Assembly (NCBI RefSeq): GCF_028368995.1
Contig: NZ_JAQNDL010000003.1
Coordinates: 224,001 to 288,000, forward strand
From: Nannocystis bainbridge
GTDB taxonomy: Bacteria > Myxococcota_A > Polyangia > Nannocystales > Nannocystaceae
Reading direction: 5' to 3'
Length of the DNA: 64,000 bases
Shown: positions 1 through 64,000 of the stretch, in pieces
Layout: the number at the start of each line of letters is the position of its first letter
How positions within the stretch are numbered: position 1 is the stretch's first letter
Translations under genes and position numbers: made by a program
The notes under the pieces: model-generated
Databases searched by the model: none
Seen by the model: only the letters and a program-made list of their open reading frames with translations
Told to the model about the DNA's origin: nothing

Positions 1-261
1 GGTCGCGCCGGTGGTCGGCCCCGCCGTCGTCGGCTCCGCCGTGCTCGCGTCCGAGGTCGCGCTCGCCTCGGTCGTCGCCGCGGTCGTCGTCGCGGTCGTC
101 GTCATCGCTTCGCCCGTCGTCGGCGCCCCGCTCGTCGCGTTCGTCTCGCTGCCCGACGCCGACTCGCCGCCCTTGTCGGGACAGCCGGTCGGGAGCACCA
201 GCGCCACTGCGCAAGAACCGCGAATTGCACTCGACACCAAGCTTTTAGTTTCAAGTCGCAT
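1..261 (-). CDS. Thr-rich lipoprotein, N-terminal part (runs off the window edge)
   Basis: Manual translation from ATG 261: MRLETKSLVSSAIRGSCAVALVLPTGCPDKGGESASGSETNATSGAPTT..., a signal peptide plus Cys followed by a Thr-rich linker like neighbouring genes. Confidence 0.7.
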   Translation of the reverse strand, partial: MRLETKSLVSSAIRGSCAVALVLPTGCPDKGGESASGSETNATSGAPTTGEAMTTTATTTAATTEASATSDASTAEPTTAGPTTGAT

Positions 262-502
262 TGCGCGAGCATGAATCAGCGAGCTCGACCCGTCCAGCGC
301 TTTCCTCACGCGGCCTCGCGGCCCCAGGCCCATCAGGACCGCAGTGCACACATACCTAACAATCAAACCCAGGTGATTCACCGATCGAGATCCATGAATC
401 ATCGCAATCACCCCAGGGCCCGAGCGCCCGAGCGCACGGTGCGCGAATGACCGCACACGGAATCAAGCTTGGCGAGCGGGCCCCAGATGCTATGGCAAGC
501 CC

Positions 503-2950
503 ATGCACCTGCGACCTCTCCTTGGCATGATGATGATTTCGTGGTCCGGCGTCGGCCTGCTGGCCTGCGGCGACGACGGCGACGCCTCGACCACCGACGG
601 CGCCGGCACCGATCCGACCGGCACCACCGCGACCGTCGGCGAACCGACCACGACGATACCGACCACGACGACGCCCACCACGGACGTCGAACCGACCACC
701 GGTGACAGCGAGGGTGAGACCAGCTCGACGACCGACACCACGACCGGCGACCCGCCTGCGCTCGCCTGTCACGAGCTCCCGCTCCCGGCCGCGCTCGTCG
801 AAGACGGCGCCTGGGACGACGACCTGACGATCTCCGGCTTCGCCGGCTACGACGGCCTCACCCCCAAGGTCTACGACTTCGCCCGCGACGCCGACGGCGA
901 CCTGCTCGCCGTCGGCTACTTCCATTACATCGGCAAGGACAGCGTCCAGCCATTCGCGCGCCACGACGGCAGCGGGTGGATCGAAGACCCGGGCCTCGAC
1001 GTCGCGCTCGAGCGGCCCACGCTCTCGGCCGTCGCCGCCGACGACGGCGGTCGCGTCGCTCTCGCCACCTACTCGGCCCTCCCGTTCGACCTCATGCAGC
1101 GCGACGGCGAGCTGCTGCTGGCCGACGGCGGCGGCTTCGAGGTCATCGCCACCTTCAAGGGGGCGGTCCGCAGCATGGCGTGGTATGACGGCGAGCTGTG
1201 GGTCGCCGGCGTGTTCGCCCTCGACGGCGAGCCTGCCATGCCCCACCTCGCGGTGTACGACGGCGTCGACTGGCACGCCCCGCCGGGCGGCGCGCTGGTC
1301 GGCTTCGGCGCCTTCGAGCTCACCGTCGACGACGAGGTCCTGCTGGTCGGCGGCCGCTTCTCCAACGTCGGCGGCGTCGCGGCGCAATCGGTGGCCGCGT
1401 GGGACGGCGCCGCCTGGACCGCCTTCGACCTGCCCGACGCGACGGTGTACGCGCTGGCGCGCGACGGCCAGGGCGACCTCTACGCCGGCGGCCTGTTCTC
1501 GGTCGAGAACAGCGTCGAGACCGGCGGCATCGCCCGCTGGTCCGGCCAATCATGGCAGTCGGTCGCCGGTGGTCTCGCCAATCCGAGCTTCCGCGGGGTC
1601 GTCTCCGACCTGGCCGTTCGGTCAGGTGAGCTCCACGTCGCCGGCTGCTTCACCGCCGCCGGCGGCGTGCCCGACGATCCCGACGCCATCCCGGCGCCGG
1701 GCCTGGCGCGCTGGGCCGGCGGCGCCTGGGAGGCCCTCGCCGACCCCGCCAGCGGCGTCGGCACGGCGTGGTTCACCCCGCTCAAGTGCGGCGACGAGGG
1801 CCCCGACGCGCTGTGGGACGCCCAGCACCAGCGCCTGTTCGCCGCCGGCGATCGCCTGCTGCTCGGTGGTTCGTTCGCCGGCGTCGACGGCGTCCCGTCG
1901 CAGAGCGTCATCGAGCTCGACGCAGACGATCAATGGATCGCCCAGGGCGAGCCCGGCCGCGGCTTCTCCGGCTCCACCCGCTCGCTCGCCGTCGGCGGCC
2001 GCGAATGTGCGGTCCACGTCATGGGCGGCGTGACCCACGCCGGCGCGCTCGCGGTCGACAATCGCGTGCTGCGCAGCGACGGCGACGCCTGGGTCCCCGT
2101 CGGCCCGCCGATCCCCGCCGAGGCCTATTGTTGGCAGCTCGCGGTCGACGGCGCCGGCGTGCCCGCGCTCGGCTGCGACCTCCCGCCCGAGGGCGACCTC
2201 CCGCCCGAGGGCGGCGTCCTGCGCCTCGTCGACGATTCATGGCAGTTGTTCGGCGCCTCGTTCGTCCAGGGCGGCGTCGCCACCGTCGGCTTCGATCCGG
2301 CGGGCGCGCTGTGGGCCGCCGGCGGCGGCGGTGAGGGCTTCGTCGCCCGCGAGGACGGCAACGCGCTGATCACTCTCGGTACCAGCAATGGCCGGGTCGC
2401 CGCGCTCGCGTTCCGCACCACCCCCGCGGGCGAGCCGGTGCAGCTCGTCGTCGGCGGCTACTTCAGCGAATTCGAGGGCTTCCCGGCCGCCGGCGTGGCT
2501 CACTGGAACGGCGAAGTCTGGGAGCCGCTCGGCCCCGGCATCGTCGGCAGCGTGCTCGCCGTCGCCTACGCCGAGGACGGTGCCATCTATGCCAGCACCG
2601 CCGACGACGGCACCCCCGAACGGCCGATCCTGGCCCGCTGGGACGGCACTTCGTGGCTCGACGTCGCCACCCCCGAGCCCGGACCCGTCGACGCCGGCTA
2701 CGCCTTCTATTCGCTGCTGGCCCGCGGCCAATACGTGGTCGCGTCCGGCTTCGCCTGGCCCGGCTCCGAGCGGCGCAACGTCTTCGTCTACGACGGCACC
2801 AGCTTCGAGAGCCTGCGCGGCGGGGCCACGGCCATCTACGTCGAATCGTCGGCGCTGGCCGGCGACGGCCTGTGGTTCGGCGGCACGATCGCGGAGGCCG
2901 GCCCCCCCGAGGCTCGCGTCTCCTCGGTGGGGATCGCCCACCTCCGGTGA
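503..2950 (+). CDS. Lipoprotein with Thr-rich linker and repeated beta-propeller-like units (GGxF...vArWDGxxW)
   Basis: Lipobox LLAC, Thr-rich stalk, recurring 'GG.F...A.WDG..W' repeats, good GC3 frame. Confidence 0.8.
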   Translation: MHLRPLLGMMMISWSGVGLLACGDDGDASTTDGAGTDPTGTTATVGEPTTTIPTTTTPTTDVEPTTGDSEGETSSTTDTTTGDPPALACHELPLPAALVEDGAWDDDLTISGFAGYDGLTPKVYDFARDADGDLLAVGYFHYIGKDSVQPFARHDGSGWIEDPGLDVALERPTLSAVAADDGGRVALATYSALPFDLMQRDGELLLADGGGFEVIATFKGAVRSMAWYDGELWVAGVFALDGEPAMPHLAVYDGVDWHAPPGGALVGFGAFELTVDDEVLLVGGRFSNVGGVAAQSVAAWDGAAWTAFDLPDATVYALARDGQGDLYAGGLFSVENSVETGGIARWSGQSWQSVAGGLANPSFRGVVSDLAVRSGELHVAGCFTAAGGVPDDPDAIPAPGLARWAGGAWEALADPASGVGTAWFTPLKCGDEGPDALWDAQHQRLFAAGDRLLLGGSFAGVDGVPSQSVIELDADDQWIAQGEPGRGFSGSTRSLAVGGRECAVHVMGGVTHAGALAVDNRVLRSDGDAWVPVGPPIPAEAYCWQLAVDGAGVPALGCDLPPEGDLPPEGGVLRLVDDSWQLFGASFVQGGVATVGFDPAGALWAAGGGGEGFVAREDGNALITLGTSNGRVAALAFRTTPAGEPVQLVVGGYFSEFEGFPAAGVAHWNGEVWEPLGPGIVGSVLAVAYAEDGAIYASTADDGTPERPILARWDGTSWLDVATPEPGPVDAGYAFYSLLARGQYVVASGFAWPGSERRNVFVYDGTSFESLRGGATAIYVESSALAGDGLWFGGTIAEAGPPEARVSSVGIAHLR

Positions 2951-3450
2951 TTGGCACGACAGCACCCACGTTCACGACGTCGCGTGCGTCTGGCGCGCCT
3001 CGTCGTCGACCGTCGCTGCCGGTTAAAAGGAACGTCGCCGACCACGCTCGCGCCCGGCACCGAGGCCCCGCACGCCGACGGCGTTCGCGCACCCTGCCCC
3101 ACCCCGGGGGCTCACCGGCGAATCGCCATACCCGACGGCCTTCCGGGGAAATAACCGTGTTCTCGCGACCCCGGGGCCCCTCCGATTCAGCGCGGTCGAG
3201 CCCTGTGACGTTGTCCGCGAAAATCCCGGCAGACCTTTTACGAGCCGCGGCGATTGCCCGCTCGAGCCGACTCCGCGACGATCCCGCCGGACCTCATGCC
3301 CCGGTGATTTCCCGCGTGGGCCCGGAGTCGCCGATATGGGAGCACGTCGCATCCGGGCCGTTCGCATCCGCCCGCTGCGCGATCGCGCAATGTTGCGCCG
3401 CTTCGCGGCTTCGGGGCATCATCCCGGGGTTCGATGGAGAGCGGCCGCGC

Positions 3451-4937
<1,487 letters not shown>

Positions 4938-4941
<4 letters not shown>

Positions 4942-5390
4942 AGTCGAACAGCAAGCGTCCCATCACTATACTGATCGCCGACGACGACCCCGAGGACCGC
5001 ATGCTGGCGGCCGAGGCGCTCAAGGAGAGCCGCCTCGCCAACGACATCCGCTTCGTCGAGGACGGCGAGGAGCTCATCGACTACTTGCTGCTGCGCGGCA
5101 AGTTCACCAACCCTGACGACGCGCCGCGCCCGGGCGTCATCCTGCTCGACCTCAACATGCCGCGCAAGGACGGCCGCGAGGCCCTGCGCGAGATCAAGGA
5201 GACCCCGGACCTGCGCCGGATCCCGATCATCGTGCTCACCACCTCCAAGGCCGAGATCGACATCTATCGCAGCTACGACCTCGGCGTGAACTCGTTCATC
5301 GTCAAGCCGGTCACCTTCGACTCGCTGGTCGAGGTCATGCAGGTCCTGCGCAAGTACTGGTTCGAGATCGTCGAGATCGCCGCGGACTGA
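4938..5390 (+). CDS. Single-domain response regulator, Rcp1-like
   Basis: ILIADDD...LLDLNMPRKDG...LTTS...IVKPV...YWFE; ATGA overlap with the kinase. Confidence 0.92.
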
Positions 5391-5391
5391 G

Positions 5392-7350
5392 ATGCACGAG
5401 CCGGTCGACGTGCTGATCGTGGACGACGACGAGGACGACTTCGTCCTCGCGCAAGACCTGATCGCCGACATCACGGCCAGCGAGTACCGGGTGCGGTGGA
5501 TCCAGTCCTACCAGGACGCCGTGCACGCGCTCCTGACCGCCGCGCCCGACGTCTGCCTGCTCGACTACCGGCTCGAGGCGCGCACCGGCATCGACCTGCT
5601 CCGCGAGGTCCGCGGGCTCGGCTGCGACGTCCCGATCATCTTCCTCACCGGGCAGACCGAGCGTGAGCTCGACGTCGAGGCGATGCACGCCGGCGCCGAC
5701 GATTTCCTGATCAAGGGCAGCTTCACCACCCGCGAGCTCGAGCGGGCCATCCGCTACGCCATCGAGCGCGCGGCCACCGGCGCCGCCCAGCGGCGGCTGA
5801 CCGAGGAGCTGCGGCTGATGCAGGTCCAGGCCCAGCGCTCGAGCCAGGCCAAGAGCACCTTCCTGGCCAACATGAGCCACGAGTTCCGCACCCCGCTGAA
5901 CGCCATCCTCGGCTACAGCGACATGTTGATCGATCAGGCGCGGGCCGGCGAGTTCGAGCAGATCGAGGACGACCTCAACCGGATCCGCGCCGCCGGCAAT
6001 CACTTGCTCGCGCTCGTCACCGACATCCTCGACCTCAGCCGCATCGAGGCCGGCCGGCTCAGCCTCGCGCCCGAGTCTTACACCCTCGGCGAGCTGCTGC
6101 GCGAGGTCGTCGACGCCGTCGCCCCGCTCATCCACCGCAACGGCAACCGCTTCGTCTACGCCCCCGCCGACGAGCTCGGCGAGATGGTCGCCGACGCCAC
6201 CCGCGCGCGCCAGATCCTCTTCAACCTGCTCAGCAACGCCGGCAAGTTCACGCGCAAGGGCCTCGTCTCGCTGGCCGTCACGCGCCGGCCCGCGCGGCTC
6301 AGCGACTTCAACCACCACGCCGGCGACCAGGCGATCGAGGGCGTCGATTGCGTCGATTTCGTGGTCGCCGACTCGGGCATCGGCATGACGCCCAAGCAGA
6401 TGGAGCGGCTGTTCGAGCCGTTCTCGCAGGTCGACGACACCGGCGGGCGCCGCTTCGGCGGCTCGGGCCTCGGGCTTGCGATCAGCCGCCGGCTCGCGCG
6501 GGCCATGGGCGGCGAGCTGCGGGCCCGCAGCGAGATGGGCCGCGGCTCCTCGTTTCGCCTGTCGCTGCCCTCGGACAGCACCGCCGCAGCGCGCTGGCGC
6601 GGCCTCACCCCCGAGCGGCAGTTCGCCACCGGCGAGCGCGGTCAGCTGCCGATCGTGTTCGTGCTCGGGCCGTCCGACGCGTTCGGTCGCCAGCTGCGCG
6701 ACCAATTGGCCGAGGTCCAGCTCGACATCGTCGTCGAGGCCGACCTGCGCCGCGGCGTCAAGTTGGCGCGCGCGCTCGGGCCCTCGCTGTTGGTGGTCGA
6801 GCTCAACGTCGGCTCGCCGGCCACCCTCGTCGCCCTCGGCCAGCTCGCGCGCGAGCCCAGCCTGCAGGAGGCCGACGTGTTGGTCTACCTGGTCGACGAG
6901 CCGGCCCAGTTCGGCTGCCTGCTCCACTGCGACGGGGTCGTCAGCGCCCCGCTGCAGGCGCTGCAGCTGCAGCGCCTCGTCGAGCGCCTGTCCCCGGGGA
7001 CATCTCAGCCGCTGCACCTGTGGTCAAACAGCGCCGGCCTGCTGCAGGAGGCCACCGAGATGATTCGCCACACCCGCCGGCTCGCGGCCGCCGGCGGAGG
7101 CCTCGATGCCAGCGAGCTGCACCTCGTGCACCTGGCCGCGCCGGGGGCCTCGTGGGGCCTCACCGCCGCCCGCCCCGACGCGGGCACCGGCGGGCCCGCG
7201 GTCGTGCTGGTCGCGCCCGACGACCCGCGCGCCGTCCCGCCGAGCTTCGCCGCCGAGATGCGCGCGCTCGTCGAGCAGACCGGCATCCCGCGCCAGGAGC
7301 TCGCGCGCGAGGTCAGCAGCGCGCTCGTGTCGCGCATGACCCGCGAGTGA
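5392..7350 (+). CDS. Hybrid REC-HisKA-HATPase kinase with a degenerate C-terminal receiver-like region
   Basis: N-terminal REC (LIVDDD, LLDY), FLANMSHEFRTPLN, NLLSNAGKF, DSGIGM, GSGLGL. Confidence 0.9.
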   Translation: MHEPVDVLIVDDDEDDFVLAQDLIADITASEYRVRWIQSYQDAVHALLTAAPDVCLLDYRLEARTGIDLLREVRGLGCDVPIIFLTGQTERELDVEAMHAGADDFLIKGSFTTRELERAIRYAIERAATGAAQRRLTEELRLMQVQAQRSSQAKSTFLANMSHEFRTPLNAILGYSDMLIDQARAGEFEQIEDDLNRIRAAGNHLLALVTDILDLSRIEAGRLSLAPESYTLGELLREVVDAVAPLIHRNGNRFVYAPADELGEMVADATRARQILFNLLSNAGKFTRKGLVSLAVTRRPARLSDFNHHAGDQAIEGVDCVDFVVADSGIGMTPKQMERLFEPFSQVDDTGGRRFGGSGLGLAISRRLARAMGGELRARSEMGRGSSFRLSLPSDSTAAARWRGLTPERQFATGERGQLPIVFVLGPSDAFGRQLRDQLAEVQLDIVVEADLRRGVKLARALGPSLLVVELNVGSPATLVALGQLAREPSLQEADVLVYLVDEPAQFGCLLHCDGVVSAPLQALQLQRLVERLSPGTSQPLHLWSNSAGLLQEATEMIRHTRRLAAAGGGLDASELHLVHLAAPGASWGLTAARPDAGTGGPAVVLVAPDDPRAVPPSFAAEMRALVEQTGIPRQELAREVSSALVSRMTRE

Positions 7351-7364
7351 CCCGCGAGGCACGC

Positions 7365-8351
7365 TCACAGCAGCGGCAGCCCCTTGTGCTTGACCGGCAG
7401 CTTCAGCAGCGCCGGCTTCGGCGTCCCGGGGAAGATGCCGTAATGGCGGGTGATGGCGAAGCTCGCCACGTACAGCGTCTTCTTGCTCGCGTGCGTCGCC
7501 CCGAACACCAGCGACGACGGCGCGTCGAGCAGCCCGCCCTCGGCGATGATGTCGATGTCGCCGTGCTTGTCGATCGCCACCAGCCGGTCCTGCCCGTTGA
7601 CCGCCACGAACAGCGTGCCCTTGTCGTCGAACGCGAGCCCGTCGGCCCCGGCCAGCGCGTCGTAGTCGTCGGCCCACACATCGATGTCGCCGGGTGAACC
7701 GTCGCACTCGACCTCGACGCGGAGGATCGTCCCGTAATCGAGGTTGCTGACGAACAGGTGGTTCTTGTGACGATCGAAGGCGATGCCGTCGACGCCGAAA
7801 TGCGAGAGCACCAGGTACGGATCGTCCTCGTTGCCCGCGAACGCAGCGTCCTGCAACCACACCTCGGGCGTGCCGTCCTCGTCGATCTTCCAGATCCGCG
7901 CGTGCAGCGGATCGGTCACGAACAGCCCGCCGTGGTCGTCGAACGCCAGATCGTTGGGGTAGCCGGTCGGGTCGAGGGTGGCGTGGGTCGTCACCCCGCC
8001 GTCGGGGTCGACGCGGAACACGAACGCGACCGGCGGCACCGGCGAGATGCTGCCGGTGGCGACAAAGAGGTCGCCGTCCTCGCCGAACTTGAGCCCCGCC
8101 GCCAGCACCCCCGGCGGCAGCGGCAGGGTCGCGAACACGCTCACGTGGCCCCAGGGGGTGATCCGCTTGATGTGGGCGCCCATGGACGCGTAGATGTTCC
8201 CGTCGGCATCCGTGGTGATCGACTCTGGCAATTCGCCGAGGCTCGGGTCGAACTTGGCGACTGTCGAAAGCTTGCCGCCCGCCGCCGCCACCCCCGGCGA
8301 GAGAGACATGAAAAGTCCTACGGACAATAAAACGAACAGGCTTCGACCCAT
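7365..8351 (-). CDS. Secreted SMP-30/gluconolactonase-like (NHL) beta-propeller protein
   Basis: Signal peptide; PESI, PNDLAFD, VDGIAFD, ADGLAFD blades; alternative start 8366. Confidence 0.8.
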   Translation of the reverse strand: MGRSLFVLLSVGLFMSLSPGVAAAGGKLSTVAKFDPSLGELPESITTDADGNIYASMGAHIKRITPWGHVSVFATLPLPPGVLAAGLKFGEDGDLFVATGSISPVPPVAFVFRVDPDGGVTTHATLDPTGYPNDLAFDDHGGLFVTDPLHARIWKIDEDGTPEVWLQDAAFAGNEDDPYLVLSHFGVDGIAFDRHKNHLFVSNLDYGTILRVEVECDGSPGDIDVWADDYDALAGADGLAFDDKGTLFVAVNGQDRLVAIDKHGDIDIIAEGGLLDAPSSLVFGATHASKKTLYVASFAITRHYGIFPGTPKPALLKLPVKHKGLPLL

Positions 8352-8535
8352 GACAAATCCCCCCATTGACGACCGGGCTTGTAGTGAAACAGTACGCTGT
8401 CAAGGATCAACAAGAACACCGTGAAGGACGCACTGCGATGATCGGTGGGCGCGACGGCGAGCGCGGCGACGACGCGCCACGGATTTCGCGAAAGGATAGT
8501 GGGTCGATCGGGTGCGGCTTGCTATCCTGGCGACG

Positions 8536-9924
8536 ATGACACGCTCTGGAATCGTCGCTCACCTGATGCGGCGCACCGCCCCCGGGCCGCGCGGCGGCCT
8601 CGTCCTCGGCAACCTCGCGGAGGTCGCCCAGGGCCGCATGTTCGAGCTCCTGCAGCATATGTGGCGGGCCCACGGCGACATCAGCTGCGCCCGGGTCGGC
8701 ACTCGACTGGTGTATCTCGTGGTCCACCCCGACCAGATCCAGCATGTGCTCGTGACGCGCCGGGAGAACTACACCAAGGCGTCGCACCGCGCCCGGCCGC
8801 TCATCGGCGACGGCCTGCCGGCCAGCAACGGCGAGCTGTGGGCCCGCCAGCGCAAGCTGCTGACCCCGCGGTTCCAGGTCGGCGCCCTGCCACAATTCGC
8901 CCCGCCGCTGCGCGGCGCCATGGAGCGCCAGCTCGGCCGCTGGCAGCAGGCGGCCGCCCGCGGCGACGAGCTCGACCTCGCCGACGAAATGATCGCCCTC
9001 ACCCTCGACGCGATCCTCGGCTCGCTGCTCGGCGAACGGCTCGACGACGAGGAGGCGCGGCTGCGCGCCGCCATCCGCGACGCCGTCGAGTTCGTCGCCG
9101 CCAGCAGCCAGCTGTTCCGCATCCCGCTGTCGTGGCCGACCCGGCGCAATCAACGTTTCCTGGCCGCCCTCGCGGTGATCGACGATTTCATCCTGCAGGC
9201 AATCGCGGCCCACCGGGACCGCCCCGCCGACGATCCTGACCTCCTCACATTCCTGCTCCGCCACGTCTCCGCCGATCCGCAAGCGCCCGACGCGGCGCGG
9301 CTGGTGCGCGACGAGGCGGTCAGCCTGCTGCTCGGCGGCCACGAATCGACCGCGCAGGCGCTGACATGGTTGCTTTATTGCCTCGACCTCCACCCGGAGG
9401 CCAGGGCGCGGGTGATGAGCGAGGTCGATACATTCGGCGACGCCCTGCCGACGGTCGCCGACCGCCAGCGCTTCCCGTTCCTCGCCGCCGCGGTGCAGGA
9501 GGCGCTGCGCCTGTACCCGCCGTTCTGGGCGTTCCCGCGCCACGTCGCCGCGGACGACGAGCTGGGCGGCTACCTCGTGCCCGCCGGCGCGACGGTGATG
9601 CTGTGCCCGTACCTCACGCACCGCCACCCGGCCCTGTGGGACGCGCCCGAGCGCTTCCAGCCCGAGCGCTTCCTCGGCGGCGTGGCCCAGGGCCGGGCGC
9701 GGGCCGCCTATCTGCCGTTCGGCTACGGCCCGCGGACCTGCATCGGCAACCACATGGCGACCACCGAGATCGTGCTGGCCACGGCGGCGATCCTGCGCCG
9801 CTTCACCGTCGAGCGCGTCCACCACGCCCCGGTCGCCCCGGAATTCTCGACGACCCTGCGACCGCGCGGCGGGATTCGCGTCAAGCTGACGTCCCGTCAG
9901 GGCGCCAGCGCCAGCTCCAGCTGA
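8536..9924 (+). CDS. Cytochrome P450
   Basis: GGHESTA I-helix, EALR (ExxR), PERF, FGYGPRTCIG heme-Cys motif; TATCCT -10-like hexamer 7 nt before ATG 8536. Confidence 0.95.
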   Translation: MTRSGIVAHLMRRTAPGPRGGLVLGNLAEVAQGRMFELLQHMWRAHGDISCARVGTRLVYLVVHPDQIQHVLVTRRENYTKASHRARPLIGDGLPASNGELWARQRKLLTPRFQVGALPQFAPPLRGAMERQLGRWQQAAARGDELDLADEMIALTLDAILGSLLGERLDDEEARLRAAIRDAVEFVAASSQLFRIPLSWPTRRNQRFLAALAVIDDFILQAIAAHRDRPADDPDLLTFLLRHVSADPQAPDAARLVRDEAVSLLLGGHESTAQALTWLLYCLDLHPEARARVMSEVDTFGDALPTVADRQRFPFLAAAVQEALRLYPPFWAFPRHVAADDELGGYLVPAGATVMLCPYLTHRHPALWDAPERFQPERFLGGVAQGRARAAYLPFGYGPRTCIGNHMATTEIVLATAAILRRFTVERVHHAPVAPEFSTTLRPRGGIRVKLTSRQGASASSS

Positions 9925-10613
9925 TCGAGAACATTGATACGATCGACCTGTGGCCAATTGTTGCGTCGTGCGATTGCCGACAGGGGCGGCCCCGCCTCGA
10001 ACACCAGGGGCCGACCGACGGCGGCGAGCACCTCGCAGTCGCCGGGGCCATTGCCCAGCGCGAGCGACCGTGACAGCCCGGCGCCGCGGGCCGCCGCGAA
10101 TGTACGTAACAATGTCAACTTGCCCCCGCGCGCCCCGGGCATGCTGTAGCATTGACCAGTGTAGCGACCGGCGTCGACCGTGAATCGCGAACCATCACAG
10201 TCGGTTACGCCCAGGTCCGCGGCCAGCAGCGCGACGATCTCGTGGGGACTGGACGACACGATATAGGGAGTTACCCCGACCTGCTCGAGCCGCGCGATCA
10301 GCGGGCGCACGAAGGCGAACAATTCACCGCGCAGCCGCTGCCACGTCGCTCGCGCCAGAGCCTCCAGCGCGGCCTGCTCCGCGCCCGCCAGCGCCGCCGC
10401 GTAGGCCGCGGTGCTGCGGGTCACCATCTCCGGGAAATCGATGGATCCAGCCCGATGCTGGCCGACCGCGGTCATCACCGCCGCCATCGCGTCGGCCCGC
10501 CCGAGCCCGTAGCGGCCCATGTCGTCGAGCAGCGCGAGCCCGATCGACCGCGGGTGCATCGTACCGTCGACATCGAGGATCGCCACGCGCCCCGCGGGTT
10601 CGTCGTACGTCAT
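9897..10613 (-). CDS. HAD-superfamily phosphatase (SerB/IB-like)
   Basis: LDVDGT motif I, IVSSS motif II, K, GNGPGD motif IV; TATGAT 6 nt before ATG 10613. Confidence 0.85.
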   Translation of the reverse strand: MTYDEPAGRVAILDVDGTMHPRSIGLALLDDMGRYGLGRADAMAAVMTAVGQHRAGSIDFPEMVTRSTAAYAAALAGAEQAALEALARATWQRLRGELFAFVRPLIARLEQVGVTPYIVSSSPHEIVALLAADLGVTDCDGSRFTVDAGRYTGQCYSMPGARGGKLTLLRTFAAARGAGLSRSLALGNGPGDCEVLAAVGRPLVFEAGPPLSAIARRNNWPQVDRINVLDQLELALAP

Positions 10614-10740
10614 GCCGCGATCATAGCGGAGCGGCGACGCATGCTCCAGACCCCAGACACGCGGGCCGCCGGATAATTCGTCGGTCCGCGCGATGGTCGT
10701 TGATCGTAACCAATAATTCGAGTAGCTCTGATCAAAGGTC

Positions 10741-12381
10741 ATGCTCACCGGAATTGGCGTGCTCGAACAGATCGAGCCGGCGCTAGAGCGCGCCGTGCAA
10801 TTCATGCTCGATCATCGCTTGCCCGACGGGCGCCTCGCGGCCGGCTGCGCCGGGCGGGCCCTGGAGAGCGCCCTGGCGTTGCACCTGCTGCGCACCTGCG
10901 GCCACGGGCCGGCGCTCCAGGCCGAGATCGCGGGCTTCTGCCGGCGCTGGCTGGCCGATGACGACGATGAGTCGAGTCATGCCAGTCGGCTCGACCGCAC
11001 GCTTTCGCGCATCCTCTGCGAGCTGGTGGTGCACGGCCGGCTCGGCGCCGAGGGCCTGGTCGCGCTCCAGCAGACCCTGGCCGCCTTCGATCACCCCACG
11101 CTTTGGCGCAAACGCGTGCTGGTCGAGGTGCTGCTGGTCGAACTCGGGGCACTCCCTCCGGGTCCGGCCGTGTTGCCGCTCGCGGTCGTGCGCGCCGAGT
11201 CCTCGCATCTGTGGGTGACGATCCTGCTGGCATCGATTCGCGTGCTCCAGCTGTGCCAGTCGGGCCGCGCCGACGAGGTCGGCGACGCCGAGCTGGCGCC
11301 GATCCTCGGCGCCCAGGCGACCGACGGCAGCTGGGAGCAGCACGTGCTCGTCACCATCGTCGCCCTGCTGGCGCTGACCCGCCTCGGCCGCGCCGCGCCG
11401 CACCGCGCCCTCGGCCTCAATTTCATCGCCGGCCAGCTGCGGCCCGGCGGCGGCGTCCCGTTCATCACCAACGAAGACGTCTGGGTCACCTGCCTCGCCG
11501 GGCTCGTGCTGACCGAGGCGCGGCGGCCCGCGCACGAGCTGCAGCGGTGCGAACAATTCCTCGTATCACAGCAGCAGCCCGACGGCGGCTGGGCCTACGC
11601 CGAGGGCGTGTCGCAGACCGACGCCGACGACACCAGCATCACCCTGTCGCTGCTGGTCCGCCGCAATCCGGTGATTCATCGTCCCAGCATCCGCCGCGCG
11701 GTCGCCCACCTGCTCGCGCTGCAGAACAGCGACGGCGGGTTCCCCACGTTCGTGCGCGGCGCCGCCTCCGAGGCCGAGATCACCGCCAAGTCGATCACCG
11801 CCCTGCGCGCCAGCCACATGGCCCCGCCCGGGGTCCTCGAGGCCGCGTGGGCCTGGCTGGCCCGCGCCCAGCAGGCCAACGGAGGCTTCCGCGGCGAGTG
11901 GAAGCTGTGCGCCACCTACCCCGCCTTTCACGTGATCAACGCCGCCGCCGGCGAGCGCCACGGCAGCCACGGCGCCGACATCCGTCGCCGCTGCGTCGGC
12001 TTCCTCCGCGGGCTCCGCCGGCCCGACGGCGGCTGGCCGATCCACCCCGACGACGACCGCAGCCACGTGCTCAGCACCGCCTACGCCCTCGGCGGCCTCG
12101 CGGCCTGCCCCGGCAGCCTCACGTCCGGCGAGCTCTACGCCTCGGCCCAGGTCCTGCTGGCCGGGCAGGGCCGCAGCGGCGGCTTCACGGCCGAGGCCGA
12201 CTCGCTCGGCCCGCGCCCCTTCGTCTACGACGTCCCGCTGCTCGCCACGCTCTACAGCGTGTGGGCGCTGTCCCGCGTCCGCGACCAATTGTCCGGGCGC
12301 GCGCACGAGGTCCCGTTCGGCGCGCTCGCACCGCGGCTCTCGCTCCTCAGCCACGACCGCGCCTGGATCTCCACCACCTGA
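10741..12381 (+). CDS. Class II terpene cyclase (prenyltransferase/squalene oxidase repeats, DxDD motif)
   Basis: TDADDTS catalytic motif; QW-like repeats QATDGSW, QQPDGGW, QNSDGGF, QQANGGF, RRPDGGW; 546 aa. Confidence 0.88.
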   Translation: MLTGIGVLEQIEPALERAVQFMLDHRLPDGRLAAGCAGRALESALALHLLRTCGHGPALQAEIAGFCRRWLADDDDESSHASRLDRTLSRILCELVVHGRLGAEGLVALQQTLAAFDHPTLWRKRVLVEVLLVELGALPPGPAVLPLAVVRAESSHLWVTILLASIRVLQLCQSGRADEVGDAELAPILGAQATDGSWEQHVLVTIVALLALTRLGRAAPHRALGLNFIAGQLRPGGGVPFITNEDVWVTCLAGLVLTEARRPAHELQRCEQFLVSQQQPDGGWAYAEGVSQTDADDTSITLSLLVRRNPVIHRPSIRRAVAHLLALQNSDGGFPTFVRGAASEAEITAKSITALRASHMAPPGVLEAAWAWLARAQQANGGFRGEWKLCATYPAFHVINAAAGERHGSHGADIRRRCVGFLRGLRRPDGGWPIHPDDDRSHVLSTAYALGGLAACPGSLTSGELYASAQVLLAGQGRSGGFTAEADSLGPRPFVYDVPLLATLYSVWALSRVRDQLSGRAHEVPFGALAPRLSLLSHDRAWISTT

Positions 12382-12508
12382 GGCCAATGCTTACAGTCCC
12401 GCAATCGTGTGGGATCGCCCCGTACTGACATGAATTGTCCGTCATGCAGGCCCGCTCGCCGTCACGCGGCGATCGGCGGCGACGTCGTATGCTCGAGTTT
12501 CGCCGGGC

Positions 12509-13024
12509 GTGTGCCAGCTTGAGATCCTGCTTCTCATGTCTTCGCTTCGCCGTGAGGGCGCGCTGTGGGTCGTCGCCGACGTTTTCGAGGCCGACCTGCT
12601 GCAGGTCCGCTCGGGCACCTCGGTCAAGCTGCGCTTCCCCGCCGACCCGGAGCCGATCGCCGGCCGCGTCGTCGGCGTCGGCGGGCTGGTCGACGTCGGC
12701 CAGCGCCGCGCCCCCGTCTACATCGCGCTCACCGACGAGGCCGTCGCCTCGCGCAACCTCACCCCCGGCATGTTCGTGCGCGCCGACATCACCGGCCCCG
12801 TCGGCGTCGGCGTCACGCTGCCCAAGCAGGCCGTCCTGATCAAGGACACCGACACCGCGACCGCCTACTTCGAGGTCGAGCCCGGCACCTTCGAGGCCCG
12901 CCACGTGGTCCTCGGCCACACCTCCGGCGACCACGCGCAGATCGTCTCCGGGGTGAACCCCGGCGAGCGCGTGGCCGTGGCCGGCGCGCTGCTGATCGGT
13001 CAGCAGCTGGCGTCCCGGCCCTGA
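12509..13024 (+). pseudogene. C-terminal fragment of an RND efflux membrane fusion protein (CusB/CzcB-like)
   Basis: LWVVADVFEADL..., LTPGMFVRADI, LPKQAV, FEARHVVLG, SGVNPGERVAVAGALL; no N-terminal anchor or hairpin, no RND partner. Confidence 0.65.
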
Positions 13025-13103
13025 GGCCTGTCCGTTCGGGCATGTCGCCGAGGACATGCCCGTTCGCGCATGCCCCTACGGACATGTCCTCAGCGACACG
13101 TCC
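13024..13103. repeat. Tandem array of the 14-bp palindrome TGYCY-N4-RGRCA (5 units)
   Basis: TGTCCGTTCGGGCA TGTCGCCGAGGACA TGCCCGTTCGCGCA TGCCCCTACGGACA TGTCCTCAGCGACA, contiguous from 13029. Confidence 0.9.
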
Positions 13104-13106
13104 GTC

Positions 13107-13814
13107 TCAAGGCGCGTCGTAGCGATCGTGGTGGCGCACCCACGCCATCGGTTCCGCCAGCCCCTCCTCCTGGCGACCGAGCGGCGTCAGGTCGAGCATG
13201 TGGTAGGTCCCCATCAGCACCTCGACGCCGCGGCCGTACGACGAATAGGTGTGATAGACGGCCTCGCCATCGCGCACGAACGCGCTGATGCCCGGCGCCT
13301 CGGGGTGCGGGAACGGCCTCGTCGCGTAGTTGTAATCGACCGCGGCCAGCTCGGCCGGCGCGAACGACACGTGAAAGTCGTAATTGAAGCGGCTGCCGGC
13401 CGACGACACCCACGGGAACGTCCAGCCCATGCGCGCGCGAAAAACCAGCAGCTTGGCCAGCGGCGCCCGCGAGACGGCCACGAACGCGGTGTCGCGGGCG
13501 GCCAGGTGGGCCACCGTGCCCGACAGATGATCGCCGATGAACGAGCAGCTCTTGCAGCCCGCCTCCCACGCCGGGTCGAACATGAAGTGATACACGACCA
13601 ATTGCTGCTTGCCGGCGAACAGCTCGACCAGGCTGCGCTCGCCGTCGGGCCCGGCGAACGCGTACGGGGTGTCGACGCGGACCCGCGGCAGCGCGCGGCG
13701 GGCCGCGCTCAGGGCGTCGCCCTCGCGGGTGTACGCCTTCTCGCGGGCCAGCAGCTCGCGGCGGGCCGCCAGCCAGACTTCGCGGCTCACGACATCAGTG
13801 TTCACGGGGTTCAT
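13107..13814 (-). CDS. DUF899 family thioredoxin-like protein
   Basis: WLAARRELLAREK, GCKSCSF (CxxC), HTYSSYGRG, LDLTPLGRQE, WVRHHDRY. Confidence 0.92.
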   Translation of the reverse strand: MNPVNTDVVSREVWLAARRELLAREKAYTREGDALSAARRALPRVRVDTPYAFAGPDGERSLVELFAGKQQLVVYHFMFDPAWEAGCKSCSFIGDHLSGTVAHLAARDTAFVAVSRAPLAKLLVFRARMGWTFPWVSSAGSRFNYDFHVSFAPAELAAVDYNYATRPFPHPEAPGISAFVRDGEAVYHTYSSYGRGVEVLMGTYHMLDLTPLGRQEEGLAEPMAWVRHHDRYDAP

Positions 13815-13956
13815 GACGTTCTTCCTTTCGCGGCTCGGACGAGGGTCGCAGCGCGGGCGAGCGGATCGCTCGCACCACCCACGGACTCAGGGCAGCGCCG
13901 AACCCGGTCGCGGTGGCGACGGTCAGCGCAATCGATTGCCAACAGGCGGGACACAT
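13795..13956 (-). CDS. Small membrane peptide beginning MCPAC, upstream of DUF899
   Basis: MCPACWQSIALTVATATGFGAALSPWVVRAIR...: N-terminal CxxC plus a hydrophobic helix; overlaps the DUF899 start. Confidence 0.6.
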   Translation of the reverse strand: MCPACWQSIALTVATATGFGAALSPWVVRAIRSPALRPSSEPRKEERHEPREH

Positions 13957-14030
13957 GACGACTGTGTAAAACAACCCCGCCCGCGCCGCCCGTAACATTC
14001 ATGGCGCGACCGCCTCGCGCGGCCGGCCCC

Positions 14031-14157
14031 GGCCCTCGTGACAATCACCGCCCGACGCCCCGCGCCCTCGTGACATTGTCTCGCCCGCCCGCCCCGCGGC
14101 CCTCGTGACATTGTCCCGTCCGCTCCCGCCTTCACCGCCGCGGCCCTCGTGACATTT
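14031..14157. promoter_or_regulatory. Four direct repeats GCCCTCGTGACA(A/T)T in a divergent promoter region
   Basis: GTGACA cores at 14038, 14070, 14105, 14149, plus variant GTAACA at 13992. Confidence 0.7.
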
Positions 14158-14183
14158 CCCGGCCGACGGCCCATCCTCGCCGC

Positions 14184-15389
14184 GTGTCCTCCCTCCTCGA
14201 CGCGGCTCGCGCGCTCGCCGGTGGCGACCCGCTGCGCGCCCTCGCCGGCGTCGGTCGCGACGACAGCGCGCGCGGCCTCACCCTGCGCGGCATCGCCTAC
14301 GCCCAACTCGGCGACCTCGAGCTCGCGCGCAGCGCCCTCGAGCTGGCGGTCACCCGCGCCGACGATCCGCTGCTCGTCGCTCGCGCCCGCGCCGCGCTCT
14401 GCGAGGTCGAGCTCGGCAGCGGCGCCCCGGCGGCCGCCGCCAGCGCCGCCCGGGCCGCCGCCGACGCCCTCGAGCGCCTCGGCGACTCCCGCAACGCCGC
14501 CATGCAGCGGCTCGTCCTGGCCCGCGCCGAGGTCCTGCTCGGCCGCCTCAACGAGGCCCGCCGCGTCGCCGGGGCCGTGCTCGCCCGCGACCTCGGCCCC
14601 GACCTGCGCGCCGTCGCCTCGCTCGTGCAGGCCGAGATCGCCGTGCGCGCGCTGGCCCCCACCGACGCCAGCGAAGCCCTCGCGCGCGCCCGCGAGGCCC
14701 TGACCCTCGCGCCCCATCAATTGCTCGCGCGCACCGTCGAGGCGCTGGAGCACGAGCTGGCCCGCCCGGTCGCCTCGGTCTGGCGCGCCGGCGCGACCTC
14801 CGAGGCCGACCTGTTCGCCATCCAGGCCCTCGCGCGCGGCCACGTGCTGCTCGTCGACGCCTGCCGCCGCCTCGTCCTCGCCGGCCGCGTCACCGTCCCG
14901 CTGGCCCGCCGCCCGGTGCTGTTCGCCCTCCTCCTCGAGCTCGCGCGCGCCTGGCCGGCCGCGCTCGCGCGCGACGAGCTGGCCGCCCGCGGCTTCGCCG
15001 TCCGCCGCGTCAACGACTCGCACCGGGCCCGCCTGCGCGTCGAGCTCGGCCGCCTGCGCAAGCTGATGGACGGCCTCGCCGCCGCGCCCACCGCCCGGGC
15101 CGACGGCTACGTGCTCGACTCGCAGCGCGAGGTCGTCATCCTGACGCCGCCGACCGACGACGAAACCGCCCGCCTCGGCCTGCTGCTCGGCGACGGCGCG
15201 GCGTGGTCGGCCCAGGCGCTGGCCGAGCACGCCGGCGTGTCGCGGCGGACCGCCCAGCGGGCCCTGCAATCGCTCGTCGAGCGCGGCGTCGTGGTCCGCA
15301 CCGGCAAAGGAAAAGACATCCGTTACACCCGCCCCGGCGCCCCGATCGCGTCACGGATGTTACTCCTCGGCCTCGTCCCGGCCGGCTAG
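14184..15389 (+). CDS. TPR-like transcriptional regulator with winged-helix and C-terminal HTH domains
   Basis: AARALAGGDPLRAL...LRGIAYAQLG N-terminus; RPVLFALL...RLRVELGRLRK wHTH; WSAQALAEHAGVSRRTAQRAL HTH. Confidence 0.85.
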   Translation: MSSLLDAARALAGGDPLRALAGVGRDDSARGLTLRGIAYAQLGDLELARSALELAVTRADDPLLVARARAALCEVELGSGAPAAAASAARAAADALERLGDSRNAAMQRLVLARAEVLLGRLNEARRVAGAVLARDLGPDLRAVASLVQAEIAVRALAPTDASEALARAREALTLAPHQLLARTVEALEHELARPVASVWRAGATSEADLFAIQALARGHVLLVDACRRLVLAGRVTVPLARRPVLFALLLELARAWPAALARDELAARGFAVRRVNDSHRARLRVELGRLRKLMDGLAAAPTARADGYVLDSQREVVILTPPTDDETARLGLLLGDGAAWSAQALAEHAGVSRRTAQRALQSLVERGVVVRTGKGKDIRYTRPGAPIASRMLLLGLVPAG

Positions 15390-15398
15390 ACCTGCTGC

Positions 15399-16082
15399 AT
15401 GCGACAGGAAGTCATGACCCGCGACAATCACGACACTCGCCACCACGCCGCCGAGATCGTGCGTGAGCACGTCCCGCTCGACGACGGCCAGATCCACGGC
15501 GTCACCTTCGACGGCAAAAAGGTGTGGTTCGCCCGCGACGGCGAACTCGTCGCCTTCGACCCGGCCGCGAACGCCGTCGTGCGCCGCTTCACCGTCCCCG
15601 GGGCCGACGCCGGCACCGCATTCGACGGCCAGCACCTCTATCAGCTGGCCAAGGGCGAGATCCTCGTCATCCGCCCGAGCGACGGACAAATTGTCAGGCG
15701 ATTGCCCGCCCCCGGCAAGGGCGAGGACAGCGGCATGGCCTGGGCCGACGGCTATTTGTGGATCGGTCAATGCTACGGGGCGCGGATCCACAAGGTCGAC
15801 GCCACCACCGGCGAGGTCGTGAAGACCCTGGCGTCGGACCGCTTCGTCACCGGCGTGACCTGCGTCGACGGCCAGCTGTGGCACGGCGCGGCCGCCGACG
15901 ACAAGCCCTGCGAGCTCCGTCGCCTCGGCCCCGACGGCGCGCCGGAAGAGGTCCTGGAGGTGCCTGTGGCCATGATCGCGGGGGTCGAGGCCGCCGGCGA
16001 AGCGGGCGCTTTCTGGTGTGCGGGCGAGCAAGGAAAGCTGCGCCTGGTCCGCCGCAAGTCCGAAGGCGACGCCGCCGTGTGA
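15399..16082 (+). CDS. Glutamine cyclotransferase-like / PQQ-like beta-propeller protein
   Basis: HGVTFDG, AGTAFDG, DSGMAWADG, SDRFVTGVT blades; start may be the later ATG (MTRDN). Confidence 0.8.
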   Translation: MRQEVMTRDNHDTRHHAAEIVREHVPLDDGQIHGVTFDGKKVWFARDGELVAFDPAANAVVRRFTVPGADAGTAFDGQHLYQLAKGEILVIRPSDGQIVRRLPAPGKGEDSGMAWADGYLWIGQCYGARIHKVDATTGEVVKTLASDRFVTGVTCVDGQLWHGAAADDKPCELRRLGPDGAPEEVLEVPVAMIAGVEAAGEAGAFWCAGEQGKLRLVRRKSEGDAAV

Positions 16083-16272
16083 AGTCACGGCAGATAAATC
16101 AATTGCCCCCAATTGAAATCTCGCATGATTCCCGGGTGTGTGTGGCGGGCCTGACAAGGTGCTACCGATTTCGGGCTTGTGAAGCCAGGCGCTGATCCGC
16201 AGCGCCGTCGGCGAACACTCATTCCATGGAACCCACGCCGCTCCGACTACGGGGCGAGACCATGGAGACATC

Positions 16273-17010
16273 ATGCGTAGAATCATCGCTACTACCATTC
16301 ACCGCCTCGTTATCGGCCTCGTGCTCGTCGCTGCCTGCGACGAAGGCATTATCGACTCCGGGCAGCACGCCACCCCCGCCTCGCTCGCTTGCGGCGGCGC
16401 CGTCGGCTTCGAATGCCCAGCCGGCCTCGAATGCATCGACCACAGCGGCGCCGCCTGCCACCCCGAGCAGGAGGGCTCCGATTGCTCCGGCATCTGCGAG
16501 CCGATCGATGGCCTCTGCGGCGGCTTCGCCGATGTCGCCTGCGACGAGGGCTGGATCTGCGTCGACCTCGCCGACGCCTGCGACCCCGCAATGGGCCACA
16601 GCGATTGCCTCGGCGGCTGCCGCCCGGCCCCGCAGGAGCCCGACCCGCGCCCCGAGCCCGATCCGCGCCCCGACCCGCGCCCCGAGCCCGACCCGCGCCC
16701 CGACCCGCGCCCCGAGCCCGAGCCGCGCCCCGAGCCCGAGCCCGAGCCGCTGCCCGAGGGCCTCTGCGGCGGCCCGACCCACGGCGAATGCGAGGAGGGC
16801 TGGGTCTGCCACGACCTCGCCGACGATTGCGTGCCCGCCCGCGGCGACAGCGATTGCCTCGGCGGCTGCCGGCCGCTCGAGGTCGACATCGAGCCCGCCC
16901 GCATCTACGTCAGCCACGACCGCGAGGAGTGCGCCGTGGTGCAGTTCGAGTGCGACCCGGACGAGCGCCAGTTCTTCGAGGAGTCCGGCTGCGGCTGCGA
17001 GAAGCTCTGA
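16273..17010 (+). CDS. Cys-rich lipoprotein with CGGxxxxxC modules and a Pro-Glu/Asp-Arg repeat linker
   Basis: Lipobox VAAC; three CGG...C...C modules; (EPDPRP)n linker. Confidence 0.75.
   Translation: MRRIIATTIHRLVIGLVLVAACDEGIIDSGQHATPASLACGGAVGFECPAGLECIDHSGAACHPEQEGSDCSGICEPIDGLCGGFADVACDEGWICVDLADACDPAMGHSDCLGGCRPAPQEPDPRPEPDPRPDPRPEPDPRPDPRPEPEPRPEPEPEPLPEGLCGGPTHGECEEGWVCHDLADDCVPARGDSDCLGGCRPLEVDIEPARIYVSHDREECAVVQFECDPDERQFFEESGCGCEKL
16636..16749 (+). repeat. Coding 6-bp-unit minisatellite (CCCGAG/CCCGAC/CCGCGC) encoding PEPDPR
   Basis: Visible tandem repeat in the sequence. Confidence 0.85.
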
Positions 17011-17100
17011 CCGGCGCGGCGGCCTCACGGCCGATGATCACACATGTCTATTGGGACATGTACAATCATCGGCGAGTCTGCCCGCCCAGCCGACGACGGC

Positions 17101-18051
17101 TCAGCCCGGCTCGAGCGCGTGGCAGCAGCCGGTCTTGCAGTACTGGTCCTCGGGGCAGTCGCTCTGGCCCTTGTCGTCGATCTCGCACGGCTGGGCGTCG
17201 CCCTCGCAGGACGCCTCGTCGCAGCCCGGCGGCGGCTCGGTCTCGCCGAAGCACACCTCGCACTCCTCCGGCTGGCACTCGTCGTCGCAGTCGAGGTTCT
17301 TCGTGCACAGCTGGCACGAGCCGATGTCCGACAGCGCGCAGTCCAGGTCGCCGAGGAAGATGTCGTACGTCATCCCCTCGACCACCACGGTGCAGCAGCC
17401 GAAGCAATCGCAGCCGTTCGGCACCTGACACTCGTCGATGCACTGCTGCGGCTGCTCCTGCGGGCAGTTGTTGAAGTTCTCGTCGTACGGGCACTTGTCG
17501 CCGCCCGGGCTCTTCGGGTCGCACTTCAGGTCCCACGCGCAGTCGCCGTTGCCGCCGCCCGAGTTGCCGTCGAAGAAGCAGTCCTGCTTGCACGGGTCCA
17601 TGTTGTCGCCCGGCAGGCCGGTGGCGAACGTCTCCTCGCGGTCGTCGCACGGCGAGACGCACTCCGGGTCGGCCTGGTCGACCAGGCCGTCGCCGTCGTT
17701 GTCCATGCAATCGCCACAGGCGTAGAGCGTGCCGTTGCACAGCAGCGGCACGCAGGCCCCGCCCCCGGTCGTCGTCGTCGTCGTCTCGGTCGCCGTCACC
17801 GGCCCCGTCGAAGCATCGGTCGTCGAGGTCGAGGTCGTCGTCGTGCTGGTGCCCGTGGTCGGCCCGGCCGTGGTCGGCTCCGCCGTCGTGCCCGTCGTGT
17901 CCTCCGTCCCGGAGGTCGGCCCCGCGGTCGTCACCGTCGTGATCTCCGACGCTGTGCCCGTCTCGCTCGCGACCTGCGTCTCCGTCTCGCCTTTGCTCGG
18001 GCTGTTGCAAGCCAGCAGCGCACACACTCCGAGGATGTGTATCGTTTTCAT
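17101..18051 (-). CDS. Cys-rich myxobacterial lipoprotein with Thr-rich stalk
   Basis: LLAC lipobox; CGDCMDNDGDGLVD Ca-binding-like motif; many Cys. Confidence 0.8.
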   Translation of the reverse strand: MKTIHILGVCALLACNSPSKGETETQVASETGTASEITTVTTAGPTSGTEDTTGTTAEPTTAGPTTGTSTTTTSTSTTDASTGPVTATETTTTTTGGGACVPLLCNGTLYACGDCMDNDGDGLVDQADPECVSPCDDREETFATGLPGDNMDPCKQDCFFDGNSGGGNGDCAWDLKCDPKSPGGDKCPYDENFNNCPQEQPQQCIDECQVPNGCDCFGCCTVVVEGMTYDIFLGDLDCALSDIGSCQLCTKNLDCDDECQPEECEVCFGETEPPPGCDEASCEGDAQPCEIDDKGQSDCPEDQYCKTGCCHALEPG

Positions 18052-18181
18052 GCGAGGATCCTGGCGTCAGTCACGATAAAACGCAAATTCATTGTTTCGC
18101 CGGAGCACCGGCGGCGGTTCACAATAGATATATCCGCACGACGGCCGCGCCGCCGTGCTCCGCCGCGCGAGCGGCCTGCGA

Positions 18182-19657
18182 TCATTCGACCACGAACACG
18201 CCGCGCAGATCCTCGGTCGCCGACAGCGGCACGCCCTTGCCGTCGAGCGAGACGGCCCGGAATTGATAGTACAGCCCCGAGGTCAGCGCCGGCCCCTCGT
18301 ACGGCACTTGCACCGTCGCGCTGCCCGACACGCTCGGGACCATGGCGTCTTCCCACACCAGCTCGCCGAACACGTCGAACACGCGCACGAGGTAGCTCTT
18401 CTCGCTCGAATCGTCGGCGAACTCGAACACCGGCGCGGCGCTGGTCGCCGTCGGCGCGGTCTCTCCGGGCGCGACGACCGCGAGCGCCTCGGTGATCTTG
18501 AACCCCGCGTCGACGGTCACCGCCTGGCCGGCCGCGACCGTCACCTCCTGCAACTCGGTGCCGCCGATCGAGGTGTCCGGGTCGCGCACCAGCCGGTCGT
18601 TCTCGAACGCGGCCAGCACCTTGTACGTGCCCGCGGGCACGCCGGCGATCGTGAAGTCACCGGTGACGGCGGGATCGAGCCCCGGGTCCGGCGCCCGCAA
18701 GCCCAGCGGCACCGGCCCGCGCTCGAGCGTCGGGTTGAACACGCTGACGGGCACCAGCACCACGCTCGTCACGCTGTCGCCCGGGGCGTTGACGATCTGC
18801 ACCGACCCGGAGACCGCCCCCAAATTCTCCTCGCCCTCCGCGCTGGCCGTGAGCGCGACCGCATCGAGGTCCGCCGTCGCCACGCTCGCCGTCGCCGCCG
18901 CCAGCTCGAGCCCGCGGCGATACCCGCGGATCGTCGCCTCGCCGGCCTGCACGTTGAAGATCGTGAAGTCCCCCGACCGATCGGCCACCCCGTACTGCGC
19001 GACCGCCTCGCCGCTCACGCCCTCCGCGACCACCAGCGTCCCGCCCGGCTGGACCCCGCCGACCGTGCCCGTCACCGTCACCCCGCCGCGCAGCGCGTCC
19101 GGCAGCATCACCAGCCCGACCGTCGTGAGCGGACCCTCGATCACGTGGGCCGCCCGCGCCTCGTCGTATTCCGCCTCGTCCGCGTGGATCGGCAGCGCCA
19201 CGCGGATCCCCGACGGGAACGGCAAGTAGTCGCGCGCGAACGCCTGCAGCGTGTAGCTCGCGTCGCTCGCCAGCTCGCCGTCCGGGAGGCGCGGCGCCGC
19301 GACCTGCAATTCATAGCGGCCCGTCGCGTCGGTCTCCGCGACCTCGCCGAGCGGCGCCCCGGTGCGGTCCAGGCCGTGGACGAGCGCCCCTGCCAGCGGC
19401 TCGCCGGTCTGCAGATCGATCACCGCCCCGTGGATCTGCAGCGGCTCGCCGCACACCCACGCGTCGGCCTCGCCGGCCACCGGATCGCAGGCGAACCCCT
19501 CGGCGCAATGCGGACCGTTCGCCGCCGCGGGATCGACGATCGGATCGCAGGGCCCGCCCTTGACCGAAGGATCGGTCACGTCGAGCTGCTTCTCCGCGCA
19601 GCTCACGACACCGAACGCGAGCAGCGCCCCCCACCTCAAAATTTCAATCGTTCGCAT
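18182..19657 (-). CDS. Lipoprotein with carboxypeptidase-regulatory-like (beta-sandwich) domains
   Basis: VVSC lipobox; IHGAVIDLQTGEPLAGALV...TDATGRYEL; VSGSV...FTIAGVPAGTYKV. Confidence 0.75.
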   Translation of the reverse strand: MRTIEILRWGALLAFGVVSCAEKQLDVTDPSVKGGPCDPIVDPAAANGPHCAEGFACDPVAGEADAWVCGEPLQIHGAVIDLQTGEPLAGALVHGLDRTGAPLGEVAETDATGRYELQVAAPRLPDGELASDASYTLQAFARDYLPFPSGIRVALPIHADEAEYDEARAAHVIEGPLTTVGLVMLPDALRGGVTVTGTVGGVQPGGTLVVAEGVSGEAVAQYGVADRSGDFTIFNVQAGEATIRGYRRGLELAAATASVATADLDAVALTASAEGEENLGAVSGSVQIVNAPGDSVTSVVLVPVSVFNPTLERGPVPLGLRAPDPGLDPAVTGDFTIAGVPAGTYKVLAAFENDRLVRDPDTSIGGTELQEVTVAAGQAVTVDAGFKITEALAVVAPGETAPTATSAAPVFEFADDSSEKSYLVRVFDVFGELVWEDAMVPSVSGSATVQVPYEGPALTSGLYYQFRAVSLDGKGVPLSATEDLRGVFVVE

Positions 19658-19765
19658 CGGGATTGGACCTCTCCTGCGACCGCGATGGCGGGCCGCGCCG
19701 CGCGCCGCCCCGTCGGGTCACATCCTGGGTTTCGACCGACGCGCGAGCGCCGGTTCCAACGCTCC

Positions 19766-20368
19766 TCACAACATGACGTCGATCGCAAACACCCCGTAGT
19801 CGGAGGTCGCAGTGCCGGTCACATGAATCGTCCCCGCCCTGCGGCGAATCGTCCCGTCCGGCGCCTCCTCGGTGTCCCCCGTGATGTCGACGTCGAGCGC
19901 GACCACGCCGGCGAGCTCGCCCGTCATCACGAACTCGCCGCTCAAATTGCCCGTCAGCGTGCCGTCCGGCAGGTCGCGCAGCTTCAGATCGAAGGCGGCC
20001 GGCCCGCCGTCGTAGGCGACCTCGACCATGCCCTCGACCGGTCCGTCCGAGTAATCCTCGAGCGTGACCTGCAGATCCATCCCCTTGTTGGCCGACGCAC
20101 CCTGGTCGACCTTGCCGCCGACGATCATCGTCCCCGACAGCGCGCCCGCGGCCGTCTGCTCGGGGATGTTGGCGCTCGAGGCCGCGTTGAAGCCGGCGAA
20201 GCCGAGCTCGATCGCGCGGTCGACCGCGCGGTCGAGCCCCAGGTAGGCGCGCCGCGCCGCCTCCGGGTCGGCCACCCCGACCGCCGGCGGCTGACAACCC
20301 ACCACCAGCCAAGAAAACATCGCGCAGGTCGCGGCGCGCGCGAGGATTCGTCGAGAGAACGAGGGCAT
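19766..20368 (-). CDS. Hypothetical lipoprotein
   Basis: VVGC lipobox, beta-rich body, co-oriented with neighbours. Confidence 0.7.
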   Translation of the reverse strand: MPSFSRRILARAATCAMFSWLVVGCQPPAVGVADPEAARRAYLGLDRAVDRAIELGFAGFNAASSANIPEQTAAGALSGTMIVGGKVDQGASANKGMDLQVTLEDYSDGPVEGMVEVAYDGGPAAFDLKLRDLPDGTLTGNLSGEFVMTGELAGVVALDVDITGDTEEAPDGTIRRRAGTIHVTGTATSDYGVFAIDVML

Positions 20369-20496
20369 GTTCTATTCGCTGGGACAGACCTGTTGGCCGA
20401 GATTCCAAGCGGATCCACCCGCACCCGCTTCGATCTCCAGGGGGTTCCTCTGCATGCGCAGGACACCCGCGTTTCGCCGGCGCCAGCCGCGCCGCC

Positions 20497-21603
20497 TCAG
20501 CCCGGCGGCACGAACCCGTCACACGCCTCGGCGATGCCCGCGATCGCCTCGTGAAAGAACATCTGATAGTTCTCGGCGCAGATCTGGCCCACGCTGCCGT
20601 ATGTGAACAGCTCGGTGAATGCGATGAGGCGCTCGCCGACCTCCGCCGCGTCCTCGCAGGCCGGATCCTTCGGCCCGATCAGCGACAGCACCACCACGTT
20701 CGACTCGACCCCGCCCTTGAGCCCCGTGATCGCCTCGAACCATTGCGGCGGATCGCCGGCCGAGCCCTCCTCCTCCTCGTCGGTGATCAGCACCAGCACC
20801 AGCAGCGCGTCCTCGCGGACGAACTGCTCGTTGCACCCGCCGGGCCCTGCCAGCTCCGGCCCGAGCGCCGCCAGGGCCGCGTCGATCGGCATCTCGTCGC
20901 CGCTGCCGTCGATCCCGACCTGGGCGGCGCAGGTGAAGCGCGTCGGCAGATCGTCGGCCTCGGTCATGAAGCGATGGCCGCTGACGAACGGCCCGCACTC
21001 CGCGTCGCTCGCCCCCTTGGCGCCGGTCGTCTGCGTCACCAGGGCCCCCAGCGTGTCGGCGCAGCCCGGCTCGTTGTGCTCGTAATCGTCGGTCGTGACC
21101 ACGCCGAGGTGCAGGCTCTCGGCGTCGGCGAGCTCTTGCTGGATCTCGCTGACGAACGTCGGGAAGCTGGCCACCAGGTTGACCTGCTCCTGCTTCATGC
21201 TGCTCGAATTGTCGACCACGAACAGCAGATCGATCTTGACGCACGGCTTGTCCGCCTGCGGCTCGCCCGGAGCCGGCGAATCGCCGAGGTCGAACTTCGG
21301 CCCCGAGTCGTCCGGCTCCTCGCCGCCCGCCGGCGCCTCCTCGGGCTCGCCGGGGTCGCCGCTGGAGCCCGTGCTCGCGCCCTCCGGGCCCGTGGAAGCC
21401 GGTTCGGGCGCCTCGCCCGTCGTCGACGACGACGATACGTCGGCCGGGTCCCCCGGTGAGGCCGTCGTCACCGCCCCGAGCGAGCCGCCCGCCGTCGCCG
21501 AGTCCCGCCCGCCGTCGTCCCCGCAGCCCGCGATGAAAAGACCGACGCTCACTGGCGCCACCAGAGCCGCGCGACGGATGAATTGTCGATTGCCACGATT
21601 CAT
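20497..21603 (-). CDS. vWA-like domain lipoprotein (myxobacterial family)
   Basis: IAGC lipobox; KIDLLFVVDNSSSM MIDAS motif; LVLITDEEE. Confidence 0.8.
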   Translation of the reverse strand: MNRGNRQFIRRAALVAPVSVGLFIAGCGDDGGRDSATAGGSLGAVTTASPGDPADVSSSSTTGEAPEPASTGPEGASTGSSGDPGEPEEAPAGGEEPDDSGPKFDLGDSPAPGEPQADKPCVKIDLLFVVDNSSSMKQEQVNLVASFPTFVSEIQQELADAESLHLGVVTTDDYEHNEPGCADTLGALVTQTTGAKGASDAECGPFVSGHRFMTEADDLPTRFTCAAQVGIDGSGDEMPIDAALAALGPELAGPGGCNEQFVREDALLVLVLITDEEEEGSAGDPPQWFEAITGLKGGVESNVVVLSLIGPKDPACEDAAEVGERLIAFTELFTYGSVGQICAENYQMFFHEAIAGIAEACDGFVPPG

Positions 21604-22253
21604 CAGACCACCTCCACTCCCCACAATCCGTCGCGCGCCGTCCCGCGGTCAACGCCGCGGCCTCGACGCCCGGAACGAGACCGCGCCCCGGCCCAATACC
21701 TACATAACTTTTAAGACATGTCCTTTCAGCCATATCCTACCATGCCTCCCGGCGGCGAGCCCGGCCCAGCGGCCCGTCCTCCGCGGCGGCCCGAGCGCTT
21801 GCTTTCGCAGTCCTTGAATGAAGACCACCAAACCTGGACACAAACCCCGCGGAACCTCACTTTGAATCCAGGTTCTCACCGCTCGCTCCGGCGTCGGCGC
21901 GCAACGGCCGCCGGGCGGAGGTTCAATCGATCGCACCCTCGCCCCGCAGAGCCCGCTCCGGCGTGACCGCGACCATCGATCCGCCACGCATTGCACATAC
22001 GACACCGCCCACGGCAGAGGTTCGCCGCCAGCCAGCCCCTGCAGCGCAGGGCCCTCGCCGCAATCACCGGTGAATCACCCTGTCCTCATTCACCGCTGGG
22101 CACTTCCCCGATCTGCGGCTTCGCCCCGGTCCCGCGAAGCTGTCTTTCATCGGCTCCGCGTCACGCTGGCCCGGCCGAGGGGGCCGGACCCCGCTGCGCG
22201 CCCGACCACGATCGCTTGACCTGCGGCCGCGGCCTCCTTCACCCTGGCCCTCC

Positions 22254-23738
22254 ATGCCCGCTCGACCTGCCCGCGCCCGCGAGACCCGGCTCGCCCTCGC
22301 TCGCCTCGCCGCCCTCGCATTGGTGGCAGCGCCCGCGGCCACCGCCCACGCTGCCGTCTGTTATCAGCTGCCCTTCCCCAACCCCAACCTCTCCGACGGC
22401 TGGGGCAGCACCTGTTGCGGGCGGACCAGCCCGCACCGCGGCGTCGACTTTCCCCAGGGTGCCGGCACCCCGATCCCCGCCGTCGCCGACGGCGTCGTCG
22501 TCGTCAATCAGTGGTCCGGCTGCCTCGGCAACGTCGTCGTCCTCCAGCACGGCGACGGCATGTTCTCCGGCTACAGCCACATGATCGCCGGCTCGCCGCT
22601 CGGCATCGGCGCCGCCGTCGGCAGGGGCCAGCAGGTCGGCCAGGTCGGCAACACCGGCAGCTGCTCGCAGGGCGCCCACCTCCACCTCACCATGGCGCCC
22701 GCCGCCAATGGCGTGTTTCAGGGCACCACCGTCGACCCGTACGCCTACATCATCGAGCGCCTCGAATGCAACCTCGCCCCGATCGGCTACCTCGATCAGG
22801 CCGGTTGTGACGACATCGTCGGTTGGTCGCAAGACCCTTCCGCGCCCGACGCCGTCATCCCCACCCACCTCTACTTCGGCGGCCCTGCCGGCGATCCCGC
22901 CGCCGTGGGCATCGCCGTCGACGCCGACGTGACCCGCGACGATCTCTGCATGGCGATCGGCTCGTGCCAGCACGGCTTTCGCATGCCCACGCCCCTGAGC
23001 GTGCAGGACGGCCAGCCGCGCCCCGTGCACGCCTACGGCATCGACACCCAGGGCGGCGCCAACCCCGAGCTCGGCTCGAGCCCGCAGGTGCTCGAGTGTC
23101 CGCTGCCGCAGCTCCGCGGCGTGCGTCGGCGCGTCGCCGACCTCGAAGTGTTCGGCGCCTGGCAGTTCTCCGCCTTCACCGACCTCGTCACCCTCACCGA
23201 CGCCCAGGTCGAGGTCTTCGCGCTCAGCATCGACATCCCCGCCGCGCCGACCCTCGCGCGCGCCGACGACGGCAGCCCCGACGTCTGGCTGCTCGACGGC
23301 GAAGGCCTGCAGCGCCGCCGCCACGTCCCCGACCTCGCCACCGCCGCCGCCTGGCACCTCGCGCTCGACACCGCCGCCCTGTGGCCCGCCGCCGACCTGC
23401 TCGCCCTGGAGGAGGCCCCGCCGCTCGGCGAGCGCCCCACCCTCGTGCGCGGCGATCGTGACACCGTGTGGCTGCTCGACGTCGACCTCGACCCGGCTCC
23501 CGCCGGCACCGGCAGCGACAGCGCCGGCGAGCCGACCACCAGCGACACCGGCACCAGCGGCACCGGCGACGAGCCCGACACCGGCACCAGCACCGGCACC
23601 CCCGGCCCGGCCACCGCTGGCCTCCCGCCCGGCTTCGGCAGCGAGGACGGCTGCGCCTGCACCACCGGTTCGCGCCCCGCCCCCGCCTGGCTCGGCGCCT
23701 TCGTCCTGCTGCTCCTGGCCCGCCGCCGCCGCGCCTGA
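22254..23738 (+). CDS. M23 family peptidase with MYXO-CTERM sorting tail
   Basis: HRGVDF, YSHM, VGNTG, AHLHL; C-terminus GCACTTGSRPAPAWLGAFVLLLLARRRRA. Confidence 0.88.
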   Translation: MPARPARARETRLALARLAALALVAAPAATAHAAVCYQLPFPNPNLSDGWGSTCCGRTSPHRGVDFPQGAGTPIPAVADGVVVVNQWSGCLGNVVVLQHGDGMFSGYSHMIAGSPLGIGAAVGRGQQVGQVGNTGSCSQGAHLHLTMAPAANGVFQGTTVDPYAYIIERLECNLAPIGYLDQAGCDDIVGWSQDPSAPDAVIPTHLYFGGPAGDPAAVGIAVDADVTRDDLCMAIGSCQHGFRMPTPLSVQDGQPRPVHAYGIDTQGGANPELGSSPQVLECPLPQLRGVRRRVADLEVFGAWQFSAFTDLVTLTDAQVEVFALSIDIPAAPTLARADDGSPDVWLLDGEGLQRRRHVPDLATAAAWHLALDTAALWPAADLLALEEAPPLGERPTLVRGDRDTVWLLDVDLDPAPAGTGSDSAGEPTTSDTGTSGTGDEPDTGTSTGTPGPATAGLPPGFGSEDGCACTTGSRPAPAWLGAFVLLLLARRRRA

Positions 23739-23982
23739 GCGGGCCTGCGGCGATCTGTCCCGAAAGACAGCCCGCCACCGCTGCGACCCGAGGCGTTCGC
23801 AAGGCTCCTCGCGCCCGCGACTTCGCGCCGCATTGGGGCCTCCCGAGCAGGAGTGAATGGCCGAGCGCCGACGCCGCTGCGCACGCTCGCCACACCCGAT
23901 GCGATCGGCAGCACGCGCGGCTGCGGGCCCGCGCGCGGGCCATCACTTGCCGCGCTCGCGGCCGTCTGCCAACCTCCGACGC

Positions 23983-24879
23983 ATGCATTGTCTTGGTTTG
24001 AATTATCGTCGCTTCACCCTGCTTGCCTGCGCCCTCGCGCTCGCCTGCGTGCCCAAGGGGCCAGGCGGCGACGACACCACCGCGGCGACCTCCGAGACCT
24101 CCGAGACCTCCGAGACCTCGTCGGCCACCACCACCCTTACCACCACCACCATCACCACGACGGCCCCCACGACCACCGACGCCACCACCGAGACCACCGG
24201 CGGCCCCGAAGCCATGTGTGAAGTCGATGGCAGCGAGAACTACCCCGACGAGGGCATGTTCGCCGTCTTCCCCGAGGGCGACGTCGACGAGCCCTGCACC
24301 CTCGCCAGCGCGCTCGAGGTCGGCAGCGCGCTCGAGCTGACCCTGCAATGCCCCGACTTCGCCGCCCAGTTCGGCGGCGATTTTGTGGTCCGCATCGAGC
24401 ACGGCCCGCGGCCCCAGCCCTCGCCGCCGGCGGGCAGCATCCTCGACGTGTTCGCCACCGGCTTCGACCCCGGCTATCCCTTCACCAGCCACGCCTGGCT
24501 GTCGCTGCGCCACGACGGCGCCTTGCTGTACGCGGTCACCCAGGGCGAGGCGCTGCTGTCCGAGGTCGGCGACCCCGCGGCCTACGAGCCCTTCACGTTC
24601 ACCCGCCTCGACGACTGCCCCTTCGTCGACGGCGTCGACACCGGCGTCGTCGACGCCACCCTGCTCTGCCAGACCATCGCCCGCGCGCACCTGCAGGTGC
24701 TCGTGGGCGGCGACGAGGCGCTCGTGATGTCCGAGGGCGAGACGACCACCGTGCTCGCCGACGCCGTCCCCTACGCCATCGACCTCGTCGCCCTGCGTCG
24801 CCTCAAGGACTGCTACATCGAGCCGCCCGCCGACGACTTCCCCCGCTACGACTTCGCCATCGCCGCCCAGGCCGAGTGA
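23983..24879 (+). CDS. Hypothetical lipoprotein with Thr/Ser-rich stalk
   Basis: LALAC lipobox; TSETSETSET repeat; GC3-rich frame. Confidence 0.75.
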   Translation: MHCLGLNYRRFTLLACALALACVPKGPGGDDTTAATSETSETSETSSATTTLTTTTITTTAPTTTDATTETTGGPEAMCEVDGSENYPDEGMFAVFPEGDVDEPCTLASALEVGSALELTLQCPDFAAQFGGDFVVRIEHGPRPQPSPPAGSILDVFATGFDPGYPFTSHAWLSLRHDGALLYAVTQGEALLSEVGDPAAYEPFTFTRLDDCPFVDGVDTGVVDATLLCQTIARAHLQVLVGGDEALVMSEGETTTVLADAVPYAIDLVALRRLKDCYIEPPADDFPRYDFAIAAQAE

Positions 24880-24906
24880 CCGCGCGGCGCCGCGGCGCCC
24901 TCGTCA

Positions 24907-25017
24907 TCACCTGTCCCTTCGGCCATGCCCCGCGCGCGCCGGAGCGGACCTGTCCGTTGGGACATCCTCACGACCTGTCGTTTACGACATGCCCCGCGGG
25001 GCATGTCCGAAGCGCCA
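24907..25017. repeat. Cluster of 14-bp palindromes TGYCY-N4-RGRCA
   Basis: Units at 24912, 24951, then contiguous 24976 TGTCGTTTACGACA, 24990 TGCCCCGCGGGGCA, 25004 TGTCCGAAGCGCCA. Confidence 0.85.
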
Positions 25018-25191
25018 TTCATTCCAGGATCCGGTCAGCCGTCCGAATTTTGAAAATGAAAGCCAAAGTTGATGCTACCTCACGCATCCCCTACCAGCCT
25101 ACCCGCCCCGGCCCGTTGACCCGTCTTTTTGAAAACTGATATCAACAGCTCGAACGCGAAACCGTGCACCCCTTCGCGTCCGGGGCCCCTC

Positions 25192-26883
25192 ATGATCGTC
25201 CGTTCGACCACCGTCCTCCTCACTGCTGTCGTCTCGCTCGCCGCCTGCGGCGACGACGGGTCCACCAGCGCCAGCGACACCGCGGGCACCACCGACACGA
25301 CGGGCACCACCGACACGACCGGCACCACGGTCACCCCCGGCACCACCGACGACGATCCGACGACGGTCGCGCCGACCACGACCTCGGTCGACACCACCGG
25401 CCCGGACACCACCACTCAGCCGGTCACCTCCACGACCGACGACACCACCACGACCGACGGCACCACCACGCTCGACACCACGAGCGACACCACCACGCTC
25501 GACACCACGAGCGACACCACCGACACCACCGGCGACACCTCGACCTCGACCGGCGCCGTCGACGAGACCCCGCCTTCCGTGACCCTCGCGCGTCCGTTCG
25601 ACAACGTCTACGTGGCCAGTCGGCGGCTCATCCTCACCGGCGAGGCCAGCGACGACCTCGAGGTCGTCGCCGTCGAGCTCGTCGTCAACGGCGAGGCCCC
25701 GGTCGCGCTCCCGATCGGGCCCGGGCCGGTGCTCGAGTTCAGCGCCGACGTCCGCCTCCGCCGCGGCTGGAACTCCCTGCAGTTGATCGCCCGCGACGCG
25801 GCCGACAACACCGGCAGCAGCACGCGCCACGTCCACCTCGGCGTGCCGGTGGCCGCCGGCGGGGCCCACTCGCTCGCGGTCGTCGACGGCGCGGCCTGGG
25901 GCTTCGGCCGCAACAACGAGGGCCAGCTCGGCGCCGGCGACCTCGTCGATCACCACCTCCCCACCGCGATGATGGGCCTCGACGACGCGGTCTCGCTGTC
26001 GGCCAACCTCAACCACTCGCTGGCGGTCCTGCCCGACGGCAGCGTCAAGGTCTGGGGCCGCAACGACGAGGGCCAGCTCGGCCAGCCGCCCCCCGTCGAC
26101 GTCGCGGTCCCGGCGACCCTCGCCGGCCTGCCCGAGGTCGTGCTCGTCGCCGCCGGCCAGCGCCACAGCCTCGCGCTCACCGAGGACGGCCACGTGTGGT
26201 CGTTCGGCTTCAACAACGCCGGCCAGCTCGGCCGCGCCGGCGACTCGCTGCCCGCCGTCGTGCCCGGCCTCGAGGACATCGTCGCCATCGCCGCCGGCGG
26301 CACCTACTCCGCCGCGGTCGACGGCACCGGCGTCGTGTGGGCGTGGGGCAACAACACCGACGGCCAGCTCGGCGACGGCATGACCGTCGACTCACCTGTC
26401 CCCAAGGCCATCTCGATGGTCGACGCCGTGGCCGTCGCCGCCGGCAAGGCCCACACCCTCGCCGTCGCGCCGCTCGGCAGCCTGGCCGCCTGCGGCCTCA
26501 ACGTGTCCGGCCAGCTCGGCGACGGCCTCAGCGCCGACAACGTCCTGCTGCCGGTCGCCGTGCCCGAGTTCGCCGACCTCCTGACCGTCGCCGCCTCCGG
26601 CAACCTGTCGCTCGCGCTCGCCGGCGACGCCCAGCTGTGGGCCTGGGGCCAGAATTTCTCCGGCCAGCTCGGCCTCGGCGACAACGCCGATCGCCCCGCG
26701 CCGACGATCGTGCCCGGCCTGCCGCCCGTGCGGGCGATCGCCGCCGGCCTCGCCCACACCGTCGTGTTCGACGAGAACGGCGGCGTCTGGGCCTGGGGCC
26801 TCAACTCGTTCGGCCAGCTCGGCAAGGGCGACGCCGGCAACCCGACCAACAGCGCCGTGCCGCTGCAGGTCGCCCTGCCCTGA
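25192..26883 (+). CDS. RCC1-repeat lipoprotein with Ig-like domain and Thr-rich stalk
   Basis: LAAC lipobox; seven AAGxxHSLA...WGxNxxGQLG RCC1 repeats. Confidence 0.9.
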   Translation: MIVRSTTVLLTAVVSLAACGDDGSTSASDTAGTTDTTGTTDTTGTTVTPGTTDDDPTTVAPTTTSVDTTGPDTTTQPVTSTTDDTTTTDGTTTLDTTSDTTTLDTTSDTTDTTGDTSTSTGAVDETPPSVTLARPFDNVYVASRRLILTGEASDDLEVVAVELVVNGEAPVALPIGPGPVLEFSADVRLRRGWNSLQLIARDAADNTGSSTRHVHLGVPVAAGGAHSLAVVDGAAWGFGRNNEGQLGAGDLVDHHLPTAMMGLDDAVSLSANLNHSLAVLPDGSVKVWGRNDEGQLGQPPPVDVAVPATLAGLPEVVLVAAGQRHSLALTEDGHVWSFGFNNAGQLGRAGDSLPAVVPGLEDIVAIAAGGTYSAAVDGTGVVWAWGNNTDGQLGDGMTVDSPVPKAISMVDAVAVAAGKAHTLAVAPLGSLAACGLNVSGQLGDGLSADNVLLPVAVPEFADLLTVAASGNLSLALAGDAQLWAWGQNFSGQLGLGDNADRPAPTIVPGLPPVRAIAAGLAHTVVFDENGGVWAWGLNSFGQLGKGDAGNPTNSAVPLQVALP

Positions 26884-27348
26884 TCCGCCGCCGCGGCGCG
26901 AGGCCGGCGGGTCACCGCCGGCCTGCTCCCGTCTCGCCGCGACCACCGGCCGATGCACGCCTCTGCGAGGTCGCGGCCCCGCGCTCCGCGATCGAGCCGA
27001 GCGCGACGCCGCCGTCTCTGCCACATGTCCCGAAGCACAGATGCACGAATCTCCGCCAGCTCCGCATTCGTGCATACGCCACAGTAGGCGCGAGTAAGGC
27101 GAATCGCCTACACGCACCCCGGAATGCGGCGCGCAAATGCCACTGGGCCGCTCTGGCCTCACCGCGTTGCCTCGCGGCCTCACCAGACCGCACGCCCCGA
27201 ATAGACATAGGTCTTTTGGGACATATTCTCGCTCGTGATCGCCAAGAGCGGCGTTCTGCGGCCCGCGCGATCGCCGGGGCGCGCCCACGCCCGCGGCGCC
27301 GGGTGCACGCCCGGCGACGGCCGCGTCCTGGATGATATAGATGCAAGC

Positions 27349-27975
27349 ATGCACAACACCCCGCGCATTCTCGCCCTCCTCGCCCTCCTCGCCCCCGTCG
27401 CCTGCGACGTCGACGACGACACCGCGAACGCCGTCGGCGAGGGCGTCATCGGCATCGGCATCGAATCGACCGAGTTCGCCGAGCTCGACATCGACGAGCT
27501 GACCGACGCGACCGACCCCTCGTTCGCCTGCAGCGACGCCGGCTGGAACTCGTCGTGGGCCACGCTCGAGGACCAGGTGCTCACCCTCGTCAACCAGAAG
27601 CGCGCCGCGGGGGCGGTCTGCGGCGGCGTCACCAAGCCGCCGGTCCCGGCCCTCACCGCCCAGGCCCAGCTGCGCTGCGCCGCCCGCAACCACTCGAAGG
27701 ACATGGGCGACAACAACTTCTTCAGCCACACCGGCTCGAACGGCTCGGCCTTCAGCGCGCGGATCACCGCCGCCGGCTACGTGTGGAAGGCCGCCGGCGA
27801 GAACATCGCCGCCGGCTACGCCACCGCCGCCGCGGTCGTCAACGGCTGGATGACCAGCACCGGCCACTGCAACAACATCATGAACGGCAACTACAAGCAC
27901 CTCGGCATCGGCTACTACAACGCCCCGAGCTCGACCTACAAGCACTACTGGACGCAGGACTTCGGCAAGAACTGA
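27349..27975 (+). CDS. CAP/SCP domain lipoprotein
   Basis: LVNQKR, AARNHSKDM, FFSHTG, GENIAAG, WMTSTGHCNNIM, YWTQDFG. Confidence 0.92.
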   Translation: MHNTPRILALLALLAPVACDVDDDTANAVGEGVIGIGIESTEFAELDIDELTDATDPSFACSDAGWNSSWATLEDQVLTLVNQKRAAGAVCGGVTKPPVPALTAQAQLRCAARNHSKDMGDNNFFSHTGSNGSAFSARITAAGYVWKAAGENIAAGYATAAAVVNGWMTSTGHCNNIMNGNYKHLGIGYYNAPSSTYKHYWTQDFGKN

Positions 27976-28053
27976 GCCCGCCGCGGTCCGCTCTCGGGGC
28001 ATCGCCGTCCACCCGGTGGATCGGCGGTGCCCTCATTCGTCGCCGCGCCGCCC

Positions 28054-29295
28054 TCAGCCGACGTCGAGCTCGATCGTGAAGGTCTGATCGGACCCGGTGA
28101 GGTACTGGTCGTACCACGGCGAATAGGTGCGGACGTGCATCGTCCGCCCGTCGGGCTCGAGCTCGAGCAGGCGCAGGTAACCCTCGCCGCCGAGGTCGCG
28201 GTGCTGATAGTTGGAGAGCATCTGGTGCACCACCCGGCCGTGGTCGTTGACGCTGGCCAGGTAGCCGGAGCCGTCGCCGAGCACGTGGCCGTTGAGCGTG
28301 AGCACGAAGCGGTGCTGGCGGACCAGCTTCTGCCACAGCTCCTCGCCGTCGTTGACCCCGCCCGCCGTGCCGTAGCCGTGCGGGTTGTAGGCCTGCGGGT
28401 GCGCGCTGTCGTTGTGATCGTAGCGGCGGTCGTTGTGGTTGAGGTACGCGTGGGTGACGAGGATCCCGAGCCGCTCCGGGTACAGCGACATCACGTCGTT
28501 GGCCCACGCGATCACCTCGTCGCGCGGGCCCCACTCGAGCAGCAGCGCGACCCATTCGTGGCCCGCGGCGTCGAACAGGTGGAACGTGTTGTCCAGCTTG
28601 CCCGCCTCGTACGACCCGCCGAAGCTAGGCATCAGCTCGCTGTCGTCGAACGAGAACCACTTGTTGAGCAGCGTCTCGCGCGTCGAGGCGTTGCCGTGCG
28701 GCCCGTAGTCGTGGTTGCCGGGGACCACCCCATACGGCACCAGCCCGTCGAGTTCGGCCATCGCCGCGCTGGCCCGCTTCCACTCCGAATCGACGTTGTT
28801 GTGGACCATGTCGCCGAGGTGAAACGCGAAGACGATGTTGCGCTCCACCGCCTTGCGGGCGATCCATTTGGTCTGGGTCGAGAACACGCTGGGGTAGCGC
28901 AGCGAGTAGTACTGCGTATCCGGCAGGACCGCGAAGGTCGTCGAGCCCTCGACGAACAGCGGCAGCGACGGCGGCCCCGGCGGCCCCGGCGGCGGCTCGG
29001 GCTTCGGCTCGCCCGGCGGCAGCGGCCCGTCCGGCATCGTGTTCAGCGAGCAGCCGGCCTTGACCTGGCTGACGAACTCCGCGTCGCGCGTGCTGACCAG
29101 GTCGGCGTCGACCTCATGGTTCGGCCACACCTCGCACGCGCCGCGCGGATCGTCCGCGTCGCCGCCCTCCTCGCCCTCCTCGTCCATCAGCGCCGGCGAA
29201 CCACCGGGATAGTCCTGAAGCATGTCCTGACACGCGACGAGCGACAGGGCGGCGGTGACGAGGCCGAGGTACCCGCGACGAGGAGCATCCACCAT
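28054..29295 (-). CDS. Calcineurin-like metallophosphoesterase lipoprotein
   Basis: LPDTQ, HLGDMV, PGNHDY, THAYL, LNGHV motifs; LVAC lipobox. Confidence 0.9.
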   Translation of the reverse strand: MVDAPRRGYLGLVTAALSLVACQDMLQDYPGGSPALMDEEGEEGGDADDPRGACEVWPNHEVDADLVSTRDAEFVSQVKAGCSLNTMPDGPLPPGEPKPEPPPGPPGPPSLPLFVEGSTTFAVLPDTQYYSLRYPSVFSTQTKWIARKAVERNIVFAFHLGDMVHNNVDSEWKRASAAMAELDGLVPYGVVPGNHDYGPHGNASTRETLLNKWFSFDDSELMPSFGGSYEAGKLDNTFHLFDAAGHEWVALLLEWGPRDEVIAWANDVMSLYPERLGILVTHAYLNHNDRRYDHNDSAHPQAYNPHGYGTAGGVNDGEELWQKLVRQHRFVLTLNGHVLGDGSGYLASVNDHGRVVHQMLSNYQHRDLGGEGYLRLLELEPDGRTMHVRTYSPWYDQYLTGSDQTFTIELDVG

Positions 29296-29638
29296 GTCCC
29301 GATCGTACCGGCAACGCCGCCCGCTCCGCCGCGCGTCCGCTGGGATTCACGCCCTCACGCCTCGCAGACACGCTGTCTCGCGCGACAGGTTACTGTCACG
29401 AGAGGTGCTCGCCGCGGCGATCCTGCGCGACGTCGGCGAGCGTGCGTCGCGACGATCGCCGCGATCGGCGAGCGCTCCCCTCGGCGCTCGTCGACGAAAT
29501 TCTCTCGCGCCCCTCGCTGCCTGACCGCGACGAAAGACGCCGCAGACTGTCTGCATCGATTCGGCGCAGCCGAGGTCGTGCATCGGAGATCTGCGCTCCC
29601 GCCTCGCCGACCGGGCGCTTGCAGCGCCAGCGCGGAAA

Positions 29639-30763
29639 TCAGCTCGCCGGGCTCGCCGGCTCGGTCGGGTTCGCGGGCAAGCCCTCCTCCGGCGGCACCA
29701 CGTAGAGCGTGCGGCTGGGGAACGCGAACTCGTAGCCGAGCCCTCGCATCTCGCGGAGCAGCTCGAGCAGCAGCTGCTGGTGGAGCGCGACGAACACCGA
29801 ATAATCGGCGGTGGTCACCCAGTACACGACCTCGTATTCGATCGCCGATTCGCCGAGGTTGACCAGCGCGGCGCGGTCGAGGCGGACGTGCTCGCGCCGC
29901 TCGACGGCCGCGCGCAGCAGGTCGGGCAGCCGCTCGAGCAGCTCCTGCGGCGTGGTGTAGACGACGCCGATGCGCAGCACGACCCGCCGCTCCTGCATGC
30001 GGGTGAAGTTCTGGATCCGGCTCGACAGCAGGTCGTTGTTCGAGAGCACCAGCTCCTCGCCGCCAGAGGCCGCGAGCACGGTGCTGCGCATCCCGATCCG
30101 CCGCACCGTGCCCGACAGCTGGCCGACCTGGATCGAGTCGCCGGGGGCGAACGGCTTGTCGACGATGATCGAGACCGACGCGAGGATGTCGCTCAGGACC
30201 TTCTGCACCGCCAGCGCGATCGCCACGCCGCCGATGCCGAGGCCGGCCACCAGCGCCGTGATGTCGATGCCCATCGCCGACAGCGCCACCAGCATCACGA
30301 TCGACCAAACGATCACCAGCCCGACCAGGCGCAGCAGCGCCTGGGCGATCGGGGTGACCTGCGGCGACGCGCCCTCGGCGTGCACGTGGCGCGCGAACCG
30401 GCGGTCGACCAGATAGCGCACGATCGTGCTGGCCCAGATCCCGCCCTGGACCATCCCGCCGATGATCAGCGCCACGTGGATCCGGTGGTCCCACCGCTCC
30501 GGCAGGTCGAGCGTCACCGACGCCAGGCGCATGCCGATCAGCGTGAAGAACCACCCGCGCGTGCGCTCGATCAAGGACGCGAGCGTGTCGTCGACGTCCG
30601 ACTCCGTCCGCACCGCGTGCTTGCGCAGCCGCCGGGTCGCCACCCGCCGCACCAGCATCAGCGTCGGCGTCAGCGCCACCAGGATCACCGCCGCGGCCAG
30701 CCACTGCAGGCCCGTAATTCCCAGCCAGGTCCGCTCCAAAAGCGATTCGACAGCCTCTACCAT
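29639..30763 (-). CDS. mscS: Small-conductance mechanosensitive channel
   Basis: LVAGLGIGGVAIALAVQKVLSDI, DKPFAPGD, IGMRST, IQNFTRMQERR, FAFPSRTL. Confidence 0.92.
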   Translation of the reverse strand: MVEAVESLLERTWLGITGLQWLAAAVILVALTPTLMLVRRVATRRLRKHAVRTESDVDDTLASLIERTRGWFFTLIGMRLASVTLDLPERWDHRIHVALIIGGMVQGGIWASTIVRYLVDRRFARHVHAEGASPQVTPIAQALLRLVGLVIVWSIVMLVALSAMGIDITALVAGLGIGGVAIALAVQKVLSDILASVSIIVDKPFAPGDSIQVGQLSGTVRRIGMRSTVLAASGGEELVLSNNDLLSSRIQNFTRMQERRVVLRIGVVYTTPQELLERLPDLLRAAVERREHVRLDRAALVNLGESAIEYEVVYWVTTADYSVFVALHQQLLLELLREMRGLGYEFAFPSRTLYVVPPEEGLPANPTEPASPAS

Positions 30764-30828
30764 GGCGCGGCGAGCATAGCCGAATTCGCCGCGCGCGCCA
30801 CGCCTGCGCGCGTGCGTGAAGCGTCAGA

Positions 30829-30877
30829 GGACATGCCTTTGAGGACATGCCCGAAAGAGCATGCCCGAAGAGACATC
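30829..30877. repeat. Tandem 14-bp palindrome array (3 units) in the divergent mscS/kinase promoter region
   Basis: TGCCTTTGAGGACA TGCCCGAAAGAGCA TGCCCGAAGAGACA from 30834. Confidence 0.85.
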
Positions 30878-31069
30878 CGGTCTGGCGCCGACTCGGTCTC
30901 CGTATACGGGCCGGCGGGTCGGCGCGGGGCCCTCGTCGCGCGCCGGCGCGGGGTGCGGCGAACCCGCGGGCGCCGATGCGGAGCCCCCGCGCGGCCTCTG
31001 GCGGGGGGCTACGCTGTTTTCGCGAGCGGGACGGAGGAGCCGGCGGCGCTCACGTATCCTTGTCCCGCC

Positions 31070-34000
31070 GTGATCCCGGGGACAGAGCTGGCGGAGCTGC
31101 TCGACGACGGCCTGCTGGTCGTGTCCCACACCGGCGAGGTGCGCTCCGCCAACCCCGCGGCCGAGCGCATGCTCGGGGCGGAGCGGTCGGCGTTGCTCGG
31201 GCGCGACCTGGCGTCGCTGCTGCCCGGGGCGCCCGAGGGCGCGCTGCACGACGCCTGCGCCGGCGCCCGCGAGTCCAGCCTGCGGGCGACCGACCGCCGC
31301 GGCTTCGGCCTGGCCGTGCGCGTCGTCCCGCGCGCCGCCGACGCGTGGGTGTTCCTGCGCGGCGAGGTCGACCCCACGCCCGCGCCGATCACCAACGCCG
31401 ACGTCGTGCGCACCATCCTCGACCACGCGCCGGTGGTCCTGTTCGCCGTCGACGCCGACGCGACCATCACCCTGAGCGAGGGTCACGGCCTCGCCATGCT
31501 CGGCCGCGCCCCCGGGGCCAACGTCGGCCGCTCGTGCTGGGACGCCTACCACGACGTGCCGTGGATCCTGGACAGCGTCCGCAAGGCCCTCGCCGGCGAG
31601 CCGGTCACGATCGTCGGCGAGCTGCGCGGCCGCGTGTTCGACGTCCACTACGCCCCGGTCCGCGAGGGCGCCGGCGACGTCACCGGCGTGCTCGGCGTGG
31701 CCCTCGACGTCACCGAGCGCGAGCGGGCGATGGAGAAGCTGGCCTCGCAGCGCTCGGTCCTCAAGTACCTGCTCGCCAACGTGCCGCAGGCGATCTTCTG
31801 GAAGGACCGCCAGTGCCGGTTCCTCGGCTGCAACCAGAAGTTCCTCGAGCACACCGGCCTGACCGACGAGCGCCAGCTGCTCGGCAAGACCGACCACGAC
31901 ATCTGGGCCAGCCCCGAGGAGTCCGATTTCTTCCGCCTGATGGACGAGCGGGTCATGTCGAGCGGCGTGCCGATCCTCGACATCGAGGAGCCGCTGCGCC
32001 GCCCCGACGGCCGCCAGACCTTCATCCTCACCAGCAAGGTCCCGCTCCGCGACGACGCCGGCCAGGTCACCGGGCTCCTCGGTATCTACGTCGACATCAC
32101 CGAGCGCAAGCGCATCGAGCTCGAGAGCCAGCGCGCCAAGGAGGCCGCCGACGCGGCGCTGCGAGCCAAGAGCGAGTTCCTCACGGTGATGAGCCACGAG
32201 CTGCGGACCCCGCTCACGCTGATCCTCGGCCCGCTCGAGGCCCTGCTCGCCGACCCGGCCGAGCCGCTCAGCCACGCCGCTCGCGCCTCGCTGTCCCGCA
32301 CGTGGCGTAACGCCGCCCGCCTCGGCCGTCTCGTCGACGACATCCTCGACTATCAAAAGCTCGAGGCCGGCAAGATGAAGGTCGTGTGGGAGCCGGTCGA
32401 CGTCCACGACCTCGTCGAGGACCTCGTCGCCGACGCCGAACCGGCCGCCCGCAGCGCCGGCATCACCCTGCGCCACGACCTCGCGCCCGACGTGCGGACC
32501 GTCCCGCTCGACCCGCGCATGTTCGAGAAGATCGTCCTCAACCTGCTCGGCAACGCCCTCAAGTTCACGCCCGCCGGTGGCACCGTCACCGTCTCGCTCG
32601 AGCGCGCGGACGACGGCCAGCTGCGCCTCGAGGTCGCCGACACCGGCCCCGGCATCGCCCCCGAGGAGCACGAGCGGGTGTTCCAGCGCTTCCAGCAGCT
32701 CGACACCGCGAGCAGCCGCAAGCACGAGGGCCTCGGCCTCGGCCTCGCCATCGTCCGCGAGTTCGCCGAGGCGATGGGCGGCCGCGTGCGCCTGTGCAGC
32801 GAGCTCGGGGACGGCGCCTGCTTCGTCGTCGAGCTGCCGATCGACGCCGACCGCCTGGCCCGGATGGGCCCGCCGCAGACCCGGACCTCGCGCCTCCCGC
32901 TGCCGGTCGAGCCCGCCGCCCTCGAAGCCGTCGAGCCTCCCTCGCCCGCGCCCGGCCGCCCGCGGGTCATCGTCGCCGAGGACAACCCCGACATGCGGGC
33001 CTTCATCGCCGCGGTCCTGCGCCCCGACCACGACATCGTGCTCACCGTCAACGGCGCCGAGGCGCTGGCGGCCGCCCGCGAGCGCCGGCCCGACGTCATC
33101 GTCTCCGACATCATGATGCCGGAGATGGACGGCTACGAGCTCGTCACCCGCCTCAAGCGCGCCCCCGACCTGCGTGACATCCCGGTCATCGTCCTCAGCG
33201 CCAAGGCCAGCCGCGAGGAGACCGTGCGCGGCCTCGAAGTCGGCGCCGACGACTACCTGCCCAAGCCGTTCGCCCCCGCCGAGCTGCGCGCCCGCATCGG
33301 CGCGGCCCTCCGCTTGCACCGCGTCCACCTCGAGATCGTCGCCCAGAAGCAGGAGCTCGAGCAGACCCTGCGGATCCTCGAGGAGACCCAGGACCAACTG
33401 GTACAGTCGAGCAAGATGGCCGCCGTCGGCACCCTCGTGGCCGGCCTGTCGCACGAGCTCAACAATCCGGTCGCTATCATTCGCATGAGCGCGCAGATGC
33501 TGCTGCGCCGCGGCTCGCGCGACCCATTCGTACGCCGCACGCTCGAGCGGATCGAGCGGCACTCGCAGCGCTGCGCCGGCCTGGTCGAGGCGCTGCTGGC
33601 CTACAGTCGCCGCCGCCCGCAGGTCGCCGAGCGCTGCGAGCTCGGCCAGGTGCTCTCGTGGCTGCTGGAGCTCGCCCGCCCCGAGGCCCTGGAGCGAGGG
33701 ATTCGCCTCGTCGCCGAGTTCGTGCCCGAGAAGCTGCCCGCCCTGGTCGTCCACCGCCCCGCGCTCGAGTCCGCGCTGCTGAATGTGATCGGCAACGCCG
33801 CCGACGCCACCGGTCGTGGTGGTATCATCGAGGTCACGGCGCGCGCCGCCACCGGTGACGACGACGTCGAAGGCGCCGAGATCCTCGTCCGCGACAGCGG
33901 CGTCGGCATCGCCCCGCAGGCCCTCCCCCACGTGTTCGAACCGTTTTACACCACCAAAGCCCCGGGCAAGGGCACCGGCCTCGGCCTGCCGATGACGCAG

Positions 34001-34132
34001 AAATTCGTCCAGGCCCACGGCGGCTCGATCCGCGTCGACAGCGAGCTCGGTCGCGGCACCGCGGTCCGGATCTGGCTCCCGCTGGTCCCGTCCGGGCCCT
34101 CCGAGCCGCCCGAAGCCCAGGAGGCCCCGTGA
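31070..34132 (+). CDS. Multi-PAS hybrid sensor: PAS x3 - HisKA/HATPase - REC - HisKA/HATPase
   Basis: MSHELRTPL...DTGPGI...GLGLGL; IVAEDN...SDIMMP...KP; LSHELNNP...DSGVGI...GTGLGL; GTG start at 31070 is inferred. Confidence 0.88.
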   Translation: MIPGTELAELLDDGLLVVSHTGEVRSANPAAERMLGAERSALLGRDLASLLPGAPEGALHDACAGARESSLRATDRRGFGLAVRVVPRAADAWVFLRGEVDPTPAPITNADVVRTILDHAPVVLFAVDADATITLSEGHGLAMLGRAPGANVGRSCWDAYHDVPWILDSVRKALAGEPVTIVGELRGRVFDVHYAPVREGAGDVTGVLGVALDVTERERAMEKLASQRSVLKYLLANVPQAIFWKDRQCRFLGCNQKFLEHTGLTDERQLLGKTDHDIWASPEESDFFRLMDERVMSSGVPILDIEEPLRRPDGRQTFILTSKVPLRDDAGQVTGLLGIYVDITERKRIELESQRAKEAADAALRAKSEFLTVMSHELRTPLTLILGPLEALLADPAEPLSHAARASLSRTWRNAARLGRLVDDILDYQKLEAGKMKVVWEPVDVHDLVEDLVADAEPAARSAGITLRHDLAPDVRTVPLDPRMFEKIVLNLLGNALKFTPAGGTVTVSLERADDGQLRLEVADTGPGIAPEEHERVFQRFQQLDTASSRKHEGLGLGLAIVREFAEAMGGRVRLCSELGDGACFVVELPIDADRLARMGPPQTRTSRLPLPVEPAALEAVEPPSPAPGRPRVIVAEDNPDMRAFIAAVLRPDHDIVLTVNGAEALAAARERRPDVIVSDIMMPEMDGYELVTRLKRAPDLRDIPVIVLSAKASREETVRGLEVGADDYLPKPFAPAELRARIGAALRLHRVHLEIVAQKQELEQTLRILEETQDQLVQSSKMAAVGTLVAGLSHELNNPVAIIRMSAQMLLRRGSRDPFVRRTLERIERHSQRCAGLVEALLAYSRRRPQVAERCELGQVLSWLLELARPEALERGIRLVAEFVPEKLPALVVHRPALESALLNVIGNAADATGRGGIIEVTARAATGDDDVEGAEILVRDSGVGIAPQALPHVFEPFYTTKAPGKGTGLGLPMTQKFVQAHGGSIRVDSELGRGTAVRIWLPLVPSGPSEPPEAQEAP

Positions 34133-34536
34133 CCGCCGTCGACGCCGGCGGCGCCACCGAGGCCTGCGCCATGCCGCGGGTGCTGGTGATCGACGACGAG
34201 CGCGACATGCTCGAGATCCTGCAAGACTTCTTCGAGAGCGAGGGCTACTCGGTGCAGGTCGCCGACAGCGGCGAGCGGGCCATCGAGCTGTGTCGCCGCG
34301 ACAGCTTCGACGTCGCCATCACCGACATGCGCATGCCCGGGATCGACGGCCTCCACACCCTCATCGGCCTGCGCCAGCTCGACCCCCGCCTGCAGGTCAT
34401 CGTCGTCACCGGCTACGCCTCCGACGACACCGAGCAGCGCTGCCGCAACGCCGGCGCCTTCGAGTGCGTACAAAAGCCGGTCGACCTCGACACCCTGCTG
34501 CGCCTCGTCGGCGCCGCCGTCCAGGCCCGCGACTGA
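34129..34536 (+). CDS. Single-domain response regulator
   Basis: VLVIDDE, ITDMRMPG, VTGY, QKPVD; GTGA overlap with the kinase (alternative ATG 34171). Confidence 0.9.
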   Translation: MTAVDAGGATEACAMPRVLVIDDERDMLEILQDFFESEGYSVQVADSGERAIELCRRDSFDVAITDMRMPGIDGLHTLIGLRQLDPRLQVIVVTGYASDDTEQRCRNAGAFECVQKPVDLDTLLRLVGAAVQARD

Positions 34537-34540
34537 GCCC

Positions 34541-34715
34541 CGAGCCCGGCGAATCACCGCCGCCCTGGCCCGCGACCGAGCCCTCCGCGCCCGGCGAATC
34601 ACCGCCGCCCTGGCCCGCGACCGAGCCCTCCCGCGCTCGGCGAATCACCGCCGTCTTCGCGGCCCGGCGACCGAGCCCTCCCGCGCTCGGCGAATCACCG
34701 CCGTCTTCGCGGCCC
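34541..34715. repeat. Four tandem 45-50 bp intergenic repeats with GGCGAATCACCGCC core
   Basis: GGCGAATCACC at 34548, 34593, 34639, 34689 with near-identical linkers. Confidence 0.9.
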
Positions 34716-34806
34716 TGAGCCGCCGCCTGCCCATTCGCAGGTCGTGGCGCGCCCCCTCGCCGCCGGCCCGTGGCGGACGCCGTGGCGAGCGACTATCGTC
34801 GCCCGC

Positions 34807-35640
34807 GTGAGCGACACCGACCTCGCCTATGGGCTCGTGCTCTTGTCGGGCGTCCTGCACGCCACCGTCAACGCGATCCTCAAGGCCGGCAGCGACAAGT
34901 TGGTCGGCCGCGCCCTCATCGACGCCGCCAGCGCCGCGGTCGTCCTGCCCGCCCTCGCCTTCGTCCCGCTGCCCGCGGGCGCGTGGCCCTGGCTGCTCGT
35001 CTCGCTGGTGATTCACCTCGTCTACCTCTATTCGCTGGTGCGCGCCTACGAGGTCAGCGACTTCTCGGCCGCCTATCCGGTGGCCCGCGGCAGCGCCCCG
35101 CTGCTCACTGCGGTGGTCGTCCTCGGCGTGTTCCACGAGCCCGCGCGCCCGCTCGAGCTGGTCGGCATCCTCGCCATCGGCGCCGGCATGCTCGCCATGG
35201 GTTTCGGCCGCCACCTCAGCCGCGCCGCGCTCGGCTGGTCGCTGCTGACCGGCGTGTGCATCGCCGCCTACACCGTCATCGACGCCTCGGGCGTGCGCGC
35301 GGCCCCGTCCGCCGCCAGCTACATCGCCTGGCTGTTCGTCCTCCACGGCACCGTCATCAGCACCGTGTTCGCCGCCATCCGCGGCCGCGGCGTGCTCGCG
35401 GTCGCCCGCGAGCAGTGGCGGCCCGGCGTCGTCGCCGGCGTCCTCAGCATCGGCACCTACGGCCTCGCCCTCGCCGCCTATCGCCTCGGCCCCACCGCCC
35501 CGCTGTCGGCCCTGCGCGAGACCAGCATCCTCGTCGCCACCGTCATCGCCGTCGTCTGGCTCAAAGAGCGCGTGACCCCGCTGCGCGCCGCCGCGGCCGC
35601 CGCGATCGCCCTCGGCGCGGCGCTGATCCTGGCCGCGTGA
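34807..35640 (+). CDS. EamA/DMT family transporter
   Basis: About ten hydrophobic helices; AYPVARGSAP, YTVIDASG, SALRETS; GTG start 7 nt after TATCGT. Confidence 0.9.
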   Translation: MSDTDLAYGLVLLSGVLHATVNAILKAGSDKLVGRALIDAASAAVVLPALAFVPLPAGAWPWLLVSLVIHLVYLYSLVRAYEVSDFSAAYPVARGSAPLLTAVVVLGVFHEPARPLELVGILAIGAGMLAMGFGRHLSRAALGWSLLTGVCIAAYTVIDASGVRAAPSAASYIAWLFVLHGTVISTVFAAIRGRGVLAVAREQWRPGVVAGVLSIGTYGLALAAYRLGPTAPLSALRETSILVATVIAVVWLKERVTPLRAAAAAAIALGAALILAA

Positions 35641-35652
35641 GCGCGCCGCCGA

Positions 35653-35743
35653 TGGCATGTCCTTCGAGACATGCCCCCGAGAACATGCCCCCATGAACAT
35701 GCCCTCGGGGACATGCCCCAGAGCACCTGTCCTCGCAGACATC
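35653..35743. repeat. Tandem array of the 14-bp palindrome (6 units)
   Basis: TGTCCTTCGAGACA TGCCCCCGAGAACA TGCCCCCATGAACA TGCCCTCGGGGACA TGCCCCAGAGCACC TGTCCTCGCAGACA from 35658. Confidence 0.92.
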
Positions 35744-35886
35744 AAGCCGAGCCGCGCTCCGGTCGCGCGAGCACTCCCGCGACGCTCGCCCCGAGCCGTG
35801 CCGTCACAACAAGCTCACGGGACGCGGTGCAATTCGAAGACCGCCCACGGGCGGATGGACGACCTCGATCTGGTTGCGGCATCGAC

Positions 35887-37365
35887 CTATCGCCGACGAC
35901 CCCGCCCGCGCCGCCCCAGCAGCGGCGCCAGCAGCCACCATCCCGACGCTCCCGCCCGGCCCTCCGTCGCGCACGCGCAGCCGCTCTCCGCCATGTCCGT
36001 CCCGGCCGTCGCCGCGTCCTCCACCGCCGTACTCGACGCATCCCCGCTGCTGCTCGCCTCTCCCGAGCTGCCCGCCCCCGTCACCACCTCGCCGCCCGTG
36101 CTCGAGCTCGTCGGCTCCGGCCCGCCGCTGCTGCTCGTGCTCTCCTCCCCGCTGCTGCTGCTGCTCCCCTCTTCCGGCCCATAATCATCCGCCACGTCCC
36201 AGAACCCGTCGTCGTTCACCGGCGGCGGCCCCATCGCCCCGGTCGAGAACGTGAAGCTCCAGCCCGCCAGCGCCTCGCCGTGGATCGTCTGCACCCCGGC
36301 ATCCACGGTCACCACATACACCTCGTCGGCCAGCAGGTCGCTCGTCGGCTTGACGTGGACCACGTGCGAGTCGCTGCCATAGAACAGATCGATCTCGATC
36401 GGCACCTCCACCGCCGCCGAGTCGACCACATGGAACTGACTCGCGCTCAGCGTCGCCTCGTCGAGCCCGCGCGCGAACACCACCGAGATCCACGACTCGA
36501 TCGACGCCGCCGCCGTCGCGTGCCCGCTCGCCCCGTCGGCCGGGAATGTCCAGAGCACCGACCGCGGCAGCGGCTGCTCGTGGATCAGCGCCCAGTTGCT
36601 CTGCCAGTAGCGGCGGGCGATCTCCGCCTCGCTCGGCGGATTGCCCGGGACCGCCGGATCGTCGTCGTGCGCCGCCGCCCACGGGAAATCCGCCTCCGCG
36701 TCCGCCAGCCCCTCCGGATCGGCCGCGATCGCCGACACCGCGTGGATCGCAAACCCGACCAGCCCCACCTTCTGCCCCATGCTCCCGCCGTCGATCGCCT
36801 TGCCCACGATCGACTCGAACAACGGAAGCAGCGCCGCCGTCGGCAGCCACAGCATCGGCACCTCGCCCGGCCCCTTCGCGCCCGCCCACATCACGTCCGA
36901 GTCCTGGTCGAACTCCGCGTGGTCCTTCGCCTCGTAGAACCGCGAGCGCTCGAAGAACATCGCGTCGTACGTCTGGTCGGCGATCCCGTGCGACGTCATC
37001 CCCAGGTAGAACGCCAGGTGCAGCCGCGCCTCGTCCGACCACGGCGGCGCGAAGTTGTCGCCGATCCACCGGCGATATGCCTCCTGCACCGGCTCCCAGT
37101 GCGACGATTCCCCCGCCGCTCGCTCGTCGGTCGTCGCCCCCGGCGTATAGCCCCAGTCGGGGAACATCGTCCCGGTGAACAGCGCCTGCCGCAGCGCCGG
37201 GTCGCCGACCAATGCCCGTAGCGACCCCTCCGGCGGCACCAGCTCCGCCGCGGCCTTCGAGATCCACTGATGCGACACGTTGCCGTTGGCCGTCGCTACC
37301 GCCGGCCGAAGCGCCGCACACACCACCCCGAGAGCGAAGAGCCACGATCGTCGCCGACGCGCCAT
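35887..37365 (-). CDS. Zinc-dependent phospholipase C/GPI-PLD-like domain + Ig-like (Big_5) domain + MYXO-CTERM
   Basis: SHQWI, GTMFPDWGY, SHWEP, SHGIADQTYD; TFPADGA...ISVVFARGLD...WSFTFST; GCACATEG...WWLLAPLLGRRGR tail. Confidence 0.75.
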   Translation of the reverse strand: MARRRRSWLFALGVVCAALRPAVATANGNVSHQWISKAAAELVPPEGSLRALVGDPALRQALFTGTMFPDWGYTPGATTDERAAGESSHWEPVQEAYRRWIGDNFAPPWSDEARLHLAFYLGMTSHGIADQTYDAMFFERSRFYEAKDHAEFDQDSDVMWAGAKGPGEVPMLWLPTAALLPLFESIVGKAIDGGSMGQKVGLVGFAIHAVSAIAADPEGLADAEADFPWAAAHDDDPAVPGNPPSEAEIARRYWQSNWALIHEQPLPRSVLWTFPADGASGHATAAASIESWISVVFARGLDEATLSASQFHVVDSAAVEVPIEIDLFYGSDSHVVHVKPTSDLLADEVYVVTVDAGVQTIHGEALAGWSFTFSTGAMGPPPVNDDGFWDVADDYGPEEGSSSSSGEESTSSSGGPEPTSSSTGGEVVTGAGSSGEASSSGDASSTAVEDAATAGTDMAESGCACATEGRAGASGWWLLAPLLGRRGRGRRR

Positions 37366-37418
37366 GCCCGGAAATTACCCGACCTCGCCCTCGCTCACCA
37401 GCCCTCGCTCGCCGACCT

Positions 37419-38948
37419 TCACTGCCGGGCCGCGGGCGGCGGGTGCTTCTCCTTCGACGAAATCCAGTCGCAGTCGGCCCCATAGAACGTGATCACGGAC
37501 CCATCGCTCCCGGCCGCCGTGCTCTTGATGCTGCCGTCTTCTCGCACCCGCCCGAAGCACATCGCCGCATCGACCGTGAGCGGGTGGACCGCGCCGGCCG
37601 CCAGGTGAATCTTCGGCGCATCCGGCGGCGGCAAGTCGAGCTCGCACGGCAGCACCACCACCTCGATGTCCATCGCGCACGTGTTCTTCAGCTCGGTCTG
37701 GACCGACTCGCCGATCGCCGCCTCCTCGATCGAATCCCCGGTGCGGGCGCACTCCTGCTCCCGACACGGCCGCAGTCGCCCGCCTTCGTGGACGAACCAA
37801 AACCCCATCATGCCGGTCGGGATCCCCATCTGCGGCCCGTGGGCGTACATGGCCCGCACCACCCCTTCTCGCGTCGCCCGCATCCGCAGCGTGATCGTCC
37901 GCTTCTCCTCCGGTCCCAGCGTGAGCGGCCACGAGCCCGGCCCCTCGACCCGCGTCAACCCTTCGAGCTCGACCCAGCCGATCCCGTCGTCGATCTCGCC
38001 CGCCGCCGGTCCGTCATAATCGATCGCCACCTCGAGCACGTCCTCGCTCGTGCGAGCTCGCAGCGCGTGCTTCCACATCCTCCCCGAGAGGTTCGCCGAA
38101 CCGCGTGGTCCCCGGATCCACTCCGATGATTCTGTCGCGTCCGATCCCCCTGCAGCAACCTCCCCCGTTCGTGCCGCCGAGCCCGCCGGATCGGCCTCTC
38201 GCGCCGGCACGCCGGCCATCCTCGCCTCTCTTGGCAATCGCTTGCTCGCCCGCACCTCGCCGCCTTCCGCGACCGTTCCGGCCTCCGCATCCCTACAACC
38301 GCGCAGTGCCAACATTCCCCCCGCGCTCGTCGTAATCAACGTCAGCAGCACCAGCGGCGTCGTGAACGCCGCGCTACTGCGCAGCGACGGCTCCCCGAAC
38401 AGCGGCAGCCACGACCACGAGCGCCACCGCTCCCCTCGCCGCCGCGCCAACCTCTTTTCAAAGCTCTCCTTCGCCACCCGCAGCCGCGCATACACCGTGC
38501 TGAGGTTGACCCCCAGCTCCGCCGCGATCTCCGTCCCGCGCAGCCCCTCGATCTCCGACAGCACGAACACCGCCCAGCGATCCGGGTCCAGCTCGCCCAG
38601 GAACCCCTGCAGCTCCGCCAGCGCCTCCTGCCGCGCAGCCCAGCCCTCCGGGTCCGGCCCCGGCGCTGCCACCTCCGCCTCGTCCAGCACCCCCGGCGCC
38701 CGCACAGCCCGCTCCCGATGCCTCCGGGCGATCTTGCGCGCCACTCCGGCCATCCACTGCCGCAGCGAGAACCGCGGGTCGTACGCCCCGATCCGCCGCA
38801 CCAGCACCTCGAACACGTCCTGCACCGCGTCGTCGAGCCCCGCCTCCGGCACCCCCAGCCCGCGCAACCGCCCGCGCAGGTACGCCTCGTGACGCGCACA
38901 CGCCTCGCTCAGGGACTCACTCGGACGGCTCGGCAGGTTCTCGTTCAT
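37419..38948 (-). CDS. ECF sigma factor with a long C-terminal extension (predicted TM + extracytoplasmic domain)
   Basis: LDDAVQDVF region 2; EIAAELGVNLSTVYARLR region 4; hydrophobic PLVLLTLITTSAGGMLAL followed by about 290 aa. Confidence 0.85.
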   Translation of the reverse strand: MNENLPSRPSESLSEACARHEAYLRGRLRGLGVPEAGLDDAVQDVFEVLVRRIGAYDPRFSLRQWMAGVARKIARRHRERAVRAPGVLDEAEVAAPGPDPEGWAARQEALAELQGFLGELDPDRWAVFVLSEIEGLRGTEIAAELGVNLSTVYARLRVAKESFEKRLARRRGERWRSWSWLPLFGEPSLRSSAAFTTPLVLLTLITTSAGGMLALRGCRDAEAGTVAEGGEVRASKRLPREARMAGVPAREADPAGSAARTGEVAAGGSDATESSEWIRGPRGSANLSGRMWKHALRARTSEDVLEVAIDYDGPAAGEIDDGIGWVELEGLTRVEGPGSWPLTLGPEEKRTITLRMRATREGVVRAMYAHGPQMGIPTGMMGFWFVHEGGRLRPCREQECARTGDSIEEAAIGESVQTELKNTCAMDIEVVVLPCELDLPPPDAPKIHLAAGAVHPLTVDAAMCFGRVREDGSIKSTAAGSDGSVITFYGADCDWISSKEKHPPPAARQ

Positions 38949-39111
38949 GCAGGCTCCTCGCCCCCCTCCTTGCAGGCAGCCCGCCAGGATCGTAACGAAA
39001 AATGCACCCCTCCGCCGCGCACTTTCGCCCCTCAGGCTTCGCATGAAAAATGGCGGCTCCACCGCCCTCCGCGCCCCGGCGACCATCATTCATCAGGCGC
39101 TGACCTCCCAT

Positions 39112-42072
39112 TCACTTCATCGCATCCGCCACCACCTCGATCGTCGCGCCGCGCCCGAGCCCCAGCTTCACCGCCGTCCCTGCCGGTACTGCTGACATTT
39201 CCTGGAACAGATATCCATTCGCCCCTGTCACGTCCTGCCCATCGACGCTCACGATCTCGTCGCCGATCTGCAGCCCTGCGCGCATCGCCGGCCCGCCCGG
39301 GCGCACCGACCCCACGATCAGCTTCGCCTCGCCCGGCTCCGTCCCCGGGGCAGAGGGCTGCACCCGCAGCCCCAGGTCTCCCGGCGCCTCGTTCTCCGAG
39401 CGGCGCTTCTTGGCGATCCGCAGCGGCGGCAGCTCGACCGACGTAGCTCCTGTCGTCGGCAACTCGAGCGCGATCGACGACCAGCCGTACCCGTTCTCGA
39501 CCCAATCTTTCGGCAGCACCATCGCGTCGACCGGGCCGGCCGCCACCTTCTCGACCTCGAAGCGGCCCTCCGCGTCCGAAGTCTGCCCGCGCGGCGTTTG
39601 GTCGTACGGCGTGAACATCTGCACCTGCCCGCGCGCGCGGATCCGGACCTCCATCCCCGGCACCGGCTGGCTCGACGCGGCGTCGATCACTCGCCCGCGC
39701 ACTGTCAAGAGTGGCAGCAGCTCGATCTGCACCTCCGCCCGGCCGCCCTCGCCCACGCTCGTCTTGGCCGAGCTCGAGCCCTCGGCCGCCTCCACGATCA
39801 CCCTGTAGTCGCCGCGCGGCACCTCCGGGAAGCGAAACACACCACCTGTCCGAAAGAACCTGTCACTGCTGCGCCAGCCCGTGCTCGGCTCGTGCAGCGA
39901 CACCTCGAATTTCTCCGGCGCGCCCCCGCCCTGGATCCGCACCGTCCCGGCGATCGACCCAGCGTCCGCGATCTTGATCTCCACCTCGTTCCCGGTCGCC
40001 ACGTGCTCGACCGAGCCCTCGCCGCCGCCGCGCCGCTGGGCCACCAGCGTGTACTTCCCGTCGCTCAGCCCCGACAGCTCGAAGCGGCCGTCCTGGTCGG
40101 TCAGCTTGCGCGTCTCGGCCCCGAAGAACGACCACCGCGAATCGCGGAGCGCGTCGCCCATCCCTGCCGCCGGGCTGTCGCTCTCGCGCGTCGCCTCGAC
40201 GAACGCGTCCGACAGCGGCCCGCCGGCGGAGTCGACCACGCGCCCGCCGATCCGCCCGTGCTGCGACTCCACCACCAACTGCACCTCGCGCACCTCGCCG
40301 GTCGCGATCGTCACCGCCGTCCCTTGCACATCGTCGTCGGTGGTCCCCGGCGCCTGCAGCGGCACCCAGCCCTGGACCGCCTGCACCCGATACGAGCCCG
40401 CCGGCACCTGCTTCAGGCGGAAGCTGCCGTCGTCGAGCGTGCGCGTCGTCGGCAGCTCCTGCTGCTCCCCGCGCAGCGTCACCTCGACGCCCTTCACTGC
40501 CAGCCCCTCGCTGTCCTTCACCGTCCCGCGCAGCTCGCCCGTCGCCGGCAGCGTCAGCAAGATGTCCTCGAGGTCCTGTCCCGCAGGCAGCTCGACCTCC
40601 AGCGGCGGCTCCGGGCGCGGGTGCTCGTTCGACGACGCGCTCACGCGATAGCGGCCCGGCAGCAGCCCGAGCAGCTCGAAGCGGCCATCGTCCGCCGTGC
40701 GCTCCGACCACGCCCGCGTCGCCTGGGCCCGCGGCGCCGACGGATCGGGCTGCGGCTCGGCGCCGACGTGGAGCCCGCGCGCACCTGTCCCTCCGGACAG
40801 CACCACCCGACCGCGGATCGCCTGGCCCGGCTGCACCTGCCAGCGCAGCCCGCGGATCGCCGCGTCGACCACCGCCACCGGCGCGTACGTCGGCTCCGCC
40901 ACGTACGTGTCGCACTCGACCTGCGGCTCGTACGACCCCGGAAGGACCCCGCGGATCCGCACCAGCCCATCGGCCTCGACCTCGCCCGCGCGCGACCCGA
41001 CCGCCGTGTCGGTGATGCGCACCCACCCTTGCTCGCATGATTCGCCGCCCGCGACCGTGACTGTCCCTTCGACCAGGTACGCCGGATGCGCCCGGATCAC
41101 GATCGGCTCCGAAGTCTCACCCAGCCCCAGCACCGCGCTCTCGGCTCCTACCCCATAGGCCTCGTCGTGGAATGCCTCGAGTCGGTACGCCCCCGGCTTC
41201 AAGCCCTCGATGCGGAAATTGCCGTTCGTATCGCTGATCGCCTCCGCGGAGCTCTCCATGGGTTTCACCGCGAGCACGCTCGCGCCCGCCACCGGCGCCC
41301 CGTCCTCCGCTCGCACCACGCGACCGACCAGCACCGACTCCGGCGTCAACGCGATCTCGAACGTCATCCCTGGCGCCACGCCCATCATCCAGCCGCGCGC
41401 GTAGCCATCGGCGTGCGCCTCGAGGTACGCCTCGCCCGGCGCCACCCACAGCGTGAACCGCCCGTCCGCCCCCGTACGCCCGTGGGCGAAGCCCGACGAC
41501 ACCTGTGCCCCCTCGAGCTCGCCGCCGCTGAGGTCGCGCACCACTCCCTTGAGCTCGACCCCGCCGGCCAATAGCACCACATCGACCTCGCGCGTCTCCT
41601 GCCCCGCGCGCAGCGTCACCAGCGTGCGCGCGCGCTGGCCAGGACCCGCACGATACTGCCCCGGCACATGCCCCGCCGCGCTCGCGTGGACGAATTGTGG
41701 CACCGGCAACAACCCCTCGACGCGATAGCTGCCGTCGCCCGCGCTCGTCGTACACGTGCGATTCGCCTGCTCCTTGCTGTCGAGCCCCGACGCCGAGCTA
41801 CCCACACAAACCGTCGCCCCGCCGATCCCACGACCGTCCGCCTCGCGCACGCGGCCCGAGATCGCCGCCCGGTCCACCAGACGCAGATCGAGCCGCCCCG
41901 GCCCCGCCCCGTCGACGCGCGGACCGTTTGCAAACACCGGCCCACCGCCGTCCGGCGCCTCCTCCGGTCCCGCGACCTCTTCGCGGCCCCGCACCGTCCA
42001 CCACCACCCCAGGAGCAGCGCGATCACCCCGATCGCAGCCGCAGTCACGAACTTCCGTGTCGTTTGGGTCAT
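39112..42072 (-). CDS. Membrane-anchored carboxypeptidase-regulatory-like repeat protein with C-terminal PDZ domain
   Basis: N-terminal TM; repeated I.G.V....G.....A.V...T..DG.F.l.gL.pG.Y units; GPAMRAGLQIGDEIVSVDG PDZ. Confidence 0.85.
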   Translation of the reverse strand: MTQTTRKFVTAAAIGVIALLLGWWWTVRGREEVAGPEEAPDGGGPVFANGPRVDGAGPGRLDLRLVDRAAISGRVREADGRGIGGATVCVGSSASGLDSKEQANRTCTTSAGDGSYRVEGLLPVPQFVHASAAGHVPGQYRAGPGQRARTLVTLRAGQETREVDVVLLAGGVELKGVVRDLSGGELEGAQVSSGFAHGRTGADGRFTLWVAPGEAYLEAHADGYARGWMMGVAPGMTFEIALTPESVLVGRVVRAEDGAPVAGASVLAVKPMESSAEAISDTNGNFRIEGLKPGAYRLEAFHDEAYGVGAESAVLGLGETSEPIVIRAHPAYLVEGTVTVAGGESCEQGWVRITDTAVGSRAGEVEADGLVRIRGVLPGSYEPQVECDTYVAEPTYAPVAVVDAAIRGLRWQVQPGQAIRGRVVLSGGTGARGLHVGAEPQPDPSAPRAQATRAWSERTADDGRFELLGLLPGRYRVSASSNEHPRPEPPLEVELPAGQDLEDILLTLPATGELRGTVKDSEGLAVKGVEVTLRGEQQELPTTRTLDDGSFRLKQVPAGSYRVQAVQGWVPLQAPGTTDDDVQGTAVTIATGEVREVQLVVESQHGRIGGRVVDSAGGPLSDAFVEATRESDSPAAGMGDALRDSRWSFFGAETRKLTDQDGRFELSGLSDGKYTLVAQRRGGGEGSVEHVATGNEVEIKIADAGSIAGTVRIQGGGAPEKFEVSLHEPSTGWRSSDRFFRTGGVFRFPEVPRGDYRVIVEAAEGSSSAKTSVGEGGRAEVQIELLPLLTVRGRVIDAASSQPVPGMEVRIRARGQVQMFTPYDQTPRGQTSDAEGRFEVEKVAAGPVDAMVLPKDWVENGYGWSSIALELPTTGATSVELPPLRIAKKRRSENEAPGDLGLRVQPSAPGTEPGEAKLIVGSVRPGGPAMRAGLQIGDEIVSVDGQDVTGANGYLFQEMSAVPAGTAVKLGLGRGATIEVVADAMK

Positions 42073-42548
42073 GTCTGAAAGGTCCTGTCGCAGCCGCCTT
42101 GCACATTTGTCCAGCCCTGGCGTGCCGCAGCACCGCGACCGTATCACGGACTTCATCGCCTGGCTCGCGCACCACGCAGCGCCGCGGTGCGGCCTTCACG
42201 CCTGTCGGCCCCATTCGCCGCTCTCCGCTGCGGCGCAGTCCTCGATCCTCGTCCGCGAGACGGGCAACCGTGCGGCCAATCGACAGACCCGGCATCCGAT
42301 GCCAATGACATCGCGGCCTGACGCGTCACTCCTTCGCACGCATCGCCGAGCATTTTCGCCCGAGCCGTTCGTCCGGCGCTGTATTCGCGGGTAGGCAAGC
42401 GGACAGGAAGCTCATCCGTCGTCCCGCTCGGAACGCCGCTCCCGAGCCGACCGAATCCGCCCGCCGCGAAAATGGATTGATCACCTCGGCGAGGCGGCGC
42501 AAACTAGGCCCAGGCTGGAGCTCTCGTTATCGTGGGGGATGGGCGGCC

Positions 42549-43991
42549 ATGAGTGAAGACATCGATATCCTGCGTCTGCGCGGAACCACATTAAAGGGCA
42601 CGTATGCCCTCGATCGCGCGGTCGCAAGAGGCGGCTTCGGCGTCGTCTATCGCGGCCGCCACCTCTCGCTGCACAAAGAAATCGCCGTCAAGGTGTTCTG
42701 CCCGCTGGCCACTCCCGAGGCCTCCATCGAGCAGGAGGCCATCTCGCACTTCTTCCAGGAGATCAAGATCCTCTCCGCGCTCGAGCACCCGGCGATCGTG
42801 CGACCCTACGACTGCGGGACGATCAGCCTGCCCGAGCGCGGAAACGTGCCGTGGATGGCGCTCGAATGGATCGAGGGCCGCACGCTGGCGGAGCTGTTGC
42901 GCCAAAGCCCGCGCGTCGAGTGGTCCCCGCGCGACGCGCTCGAGCTGTTGAGGCCGGTGATCGAGGCGCTCGCCGAGGCCCACGCCCACGGCATCGCCCA
43001 CCGGGACGTCGCGCCCAACAACATCATCGTGTCTGAATCCGCCCACGGTCGGCGTATTCGTCTGATCGACTTCGGCATCGCCTGTATTCGCCCCGCCTAC
43101 GAGGAGCCCGCGGCGCCGGAGGACGCGCCCACCGGCTCGGTCCTGATCGCCCACTCACCGAAGTACCCCGCCCCCGAGCAATTGCTGCAGCACCGCACGG
43201 GCACCTTCACCGATGTCCACGCGCTCGGGCTCATCCTCTATCACCTGCTCACCGGATACCTGCCCTACCCCAATTCGGCCAGCGACGCGGAGCACGGCGC
43301 CTGCGCCTTGCGAAGGCCGACCCCTGGGCTCGTCGGGCTCGACGTCGGCGCCTGGGAGCCGGTGCTCTCGCGCGCCGTCGCCATCAATCCGCGCGACCGC
43401 TACGCCACCGCCCGCGAGCTGCTGGAAGCGCTCGAGCAGTCGCTCGCCGCCGCCGTGCCCGCGCACGACGAATTCGAGGTGGCCCTGCCCGAGAACTGGC
43501 GCGTGGTCGAGGTGACGCCGTCGACGGTCCCGATCCTGCTCAACACCCCGGAGTTCACGGTGATCTTGCATCCTGTCGCCCTGAGCGCCGGCGAGCTGCG
43601 CCACGGGTTCGAGGTCCCGATCAACGCCGGCCTGTCGTGCAAGCTCGTGCTGCAGCGCTACGCCGAGGTCTCGCTCGCGCTGACGGTCGTCGGCCACCCG
43701 GGCGAGCGGCCCGGGCTCTACTCGAACCCCAACGGGGTCGGCTCGCGCCTCACGCGGGCGATGCTCGACCCGGGCGCCGAGAAGCTCGTCTATTGCGGTC
43801 AGCGGGACTTCGGCCTGCGCGAGGTCATCTGCTACGCCACCCAGGCCAAGCTCGGCGAGCGGCTCTCGATCGACGTCACCCGCCTGAACCTCACCGTCTG
43901 CTTCGCCACGCCGGTGCGTGACTTCATCGTCCTGCAAGTCGACGAACCGGAGCTGGCCCGCGCCCACCTCGCATGTATCGGTATCACCTGA
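42549..43991 (+). CDS. Hanks-type protein kinase with atypical catalytic loop and unknown C-terminal domain
   Basis: ARGGFGVVY, AVK, HRDVAPNN, DFG, YPAPEQ, DVHALG. Confidence 0.88.
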   Translation: MSEDIDILRLRGTTLKGTYALDRAVARGGFGVVYRGRHLSLHKEIAVKVFCPLATPEASIEQEAISHFFQEIKILSALEHPAIVRPYDCGTISLPERGNVPWMALEWIEGRTLAELLRQSPRVEWSPRDALELLRPVIEALAEAHAHGIAHRDVAPNNIIVSESAHGRRIRLIDFGIACIRPAYEEPAAPEDAPTGSVLIAHSPKYPAPEQLLQHRTGTFTDVHALGLILYHLLTGYLPYPNSASDAEHGACALRRPTPGLVGLDVGAWEPVLSRAVAINPRDRYATARELLEALEQSLAAAVPAHDEFEVALPENWRVVEVTPSTVPILLNTPEFTVILHPVALSAGELRHGFEVPINAGLSCKLVLQRYAEVSLALTVVGHPGERPGLYSNPNGVGSRLTRAMLDPGAEKLVYCGQRDFGLREVICYATQAKLGERLSIDVTRLNLTVCFATPVRDFIVLQVDEPELARAHLACIGIT

Positions 43992-44006
43992 GAGATCGAC
44001 GACAAC

Positions 44007-45773
44007 ATGGCACAACCGACAGACACCTCCGTGGCGAGGGCCGCCGCGTCCGCGCAAGCGGCCCTCCCTCCCGAGGCCGCGATCAGCCGCGAGACGGTCG
44101 ACTCGCAGCTGCGTTACGCCTTTCGCATGACCCGCAACCGCGGCGGGCTATGGGTCCCCGTGGAGCTCGGTCAGGGCAAGTTCGCCCGCGTGCTGTGTGG
44201 CCAGCAGCAGATCGGCAATCAGCCGGCCCGCAGCGTGGCGATCAAGATCTTGCACAGCCACGCGACGCTGGCCCACGAGCGCCTGTTCTCCACCGAGATC
44301 GCGCACCTGCGCAAGCTGAGCGACGCCGACAACGTCAACGTCCTGCACATCCTCGACGTCCTGCAGCTGCGCCCGCTGGTGCTGTGCGGCTGCGGCAAGG
44401 TCTATCACCCGCGCTGCCCCAATTGCGGGCAGGAGCTGCTGACCCGCGTCGACCTCGACGCGCACCCCGGCCTGCAGTGCAACGCCTGCAAGTACGTGCT
44501 GCCGGCCAATCGCGTCATGGACCGCGTCCAGGAGCTGTCGTCGGCGACCGCCCGCACCTGCTGCCAGGACAAGGCGGTCGAGGGCCGCGGCACGATCATC
44601 AACTTCGTCCACCGCGACGTGATCGTGATGGAGCACCTGACCCTCGGCCTCAAGGACTTCGCCCGCCGCCGCCGCGAAGAGGTGATGGACCAGTGGAAGA
44701 AGAAGGGCGGCGAGACGACCGCCCTGGCCCTGGCCTCGAAGTCCGGCTGGATCGAGCGCATCGGCGCCCTGCTGCCGAAAAAATGGCTGCAGCGCCGCAC
44801 GTCCGAGCTGTTCGAAAAGGCGTTGCTGCTCGAGAAGGTCCTGGCCGTCGTGCAGCTCGTCGAGGGCGTGGCGTGGCTGCACGGCGAGAAGCGCATCATC
44901 CACAAGGACCTCGCGGCCGACAACATCATGGTCCGCTTCTCGGGCATTCGTAACAGCAAGTCCAACTGGCGCGGCGAGCATCGCCCGGAGATGAACGTCA
45001 GCGACATCCTCAACGACCTCACCGGCTACCCCACGTTTCGCACCCTCCTGATCGACTTCGGCCTCGCCGACGAGGCGACGCCCACGCGCTCGTGGTACGA
45101 CGACGACGAGGCCACCGGCCAGAACAAGGGCCCGTTCCTGTCGCCCGAGGCCAAGAACCGGCGCCAGGACGTCGGCCTCGATCAACCGCTCGCCTTCTCG
45201 GCGGAGGACAAGACCTTCGTCATCCCGCCGGAGATGCGCGGCCTGTCGCTGCCGCTCATGCCCGGCGATCTCATCAGCCACTCGCTCGACGAGGAGCACG
45301 TGCACGACCTCAAGATCGAGGCCGTGCTGGACAACGGCAAGGTCGCCAAGTACACCGGCGTCGCCCCCGAGGTCCAGGACTATCGCCGATGCATCGTCGA
45401 ACGGCCCCTGCTCGAACCCCACGACATCTTCGCCCTCGGCGCCCTGTTCTACTTCCTGCTGTCCGAGGACATGACCCGCATGGAGCCGCTGCACGCGCTG
45501 GTCTACACCGCGCAGGAGAAGCGCCGCCCCATCGACATCGGCGCCCTGCGCGGCCTCGACCTCTACCCCGGCGTGCGCAAGGCGATCCGCTCCGCCTTCT
45601 GGCAGGACGAGCTTATCGTCATCATCCTGCGCGCAATGACCCGCGGCCTGCCCGGCAGCTACGCCAAGACCCGCATCGACCGCGGCTGCGAACCAGCGCA
45701 GCGGTTCCTGCTCGAGATCAAGCGCCTTCACCACAAGATCCAGCGCGACATCGTCTCGACGTTCTGGCGGTGA
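44007..45773 (+). CDS. Atypical protein kinase with Cys-rich (Zn-ribbon-like) insertion
   Basis: LGQGKFARV, VAIK, CGC..CPNC..CNAC insert, HKDLAADN, DFG, FLSPE, HDIFALG. Confidence 0.85.
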   Translation: MAQPTDTSVARAAASAQAALPPEAAISRETVDSQLRYAFRMTRNRGGLWVPVELGQGKFARVLCGQQQIGNQPARSVAIKILHSHATLAHERLFSTEIAHLRKLSDADNVNVLHILDVLQLRPLVLCGCGKVYHPRCPNCGQELLTRVDLDAHPGLQCNACKYVLPANRVMDRVQELSSATARTCCQDKAVEGRGTIINFVHRDVIVMEHLTLGLKDFARRRREEVMDQWKKKGGETTALALASKSGWIERIGALLPKKWLQRRTSELFEKALLLEKVLAVVQLVEGVAWLHGEKRIIHKDLAADNIMVRFSGIRNSKSNWRGEHRPEMNVSDILNDLTGYPTFRTLLIDFGLADEATPTRSWYDDDEATGQNKGPFLSPEAKNRRQDVGLDQPLAFSAEDKTFVIPPEMRGLSLPLMPGDLISHSLDEEHVHDLKIEAVLDNGKVAKYTGVAPEVQDYRRCIVERPLLEPHDIFALGALFYFLLSEDMTRMEPLHALVYTAQEKRRPIDIGALRGLDLYPGVRKAIRSAFWQDELIVIILRAMTRGLPGSYAKTRIDRGCEPAQRFLLEIKRLHHKIQRDIVSTFWR

Positions 45774-45779
45774 ACAAGG

Positions 45780-47495
45780 ATGCCTGAGCTGTTCCCGCCG
45801 CCCCTCGGCACCGTCATCGCCGGCCGCTTCGAGCTGCTGGCCCCCCTCCGCGGCGACGCTGCGGTGTTGACATTCCTCGTCAAGGACTCCCAGACCGGCA
45901 AGCGCCGCGCGCTGACGCTGTTCGACCCCGCCCTCGCCACGGCGACGGTCTGGGCTGAATACCACCGCCTGTGGGCCGCCGCGGGGGAGGCCAAAACTTC
46001 GGGTCTGACGCTCCCGCCGCAGGTCCCCGCGACCTCGCCCGAGCCGCCGCACGTCGTCGACGATCCTCCCGCCCATCGCGGCCTCGATCGCCTGCGCACG
46101 CAGGAGGGACGAATCCCCTGGCAACGCGCGCTGACCCTCGGCGAGCGGATCGCCGCCGTCCTGCACGATGCATTCGAAAGGACCGGCGCCGTCCACCGCG
46201 CGCTCACGCCGTCGCGCTGCACCGTCGGCGAGGGCGATACGGTCGAGGTGCTCGACTTCGGGTTCGCGGAGATCGAGCTCGCCGGCGAACAGCCCGAACA
46301 GGTCGAGTACCGCGCCCCGGAGCAGGCGAATCACAAGGGCGACTCACGCAGCGACGTGTTCTCCCTCGCCGCCATTGTTTACGAGCTGATTTGCGGTACC
46401 TGCCCCTCGGCCTCGCCGCCGCTGCTGAGCTCACTCGCCTATGTGCCTCCGGCCGTCGAGCGCCTGCTCGACAGGGCGCTCGCTGCCGATCCCGAGCAAC
46501 GCCCCGCCGACCTCGCCACCATGCGAGCCGCCCTGCGCGAAGCGCTGGGCCTCCCTGCATTGTCGGTGAGCAGGCCAGCGACTCCTGCGAGTCCGCCGCC
46601 GACAGCCTCGCCGGCGGGGGCCAACGATTCACGCCTCGAGTCGCCGTCCACCCACCGACCCGAGCCCCAGCCAGTCACCCCGAGCCCCAAGCCCTCTCCC
46701 GTGCCTGTGTCGCGTCCGCTCGCGAATCGGGCCGCGCCGCACAAGTCGGTGCAGAGCCCGCGAGCGAACCTCTCCCGGCAACAACAAGCCACCGACGATC
46801 CACCCAACGATCGAACCGCACGACTCCCGCCGAGGCCGGCCCAGCAAGACACCACCCTGGTCCTCTCCAACAACGAGGAGGCCCCCACCGAGCGCGTGCC
46901 AATCTTCAGCGCGCGGCCCAGCCGACCGGCCGAACCTTTCGGCGAGCGAACCGAGGTCTTTCAAAAACGACTCAACCACGTACCGCCTGAGGAGCGCACC
47001 GAAAAGCTCCCCGCAAGCGCCTCAGCCCCCGATCGAACCGAGGTCCTGAGCCCCTCGCCCGCCGGACAGCCATCGCCCCTTCCCGACCGAACCGAAGTTT
47101 TGAGCCCCCGGCCTGCACGAGAATCGTCACCGCCTCCTGGCCGATCTGAACCGCGGGCCGACCCTCGTCTCGCCGCAGATCCTCGCCCGCAGCCGAGGTC
47201 GCCCATGGAGGGTGATGAAGAGAGGACTGCCGTCATGGTTCGAAACCGAGGCCCGGTCATCCAGGCCCCGCCGTCTTCGCTCGAACCAACGATCGGGGCC
47301 ATTCGCGTCCACAGGCCCAACCCGCCTCGGCAAGCTCAAGCGTCACAGGGCGACCGCCCCTCTCCGCCGAGCGCCGAGCCCTCCTCTCCCCAGATGCCGC
47401 CCTCAAACGAATTTTTGCGGACGACCCTGCTCAAGGTCAACCTCGTGCTCGTCCTCCTGCTCCTGGTCGGCCTCATCGTCTGGGCGCTGGCATGA
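45780..47495 (+). CDS. Membrane-anchored pseudokinase with Pro-rich linker
   Basis: Kinase fold remnants (DFG, YRAPEQ, SDVFSLA) but HRALTPSR lacks the catalytic Asp and there is no Gly loop; C-terminal TM LVLVLLLLVGLIVWALA. Confidence 0.8.
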   Translation: MPELFPPPLGTVIAGRFELLAPLRGDAAVLTFLVKDSQTGKRRALTLFDPALATATVWAEYHRLWAAAGEAKTSGLTLPPQVPATSPEPPHVVDDPPAHRGLDRLRTQEGRIPWQRALTLGERIAAVLHDAFERTGAVHRALTPSRCTVGEGDTVEVLDFGFAEIELAGEQPEQVEYRAPEQANHKGDSRSDVFSLAAIVYELICGTCPSASPPLLSSLAYVPPAVERLLDRALAADPEQRPADLATMRAALREALGLPALSVSRPATPASPPPTASPAGANDSRLESPSTHRPEPQPVTPSPKPSPVPVSRPLANRAAPHKSVQSPRANLSRQQQATDDPPNDRTARLPPRPAQQDTTLVLSNNEEAPTERVPIFSARPSRPAEPFGERTEVFQKRLNHVPPEERTEKLPASASAPDRTEVLSPSPAGQPSPLPDRTEVLSPRPARESSPPPGRSEPRADPRLAADPRPQPRSPMEGDEERTAVMVRNRGPVIQAPPSSLEPTIGAIRVHRPNPPRQAQASQGDRPSPPSAEPSSPQMPPSNEFLRTTLLKVNLVLVLLLLVGLIVWALA

Positions 47496-47504
47496 CCGTC
47501 GAGG

Positions 47505-49169
47505 TCACGGACGTACGAGCAGCAGGAACGAATCGTACGCCTGTTTGGACGCCCCCTGGTGCTCGTCATCGGTTCCGACCTCGACGCTGTCCTCTCCCAC
47601 CGCGAGCTCGCCGATGCCGCGCGCATAACCGAGGAACACGACCGCGCTGTCGTTGGCAGTGACGTACGTGGCCCCGCTCTTCTGCGTATCGGACGTGTGC
47701 TTGGCGCGAACATGCCACGTCACTTGTGACGACAGCGACAACGGGAGCCGCGCGGCGAAGAACGTCTGATTCAGCGAAGTAAGCTGCAGATTCCGAATGT
47801 CGATAGTCTTGTCGAAACGACCGGCAAGGTAGAATTCCGAGGGGCCGGCCGGCTCGACGCCGAACAGGTACCCGCTGCCCCAGATCGTCGGGAACCACTC
47901 GGCGTGCGTGCAGGAGCCGCCGCCGTCGAGCGCAGCCCAGGCGAAGGACAAGCCGCCGGGGAGCTCGGCCGGACTCACCATCCCGCACGTCCCCAATGCC
48001 TCCGCGGATCCGCCGGTGGCGAGGGCCGTCAGGATCTTCTGGTCGGAAACGGCGGTGTCGAGCACGACCTCGTTGTTGCTTTCGCTGCCGAACACGCGGC
48101 ACCAGTTCCACCGCGTTTCGGCCGACGCCCAATCTGCCGGATCTCGGCTGACCTCGGCGACGAACCCGTGGCGATTATTGACGACTCCGCCGTCGCACGG
48201 TCCCCACTCTGCGGCCGCCGTCGGATCCTCCGGGATCAGCACGGTCCCCCCGAGGATCATCGTCGGTTCACCGGGACGCAGCGTCAGACTGCGAGCAGTT
48301 GTATTGCGGCCGAGTTCGCCGGAGCCTCCACCGACGCAGTGCGACTCCTCGGGCAGACTCAGCGAGGTATTGAACTTCGACAGCAGAATCCCTGTCGGTT
48401 TCAAGGGAGTCGGGGCGTAGCACATGCCCGCGACGAACACCTCGTCCCCGTCGACCGCGATGTCCATCCCGGCCGCGGCCTCAGCGTTCAGCAACACCCC
48501 TTTCAACGGCTGCCCGTCAGCGTCGAAGCTGACCACGAACGCGGCCTCCGGCATCGACGGCTTCAGGCTGACCGTCGAGAACGAGACCGATCCGCGCAGC
48601 CGACCCGTGATGTAAGCGCCTCCGGCGTCGGCAGCGATCGCTAACCGGTACTGCTCCGGCTTGTACTCCTCGAGCGCGAGGTCCGTGCTCTGGCCGTGTC
48701 GTGCCCATTGGAGTTTACCGTCCGGACAGAACTTGTAGACGAACGGCACCTGCGTGTCGGAAGTCGCCATCGTACTGCCATCGAGCAGGAGCTCGCGGTC
48801 GAACTGCCCGACCACGTAGATGTTCCCCTGTGGGTCGAGCGCCGCCCCGTGGAGCACCTGCGAGCGGGCTCCCGAGAACTTGACGAGCCGGATCAGGCTG
48901 CCCGACTCGCCTGGCGCCGGAGCGCCACACCCCCCCTCGTCGGGTCCCGCCGTCGTGTCGGACGCCGCCGAAGTCACGTCCCCCGTGGTCTCGGTCGACC
49001 CGGTACTCGTCGCACTCGACGTGGGCGTCGAACCGGTCGACTCGCTCCCCTTCGAGGTCGTCGTCGCGCCGCCCTGACTGTCCGAGATACCGTAGGTATC
49101 GAGAGTACATGCGCAAAACAGCGCGAGGTGGCTCCCCACGAGCGGACGCACCCGACGGCGGAATCGCAT
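47505..49169 (-). CDS. Lipoprotein with SBBP-like beta-propeller repeats
   Basis: LFCAC lipobox, Thr-rich stalk, ALDPQGNIYVVGQF / ADAGGAYITGRLRG repeats; start 49169 is inferred. Confidence 0.75.
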   Translation of the reverse strand: MRFRRRVRPLVGSHLALFCACTLDTYGISDSQGGATTTSKGSESTGSTPTSSATSTGSTETTGDVTSAASDTTAGPDEGGCGAPAPGESGSLIRLVKFSGARSQVLHGAALDPQGNIYVVGQFDRELLLDGSTMATSDTQVPFVYKFCPDGKLQWARHGQSTDLALEEYKPEQYRLAIAADAGGAYITGRLRGSVSFSTVSLKPSMPEAAFVVSFDADGQPLKGVLLNAEAAAGMDIAVDGDEVFVAGMCYAPTPLKPTGILLSKFNTSLSLPEESHCVGGGSGELGRNTTARSLTLRPGEPTMILGGTVLIPEDPTAAAEWGPCDGGVVNNRHGFVAEVSRDPADWASAETRWNWCRVFGSESNNEVVLDTAVSDQKILTALATGGSAEALGTCGMVSPAELPGGLSFAWAALDGGGSCTHAEWFPTIWGSGYLFGVEPAGPSEFYLAGRFDKTIDIRNLQLTSLNQTFFAARLPLSLSSQVTWHVRAKHTSDTQKSGATYVTANDSAVVFLGYARGIGELAVGEDSVEVGTDDEHQGASKQAYDSFLLLVRP

Positions 49170-49431
49170 ACGGCGGCCAGGATACACCAGCGCCACCCGT
49201 GGTCCATGGTCCGGCACCGGCGGCTTCGGTCGGCCGTGATCTCGGAAATTTACCCGCGGTCGGCGCCCATTCGACAATCCTTCCTCCGCTCTGCCGCATG
49301 CCGCAGGCGCGCCCGGACGGCCCCCTCGTTCCTCATCGCCATGCGGTGAGGTCGCATGTAGCGCCGTTCATCTTTCCGCATCCGCCGACGCTCTGGAGAG
49401 GGACCGCTCGTGCCCGCTACACTGTCGGCCG

Positions 49432-51195
49432 GTGAGGACGACAGACCCGGCGGAGGCACTGATCGGCGAGCTCGTCGACGACCGTTATCGGCTCCGTCGG
49501 AGGATCGGCCGCGGCGGGATGGGAGCGGTCTATGAGGCGGACGCCGTCCGTCTCGGTCGCCTGTGCGCCGTCAAGGTGCTGCTCCCCGAGTTCACGCGCG
49601 ACGAAACGGCCATGCAACGCTTCCGTCGCGAGGCTCAGGTCGCGTCGCGCGTCAAGCACACCCACGTCGTCGACATCTTCGACACCGGCACCACGAGCGC
49701 CGGCCTCGGCTACATCGCCATGGAGCTGCTGCACGGCGAGAGCCTCGGCACGACGCTCCGTCGAGAAAAGCGGCTCCCCTGGCCGCGTGCGCGGCACATC
49801 GCGCTGCAGATCTGCCGCGCGCTGGCGGCAGCGCACGCACGCGGGGTGATCCACCGCGACATGAAGCCGGACAACTGCTTTCGGCTGAGCCGGGACGGCG
49901 ACCCCGACTTCATCAAGATCCTCGACTTCGGGATCGCCAAGCTGACCGACGCCGACAGCGCCGAGCTCCGCCTGACCGCCAGCGACTCCTTGATCGGCAC
50001 CTATTCGTACATGGCGTACGAACAGATCAAGGGTCTCGACCCGGATCACCGCGTCGATATCTGGGCCGTCGGCGTCATCCTGTACGTCATGCTGACCGGG
50101 GTGTTGCCGTTCTACGGTCAGAACGAGCGGCAAGTCTTCTCCGCGATCCTCCTGCAGGAACCCACGCCGATCCGCGAATTGCTCCCCGGAGTCGATGTCC
50201 CGCCGGAGCTCGAGGCCGTCGTGGCACGCGCCCTCGAGAAGTCGCGCGACGCCCGATTTCCCACCGTCGATGCCCTCGCGCGAGCGCTCGAGGACGTCGG
50301 CCGGCCGAAGTCCCCCGCAGCGAGCGCTCTCCAATCCGTCGCGGCGACCGCCTTCACCCCTCTCGATGACGACGCGCAGACGCTCGACAGGGGCCTTCCG
50401 GCGCGATCTCTCACCCGCGTCGCCGCACCGGCGGCGCCTCCCGGGCGACCGGGTGCAGCCGACATCCCCGAGGACACCGCCGACAGCGGGCGCAGAGCTC
50501 TCGTGCCCTCCACCGATCCGCTGGTCCGCGCCGAGGTCGCGCGAGCGGCCGAATCCAGGGGCACGGCGCCTGCCCGCTTGCCCGACCTCGGCGCCGCAGA
50601 GGCCGAAGAGGCCGCACCCGGCCGGATCGCCCCCCTCGTCGCCTCGTCGGTCTTTCTGACCCTCGCATTGTTCGCAGTGGTCTTCGCGCTGATATCTGGC
50701 TCCTTCTTCGCCGAGCCTTCACCCGCCCCCGCACCCGAGCAGGCACCGGAGCCCGCGCAGCCGCCCGCCGCGCCCGCCCTGGTGACTGCTCCCGAACAGC
50801 CGAAGACTGTCGACGCGCCCGTCCCCACGCCACCGATCTCGACGCCTCCGCCCGCGGCCGCCGACACGCGTCAATCCAAGGCACGCGGGAAGAAGCCCGC
50901 GAAACGACCCGCCGTCGACACCAAGGCCACAGCCGCGAGCGAGCTCGCCAAGCTGTGCATCAGCAAGCCGATCCGCGACTGCTTCGTGGAGAAGCAGAAG
51001 CAGGACGAGGAGATGAAGGTGAGCTTCCAGCTCGATCCCGCGACCGGCGCCGTGCAGCCCATCTTCCCGCTGCTACAACACAAGACTCTCCTCGCCACCT
51101 GTCTCGAGGGCAAGATGAAGACCTGGCGGCTGCCGAAGGCCGGCGCAGGCGAGGCGCCCCCGACGCTCTCCTGTATCCTCAATCGCCAGCGCTGA
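49432..51195 (+). CDS. Canonical membrane Ser/Thr protein kinase
   Basis: IGRGGMGAVY, AVK, HRDMKPDN, DFG, GTYSYMAYEQ, DIWAVG; TM and extracellular tail. Confidence 0.92.
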   Translation: MRTTDPAEALIGELVDDRYRLRRRIGRGGMGAVYEADAVRLGRLCAVKVLLPEFTRDETAMQRFRREAQVASRVKHTHVVDIFDTGTTSAGLGYIAMELLHGESLGTTLRREKRLPWPRARHIALQICRALAAAHARGVIHRDMKPDNCFRLSRDGDPDFIKILDFGIAKLTDADSAELRLTASDSLIGTYSYMAYEQIKGLDPDHRVDIWAVGVILYVMLTGVLPFYGQNERQVFSAILLQEPTPIRELLPGVDVPPELEAVVARALEKSRDARFPTVDALARALEDVGRPKSPAASALQSVAATAFTPLDDDAQTLDRGLPARSLTRVAAPAAPPGRPGAADIPEDTADSGRRALVPSTDPLVRAEVARAAESRGTAPARLPDLGAAEAEEAAPGRIAPLVASSVFLTLALFAVVFALISGSFFAEPSPAPAPEQAPEPAQPPAAPALVTAPEQPKTVDAPVPTPPISTPPPAAADTRQSKARGKKPAKRPAVDTKATAASELAKLCISKPIRDCFVEKQKQDEEMKVSFQLDPATGAVQPIFPLLQHKTLLATCLEGKMKTWRLPKAGAGEAPPTLSCILNRQR

Positions 51196-51209
51196 CCGCC
51201 GGCAGCCCG

Positions 51210-52208
51210 TCAAAAGGCGAAGCCGAGAGATACGTTCACCCCGCCGCGCCAGGCGGGAGCGACCCCCACGCTCGTCCCGTGGCGGCGAAGCAGCGCCGCC
51301 GCTCCCGACGACTTGCGTCGCTTGCCGGCGAGCACCGCCGCGAGCGCGATCGTCGTCGCACCCAGGACCCCGGTCATCACTCCGGTGACGATCGCCGCCG
51401 TGCCGAGCCCCTCCCAGCGCTTGCACGCGACACTCACGTCGCTGCCATCCATGCTTCCGTTCGCCTCGCTGCACATGTCGTCGTCGACGCCGTGAGCGAC
51501 ATCGTTGCCAGGGTCGGCGTCCTCGTAGCTGGCGACCGCCGCGTCATAAATCCGGTTGTAGGCTGCGCCGCGAAACGGCGCCTTGTAACGAGACAGCCCC
51601 GTCCCGAGGCTCACCGCCAGCAGGGCCGCCGTGAAACCGGCCGAGATCGCCAGACCGACGACGAGACGACGCTCGCCTGGCTGTTTCGTCGCATCCGTGC
51701 GCGCCTGGATCGCGATTGCAGGCTCGGCGGCGGCCGGCGTCTCCCGCTCGGCACACCCGCGCTGGGCGCTCGCCCGCTCGAGCCCCTCTCGCAGCCCGGA
51801 CATGCCCACGTACTCGTCCGAGTTCTCGGCCCCGGCCCCATACACGGCCAAGAGACCCTGCAGATACTCGTCCGCGAGCTCGAGCCCCGCCCCTGCGAGC
51901 CCGCAGTCGTCCGGCTCGGCACGGAACGCCTCGCTGTACACGTTGGCCGCCCGGACGGCCAGATCGTTTCGCCGTCCCCGCGTGTCCCGCCGCTCCGGCA
52001 GCCGCCTCAGTTCGTCCGCGAGTCGGACCGCGGCTTCTTCGAACTTGTGCTGCTCGACGAGCACCTCGATCTCGCGGTCGAAGTCCTTCGGAGCCACCAC
52101 CGCAGCCCGAGCGAGCGAAGGACTGCCGAGCTCGACGGACAGCGCGAGCGCGAGGAGGCTGCGGAGCAGAGGTCGCGGTGAAGGTGCGCTGGGTGTTGCC
52201 TCCGACAA
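51210..52208 (-). CDS. Hypothetical TPR-like membrane protein (myxobacterial kinase-associated type)
   Basis: Signal-like helix, TPR-like FEEAAVRLADE segment, two hydrophobic helices, GGVNVSLGFAF end; TTG start with GGAG RBS is inferred. Confidence 0.65.
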   Translation of the reverse strand: MSEATPSAPSPRPLLRSLLALALSVELGSPSLARAAVVAPKDFDREIEVLVEQHKFEEAAVRLADELRRLPERRDTRGRRNDLAVRAANVYSEAFRAEPDDCGLAGAGLELADEYLQGLLAVYGAGAENSDEYVGMSGLREGLERASAQRGCAERETPAAAEPAIAIQARTDATKQPGERRLVVGLAISAGFTAALLAVSLGTGLSRYKAPFRGAAYNRIYDAAVASYEDADPGNDVAHGVDDDMCSEANGSMDGSDVSVACKRWEGLGTAAIVTGVMTGVLGATTIALAAVLAGKRRKSSGAAALLRRHGTSVGVAPAWRGGVNVSLGFAF

Positions 52209-52528
52209 TGTCGCTCCGGATGCCAGGGTAGCAAACTCGCTTTCGCGCGGGAAGCTCGTCGAGACCGACCATACCGAACAGCTAGCGAGAGCGCCGTCAA
52301 TCACGTGGACTGATCGTCCATGCGAGTGCAGGCTCACCTGTGCACACTTCGAACGAGCCCAAGCAGAGATTTTGTCGACGCCGCCACAGCCACCGCTCCG
52401 CAGTCTCCTCGTACCCCAGTGCCGACACCTCCAAGTGTCGGCCGCTTGCTCGACCAGGCGCCGCCCCCCGATCGCGCCCTGCGCCGGCCGACTTGGGTCG
52501 TGCAATCCATGACCTGGTATGGTCGAGC

Positions 52529-52900
52529 CTATATAAAGTCGGACTCCCAAAACCGGCTCTTGTTCAATTTCCCGCCAATCGTCAAGTGGTACATGGGCAG
52601 GCGTTTTTGGAAATGCCAGCGAATATCTGTAATATATCCGCGCCGGCCGTCCCGGAGTTCCACCTCCGATCCAAACGCTCGCAAGGGCACGTCGATTTTC
52701 TTAAACAGGCTCGGGCGTCCGCGAAACTCGTAATCCCCAGACCTGAGCGTAAGAAATTCCTCATCCTCGTTGACAACCTGTAGAACACGATTTCCAGGTG
52801 TTTCTTTCCGAACCGCATCAAGATCGTCGGGGTGGATCAGATTTGGTCCATGCTCCTCGAACCACTGATATAAACCCCATTGTGCACAAATTTTTGACAC
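52529..52900 (-). CDS. Putative Rhs immunity protein (DUF6960-like)
   Basis: Directly downstream of the Rhs gene, AT-richer; WGLYQWFEEHGPNLIHPDD...IRWHF; GTG start 52900. Confidence 0.75.
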   Translation of the reverse strand: MSKICAQWGLYQWFEEHGPNLIHPDDLDAVRKETPGNRVLQVVNEDEEFLTLRSGDYEFRGRPSLFKKIDVPLRAFGSEVELRDGRRGYITDIRWHFQKRLPMYHLTIGGKLNKSRFWESDFI

Positions 52901-52907
52901 CTTATTG

Positions 52908-55900
52908 CTACTTTCGGTAGTAGGGCACATAACCCTGGAAGTTTCGATGAAAGGCACCTGTAGGGAGATTGCTGAACGCTTCTTCGGCAGCTTTGAGAGC
53001 CCCAGTTTTTGGTTTGAAATGTCCGGAAGCGTTGTCGACCGAAAAGATTCGCCCTCCGCGGATATCGACGATTCCTGCAGCTTGCACCCTCGGATCTGCA
53101 CCGCCGATGAGAGTTGGGTGGGGCATGCGTTGACCTGCCCGAGTGCCAATTGTGATGGCGCCATGTTTATCTACGACGTACATGAATTGCCCACTTGTGC
53201 GACTGTCTCCAATCTTTCCGGTTGCAGAAAGAAGATCTGTGATCTTTACCGCCGTCGGGTTCTTGATGTACTTACCGTTGACCAGGACACCAGCAGCTTC
53301 GTCCGCAGCTTTTGTCGAGGGGTCCACGGACGATAATTTATCGCCTCCCGCTGAATATGAATCCAGCGTACTCGAAGTAGCTGTAGCATCAGCATCCTTG
53401 CGCTCAGGGCAATCTTCTCCCTCGTGCTCCTTTCCACAAACGCTACAAGTATCGAGCCCGCGCGGGTCGAACTGCACCAGCGGGCAACACGTATACGCAT
53501 AGAGGTTGAGCCCCCCGCCCGTCCCTGCCGGGTCTTCCTCGAGATACCTCCCGAGCTCCGGGCTGTAGTACCGGAACCGGTTGTAGCAGAGCCCAGTCTC
53601 CGCATCATAAAGCTGCCCCGCAAGTCGGTGCGAGACCTCGAGCTCCCCCTCGGCTTTCGCCAGCCCGTACGGTGCCAGCTCGGCCGACCACACTCGCCGC
53701 CCATCACCATCGAGCGCCGCGACGGGCGCACCGCGCTGGTCGGTGACGAGGTAGTGGAGCTTGCCGCTGCCTGGCTCGGCATCGACCGAATCATAGTCGA
53801 TCATCAGCCAGGGCGTCAGCGAGAAGTCGTCGACGTAGACGTGCACTCGCAGCCGGCCGCTGCTGTGGAGCTCGGCGGCGAGGCGGTCGGTGTCCCAGAA
53901 ATACTCGGTCCAGGCCGCGCCGAAGGTCTTGCGGACCCGCCGCCCCAGTGGGTCGTAGTCGGCCGTCCACGGCGCGTCCAGGCCCTCGATCGCCCGCAGG
54001 CGGTCGAGCGCGTCGCGCTGGAAGCGCAGCGAGCGACCGTCGCGCTCCCACTCCGCCACGTTGTTGCGACCGTCGTAGCCGAGGCTGCCGCCGTTCGCCA
54101 TCACCAGCTGATTGCCCGGCCCGATCGCCGCCGCCGGCAGGTGCGGCGCCTCGACCAGGTTGCCGGCCGCGTCGTACCCGTACGCCTCGCTCGCGCCATC
54201 AGGCCGCGTCACGCCCGCGAGCTGGTGCGCCGCGTCGTAGCGATAGCGCGTCTCGCCGCGCTCCGAGTCCTTGACCGCCAGCAGGTCACCCTCCGCCGAA
54301 TAGGCGAATCGCCGCCGCCACGGATCTTCGTTGCTATCGACGGGGAACAGGTGCTTCTCGCGCACATGCCCGCGCGAGTCGACCTGCGTCAGCTCGCGCG
54401 CCCCGCAGGCGAGGTGCCGCGTGACCACCCCGTCCGACTCGAGCACCAGGCGATGCACGTTTCCGAGTGGGTCGGTGATCTCGAGCGTGCCGGCGTCGAC
54501 CCGCTGATAGCGCGTCGTGAACCGCCCCAGCACCGTCGTCGCCTGCAGCCGGTCGGCGAGGAACGCGTGCTCCACCCCGCGCCCGTCGCGGAAGTCCTTC
54601 CGACGCCGCCCCAGCCCCGTGTACGCGAACTCGAGGGTCCGCCCCGACCACTCGATACGCGCGAACTGCCCCGCCGGCGTATAGGCGTAGCGATGCTCCT
54701 CCCCATCGGCGAGCCGGCGCACCGACTTCAGGCTGTTCTCGCCGTATTGATAGGACACCAGCAGCTGGCCGCGCGCGTCGTGCTTCGCCGTCAGGTTGCC
54801 CGCGCGGTCGTACTTGTACGATTCGACCAGCTGCTCGTAATGCCGGACCTCGGTCAGCGCGTCGCGCAGGTCGTAGCGATAGGTGTGACGATTCCCGGCC
54901 GGGTCGGTGACCGCGGCGATCTGGTCGGTCAGCGTGTACTCGTAGCGGATCGTCCGCCCGAGCGGGTCGCGGGCGAGGTTGCGCAGATTGCCGCCGGCGA
55001 ACTCGAACTCGTAACGCCCGCCGTCGTGGTCCGAATACCAGCGCACCCAGCCGTTCGGGGTGTACGCCCATCGCCGCGGCGACGGGGCCGCCCCGCGCTC
55101 TTCCACCAGCAGGCCCAGCTCGTCGCGCCGCACCTGCGCCCGCGGGTCGCGCTCGGGGAACACATGCGAGTAGATCGAAGCCCCACCCGTCAGCAGCGGC
55201 CCCAGCCCCGGCGACGCCAGCGGCGCGTTCTCGAGGATCTCCGCCGCCAGATCGCCGAGCTCGAGCTCCGCCGGCGTGCGCGGCACCCGGTGCGGCAGCG
55301 GCCCCGACGGGCTCTCGACCGGCCGAATCCCGCCGTGCGCGGTGCGCCAGGCGACGATCTCGCCGGCGGCGTCGTACACCGCGCTGCGGGTGTCGCCGCC
55401 TGCGTCTGTCTCCTGGGTCAGTCGACCCGAATCGTCGTACTCGAAGCGGCGGATCCCGCCGTACGGGTCGATGATCTCGGTGATCGACAGCGACCCGTCG
55501 TAGCGATAAAGCCAGGCCCCGCCGTCGGCCCGCGTGACCTCGGTCGCCAGCGCCTCGGGCATGTAGCGCAGCTTCACCTCGCCGTTGCGATCGTGCCCGC
55601 GCGACAGCACGCAGCGGCCCGCGCCATCATAGAAGTACTCGAACTTGTAGCCGCAGCGATCGACGCGGGTCAGCATCCGGTGCGCCGCGTCGTAGGTGAA
55701 CCGCTGCGCATGCCCGTAGCGATCGGTCGCTGCCAGCAGGTCGCCCGTATCGCCGTACTGGTAGCGCATCAGCGCCAGCGGCTGCCCCTGCGCCCGCTCC
55801 GGGTGGCGGGACAACCAGATCGTCTGCACCCGATCGCCCGCGTGCTCGATCGTCACCACGGTCACGCCGGTGGCGTCGCTGAGCCTTATCAGTCGCCCGC

Positions 55901-56378
55901 GCGCATCGTGCTCGAGCGCGATCGAACCTGTCTCCCGGGACACCCTGTGCGGGCGCGCGACCGCGGCCGGGTCCGCGACCGCGAACGCGTACTCCGTCCC
56001 GTCCGGGTCCTGCAGCACGAAGCCGCGGCCCACCGGCCTCAGCAAGAAGCGCGCGCACTCGCTGACCTCGTCGGCGGGCGCGAACGGGAACAGCACCGTC
56101 TCGCCGTTCGGCTGGGTGTAAAGCCAGCCGTCGACCACCGCCCGCAGTGTGCGATCGTACTCGTGGGTGTGGCCATGGCCGAGCGGGCCGTCGCTCAGGT
56201 CCAGCGTATTGTAGTAGCGCCGCCAGACGATCGCCCCCGCCTCCGGCGATGGCCCGAGCGGCAGCGTGAACTCGGCCGCGACATCCGCGAGCGCACCGGT
56301 GACGACGTCGACCGGATCACCGACCCATCGCAGCCCCTGGCTCGCGCCGCACCGTGGAGTTTGCCCGTCCATCGTCAT
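52908..56378 (-). CDS. rhs: Rhs polymorphic toxin (DUF6531 N-terminus, YD repeats, core, C-terminal toxin)
   Basis: GDPVDVVTG; YD repeats; GQLYDAETGLCYNRFRYYSPELGRYL...NLYAY...DPRGL cleavage motif. Confidence 0.95.
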   Translation of the reverse strand: MTMDGQTPRCGASQGLRWVGDPVDVVTGALADVAAEFTLPLGPSPEAGAIVWRRYYNTLDLSDGPLGHGHTHEYDRTLRAVVDGWLYTQPNGETVLFPFAPADEVSECARFLLRPVGRGFVLQDPDGTEYAFAVADPAAVARPHRVSRETGSIALEHDARGRLIRLSDATGVTVVTIEHAGDRVQTIWLSRHPERAQGQPLALMRYQYGDTGDLLAATDRYGHAQRFTYDAAHRMLTRVDRCGYKFEYFYDGAGRCVLSRGHDRNGEVKLRYMPEALATEVTRADGGAWLYRYDGSLSITEIIDPYGGIRRFEYDDSGRLTQETDAGGDTRSAVYDAAGEIVAWRTAHGGIRPVESPSGPLPHRVPRTPAELELGDLAAEILENAPLASPGLGPLLTGGASIYSHVFPERDPRAQVRRDELGLLVEERGAAPSPRRWAYTPNGWVRWYSDHDGGRYEFEFAGGNLRNLARDPLGRTIRYEYTLTDQIAAVTDPAGNRHTYRYDLRDALTEVRHYEQLVESYKYDRAGNLTAKHDARGQLLVSYQYGENSLKSVRRLADGEEHRYAYTPAGQFARIEWSGRTLEFAYTGLGRRRKDFRDGRGVEHAFLADRLQATTVLGRFTTRYQRVDAGTLEITDPLGNVHRLVLESDGVVTRHLACGARELTQVDSRGHVREKHLFPVDSNEDPWRRRFAYSAEGDLLAVKDSERGETRYRYDAAHQLAGVTRPDGASEAYGYDAAGNLVEAPHLPAAAIGPGNQLVMANGGSLGYDGRNNVAEWERDGRSLRFQRDALDRLRAIEGLDAPWTADYDPLGRRVRKTFGAAWTEYFWDTDRLAAELHSSGRLRVHVYVDDFSLTPWLMIDYDSVDAEPGSGKLHYLVTDQRGAPVAALDGDGRRVWSAELAPYGLAKAEGELEVSHRLAGQLYDAETGLCYNRFRYYSPELGRYLEEDPAGTGGGLNLYAYTCCPLVQFDPRGLDTCSVCGKEHEGEDCPERKDADATATSSTLDSYSAGGDKLSSVDPSTKAADEAAGVLVNGKYIKNPTAVKITDLLSATGKIGDSRTSGQFMYVVDKHGAITIGTRAGQRMPHPTLIGGADPRVQAAGIVDIRGGRIFSVDNASGHFKPKTGALKAAEEAFSNLPTGAFHRNFQGYVPYYRK

Positions 56379-57256
56379 TTACAAGTCGAGGGGCCCTGCT
56401 GATCGCCGTCGTTCTTGCCGCGTCGGCTCGGCGGCATGTCGGCCCGCGAAAGATGACGCTGGGCCATCGCCACCCCGCTCGGCACCGGAAAGCCGCCGAT
56501 CAGGACGTTCGGCATCCCGAACAGCAGCGCGCCGACCGGCGGCCCGATGCACGGGTTCTTGCCCAGCAGCATCCCGAACGCCATCGTCGCCGCGTCCATC
56601 GCCAGCTGCGCCGCTCCCATCGCGGCCGACAACGCATAGCCCTCGGCGACCGCCGGATCTTCGGCGTTCGCCGAATCGACCGCGTCGGCGACCACCCCGA
56701 CGGCCTGGGCGGCCATGCCGACGTACGGCATCACCTGCACCACCTTGTTGGCGGCCGCGGCGACCGTGGCCAGCTTGCCCGGCTTCATCCGCGTGGGCGC
56801 GGGCCAGCAATGCATGGTGACATCGAACATGCGCGCGGCCCGGGCCCCGCCGATGAACACCTTCGACGAGCCGGTGAGGATCTCGAACCCCGGCAGCGGC
56901 GCCCCGAGGCAGGTCGGATTGATTCCGACGTCGCCGGCGCGCGCGGCCGGCAACCCGTTGATCAGCACCGACACGCAGCAGCCGAGAGTCACTGCGCCGA
57001 TCACCGGCAGCGGCGTCGGCAGCGGGATATGGGCGTGCGGCAGCCCGACCGCGAGCGAGCCGATCGTCGCCGCCGGGAACTCGGGCCACACCTGCGCCAG
57101 CGCGGCCGTGGCCACCGCGAACGTCTCGTTGAACTTGTCGACCGGCGCGTTGATGGTCGCCATCACCGTGCCGATGCCCTCTTGCAGCACCCGCGCCGGG
57201 TTCTTCGGCGGCTCGGGCGGCTGCTTCGGCGTCGCCGCGAGCGACACGCGGCTCAT
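56375..57256 (-). CDS. PAAR-domain protein with hydrophobic helices
   Basis: SVLINGLPAARAGD, GSSKVFIGGARAARMFD, GMPNVLIGG; ATGA overlaps on both sides. Confidence 0.9.
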   Translation of the reverse strand: MSRVSLAATPKQPPEPPKNPARVLQEGIGTVMATINAPVDKFNETFAVATAALAQVWPEFPAATIGSLAVGLPHAHIPLPTPLPVIGAVTLGCCVSVLINGLPAARAGDVGINPTCLGAPLPGFEILTGSSKVFIGGARAARMFDVTMHCWPAPTRMKPGKLATVAAAANKVVQVMPYVGMAAQAVGVVADAVDSANAEDPAVAEGYALSAAMGAAQLAMDAATMAFGMLLGKNPCIGPPVGALLFGMPNVLIGGFPVPSGVAMAQRHLSRADMPPSRRGKNDGDQQGPSTCK

Positions 57257-58446
57257 GGCGAACCCTCCAGGAACGCCGCGATCTCGCGCCCGAGCGCCGC
57301 CGGCACGCGGCGCTGACTGCTCGACAGCCGGGGCCGCAGCTCGGCCAGCAGACCCGCGTGGGCGAGCTCGCGGGCGACCTGCGCCGCTGCCAGATAGCTC
57401 CTCCCAGCCGCCTCGTGGGCCCCGCGCAGCTCCTCCAGCCGGCCGCGCCACTGCAATGCGTGCACGTGGCTGGGCGCGTCGGGGATCGCCATGGCGAGCC
57501 GCTGCGCGCCGTCATAAAAGGTCTCGGCGTCGGCGCTGCGGCCCTGCTCGAAGTACAGCCGCGCGAGGTTCTGCGTGACCGCGAGCAGCAGCAGCGCCGC
57601 CCCGGTCTTGCTCGCCGGCACCAGCGCGCGCTCGTACCACGTAACCGCTTCTCGGCTGTCCTTTCGGGCAGCCGCGACATCACCGAGCCCGCTCAGCGCC
57701 AGCGCCGAGAGCACCGGGTTCGCGGCCGCCTCGGCCCACGAGTAAAGCTCGCGGAAGCCGGCGATCGCCTGGTCGTGGCGCCCGCTCGCCGCGTCGATCG
57801 CCGCCGACTGCAGCAGCGCCTGGGCCCGCCGCTCCGGCGGCGCCTCCGGATCGCTGGCCTCCTCGGCGACGCCCGACGCCAGCGCCGTGAGCGAAAGATC
57901 GACCGCGAGCGCGCGACACAGCCGCGGCAGCTCGCCGAGCGCCGCAGTCGGCAACGCGTGCACGAAGATCCGCAGGCGATGGAACCACGGCGGAAAGCCC
58001 GGCTCCGCCGCGACCAGGCCGCGCATGAACGCCTGCGCCTCGGCCTCGTCCTCGACCGTCAGCGGGACGAGGATGACGACCAGTCGCGGAGGACATGTCC
58101 TTTTGGGCAGGACCCGATCGCGCGTGAACTCGAGCGTCGACCGCACCCGCGCGACCGCCGATCGCGACGGATCGGAGCACGCCGCCGGCAATGCCAGCGC
58201 AGCATCACCCGAACACGAGCGGGCGACCGCCAGGCACACCTCGGCGATCGTCGCCGCATAGGCATCGGCCGACACGAACGCGTGCGGGACCGGCAAGAAC
58301 ACGTCGGCCGACCCGGCCGCGAGCTCGTGCAGCGTCGCGTGCACCCACGGCAAGAACTCGTGCTCGGCCCGCAGCACGCACATACCGTGCTCGTGGCCGG
58401 TGATGAAGCCGGCGAGGTCTTGCCCGAGTCGCTGGAGCGTGCGCAT
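57253..58446 (-). CDS. TPR-containing protein in the vgrG-PAAR-rhs operon (candidate adaptor/chaperone)
   Basis: C-terminal TPR-like repeats (ALSGLGDVA...EAVTWYERAL); translationally coupled to PAAR. Confidence 0.75.
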   Translation of the reverse strand: MRTLQRLGQDLAGFITGHEHGMCVLRAEHEFLPWVHATLHELAAGSADVFLPVPHAFVSADAYAATIAEVCLAVARSCSGDAALALPAACSDPSRSAVARVRSTLEFTRDRVLPKRTCPPRLVVILVPLTVEDEAEAQAFMRGLVAAEPGFPPWFHRLRIFVHALPTAALGELPRLCRALAVDLSLTALASGVAEEASDPEAPPERRAQALLQSAAIDAASGRHDQAIAGFRELYSWAEAAANPVLSALALSGLGDVAAARKDSREAVTWYERALVPASKTGAALLLLAVTQNLARLYFEQGRSADAETFYDGAQRLAMAIPDAPSHVHALQWRGRLEELRGAHEAAGRSYLAAAQVARELAHAGLLAELRPRLSSSQRRVPAALGREIAAFLEGSP

Positions 58447-58452
58447 CGGGCC

Positions 58453-60741
58453 TCAGTTGATCTTGATCAGCGCGCCCGAGATCGTGTGCATCCCGATCGC
58501 CGAGCTCGTGATCTTCGGCCCCGAGATCGTTACGCCGTCGGCCTTGATCGTGATCGCGCTCGCGCCGACCTGCAGCGTGATCTCCTCGGCGCCGGTCAGC
58601 ACGATCTTCTTGCCCTGGACGTCGACCGTCTCGCTGCCCACGGAGATGGTGTTGACCGCGAGGATGTTGACAGCGTCGCTCGACGCCAGCGTCGCCTTCT
58701 CCTTGCTGCCCATCGTCAGCGTCGAGGTCGCCGACACCAGCGCCACCTCCTTCTTGCCGGACAGGCTCAGCCTGGCCGTCTGCGACGCCAGTGCCACGTC
58801 CTGCAGCGCCGTCAGGCTCATCGTCCGGGTCTTCGCCGTGATCGCCACCGCGGCCTGGGCCGTCGCCGTCAGGTCGGCGGTCTCGGCGGTCAGGCTGATC
58901 CCCGTCTTCGCCGTCAGGCCGATGTTCGCCGTCTGCGACGTGCCCGTGATCGCCTGCTTGACCGTCATCGTGTGCGTCCCGGACTCGACGGTGAGCGAGC
59001 TGTCGCCGGACTTCACCGTCACGCTGCGGTCTTGCTCGATCGTCGTCGTGCTCTTACCGGTGCTCACCGTCAGCGACTCGTCGCCCTCCGTCACCGTCAC
59101 GCTGCGGTCGCCGGTGATCGTGAACGTCTGGTTGCCGCCGACCGTGAACGTCTGATCGACCGTCACCGCGCGGCTGTTGTTGTTCAGCACGACCTCGTTG
59201 AGGTCCTTCTGCGCGTGGAAGAACACCTCCTCGGAGCCCTTGCGGTCCTCGAAGCGCAGCTCGTTGAAGCCGCCGCCGCCGGGCGAGCTCTCGGACTTGA
59301 TGGTGCTCTTGGTCTTCTCGTCGGGCAGCGGGTACGGGGTCGCGTTCTCGCCGTGGTACACGCGGCCGGTGACGATCGGCCGATCGGGGTCGCCCTCGAT
59401 GAAGTCGACCAGCACCTCGTGGCCGATCCGCGGGATGAACATCGCCCCCCAGCCCGCACCCGCCCAGCTCTGCGACACCCGCACCCAGCACGACGAGCGC
59501 TCGTCGTGCTGGCCCTGGCGATCCCAGTGGAACTGGACCAGCACACGGCCGTGCTCGTCGACGTGGATCTCCTCGCCCGCCGGACCGACCACCGTCGCCG
59601 ACTGCACGCCGCGCACGACCGGCCGCGGCGTCATCCGGGGCGGCCGCAGCGGCACCTGCTTGTCGACGCACACGAACTGGTTGCCGTAGTGGAACGAGCC
59701 CTCGGCCGCGTCCTCGTCGAGCGCCTGCGTCTGCGTGCCCTGGTGCGTCACCTGCATGAGCACGCGCGGGCCGTTGAGATCGGCGCGCCGGTGCCCCTCG
59801 ACCGCGAACACGTGACCCGGCACCAGGCGCATGCAGTCGCTCGCGCCCGACGCCTGGCGCCGCATCAACTGCAGCTCCTCGAGCCGGATCTTCGCCAACG
59901 CCTGGCCCTGGTGCGGCCCGCCGGCGCTCGGGTCCTGGAACTCGCCGGGATAGTCGTAGACCTCGAGGTCGACGTCCCGCTTGCCGCTCGCGTCGGCCTC
60001 GGTCTTCTGCGTCGGCTTGTGGAAGTTGAAGTCGCGCAGCGACACCTTGCCGGGCCGCACACGCTCGACCAGCCGCAACCCGCTGACGTGTTCGCGGTCG
60101 CGCAGCTCGCCGCTCTCGTGGTTCCACACCGCCGTCTCGCCGACGATCGGCGGGTGCGCCTGCGCGTGATCGGTGAGCACCATCGTCGCCCGCGACTCGC
60201 GGTGCTCGAAGAAATAGTGGATCCCGTCCTCCTCGAGCAGCCGACAGACGAACGCCAGGTCGCTCTCGCGGTACTGCACGCAGTAATTACGCGGCCCGTA
60301 GGCCGCAGCGAGCTCGAAGCGAAAGTCCTCGCGGCCGAGCCCGGCATCCTTGAACACCGCGGCGACCACCTCGGCCGTGGTCTTGTTCTGGAAGATCCGC
60401 GACCCCTGCCGGTGCAGCAGCCGCCACACCCGCGGCACCAGCACCAGCTCGTAGAGCTGATAGCGCCGTGAATCGCCGATGTACTCGACGCTGGCGATCT
60501 CGCCGTGGATCAGGCGCGGCGGCCCCAGCCCGTCGAGCTGCAGCGTCGCCGCCTTGCCGATCATCTGGGCGAGATCGAGCTCACCGCCGGCGAACTCGAC
60601 CGTGAATTCATAAAGCTCGCTGACGGCCTCGCGTCCGCTGAACCGGACCACCCGCGGCAGCTCGGCGACCCCGTCGACGACCAACGAGAACGGGGCTCGA
60701 CCGCCGAGCAGCGTCGAAACGACGTTGGACACGCTATTCAC
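58453..60741 (-). CDS. vgrG: Type VI secretion spike protein VgrG
   Basis: FSGREAVSELYEF, YCVQYRESDLAFVCRLLEEDGI, SSCWVRVSQSWAG, PRIGHEVLVDF, NELRFED, gp5-like beta-helix C-terminus. Confidence 0.96.
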   Translation of the reverse strand: MNSVSNVVSTLLGGRAPFSLVVDGVAELPRVVRFSGREAVSELYEFTVEFAGGELDLAQMIGKAATLQLDGLGPPRLIHGEIASVEYIGDSRRYQLYELVLVPRVWRLLHRQGSRIFQNKTTAEVVAAVFKDAGLGREDFRFELAAAYGPRNYCVQYRESDLAFVCRLLEEDGIHYFFEHRESRATMVLTDHAQAHPPIVGETAVWNHESGELRDREHVSGLRLVERVRPGKVSLRDFNFHKPTQKTEADASGKRDVDLEVYDYPGEFQDPSAGGPHQGQALAKIRLEELQLMRRQASGASDCMRLVPGHVFAVEGHRRADLNGPRVLMQVTHQGTQTQALDEDAAEGSFHYGNQFVCVDKQVPLRPPRMTPRPVVRGVQSATVVGPAGEEIHVDEHGRVLVQFHWDRQGQHDERSSCWVRVSQSWAGAGWGAMFIPRIGHEVLVDFIEGDPDRPIVTGRVYHGENATPYPLPDEKTKSTIKSESSPGGGGFNELRFEDRKGSEEVFFHAQKDLNEVVLNNNSRAVTVDQTFTVGGNQTFTITGDRSVTVTEGDESLTVSTGKSTTTIEQDRSVTVKSGDSSLTVESGTHTMTVKQAITGTSQTANIGLTAKTGISLTAETADLTATAQAAVAITAKTRTMSLTALQDVALASQTARLSLSGKKEVALVSATSTLTMGSKEKATLASSDAVNILAVNTISVGSETVDVQGKKIVLTGAEEITLQVGASAITIKADGVTISGPKITSSAIGMHTISGALIKIN

Positions 60742-61421
60742 GGCGAATACCCCTACCGCGCATCATGCTTCGGCCTTCGACCCCATCGAACTCTTTTAAG
60801 AAGATACGCCCGGACGGACCGGGAATGCAACGAGTTTGCGGCGACGAAACGACGATTTGCGGAAAGCATGGAGGACCCCAACGAGAGTTGGGTAGCGCAT
60901 GAGCGCGCACGCCCGACTCGCAATGCCTGTACGAGCGCGTGCGAGCATGCGATCCGCGGTCCCCGCCGGCGAGATGCGTCGTGAGCGAGACCGCCCGCCG
61001 CCCCCGCGTGCCCCTCGCCGCAGCCCCGACAAGGATCGCGGCTGAGCCGCCGCCGTGCAGTCCCGATGCTTTGAGGGTCGCACGGCGACTCCCTGCAATC
61101 GCCCATCGCAATGGCCTGATCGTCACTGCGACGATTGCATCGATTCGTCCGATGAGCAGGGGCAATCCATGGCATTTCGCACCGTACGCCCAGCCCCTCA
61201 TCGCCCGCACCGAGACCACGCTCCCAGGGACACGGATCGTCGCCGAGCGGTTCGGCAACCTCAAGAGCTACCCGGACCCCGGACCCCGGACCGCCCCGGA
61301 CCCGCGAGGCGAGGCCTCCTCGCCGCATATCCGGAGATCCCCGCAGACTTCACGGCGACCCTCGTGGCGCTCGCGAATCAGTCCACGGTTGCGTGCCTCG
61401 GCGAGGCTGGCGTACGTTCGC

Positions 61422-62513
61422 ATGATGCGAAAGCTCTGGACTCCTCTGCTCTGTATCCTCGCCTGCGGCGGTGAGGAGCCCGCCGCCAGCGACGGGACCT
61501 CCACCGGCTCCACCGCCACCACCACGACCTCCGGCACGGCCGCGACCACGACCGAAGGCCCCACCACCCCCACCTCGACCAGCACCACCGCTCCGGAGCC
61601 GCTCACGACGACCAGCACCACCGCTCCGGAGCCGCTCACGACGACCAGCTCCACCTCGACGACCGACGGCTCCACCACCGCCGACACCACCACCGGCGTG
61701 CAGGAGTGCGTCGGCGAGCTCCCGGCCCACTGGATCGACGGGACCGACTGCGGCAGCGAGACGCAGGTCCAGATCCATCAATACTCCGCCGACACCTGGA
61801 TCCTCCGCCAGTCGCTGTGCACCAGCTTCGAGGGCCCCTTCATGATGCTGCTGTTCGGCTCGGAGCGCGCGCTCCTGCTCGACACCGGCGACGGCGACAT
61901 CCCGATCGACGACATCGTCCACGACCTCGTCGACGACTGGTCCCAGGCCCACGGCGGCGCCCCGATCGAGCTCATCGTCGGCAACACCCACGCCCACGGC
62001 GACCACGTCGCCGGCAACAACAGCTTCGTCGGCGACGCCGGCACCACGATCATCGGCATCGGCGAGGCCGCCGTCCGCCAGTTCTTCGGCATCGACGGCT
62101 GGCCCGAGCAGATCGTCCAGTACGACCTCGGCGGTCGCGTCCTCGACATCGTCCCGCTGCCCGGCCACGAGAAGGCCCATATCGCCGTCTACGACCCCGC
62201 CACCGGCGTCGTCTTCACCGGCGACACCCTCTACCCCGGCCGCCTCTACATCGCGGACTTCCCGACCTACGTCGCCAGCGTCGGCCGCCTCGTCGACCAC
62301 CTCGCCGACAAGGAGGTCTGCCGCGTCCTCGGCGCTCACATCGAAATGACCAACACCCCCGGCGAGGACTTCGATTTCATGCAGCCCTCACACCCCGACG
62401 AGCACCCGCTCGAGCTCGACCTGGCCCACCTGATCGAGCTGCGCGACGCCGTCGAGGCCATGCAGGAACCGATGATCGAGGTCCACGACGACTTCATCGT
62501 CTACCCGCTGTGA
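61422..62513 (+). CDS. Metallo-beta-lactamase-fold hydrolase lipoprotein
   Basis: ILAC lipobox; THAHGDH, PGHE, FTGDTLY, GAH; duplicated TSTTAPEPLTT linker. Confidence 0.88.
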   Translation: MMRKLWTPLLCILACGGEEPAASDGTSTGSTATTTTSGTAATTTEGPTTPTSTSTTAPEPLTTTSTTAPEPLTTTSSTSTTDGSTTADTTTGVQECVGELPAHWIDGTDCGSETQVQIHQYSADTWILRQSLCTSFEGPFMMLLFGSERALLLDTGDGDIPIDDIVHDLVDDWSQAHGGAPIELIVGNTHAHGDHVAGNNSFVGDAGTTIIGIGEAAVRQFFGIDGWPEQIVQYDLGGRVLDIVPLPGHEKAHIAVYDPATGVVFTGDTLYPGRLYIADFPTYVASVGRLVDHLADKEVCRVLGAHIEMTNTPGEDFDFMQPSHPDEHPLELDLAHLIELRDAVEAMQEPMIEVHDDFIVYPL

Positions 62514-62613
62514 GCCGCGAAAATCGATAGACGACGCCGCGTGATCCTCCCTCGCGGCCGAAGCGACGAGGCAGTGTTTCGCGGCGGAGTCGTATCGACG
62601 CTCGGCCCGCGAA

Positions 62614-64000
62614 TCACTGCGGCGGGATGCACACCTCGCCGCCCGCGGCGATCTGCGCCTGCGTGCGGTAAGTGTTGAGCTTCTCCCAGTGCGGCGGCTC
62701 GAATTGCGGGATGGTCCCGTCCTCGCGCACATTGGTCACGTGGTAGGTGTGCTGATTCCAGATCCGCCGCCCCTGGACCCACCGGTCCTGGACATCGCGC
62801 ACCGCCTGGACCGTGAACGGCACCACCCCGCCGTTGAGCAGCGTGTTCGACACCACCAGGATCTCCGACGAACCGTCGTTGTCGATGTCGGCGACCACCG
62901 GATACTCGATGATCGTGCCCGACAGGTGCGGCGTATCCATCAACGGCGAGCCCATCTCGTCGAACACCCACACCGTGTGCTCGTCGGCGTAGATCGCCTG
63001 GGCCTTGCCGCCGCCGATGAAGTCGAACGCCGTGCCGCCGGCCTGGCCGCTCTGATCGATCACCATCGCCTGCCACAGCAGCGACTGGTCGGTCTCGTAG
63101 ACCCCGTAGAAGTTGGGCGCGCTGATCCCGAACTCGGGCTGGCCGTCGCCGTCGAGGTCGTGGATGTTGATCGGGCGGCTCAGGTCGTTCTGGCCGTTGG
63201 GCGTGAAGCTCCACGTCAGCGTCCCGTCGTGCTGGCGCAGCTCGATCTTGTTGTCGAGCGCGAGCAGGACCTCCGGCTGCGGGTCACCGTCGAGGTTGGC
63301 GACCTGCGGGAAGATCCACCCGAACTGATTGGTGTCGTACCACGTGCTGCCGTCGGCCCGGAACGCCGCGCCGCCGACCAGCACCTCGAGGCCCGGCTGG
63401 CCGTCGAGGTCGGCCACCGCCGACGCGTTGTACGACGAATCGTTGCCGCGGCTCCACACCTCGATACCGTTGTGGTCATACAATTTGCCGCCGGCGATGA
63501 TCTCGACGTCGCCGTCCTGATCGATGTCGGCCAGCGCGATCGCCCCCGACTGCGCCCCGCCCCAGTTGGTGTTGCTCTTCCACTTGACCTGGCCGTCGTG
63601 CTCGAACGCGATGAGGCGCCCACCAGCGCCCGGCTCCATGGCGACGATCTCGGCGATGCCGTCGCCGTCGATGTCGCCGGCCGCCGGCGTGCCGCCGAAC
63701 TGCACCAGCTCCGACGCGTAGAAGTGGACCGCCCCGGTCGCGCCGTCGAGCACGTAGAGCCGCGACGGCGGCACGTCCGAGAGCTGGTCCGGGCCGGCGA
63801 CGACCACCACGTCGGGGATGTCGCAAAGATCGATCTCACCGTCGCCGTTGTCGTCGGTCAGGTTGATGACGAGCGGCATGACGATGCAGTTCTCGAACCC
63901 CGGCGGGCCGGTGAACGTCCACTGCGCCTCGGGCTCGAACGCATCCGGCGGGGCCTTGTCGGTGCAATCACCGATCGCATCCATGTCGTCGACGACCTTG
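62614..64000 (-). CDS. FG-GAP/VCBS repeat protein, C-terminal part (starts beyond the window)
   Basis: Repeated D(L/I)DGDG.PE(I/V) motifs; R.IWNQHTYHVTNV C-terminal motif. Confidence 0.85.
   Translation of the reverse strand, partial: KVVDDMDAIGDCTDKAPPDAFEPEAQWTFTGPPGFENCIVMPLVINLTDDNGDGEIDLCDIPDVVVVAGPDQLSDVPPSRLYVLDGATGAVHFYASELVQFGGTPAAGDIDGDGIAEIVAMEPGAGGRLIAFEHDGQVKWKSNTNWGGAQSGAIALADIDQDGDVEIIAGGKLYDHNGIEVWSRGNDSSYNASAVADLDGQPGLEVLVGGAAFRADGSTWYDTNQFGWIFPQVANLDGDPQPEVLLALDNKIELRQHDGTLTWSFTPNGQNDLSRPINIHDLDGDGQPEFGISAPNFYGVYETDQSLLWQAMVIDQSGQAGGTAFDFIGGGKAQAIYADEHTVWVFDEMGSPLMDTPHLSGTIIEYPVVADIDNDGSSEILVVSNTLLNGGVVPFTVQAVRDVQDRWVQGRRIWNQHTYHVTNVREDGTIPQFEPPHWEKLNTYRTQAQIAAGGEVCIPPQ

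Follow-up and report, generated by a model that had tools for sequence, protein, structure and literature searches.

The highly iterated palindrome HIP1 (GCGATCGC) of cyanobacteria (PMC5861425, PMC4390886, PMC13756078) is described as 15- to 300-fold over-represented and as containing the sites of two orphan methylases; its function is given as unknown, with proposed roles that include nucleoid structure (PMC5861425). REPs are described as units of 20-40 bp which carry a GTAG or CGTC tag (PMC3733652, PMC2817692). Uptake sequences are reported to number in the thousands, with between one third and two thirds located within ORFs, where they show a reading-frame bias, are placed at poorly conserved amino acids and go with preferred codons (PMC2817400). 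A further inverted motif, ATGT/ACAT with a spacer of 8-10 nt, is described for the dimeric winged-helix repressors of the PadR family (PMC3506622).

The 64,000-nucleotide stretch of DNA analysed here (the window) belongs to an 11-Mb Nannocystis genome in which a scan of all 5-Nk-5 palindromes identified TGTCC-N4-GGACA as the top family. This motif occurs 1987 times against about 13 expected (~155-fold), while arm spacers of 0-3 and 5-11 give just 0-16 copies each, and genome-wide there are roughly 2,000 exact copies and 6,200 near-exact ones. The core is often lengthened to RCATGTCC-N4-GGACATGY, about half of the copies can be read as ATGT-N8-ACAT, and the sequence information of the flanks ends at 3 bp. 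Furthermore, the motif is frequently stacked head-to-tail on a 14-bp lattice, and the GGACATGTCC junction is found 956 times in the genome (12.8 expected). One short gapped palindrome is thus present in ~2,000 copies in a soil myxobacterium, mostly behind genes and also within them; no published description of it was found in a literature search.

The exact copies comprise 1191 intergenic, 780 coding (39%) and 16 straddling a gene edge, some of which will be wrongly assigned because the gene coordinates are home-made codon-usage calls with 84% coverage. The motif is densest just behind stop codons, with the intergenic copies peaking 0-25 nt after the stop, and its density per kb falls from 1.52 in convergent spacers to 0.65 in tandem spacers, 0.19 in divergent spacers and 0.084 in genes, the 3′ side of genes showing an 8-fold excess over the 5′ side. 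Clusters and arrays are formed behind genes, and, with rising GC3, the proportion of genes followed by a copy in the 100 nt past their stop climbs from 2% to 15%. Fewer copies are found in low-GC, low-skew 100-kb bins, and low-GC3 genes hold in-gene copies at about the genome mean density. The pile-up just 3′ of stop codons, above all between convergent gene pairs, is the strongest positional signal of the motif and was not used in the first-pass annotation of the window.

Three exact copies are present in the window (0.05 expected from 100 shuffles), and 18 sites have at most one mismatch (1.8 expected; largest shuffle, 6). Twelve of these 18 are intergenic, every one of them 3′ of a gene, and do not appear in the earlier list, which was made up of nine sites within genes (Table 1). 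All nine listed sequences lie where that list placed them. The two exact sites and the four with one mismatch, a class 4-fold above shuffles, stand as copies of the motif, while the three with two or three mismatches do not. Sites 39847 and 40563, with two mismatches each, fall in a class indistinguishable from chance, since two-mismatch in-gene sites show no excess over shuffles (4103 against 4596-4714 in five synonymous-codon shuffles), and 40577, with three mismatches, would belong to a still weaker class. One exact half-site is retained in orthologues at each of these three sites.

Table 1. Motif copies and related sites in the window, with gene strand in brackets.
Position	Feature	Gene context	Further detail
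6989..7002	Exact in-gene copy	Hybrid histidine kinase/response regulator gene 5392-7350 (+)	RNA fold no better than shuffles
13029..13098	Array of four one-mismatch units, 14-bp lattice	Between convergent genes 12509-13024 (+) and 13107-13814 (-)	Whole array a long DNA palindrome; -45.5 and -52.2 kcal/mol on the two strands (z -5.4, -7.0)
17045..17058	One-mismatch copy	Convergent spacer, genes 16321-17010 (+) and 17101-18051 (-)	Extended stem, -25.7 kcal/mol, z -6.3
23756..23769	One-mismatch copy	18 nt after stop of M23 peptidase gene 22320-23738 (+)	
24912..24925	One-mismatch copy		Lies close to the exact copy at 24951..24964
24951..24964	Exact intergenic copy	72 nt after stop of gene 23998-24879 (+)	
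26397..26410	One-mismatch in-gene copy	RCC1-repeat gene 25192-26883 (+)	
27026..27039	One-mismatch copy	143 nt after stop of RCC1-repeat gene 25192-26883 (+)	
35658..35741	Three one-mismatch units	Convergent spacer, genes 34744-35640 (+) and 35887-37278 (-)	Units within long palindrome; minus-strand 26-bp stem, -60.5 kcal/mol, z -5.6
39847..39860	Two-mismatch site		One exact half-site; rare codons AGG, TTT, ACA, GGT; partial retention in four species
40563..40590	'Tandem pair' of the first-pass annotation, two and three mismatches		Just the TGTCC half-sites exact
40786..40799	Exact in-gene copy	CarboxypepD_reg/PDZ gene 39112-42027 (-)	
55929..55942	One-mismatch in-gene copy	Rhs gene 52908-56378 (-)	
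57657..57670	One-mismatch in-gene copy	TPR gene 57253-58446 (-)	Retained in both G001 and G005, but degenerate in G007
58091..58109	One-mismatch in-gene copy with exact GGACATGTCC junction	TPR gene 57253-58446 (-)	Kept in G001 and G005; not kept in G007

Within genes, the 780 exact copies compare with a mean of 22 and a maximum of 32 in 20 synonymous-codon shuffles of the genome's coding sequences, and the one-mismatch copies (1758) with 396-438 in five such shuffles, a ~4-fold excess. The motif is therefore a nucleotide-level signal, and not a by-product of peptides or codon usage. The exact copies are distributed over phases as 64/274/442 (0.75/1.45/19.75 in synonymous shuffles), and from this strong bias it follows that their hosts are real reading frames. 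They reside in 588 of 8156 genes, 485 of which hold a single copy, while a few genes contain 5-12 and some copies lie inside coding tandem repeats. These repeats, and the home-made gene calls, would fit a reading without any DNA-level signal, where in-gene copies stem from a common peptide, a repeated protein domain or wrong gene calls. We assign this next to no probability, as it is contradicted by the peptide-preserving codon shuffles and by retention in orthologues (below), and as the many single-copy hosts, the phase bias and the lack of flank information beyond 3 bp also speak against it. So does the fact that the host genes of both exact in-gene copies in the window, 6989 and 40786, encode Pfam domains and are conserved in five species.

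The proposal that the in-gene motif comes at the cost of rare codons holds when codon shares among synonyms are considered. The codons at 6989 are CTG TCC CCG GGG ACA TCT (ACA 0.02, TCT 0.01 of synonyms), those at 40786 CTG TCC GGA GGG ACA GGT (GGA 0.03) and those at 26397 TCA CCT GTC CCC AAG GCC (TCA 0.01, CCT 0.04), while 58096 has five consecutive rare codons, AAA AGG ACA TGT CCT, with shares of 0.05, 0.02, 0.02, 0.10 and 0.04. In-gene copies use ACA, which makes up 2% of Thr codons, and the exact copies hold 7.8% of the ACA codons of the genome.

Orthologue comparisons, for which 1.2 Mb of the sister species G001 and 0.4 Mb of G003 were used, show that in-gene copies are retained in 21 of 27 cases in G001 (10.4 expected from same-phase control windows) and in 5 of 9 in G003 (2.6 expected), while 14 of 26 intergenic copies are retained (control rate 0.22). 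Where the arms are kept, the 4-bp centre diverges like the flanks, both in spacers (0.21-0.42 vs 0.33) and in genes (0.10-0.15 vs 0.17), and the differences between species are mostly one or two point substitutions at orthologous places. The motif is as such old, orthologous and kept between species, with a centre that drifts at the rate of its flanks. Site 6989 is unchanged over its 14 bases in G001 and G003, in contrast to its flanks, and the 14 bases of 40786 are shared without change by N. exedens, N. punicea, N. sp. RBIL2, G001 and G003 at an overall identity of about 82-86%. The left half-site and a one-mismatch right half of 26397 are kept in G001 and G003, and these genomes also carry an array at the place of 13029..13098, with different units. 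The suggestion that accessory DNA in the Rhs cassette carries the motif is roughly right: the one-mismatch copy at 55929 is kept in the same form in two of the three other genomes with the region (G001 and G005) and is exact, with a different centre, in the third (G007), while neither G003 nor G010 yielded the region.

In the sister genus the motif is present at none of 19 orthologous in-gene positions, 16 of which align without gaps, and amino-acid identity at the motif positions is 37/107 by hand count, against 54% gene-wide. The sister genus encodes different amino acids at these positions, and the motif has thus overridden the protein sequence where this was tolerated. Taken with the shuffles and orthologue retention, this comparison supports the first-pass view that the DNA motif is selected independently of the protein, whether by selection or by drive at the nucleotide level; the roles suggested there, chromosome architecture or self-marking, are candidates. 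An order-wide count found the expansion in 23/23 genomes of three related genera; the remaining 14 genera contributed 50 genomes, none of them expanded and none with more than 20 copies. N6/N4 methylase genes are present in 73/73 genomes of the order.

How mismatches are distributed over the stem indicates base-specific reading rather than stem stability. Among one-mismatch copies in tandem spacers within 150 nt of a stop, the second (G-C) pair is hit 13 times, the outermost 53, the middle 313 and the loop-closing pair 335 times. The strict spacer, the free centre and the invariance of the outer TG/CA point to a DNA reader with two-fold symmetry. We tentatively hold, at somewhat under an even chance, that the copies found in genes are members of a single, highly iterated family of gapped palindromes, specific to this lineage, and that a putative symmetric factor recognises them as double-stranded DNA. 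Such a factor would be sequence-specific and most simply a protein dimer; its contacts would be the outer TG/CA and the inner C/G of either arm, with the spacer left unread. Copies behind genes might, with less weight, mark or insulate the ends of transcription units, and could act as a roadblock or supercoil-handling site, as proposed for REP/BIME elements. Inside genes the very same site would persist through selection, or through a drive that favours copies, wherever the protein can accommodate the five codons imposed on it. Against such a reader it counts that the analysis found no protein reading the motif, and that there are few precedents for proteins which recognise thousands of specific sites within a single lineage, some of them inside genes. 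Furthermore, pairing or fold-back copying matters for part of the family, since arrays fold as long hairpins and flanks covary in convergent spacers (odds ratio 7.35 at -1/+14), where 16.3% of copies have a stem lengthened by 5 bp or more (3.0% in shuffles).

Covarying, extended stems are what would be expected if the copies behind genes were transcribed hairpins, acting as terminators or in mRNA 3′-end protection like intrinsic terminators or transcribed REPs, with the in-gene copies as weak relatives. The peak shortly past stops, the order of densities from convergent to divergent spacers and the tight clustering suit such an RNA 3′-end element, as do the window arrays, which fold far better than shuffles (z -5.4 to -7.0), and the climb in occupancy with GC3, a rough proxy for expression. 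It is nevertheless rather unlikely: a T-run after the stem is absent, the loop length is invariably 4, and a mismatch is tolerated in the middle pair and not in the outer pair. Neither do the copies favour the transcribed strand, with G-U not in excess over A-C mismatches (234 vs 209), the sense fold better than the antisense in 192 of 434 tandem spacers and worse in 238, and G-U pairs in tandem spacers numbering 1034 vs 1122, while motif-free 3′ spacers, unlike motif spacers, lean to the sense strand (399 vs 359). The location of 39% of exact copies in genes, with fewer extended stems there than shuffles give, and the fold of site 6989, no better than in shuffles, also argue against it. Self-marking by molecular drive, whereby an import or recombination step favours motif-bearing fragments and copies accumulate where tolerated with no per-site benefit, is likewise improbable in our judgement. 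It would account for the share of copies in genes with their phase bias, the low amino-acid identity at motif positions, the scarcity in low-GC, low-skew bins and the lower copy number of the same motif in related genera. Tolerance alone does not predict the 8-fold 3′ excess, however, and low-GC3 genes hold in-gene copies at about mean density. To our knowledge no known uptake sequence is a gapped palindrome, and we know of no uptake bias for Nannocystis. The motif frames need rare codons, whereas uptake sequences are reported to go with preferred ones (PMC2817400).

A miniature mobile element, either of REP/REPIN type or some other small mobile hairpin which a transposase inserted downstream of genes and, in frame, within them, would explain a lineage-specific sequence in hundreds to thousands of copies with clusters and arrays behind genes, and also the sub-families by outer stem pair, where ACA/TGT (142) and GCA/TGC (81) outnumber the mixed combinations (35 and 31). 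Intragenic REPs are recorded in several species, and CGTC-type REPs are described without a known transposase (PMC3733652). We consider this origin very improbable, since a 14-bp insertion would break the frame where 16 of 19 in-gene copies align gap-free with the sister genus, and since interspecies differences are mostly point substitutions at orthologous places. The flanks are symmetric, with no one-sided tag beside the stem, no motif-initiated inverted terminal repeat family was found at 0.4-6 kb spacing, and of 27 genes with a cluster on either side, the 20 that were scanned are ordinary and unrelated. The REP/RAYT form was rejected, as a Y1 (RAYT/IS200) transposase was found neither in G000 nor in any of the 23 motif-rich genomes, while it is present in 20 of 50 others. 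Type IIA topoisomerases cut with a 4-bp stagger, and the motif might be a preferred cleavage or binding site of gyrase, its arms flanking the stagger and its copies placed behind and between genes, where positive supercoils gather. The symmetric arms, the free centre of strictly 4 bp and the enrichment between convergent genes and behind high-GC3 genes are consistent with this. Gyrase sequence preferences are weak and broadly shared, so that a sharp motif confined to three genera would need a lineage-specific change in a conserved enzyme, and retention of the in-gene copies is left unexplained; we regard this too as highly improbable. In its favour, REP/BIME are described as binding several proteins and REPs have been hypothesised to act in supercoiling (PMC2817692, PMC3733652).

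The double-stranded DNA site favoured here shares features with each of the described systems. Like REP/BIME/REPIN elements as described (PMC3733652, PMC2817692), it is a palindromic unit with a short loop, occurs in hundreds to thousands of species- or genus-specific copies, mostly downstream of genes in tandem and convergent spacers, forms clusters that fold into larger structures and has occasional intragenic units. It differs in its fully symmetric 14-bp core without a GTAG/CGTC tag, and in that 39% of exact copies lie in genes, where they arose by substitution and not by in-frame insertion. With the uptake signal sequences of Pasteurellaceae and Neisseriaceae, as reported in PMC2817400, it has in common thousands of copies, many in ORFs with a reading-frame bias and at residues of low conservation, a deficit in DNA of probable foreign origin and occurrence in related genera at different copy numbers, but it is palindromic and gapped and uses rare rather than preferred codons. 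The ATGT-N8-ACAT form, two-fold symmetry, free spacer and strict arm distance recall PadR operators (PMC3506622); this candidate was rejected, as most of the thousands of copies are not near promoters and no PadR-family gene was found in the Nannocystis genome by a search which matched 14/14 control genomes. Like HIP1 as described in PMC5861425, the motif is a short, strongly over-represented palindrome found within and between ORFs, lineage-wide and conserved between genomes above the background rate. HIP1 is a contiguous 8-mer of cyanobacteria, whereas the Nannocystis motif is a gapped 5-N4-5 palindrome with a free centre, which forms 14-bp lattices and long palindromic arrays with a strong 3′-of-gene polarity in three genera of the Nannocystaceae (Myxococcota).

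The gapped palindrome TGTCC-N4-GGACA, with two five-base arms about a four-base centre, occurs in 1987 exact copies (all ten arm bases) in the genome of Nannocystis bainbridge (11.05 Mb in five contigs, 71.5% G+C), where approximately 13 (12.8) are predicted from 5-mer frequencies, and is distributed across all contigs. The window holds three exact copies against 0.05 expected, and 18 sites with at most one mismatch against 1.8 expected. The geometry is sharply defined: the same arms at other spacers (0-3 and 5-11 bp) yield only 0-16 copies each, and in a genome scan of all 5-Nk-5 palindromes the motif and its overlapping extensions top the ranking (ACATG-N10-CATGT: 1472 copies; ATGTC-N6-GACAT: 1458; GGACATGTCC: 956). 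The sequence logo extends the core symmetrically by R-C-(A/C) at the 5′ and (T/G)-G-Y at the 3′ side, with zero information beyond 3 bp, indicating that no longer repeat has the motif as its core. In agreement with this, when the 134-nt windows around all 1987 copies were compared with one another, 727 were linked, but the large cluster (498 members) reflects the self-similarity of 14-bp arrays and contains no longer conserved element, and a hidden longer element was rejected. Copies are frequently stacked, with prominent inter-copy distances of 14, 28, 42 and 56 bp, and GGACATGTCC is flanked on both sides by partner half-sites, such that the arrays form a lattice, (TGTCC-N4-GGACA)n, the centres of which vary between units.

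As open reading frames (ORFs) are open in all frames at such a G+C content, genes were called with a home-made codon-usage model trained on ORFs with high third-position GC (GC3), yielding 8156 genes over 84% of the genome. Every coding or intergenic assignment depends on these calls, which in the window are backed by Pfam (kinases, a P450 and a VgrG-TPR-PAAR-Rhs cassette, among others). By these calls, 1191 exact copies (60%) are intergenic, 780 lie in genes and 16 lie across a gene edge. Copy density amounts to 1.52 per kb in convergent spacers, 0.65 in tandem spacers, 0.19 in divergent spacers and 0.084 in genes, and 79 genes have a copy upstream in a divergent spacer. The distance to the nearest stop codon is most often 0-25 nt, a bin that contains 312 copies, with copies beginning from 2 nt past the stop onward at base resolution, and the distribution of distances to start codons is flat. 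An exact copy within 100 nt past the stop is found for 2% of the genes in the lowest GC3 bins, rising to 15% in the highest. Within genes, the top GC3 bin has the lowest density (0.048 per kb), the three middle bins reach 0.107-0.118, and low-GC3 genes are close to the genome mean (0.082). The location of the motif moves with codon bias, the most biased genes having the fewest in-gene copies and being those most often followed by a post-stop copy. Along genes the copies are evenly spread, with a slight deficit in the last fifth. At a larger scale, copy-poor 100-kb bins have a lower G+C content and a GC skew near zero, suggesting that they are islands; as to an origin or terminus bias, no clear dip in copies was observed at the GC-skew switches, the dips matching the low-GC, low-skew bins.

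The first-pass annotation of this stretch listed nine in-gene sites, each of which is present at its position, and held that they are embedded at the cost of rare codons. Synonymous-codon shuffling within each gene (20 rounds) produced a mean of 22 and a maximum of 32 exact in-gene copies against the 780 observed (64/274/442 in the three codon phases against 0.75/1.45/19.75 shuffled), while three control palindromes of the same letters occur 2-7 times against 1.5-4 expected. Copies with one mismatch are enriched approximately four-fold in genes (1758 against 396-438 shuffled), and copies with two mismatches show no enrichment (4103 against 4596-4714). The exact copies at 6989 and 40786 and the one-mismatch copies at 26397, 55929, 57657 and 58096 thus belong to enriched classes, whereas 39847 and 40563 carry two mismatches, a class indistinguishable from chance, and 40577 carries three; one third of the listed sites is too degenerate to count. 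The use of rare codons holds: ACA accounts for 2% of threonine, GGA for 3% of glycine, TGT for 10% of cysteine, CCT for 4% of proline and AGG for 2% of arginine codons. Each of the 274 copies in phase 1 contains both TCC and ACA, and 7.8% of the ACA codons in the genome are contained in exact copies.

Conservation was assessed by aligning 1.2 Mb and 0.4 Mb from two other Nannocystis species (G001 and G003, respectively) to the N. bainbridge genome, with all other 14-nt windows in the same codon phase as control. All ten arm bases are kept in 21 of 27 in-gene copies in G001 (10.4 expected) and in five of nine in G003 (2.6 expected), and in G001 14 of 26 intergenic copies are kept, where the control rate is 0.22. 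At 6989 and 40786, the exact in-gene copies of the window, all 14 bases are identical in every species compared; orthologs of the gene at 39112-42027 were found in Nannocystis exedens DSM 71, N. punicea FL3 and Nannocystis sp. RBIL2 at approximately 86% DNA identity. Where both species retain the four outermost bases of either arm (TGTC-N6-GACA), the 4-bp centre diverges at a level like that of the flanks, and the differences between species at the copies are mostly one or two substitutions in place, rather than insertions or deletions. The phenomenon is real and striking, and the first-level conclusion of the first-pass annotation, that selection or drive acts on the DNA itself, was correct.

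In a low-copy sister genus (G011; 61% G+C), the motif occurs 87 times genome-wide, with eight copies in 800 kb sampled against 0.68 expected. Nineteen exact in-gene copies of N. bainbridge lie in orthologue-like gene pairs with this genome, in which none is exact, and 16 of the 19 align without gaps. As a 14-bp insertion would break the reading frame, these in-gene copies are not 14-bp insertions. By hand count, amino acid identity over the motif codons is 37/107 (35%) against a mean of 54% in the same alignments, and the in-gene copies thus occupy weakly constrained positions and arrived with amino acid changes, the motif overriding the protein sequence. At one G011 locus (L092:14419-14645), one copy lies approximately 35 nt past an ORF stop and another approximately 30 nt ahead of a likely start codon; it may be in such low-copy genomes that the original use of the motif is visible. 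Across 73 genomes of the order, which comprises a single family by database labels, the motif is expanded in all 11 Nannocystis genomes (114-2090 copies), in all five genomes of a second genus, g2 (87-169), and in all seven of a third, g20 (67-696). The remaining 14 genera have at most 20 copies, with 0-10 for a backwards control pattern, and eight other families of the class have at most two.

Two further loci can be observed in the window (see table). The 55700-58400 part of the type VI secretion cassette is present in three of five other Nannocystis genomes searched, which suggests that this part is accessory. The region 8566-12381 may represent a small terpenoid locus.

Features of two further loci in the window
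Feature	Position	Strand	Context
Cytochrome P450 gene	8566-9924		adjoins HAD hydrolase
Protein with squalene-hopene-cyclase/prenyltransferase repeats	10741-12381		same locus as P450 and HAD hydrolase
Rhs protein with DUF6531	52908-56378	minus	type VI secretion cassette 52908-60741
PAAR protein	56375-57256	minus	type VI secretion cassette 52908-60741
TPR protein	57253-58446	minus	type VI secretion cassette 52908-60741
VgrG	58453-60741	minus	type VI secretion cassette 52908-60741

The intergenic copies could alternatively act in RNA, as hairpins at 3′ ends. Some role of pairing is indicated by covariation of the flanks between convergent genes (odds ratio of 7.35 at -1/+14), where the flanking triplets ACA/TGT (142) and GCA/TGC (81) outnumber the mixed pairs (35 and 31), and stems are extended by at least 5 bp in 16.3% of copies against 3.0% when shuffled; in the window, each of the arrays at 13020-13105 and 35645-35750 forms a long palindrome with pairing even between the centres of mirrored units. 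Extended stems in genes are rarer than in shuffles. Against an RNA reading, the loop length is fixed at four. An intrinsic terminator consists of a hairpin followed by a U-run, but no T-run is found 3′ of the stem. When one-mismatch copies are oriented by transcription, mismatches compatible with G-U pairing are as frequent as A-C mismatches (234 against 209), and the mismatches sit in the middle (313) and loop-closing (335) pairs rather than in the two outer pairs (53 and 13), leaving the outer pairs nearly invariant and the inner ones variable, the opposite of what stem stability predicts. In 434 motif-bearing tandem spacers, the sense strand folds better than the antisense strand in 192 and worse in 238, with 1034 against 1122 G-U pairs, and motif-free 3′ spacers lean slightly towards the sense strand (399 against 359). 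The two window arrays are predicted to fold more strongly as minus-strand than as plus-strand RNA (-52.2 against -45.5 kcal/mol at 13020-13105 and -60.5 against -35.7 kcal/mol at 35645-35750) because of G-U pairs, and tandem spacers genome-wide show no strand preference of this kind. As the strands behave alike, the pairing signal is read as palindromy at the DNA level, which could derive from fold-back copying or symmetric arrays of sites, rather than as selection on RNA, and we regard a role at RNA 3′ ends as unlikely. No Rfam family matches the window at gathering scores, and parts of the window were found in soil, urban and rhizosphere metagenome DNA runs and in one run without an organism label, with no RNA run listed.

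A mobile origin appears very unlikely. The Y1 (RAYT) transposase domain (PF01797) has no match in N. bainbridge (the control search was positive in six of 14 control genomes) and is found in none of the 23 motif-rich genomes against 20 of the 50 other genomes of the order. A REP/REPIN element with RAYT was rejected, as the flanks are symmetric (R-C-M ... K-G-Y), and neither end of the hairpin bears the unpaired GTAG or CGTC tag that characterises REPs (PMC3733652). Nor do terminal repeats that begin with the motif make up an IS-like family: in inverted orientation they form 43 pairs with at least 20/24 matches and no recurring distance, and the perfect pairs come from two large, apparent inverted duplications towards the end of contig C1. 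The perfect inverted matches there fall into two nested sets (C1:4521802-4526825 and 4531063-4534856; symmetry centres at roughly 4,524,300 and 4,532,960), which are either true duplications of large size or artefacts of fold-back assembly. Motif clusters bracket 27 genes, and the 20 of these with a length of up to 454 aa were searched for Pfam domains; these are unrelated and ordinary (a lipid synthase membrane domain, histidine kinases, a LytTR response regulator, imelysin, DUF58 and an ABC-2 permease, among others), and eight of the 20 have no Pfam match. Taken with the substitutions between species and the gap-free alignments, the lack of a Y1 gene, a tag or an IS-like family and the unrelatedness of the bracketed genes make insertion-based spread unlikely for the present-day copies.

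The best reading, a serious possibility that falls just short of probable, is that the motif is a symmetric DNA site associated with transcription-unit ends and recognised by a putative factor specific to the lineage. A topoisomerase site is regarded as highly improbable. The half-site geometry resembles the operators of dimeric helix-turn-helix proteins. The canonical operator motif of the PadR family (PMC3506622) is matched by the ATGT/ACAT form of the motif. A PadR reader was rejected, as PF03551 had no match among 13 scored candidates in N. bainbridge and the control search was positive in 14/14 control genomes; by this search a PadR-family gene is absent from the 11-Mb genome. The N6/N4 methylase domain PF01555 is present in every genome of the order (73/73) and cannot single out the motif-rich genera. 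Canonical parS palindromes, the sites of ParB, cluster near the origin. N. bainbridge has eight canonical parS-like sites grouped separately within 2 kb (C1:4343337-4345347), six of them exact GTTCCACGTGAAAC; the region is probably an origin-proximal partition region, given that the GC skew changes sign nearby. An identity of the motif with parS was rejected, as this separate cluster differs in arm length and centre and the motif is found on all contigs.

More tentatively, we propose that a DNA code spanning the whole genome is present in Nannocystis and in two sister genera, with a putative two-fold symmetric reader of TGTCC-N4-GGACA, for which the genome would have been rewritten at thousands of sites, behind the most strongly codon-biased genes and through approximately 7% of genes, at a cost in codon usage and amino acids. 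This would constitute a second, independent HIP1-like selected palindrome with a clear link to transcription-unit ends, which, if true, could make the purpose of such palindromes testable. Hyper-abundant short palindromes within genes are known mainly from cyanobacteria, where HIP1 is the example. A second, unrelated case would provide new handles in its sharp geometry, its strong gene-end bias, a copy number graded from 67 to 2090 over three genera and, from the orthologue search, the culturable hosts N. exedens DSM 71 and N. punicea FL3. The reader could thereby be sought by comparing genomes and by pull-downs, and termination or insulation could be assayed with reporters. The motif and its arrays are also a strong lineage marker, affect gene calling and primer design, and matter when Nannocystis genes, many of them relevant to natural products, are expressed heterologously. 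No description of the motif was found in the literature, including searches on Nannocystis palindromes, TGTCC/GGACA and myxobacterial repetitive extragenic palindromic elements. Neither the genome note for N. exedens nor a Nannocystis genomics paper from 2023 contains the string 'palindrom', and where they use 'repeat' they do not refer to DNA repeats; in the main text of PMC3733652 there is no mention of Myxococc-, Sorangium or Deltaproteobacteria.

Among known systems, uptake sequences (PMC2817400) share with the motif a bias in coding frame (64/274/442 here) and a placement at poorly conserved residues (37/107 against 54%), but the motif differs from them in symmetry and codon preference, and an uptake-like drive is considered improbable. 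With REPs, as described in PMC3733652, the motif has in common a 3′ location, clusters, a lineage-specific sequence and some intragenic copies, but it has neither a RAYT gene nor an end tag, and 780 of its copies are coding, with 1191 of 1987 (60%) extragenic. HIP1 is described in PMC5861425 as an over-represented and conserved palindrome within and between ORFs, for which two decades of study had not settled whether it is functional; it is ungapped and has no reported 3′ bias. The motif differs from HIP1 in its sequence and its gap. HIP1 has cognate orphan methylases, and for the motif the PF01555 methylases do not discriminate its carriers. It nevertheless resembles HIP1 in being over-represented at least 15-fold (1987 against 12.8 copies), in occurring both within and between ORFs beyond the coding expectation (780 against 22) and in the conservation of its sites above background (21/27 against 10.4 in genes; 14/26 against a rate of 0.22 between them).
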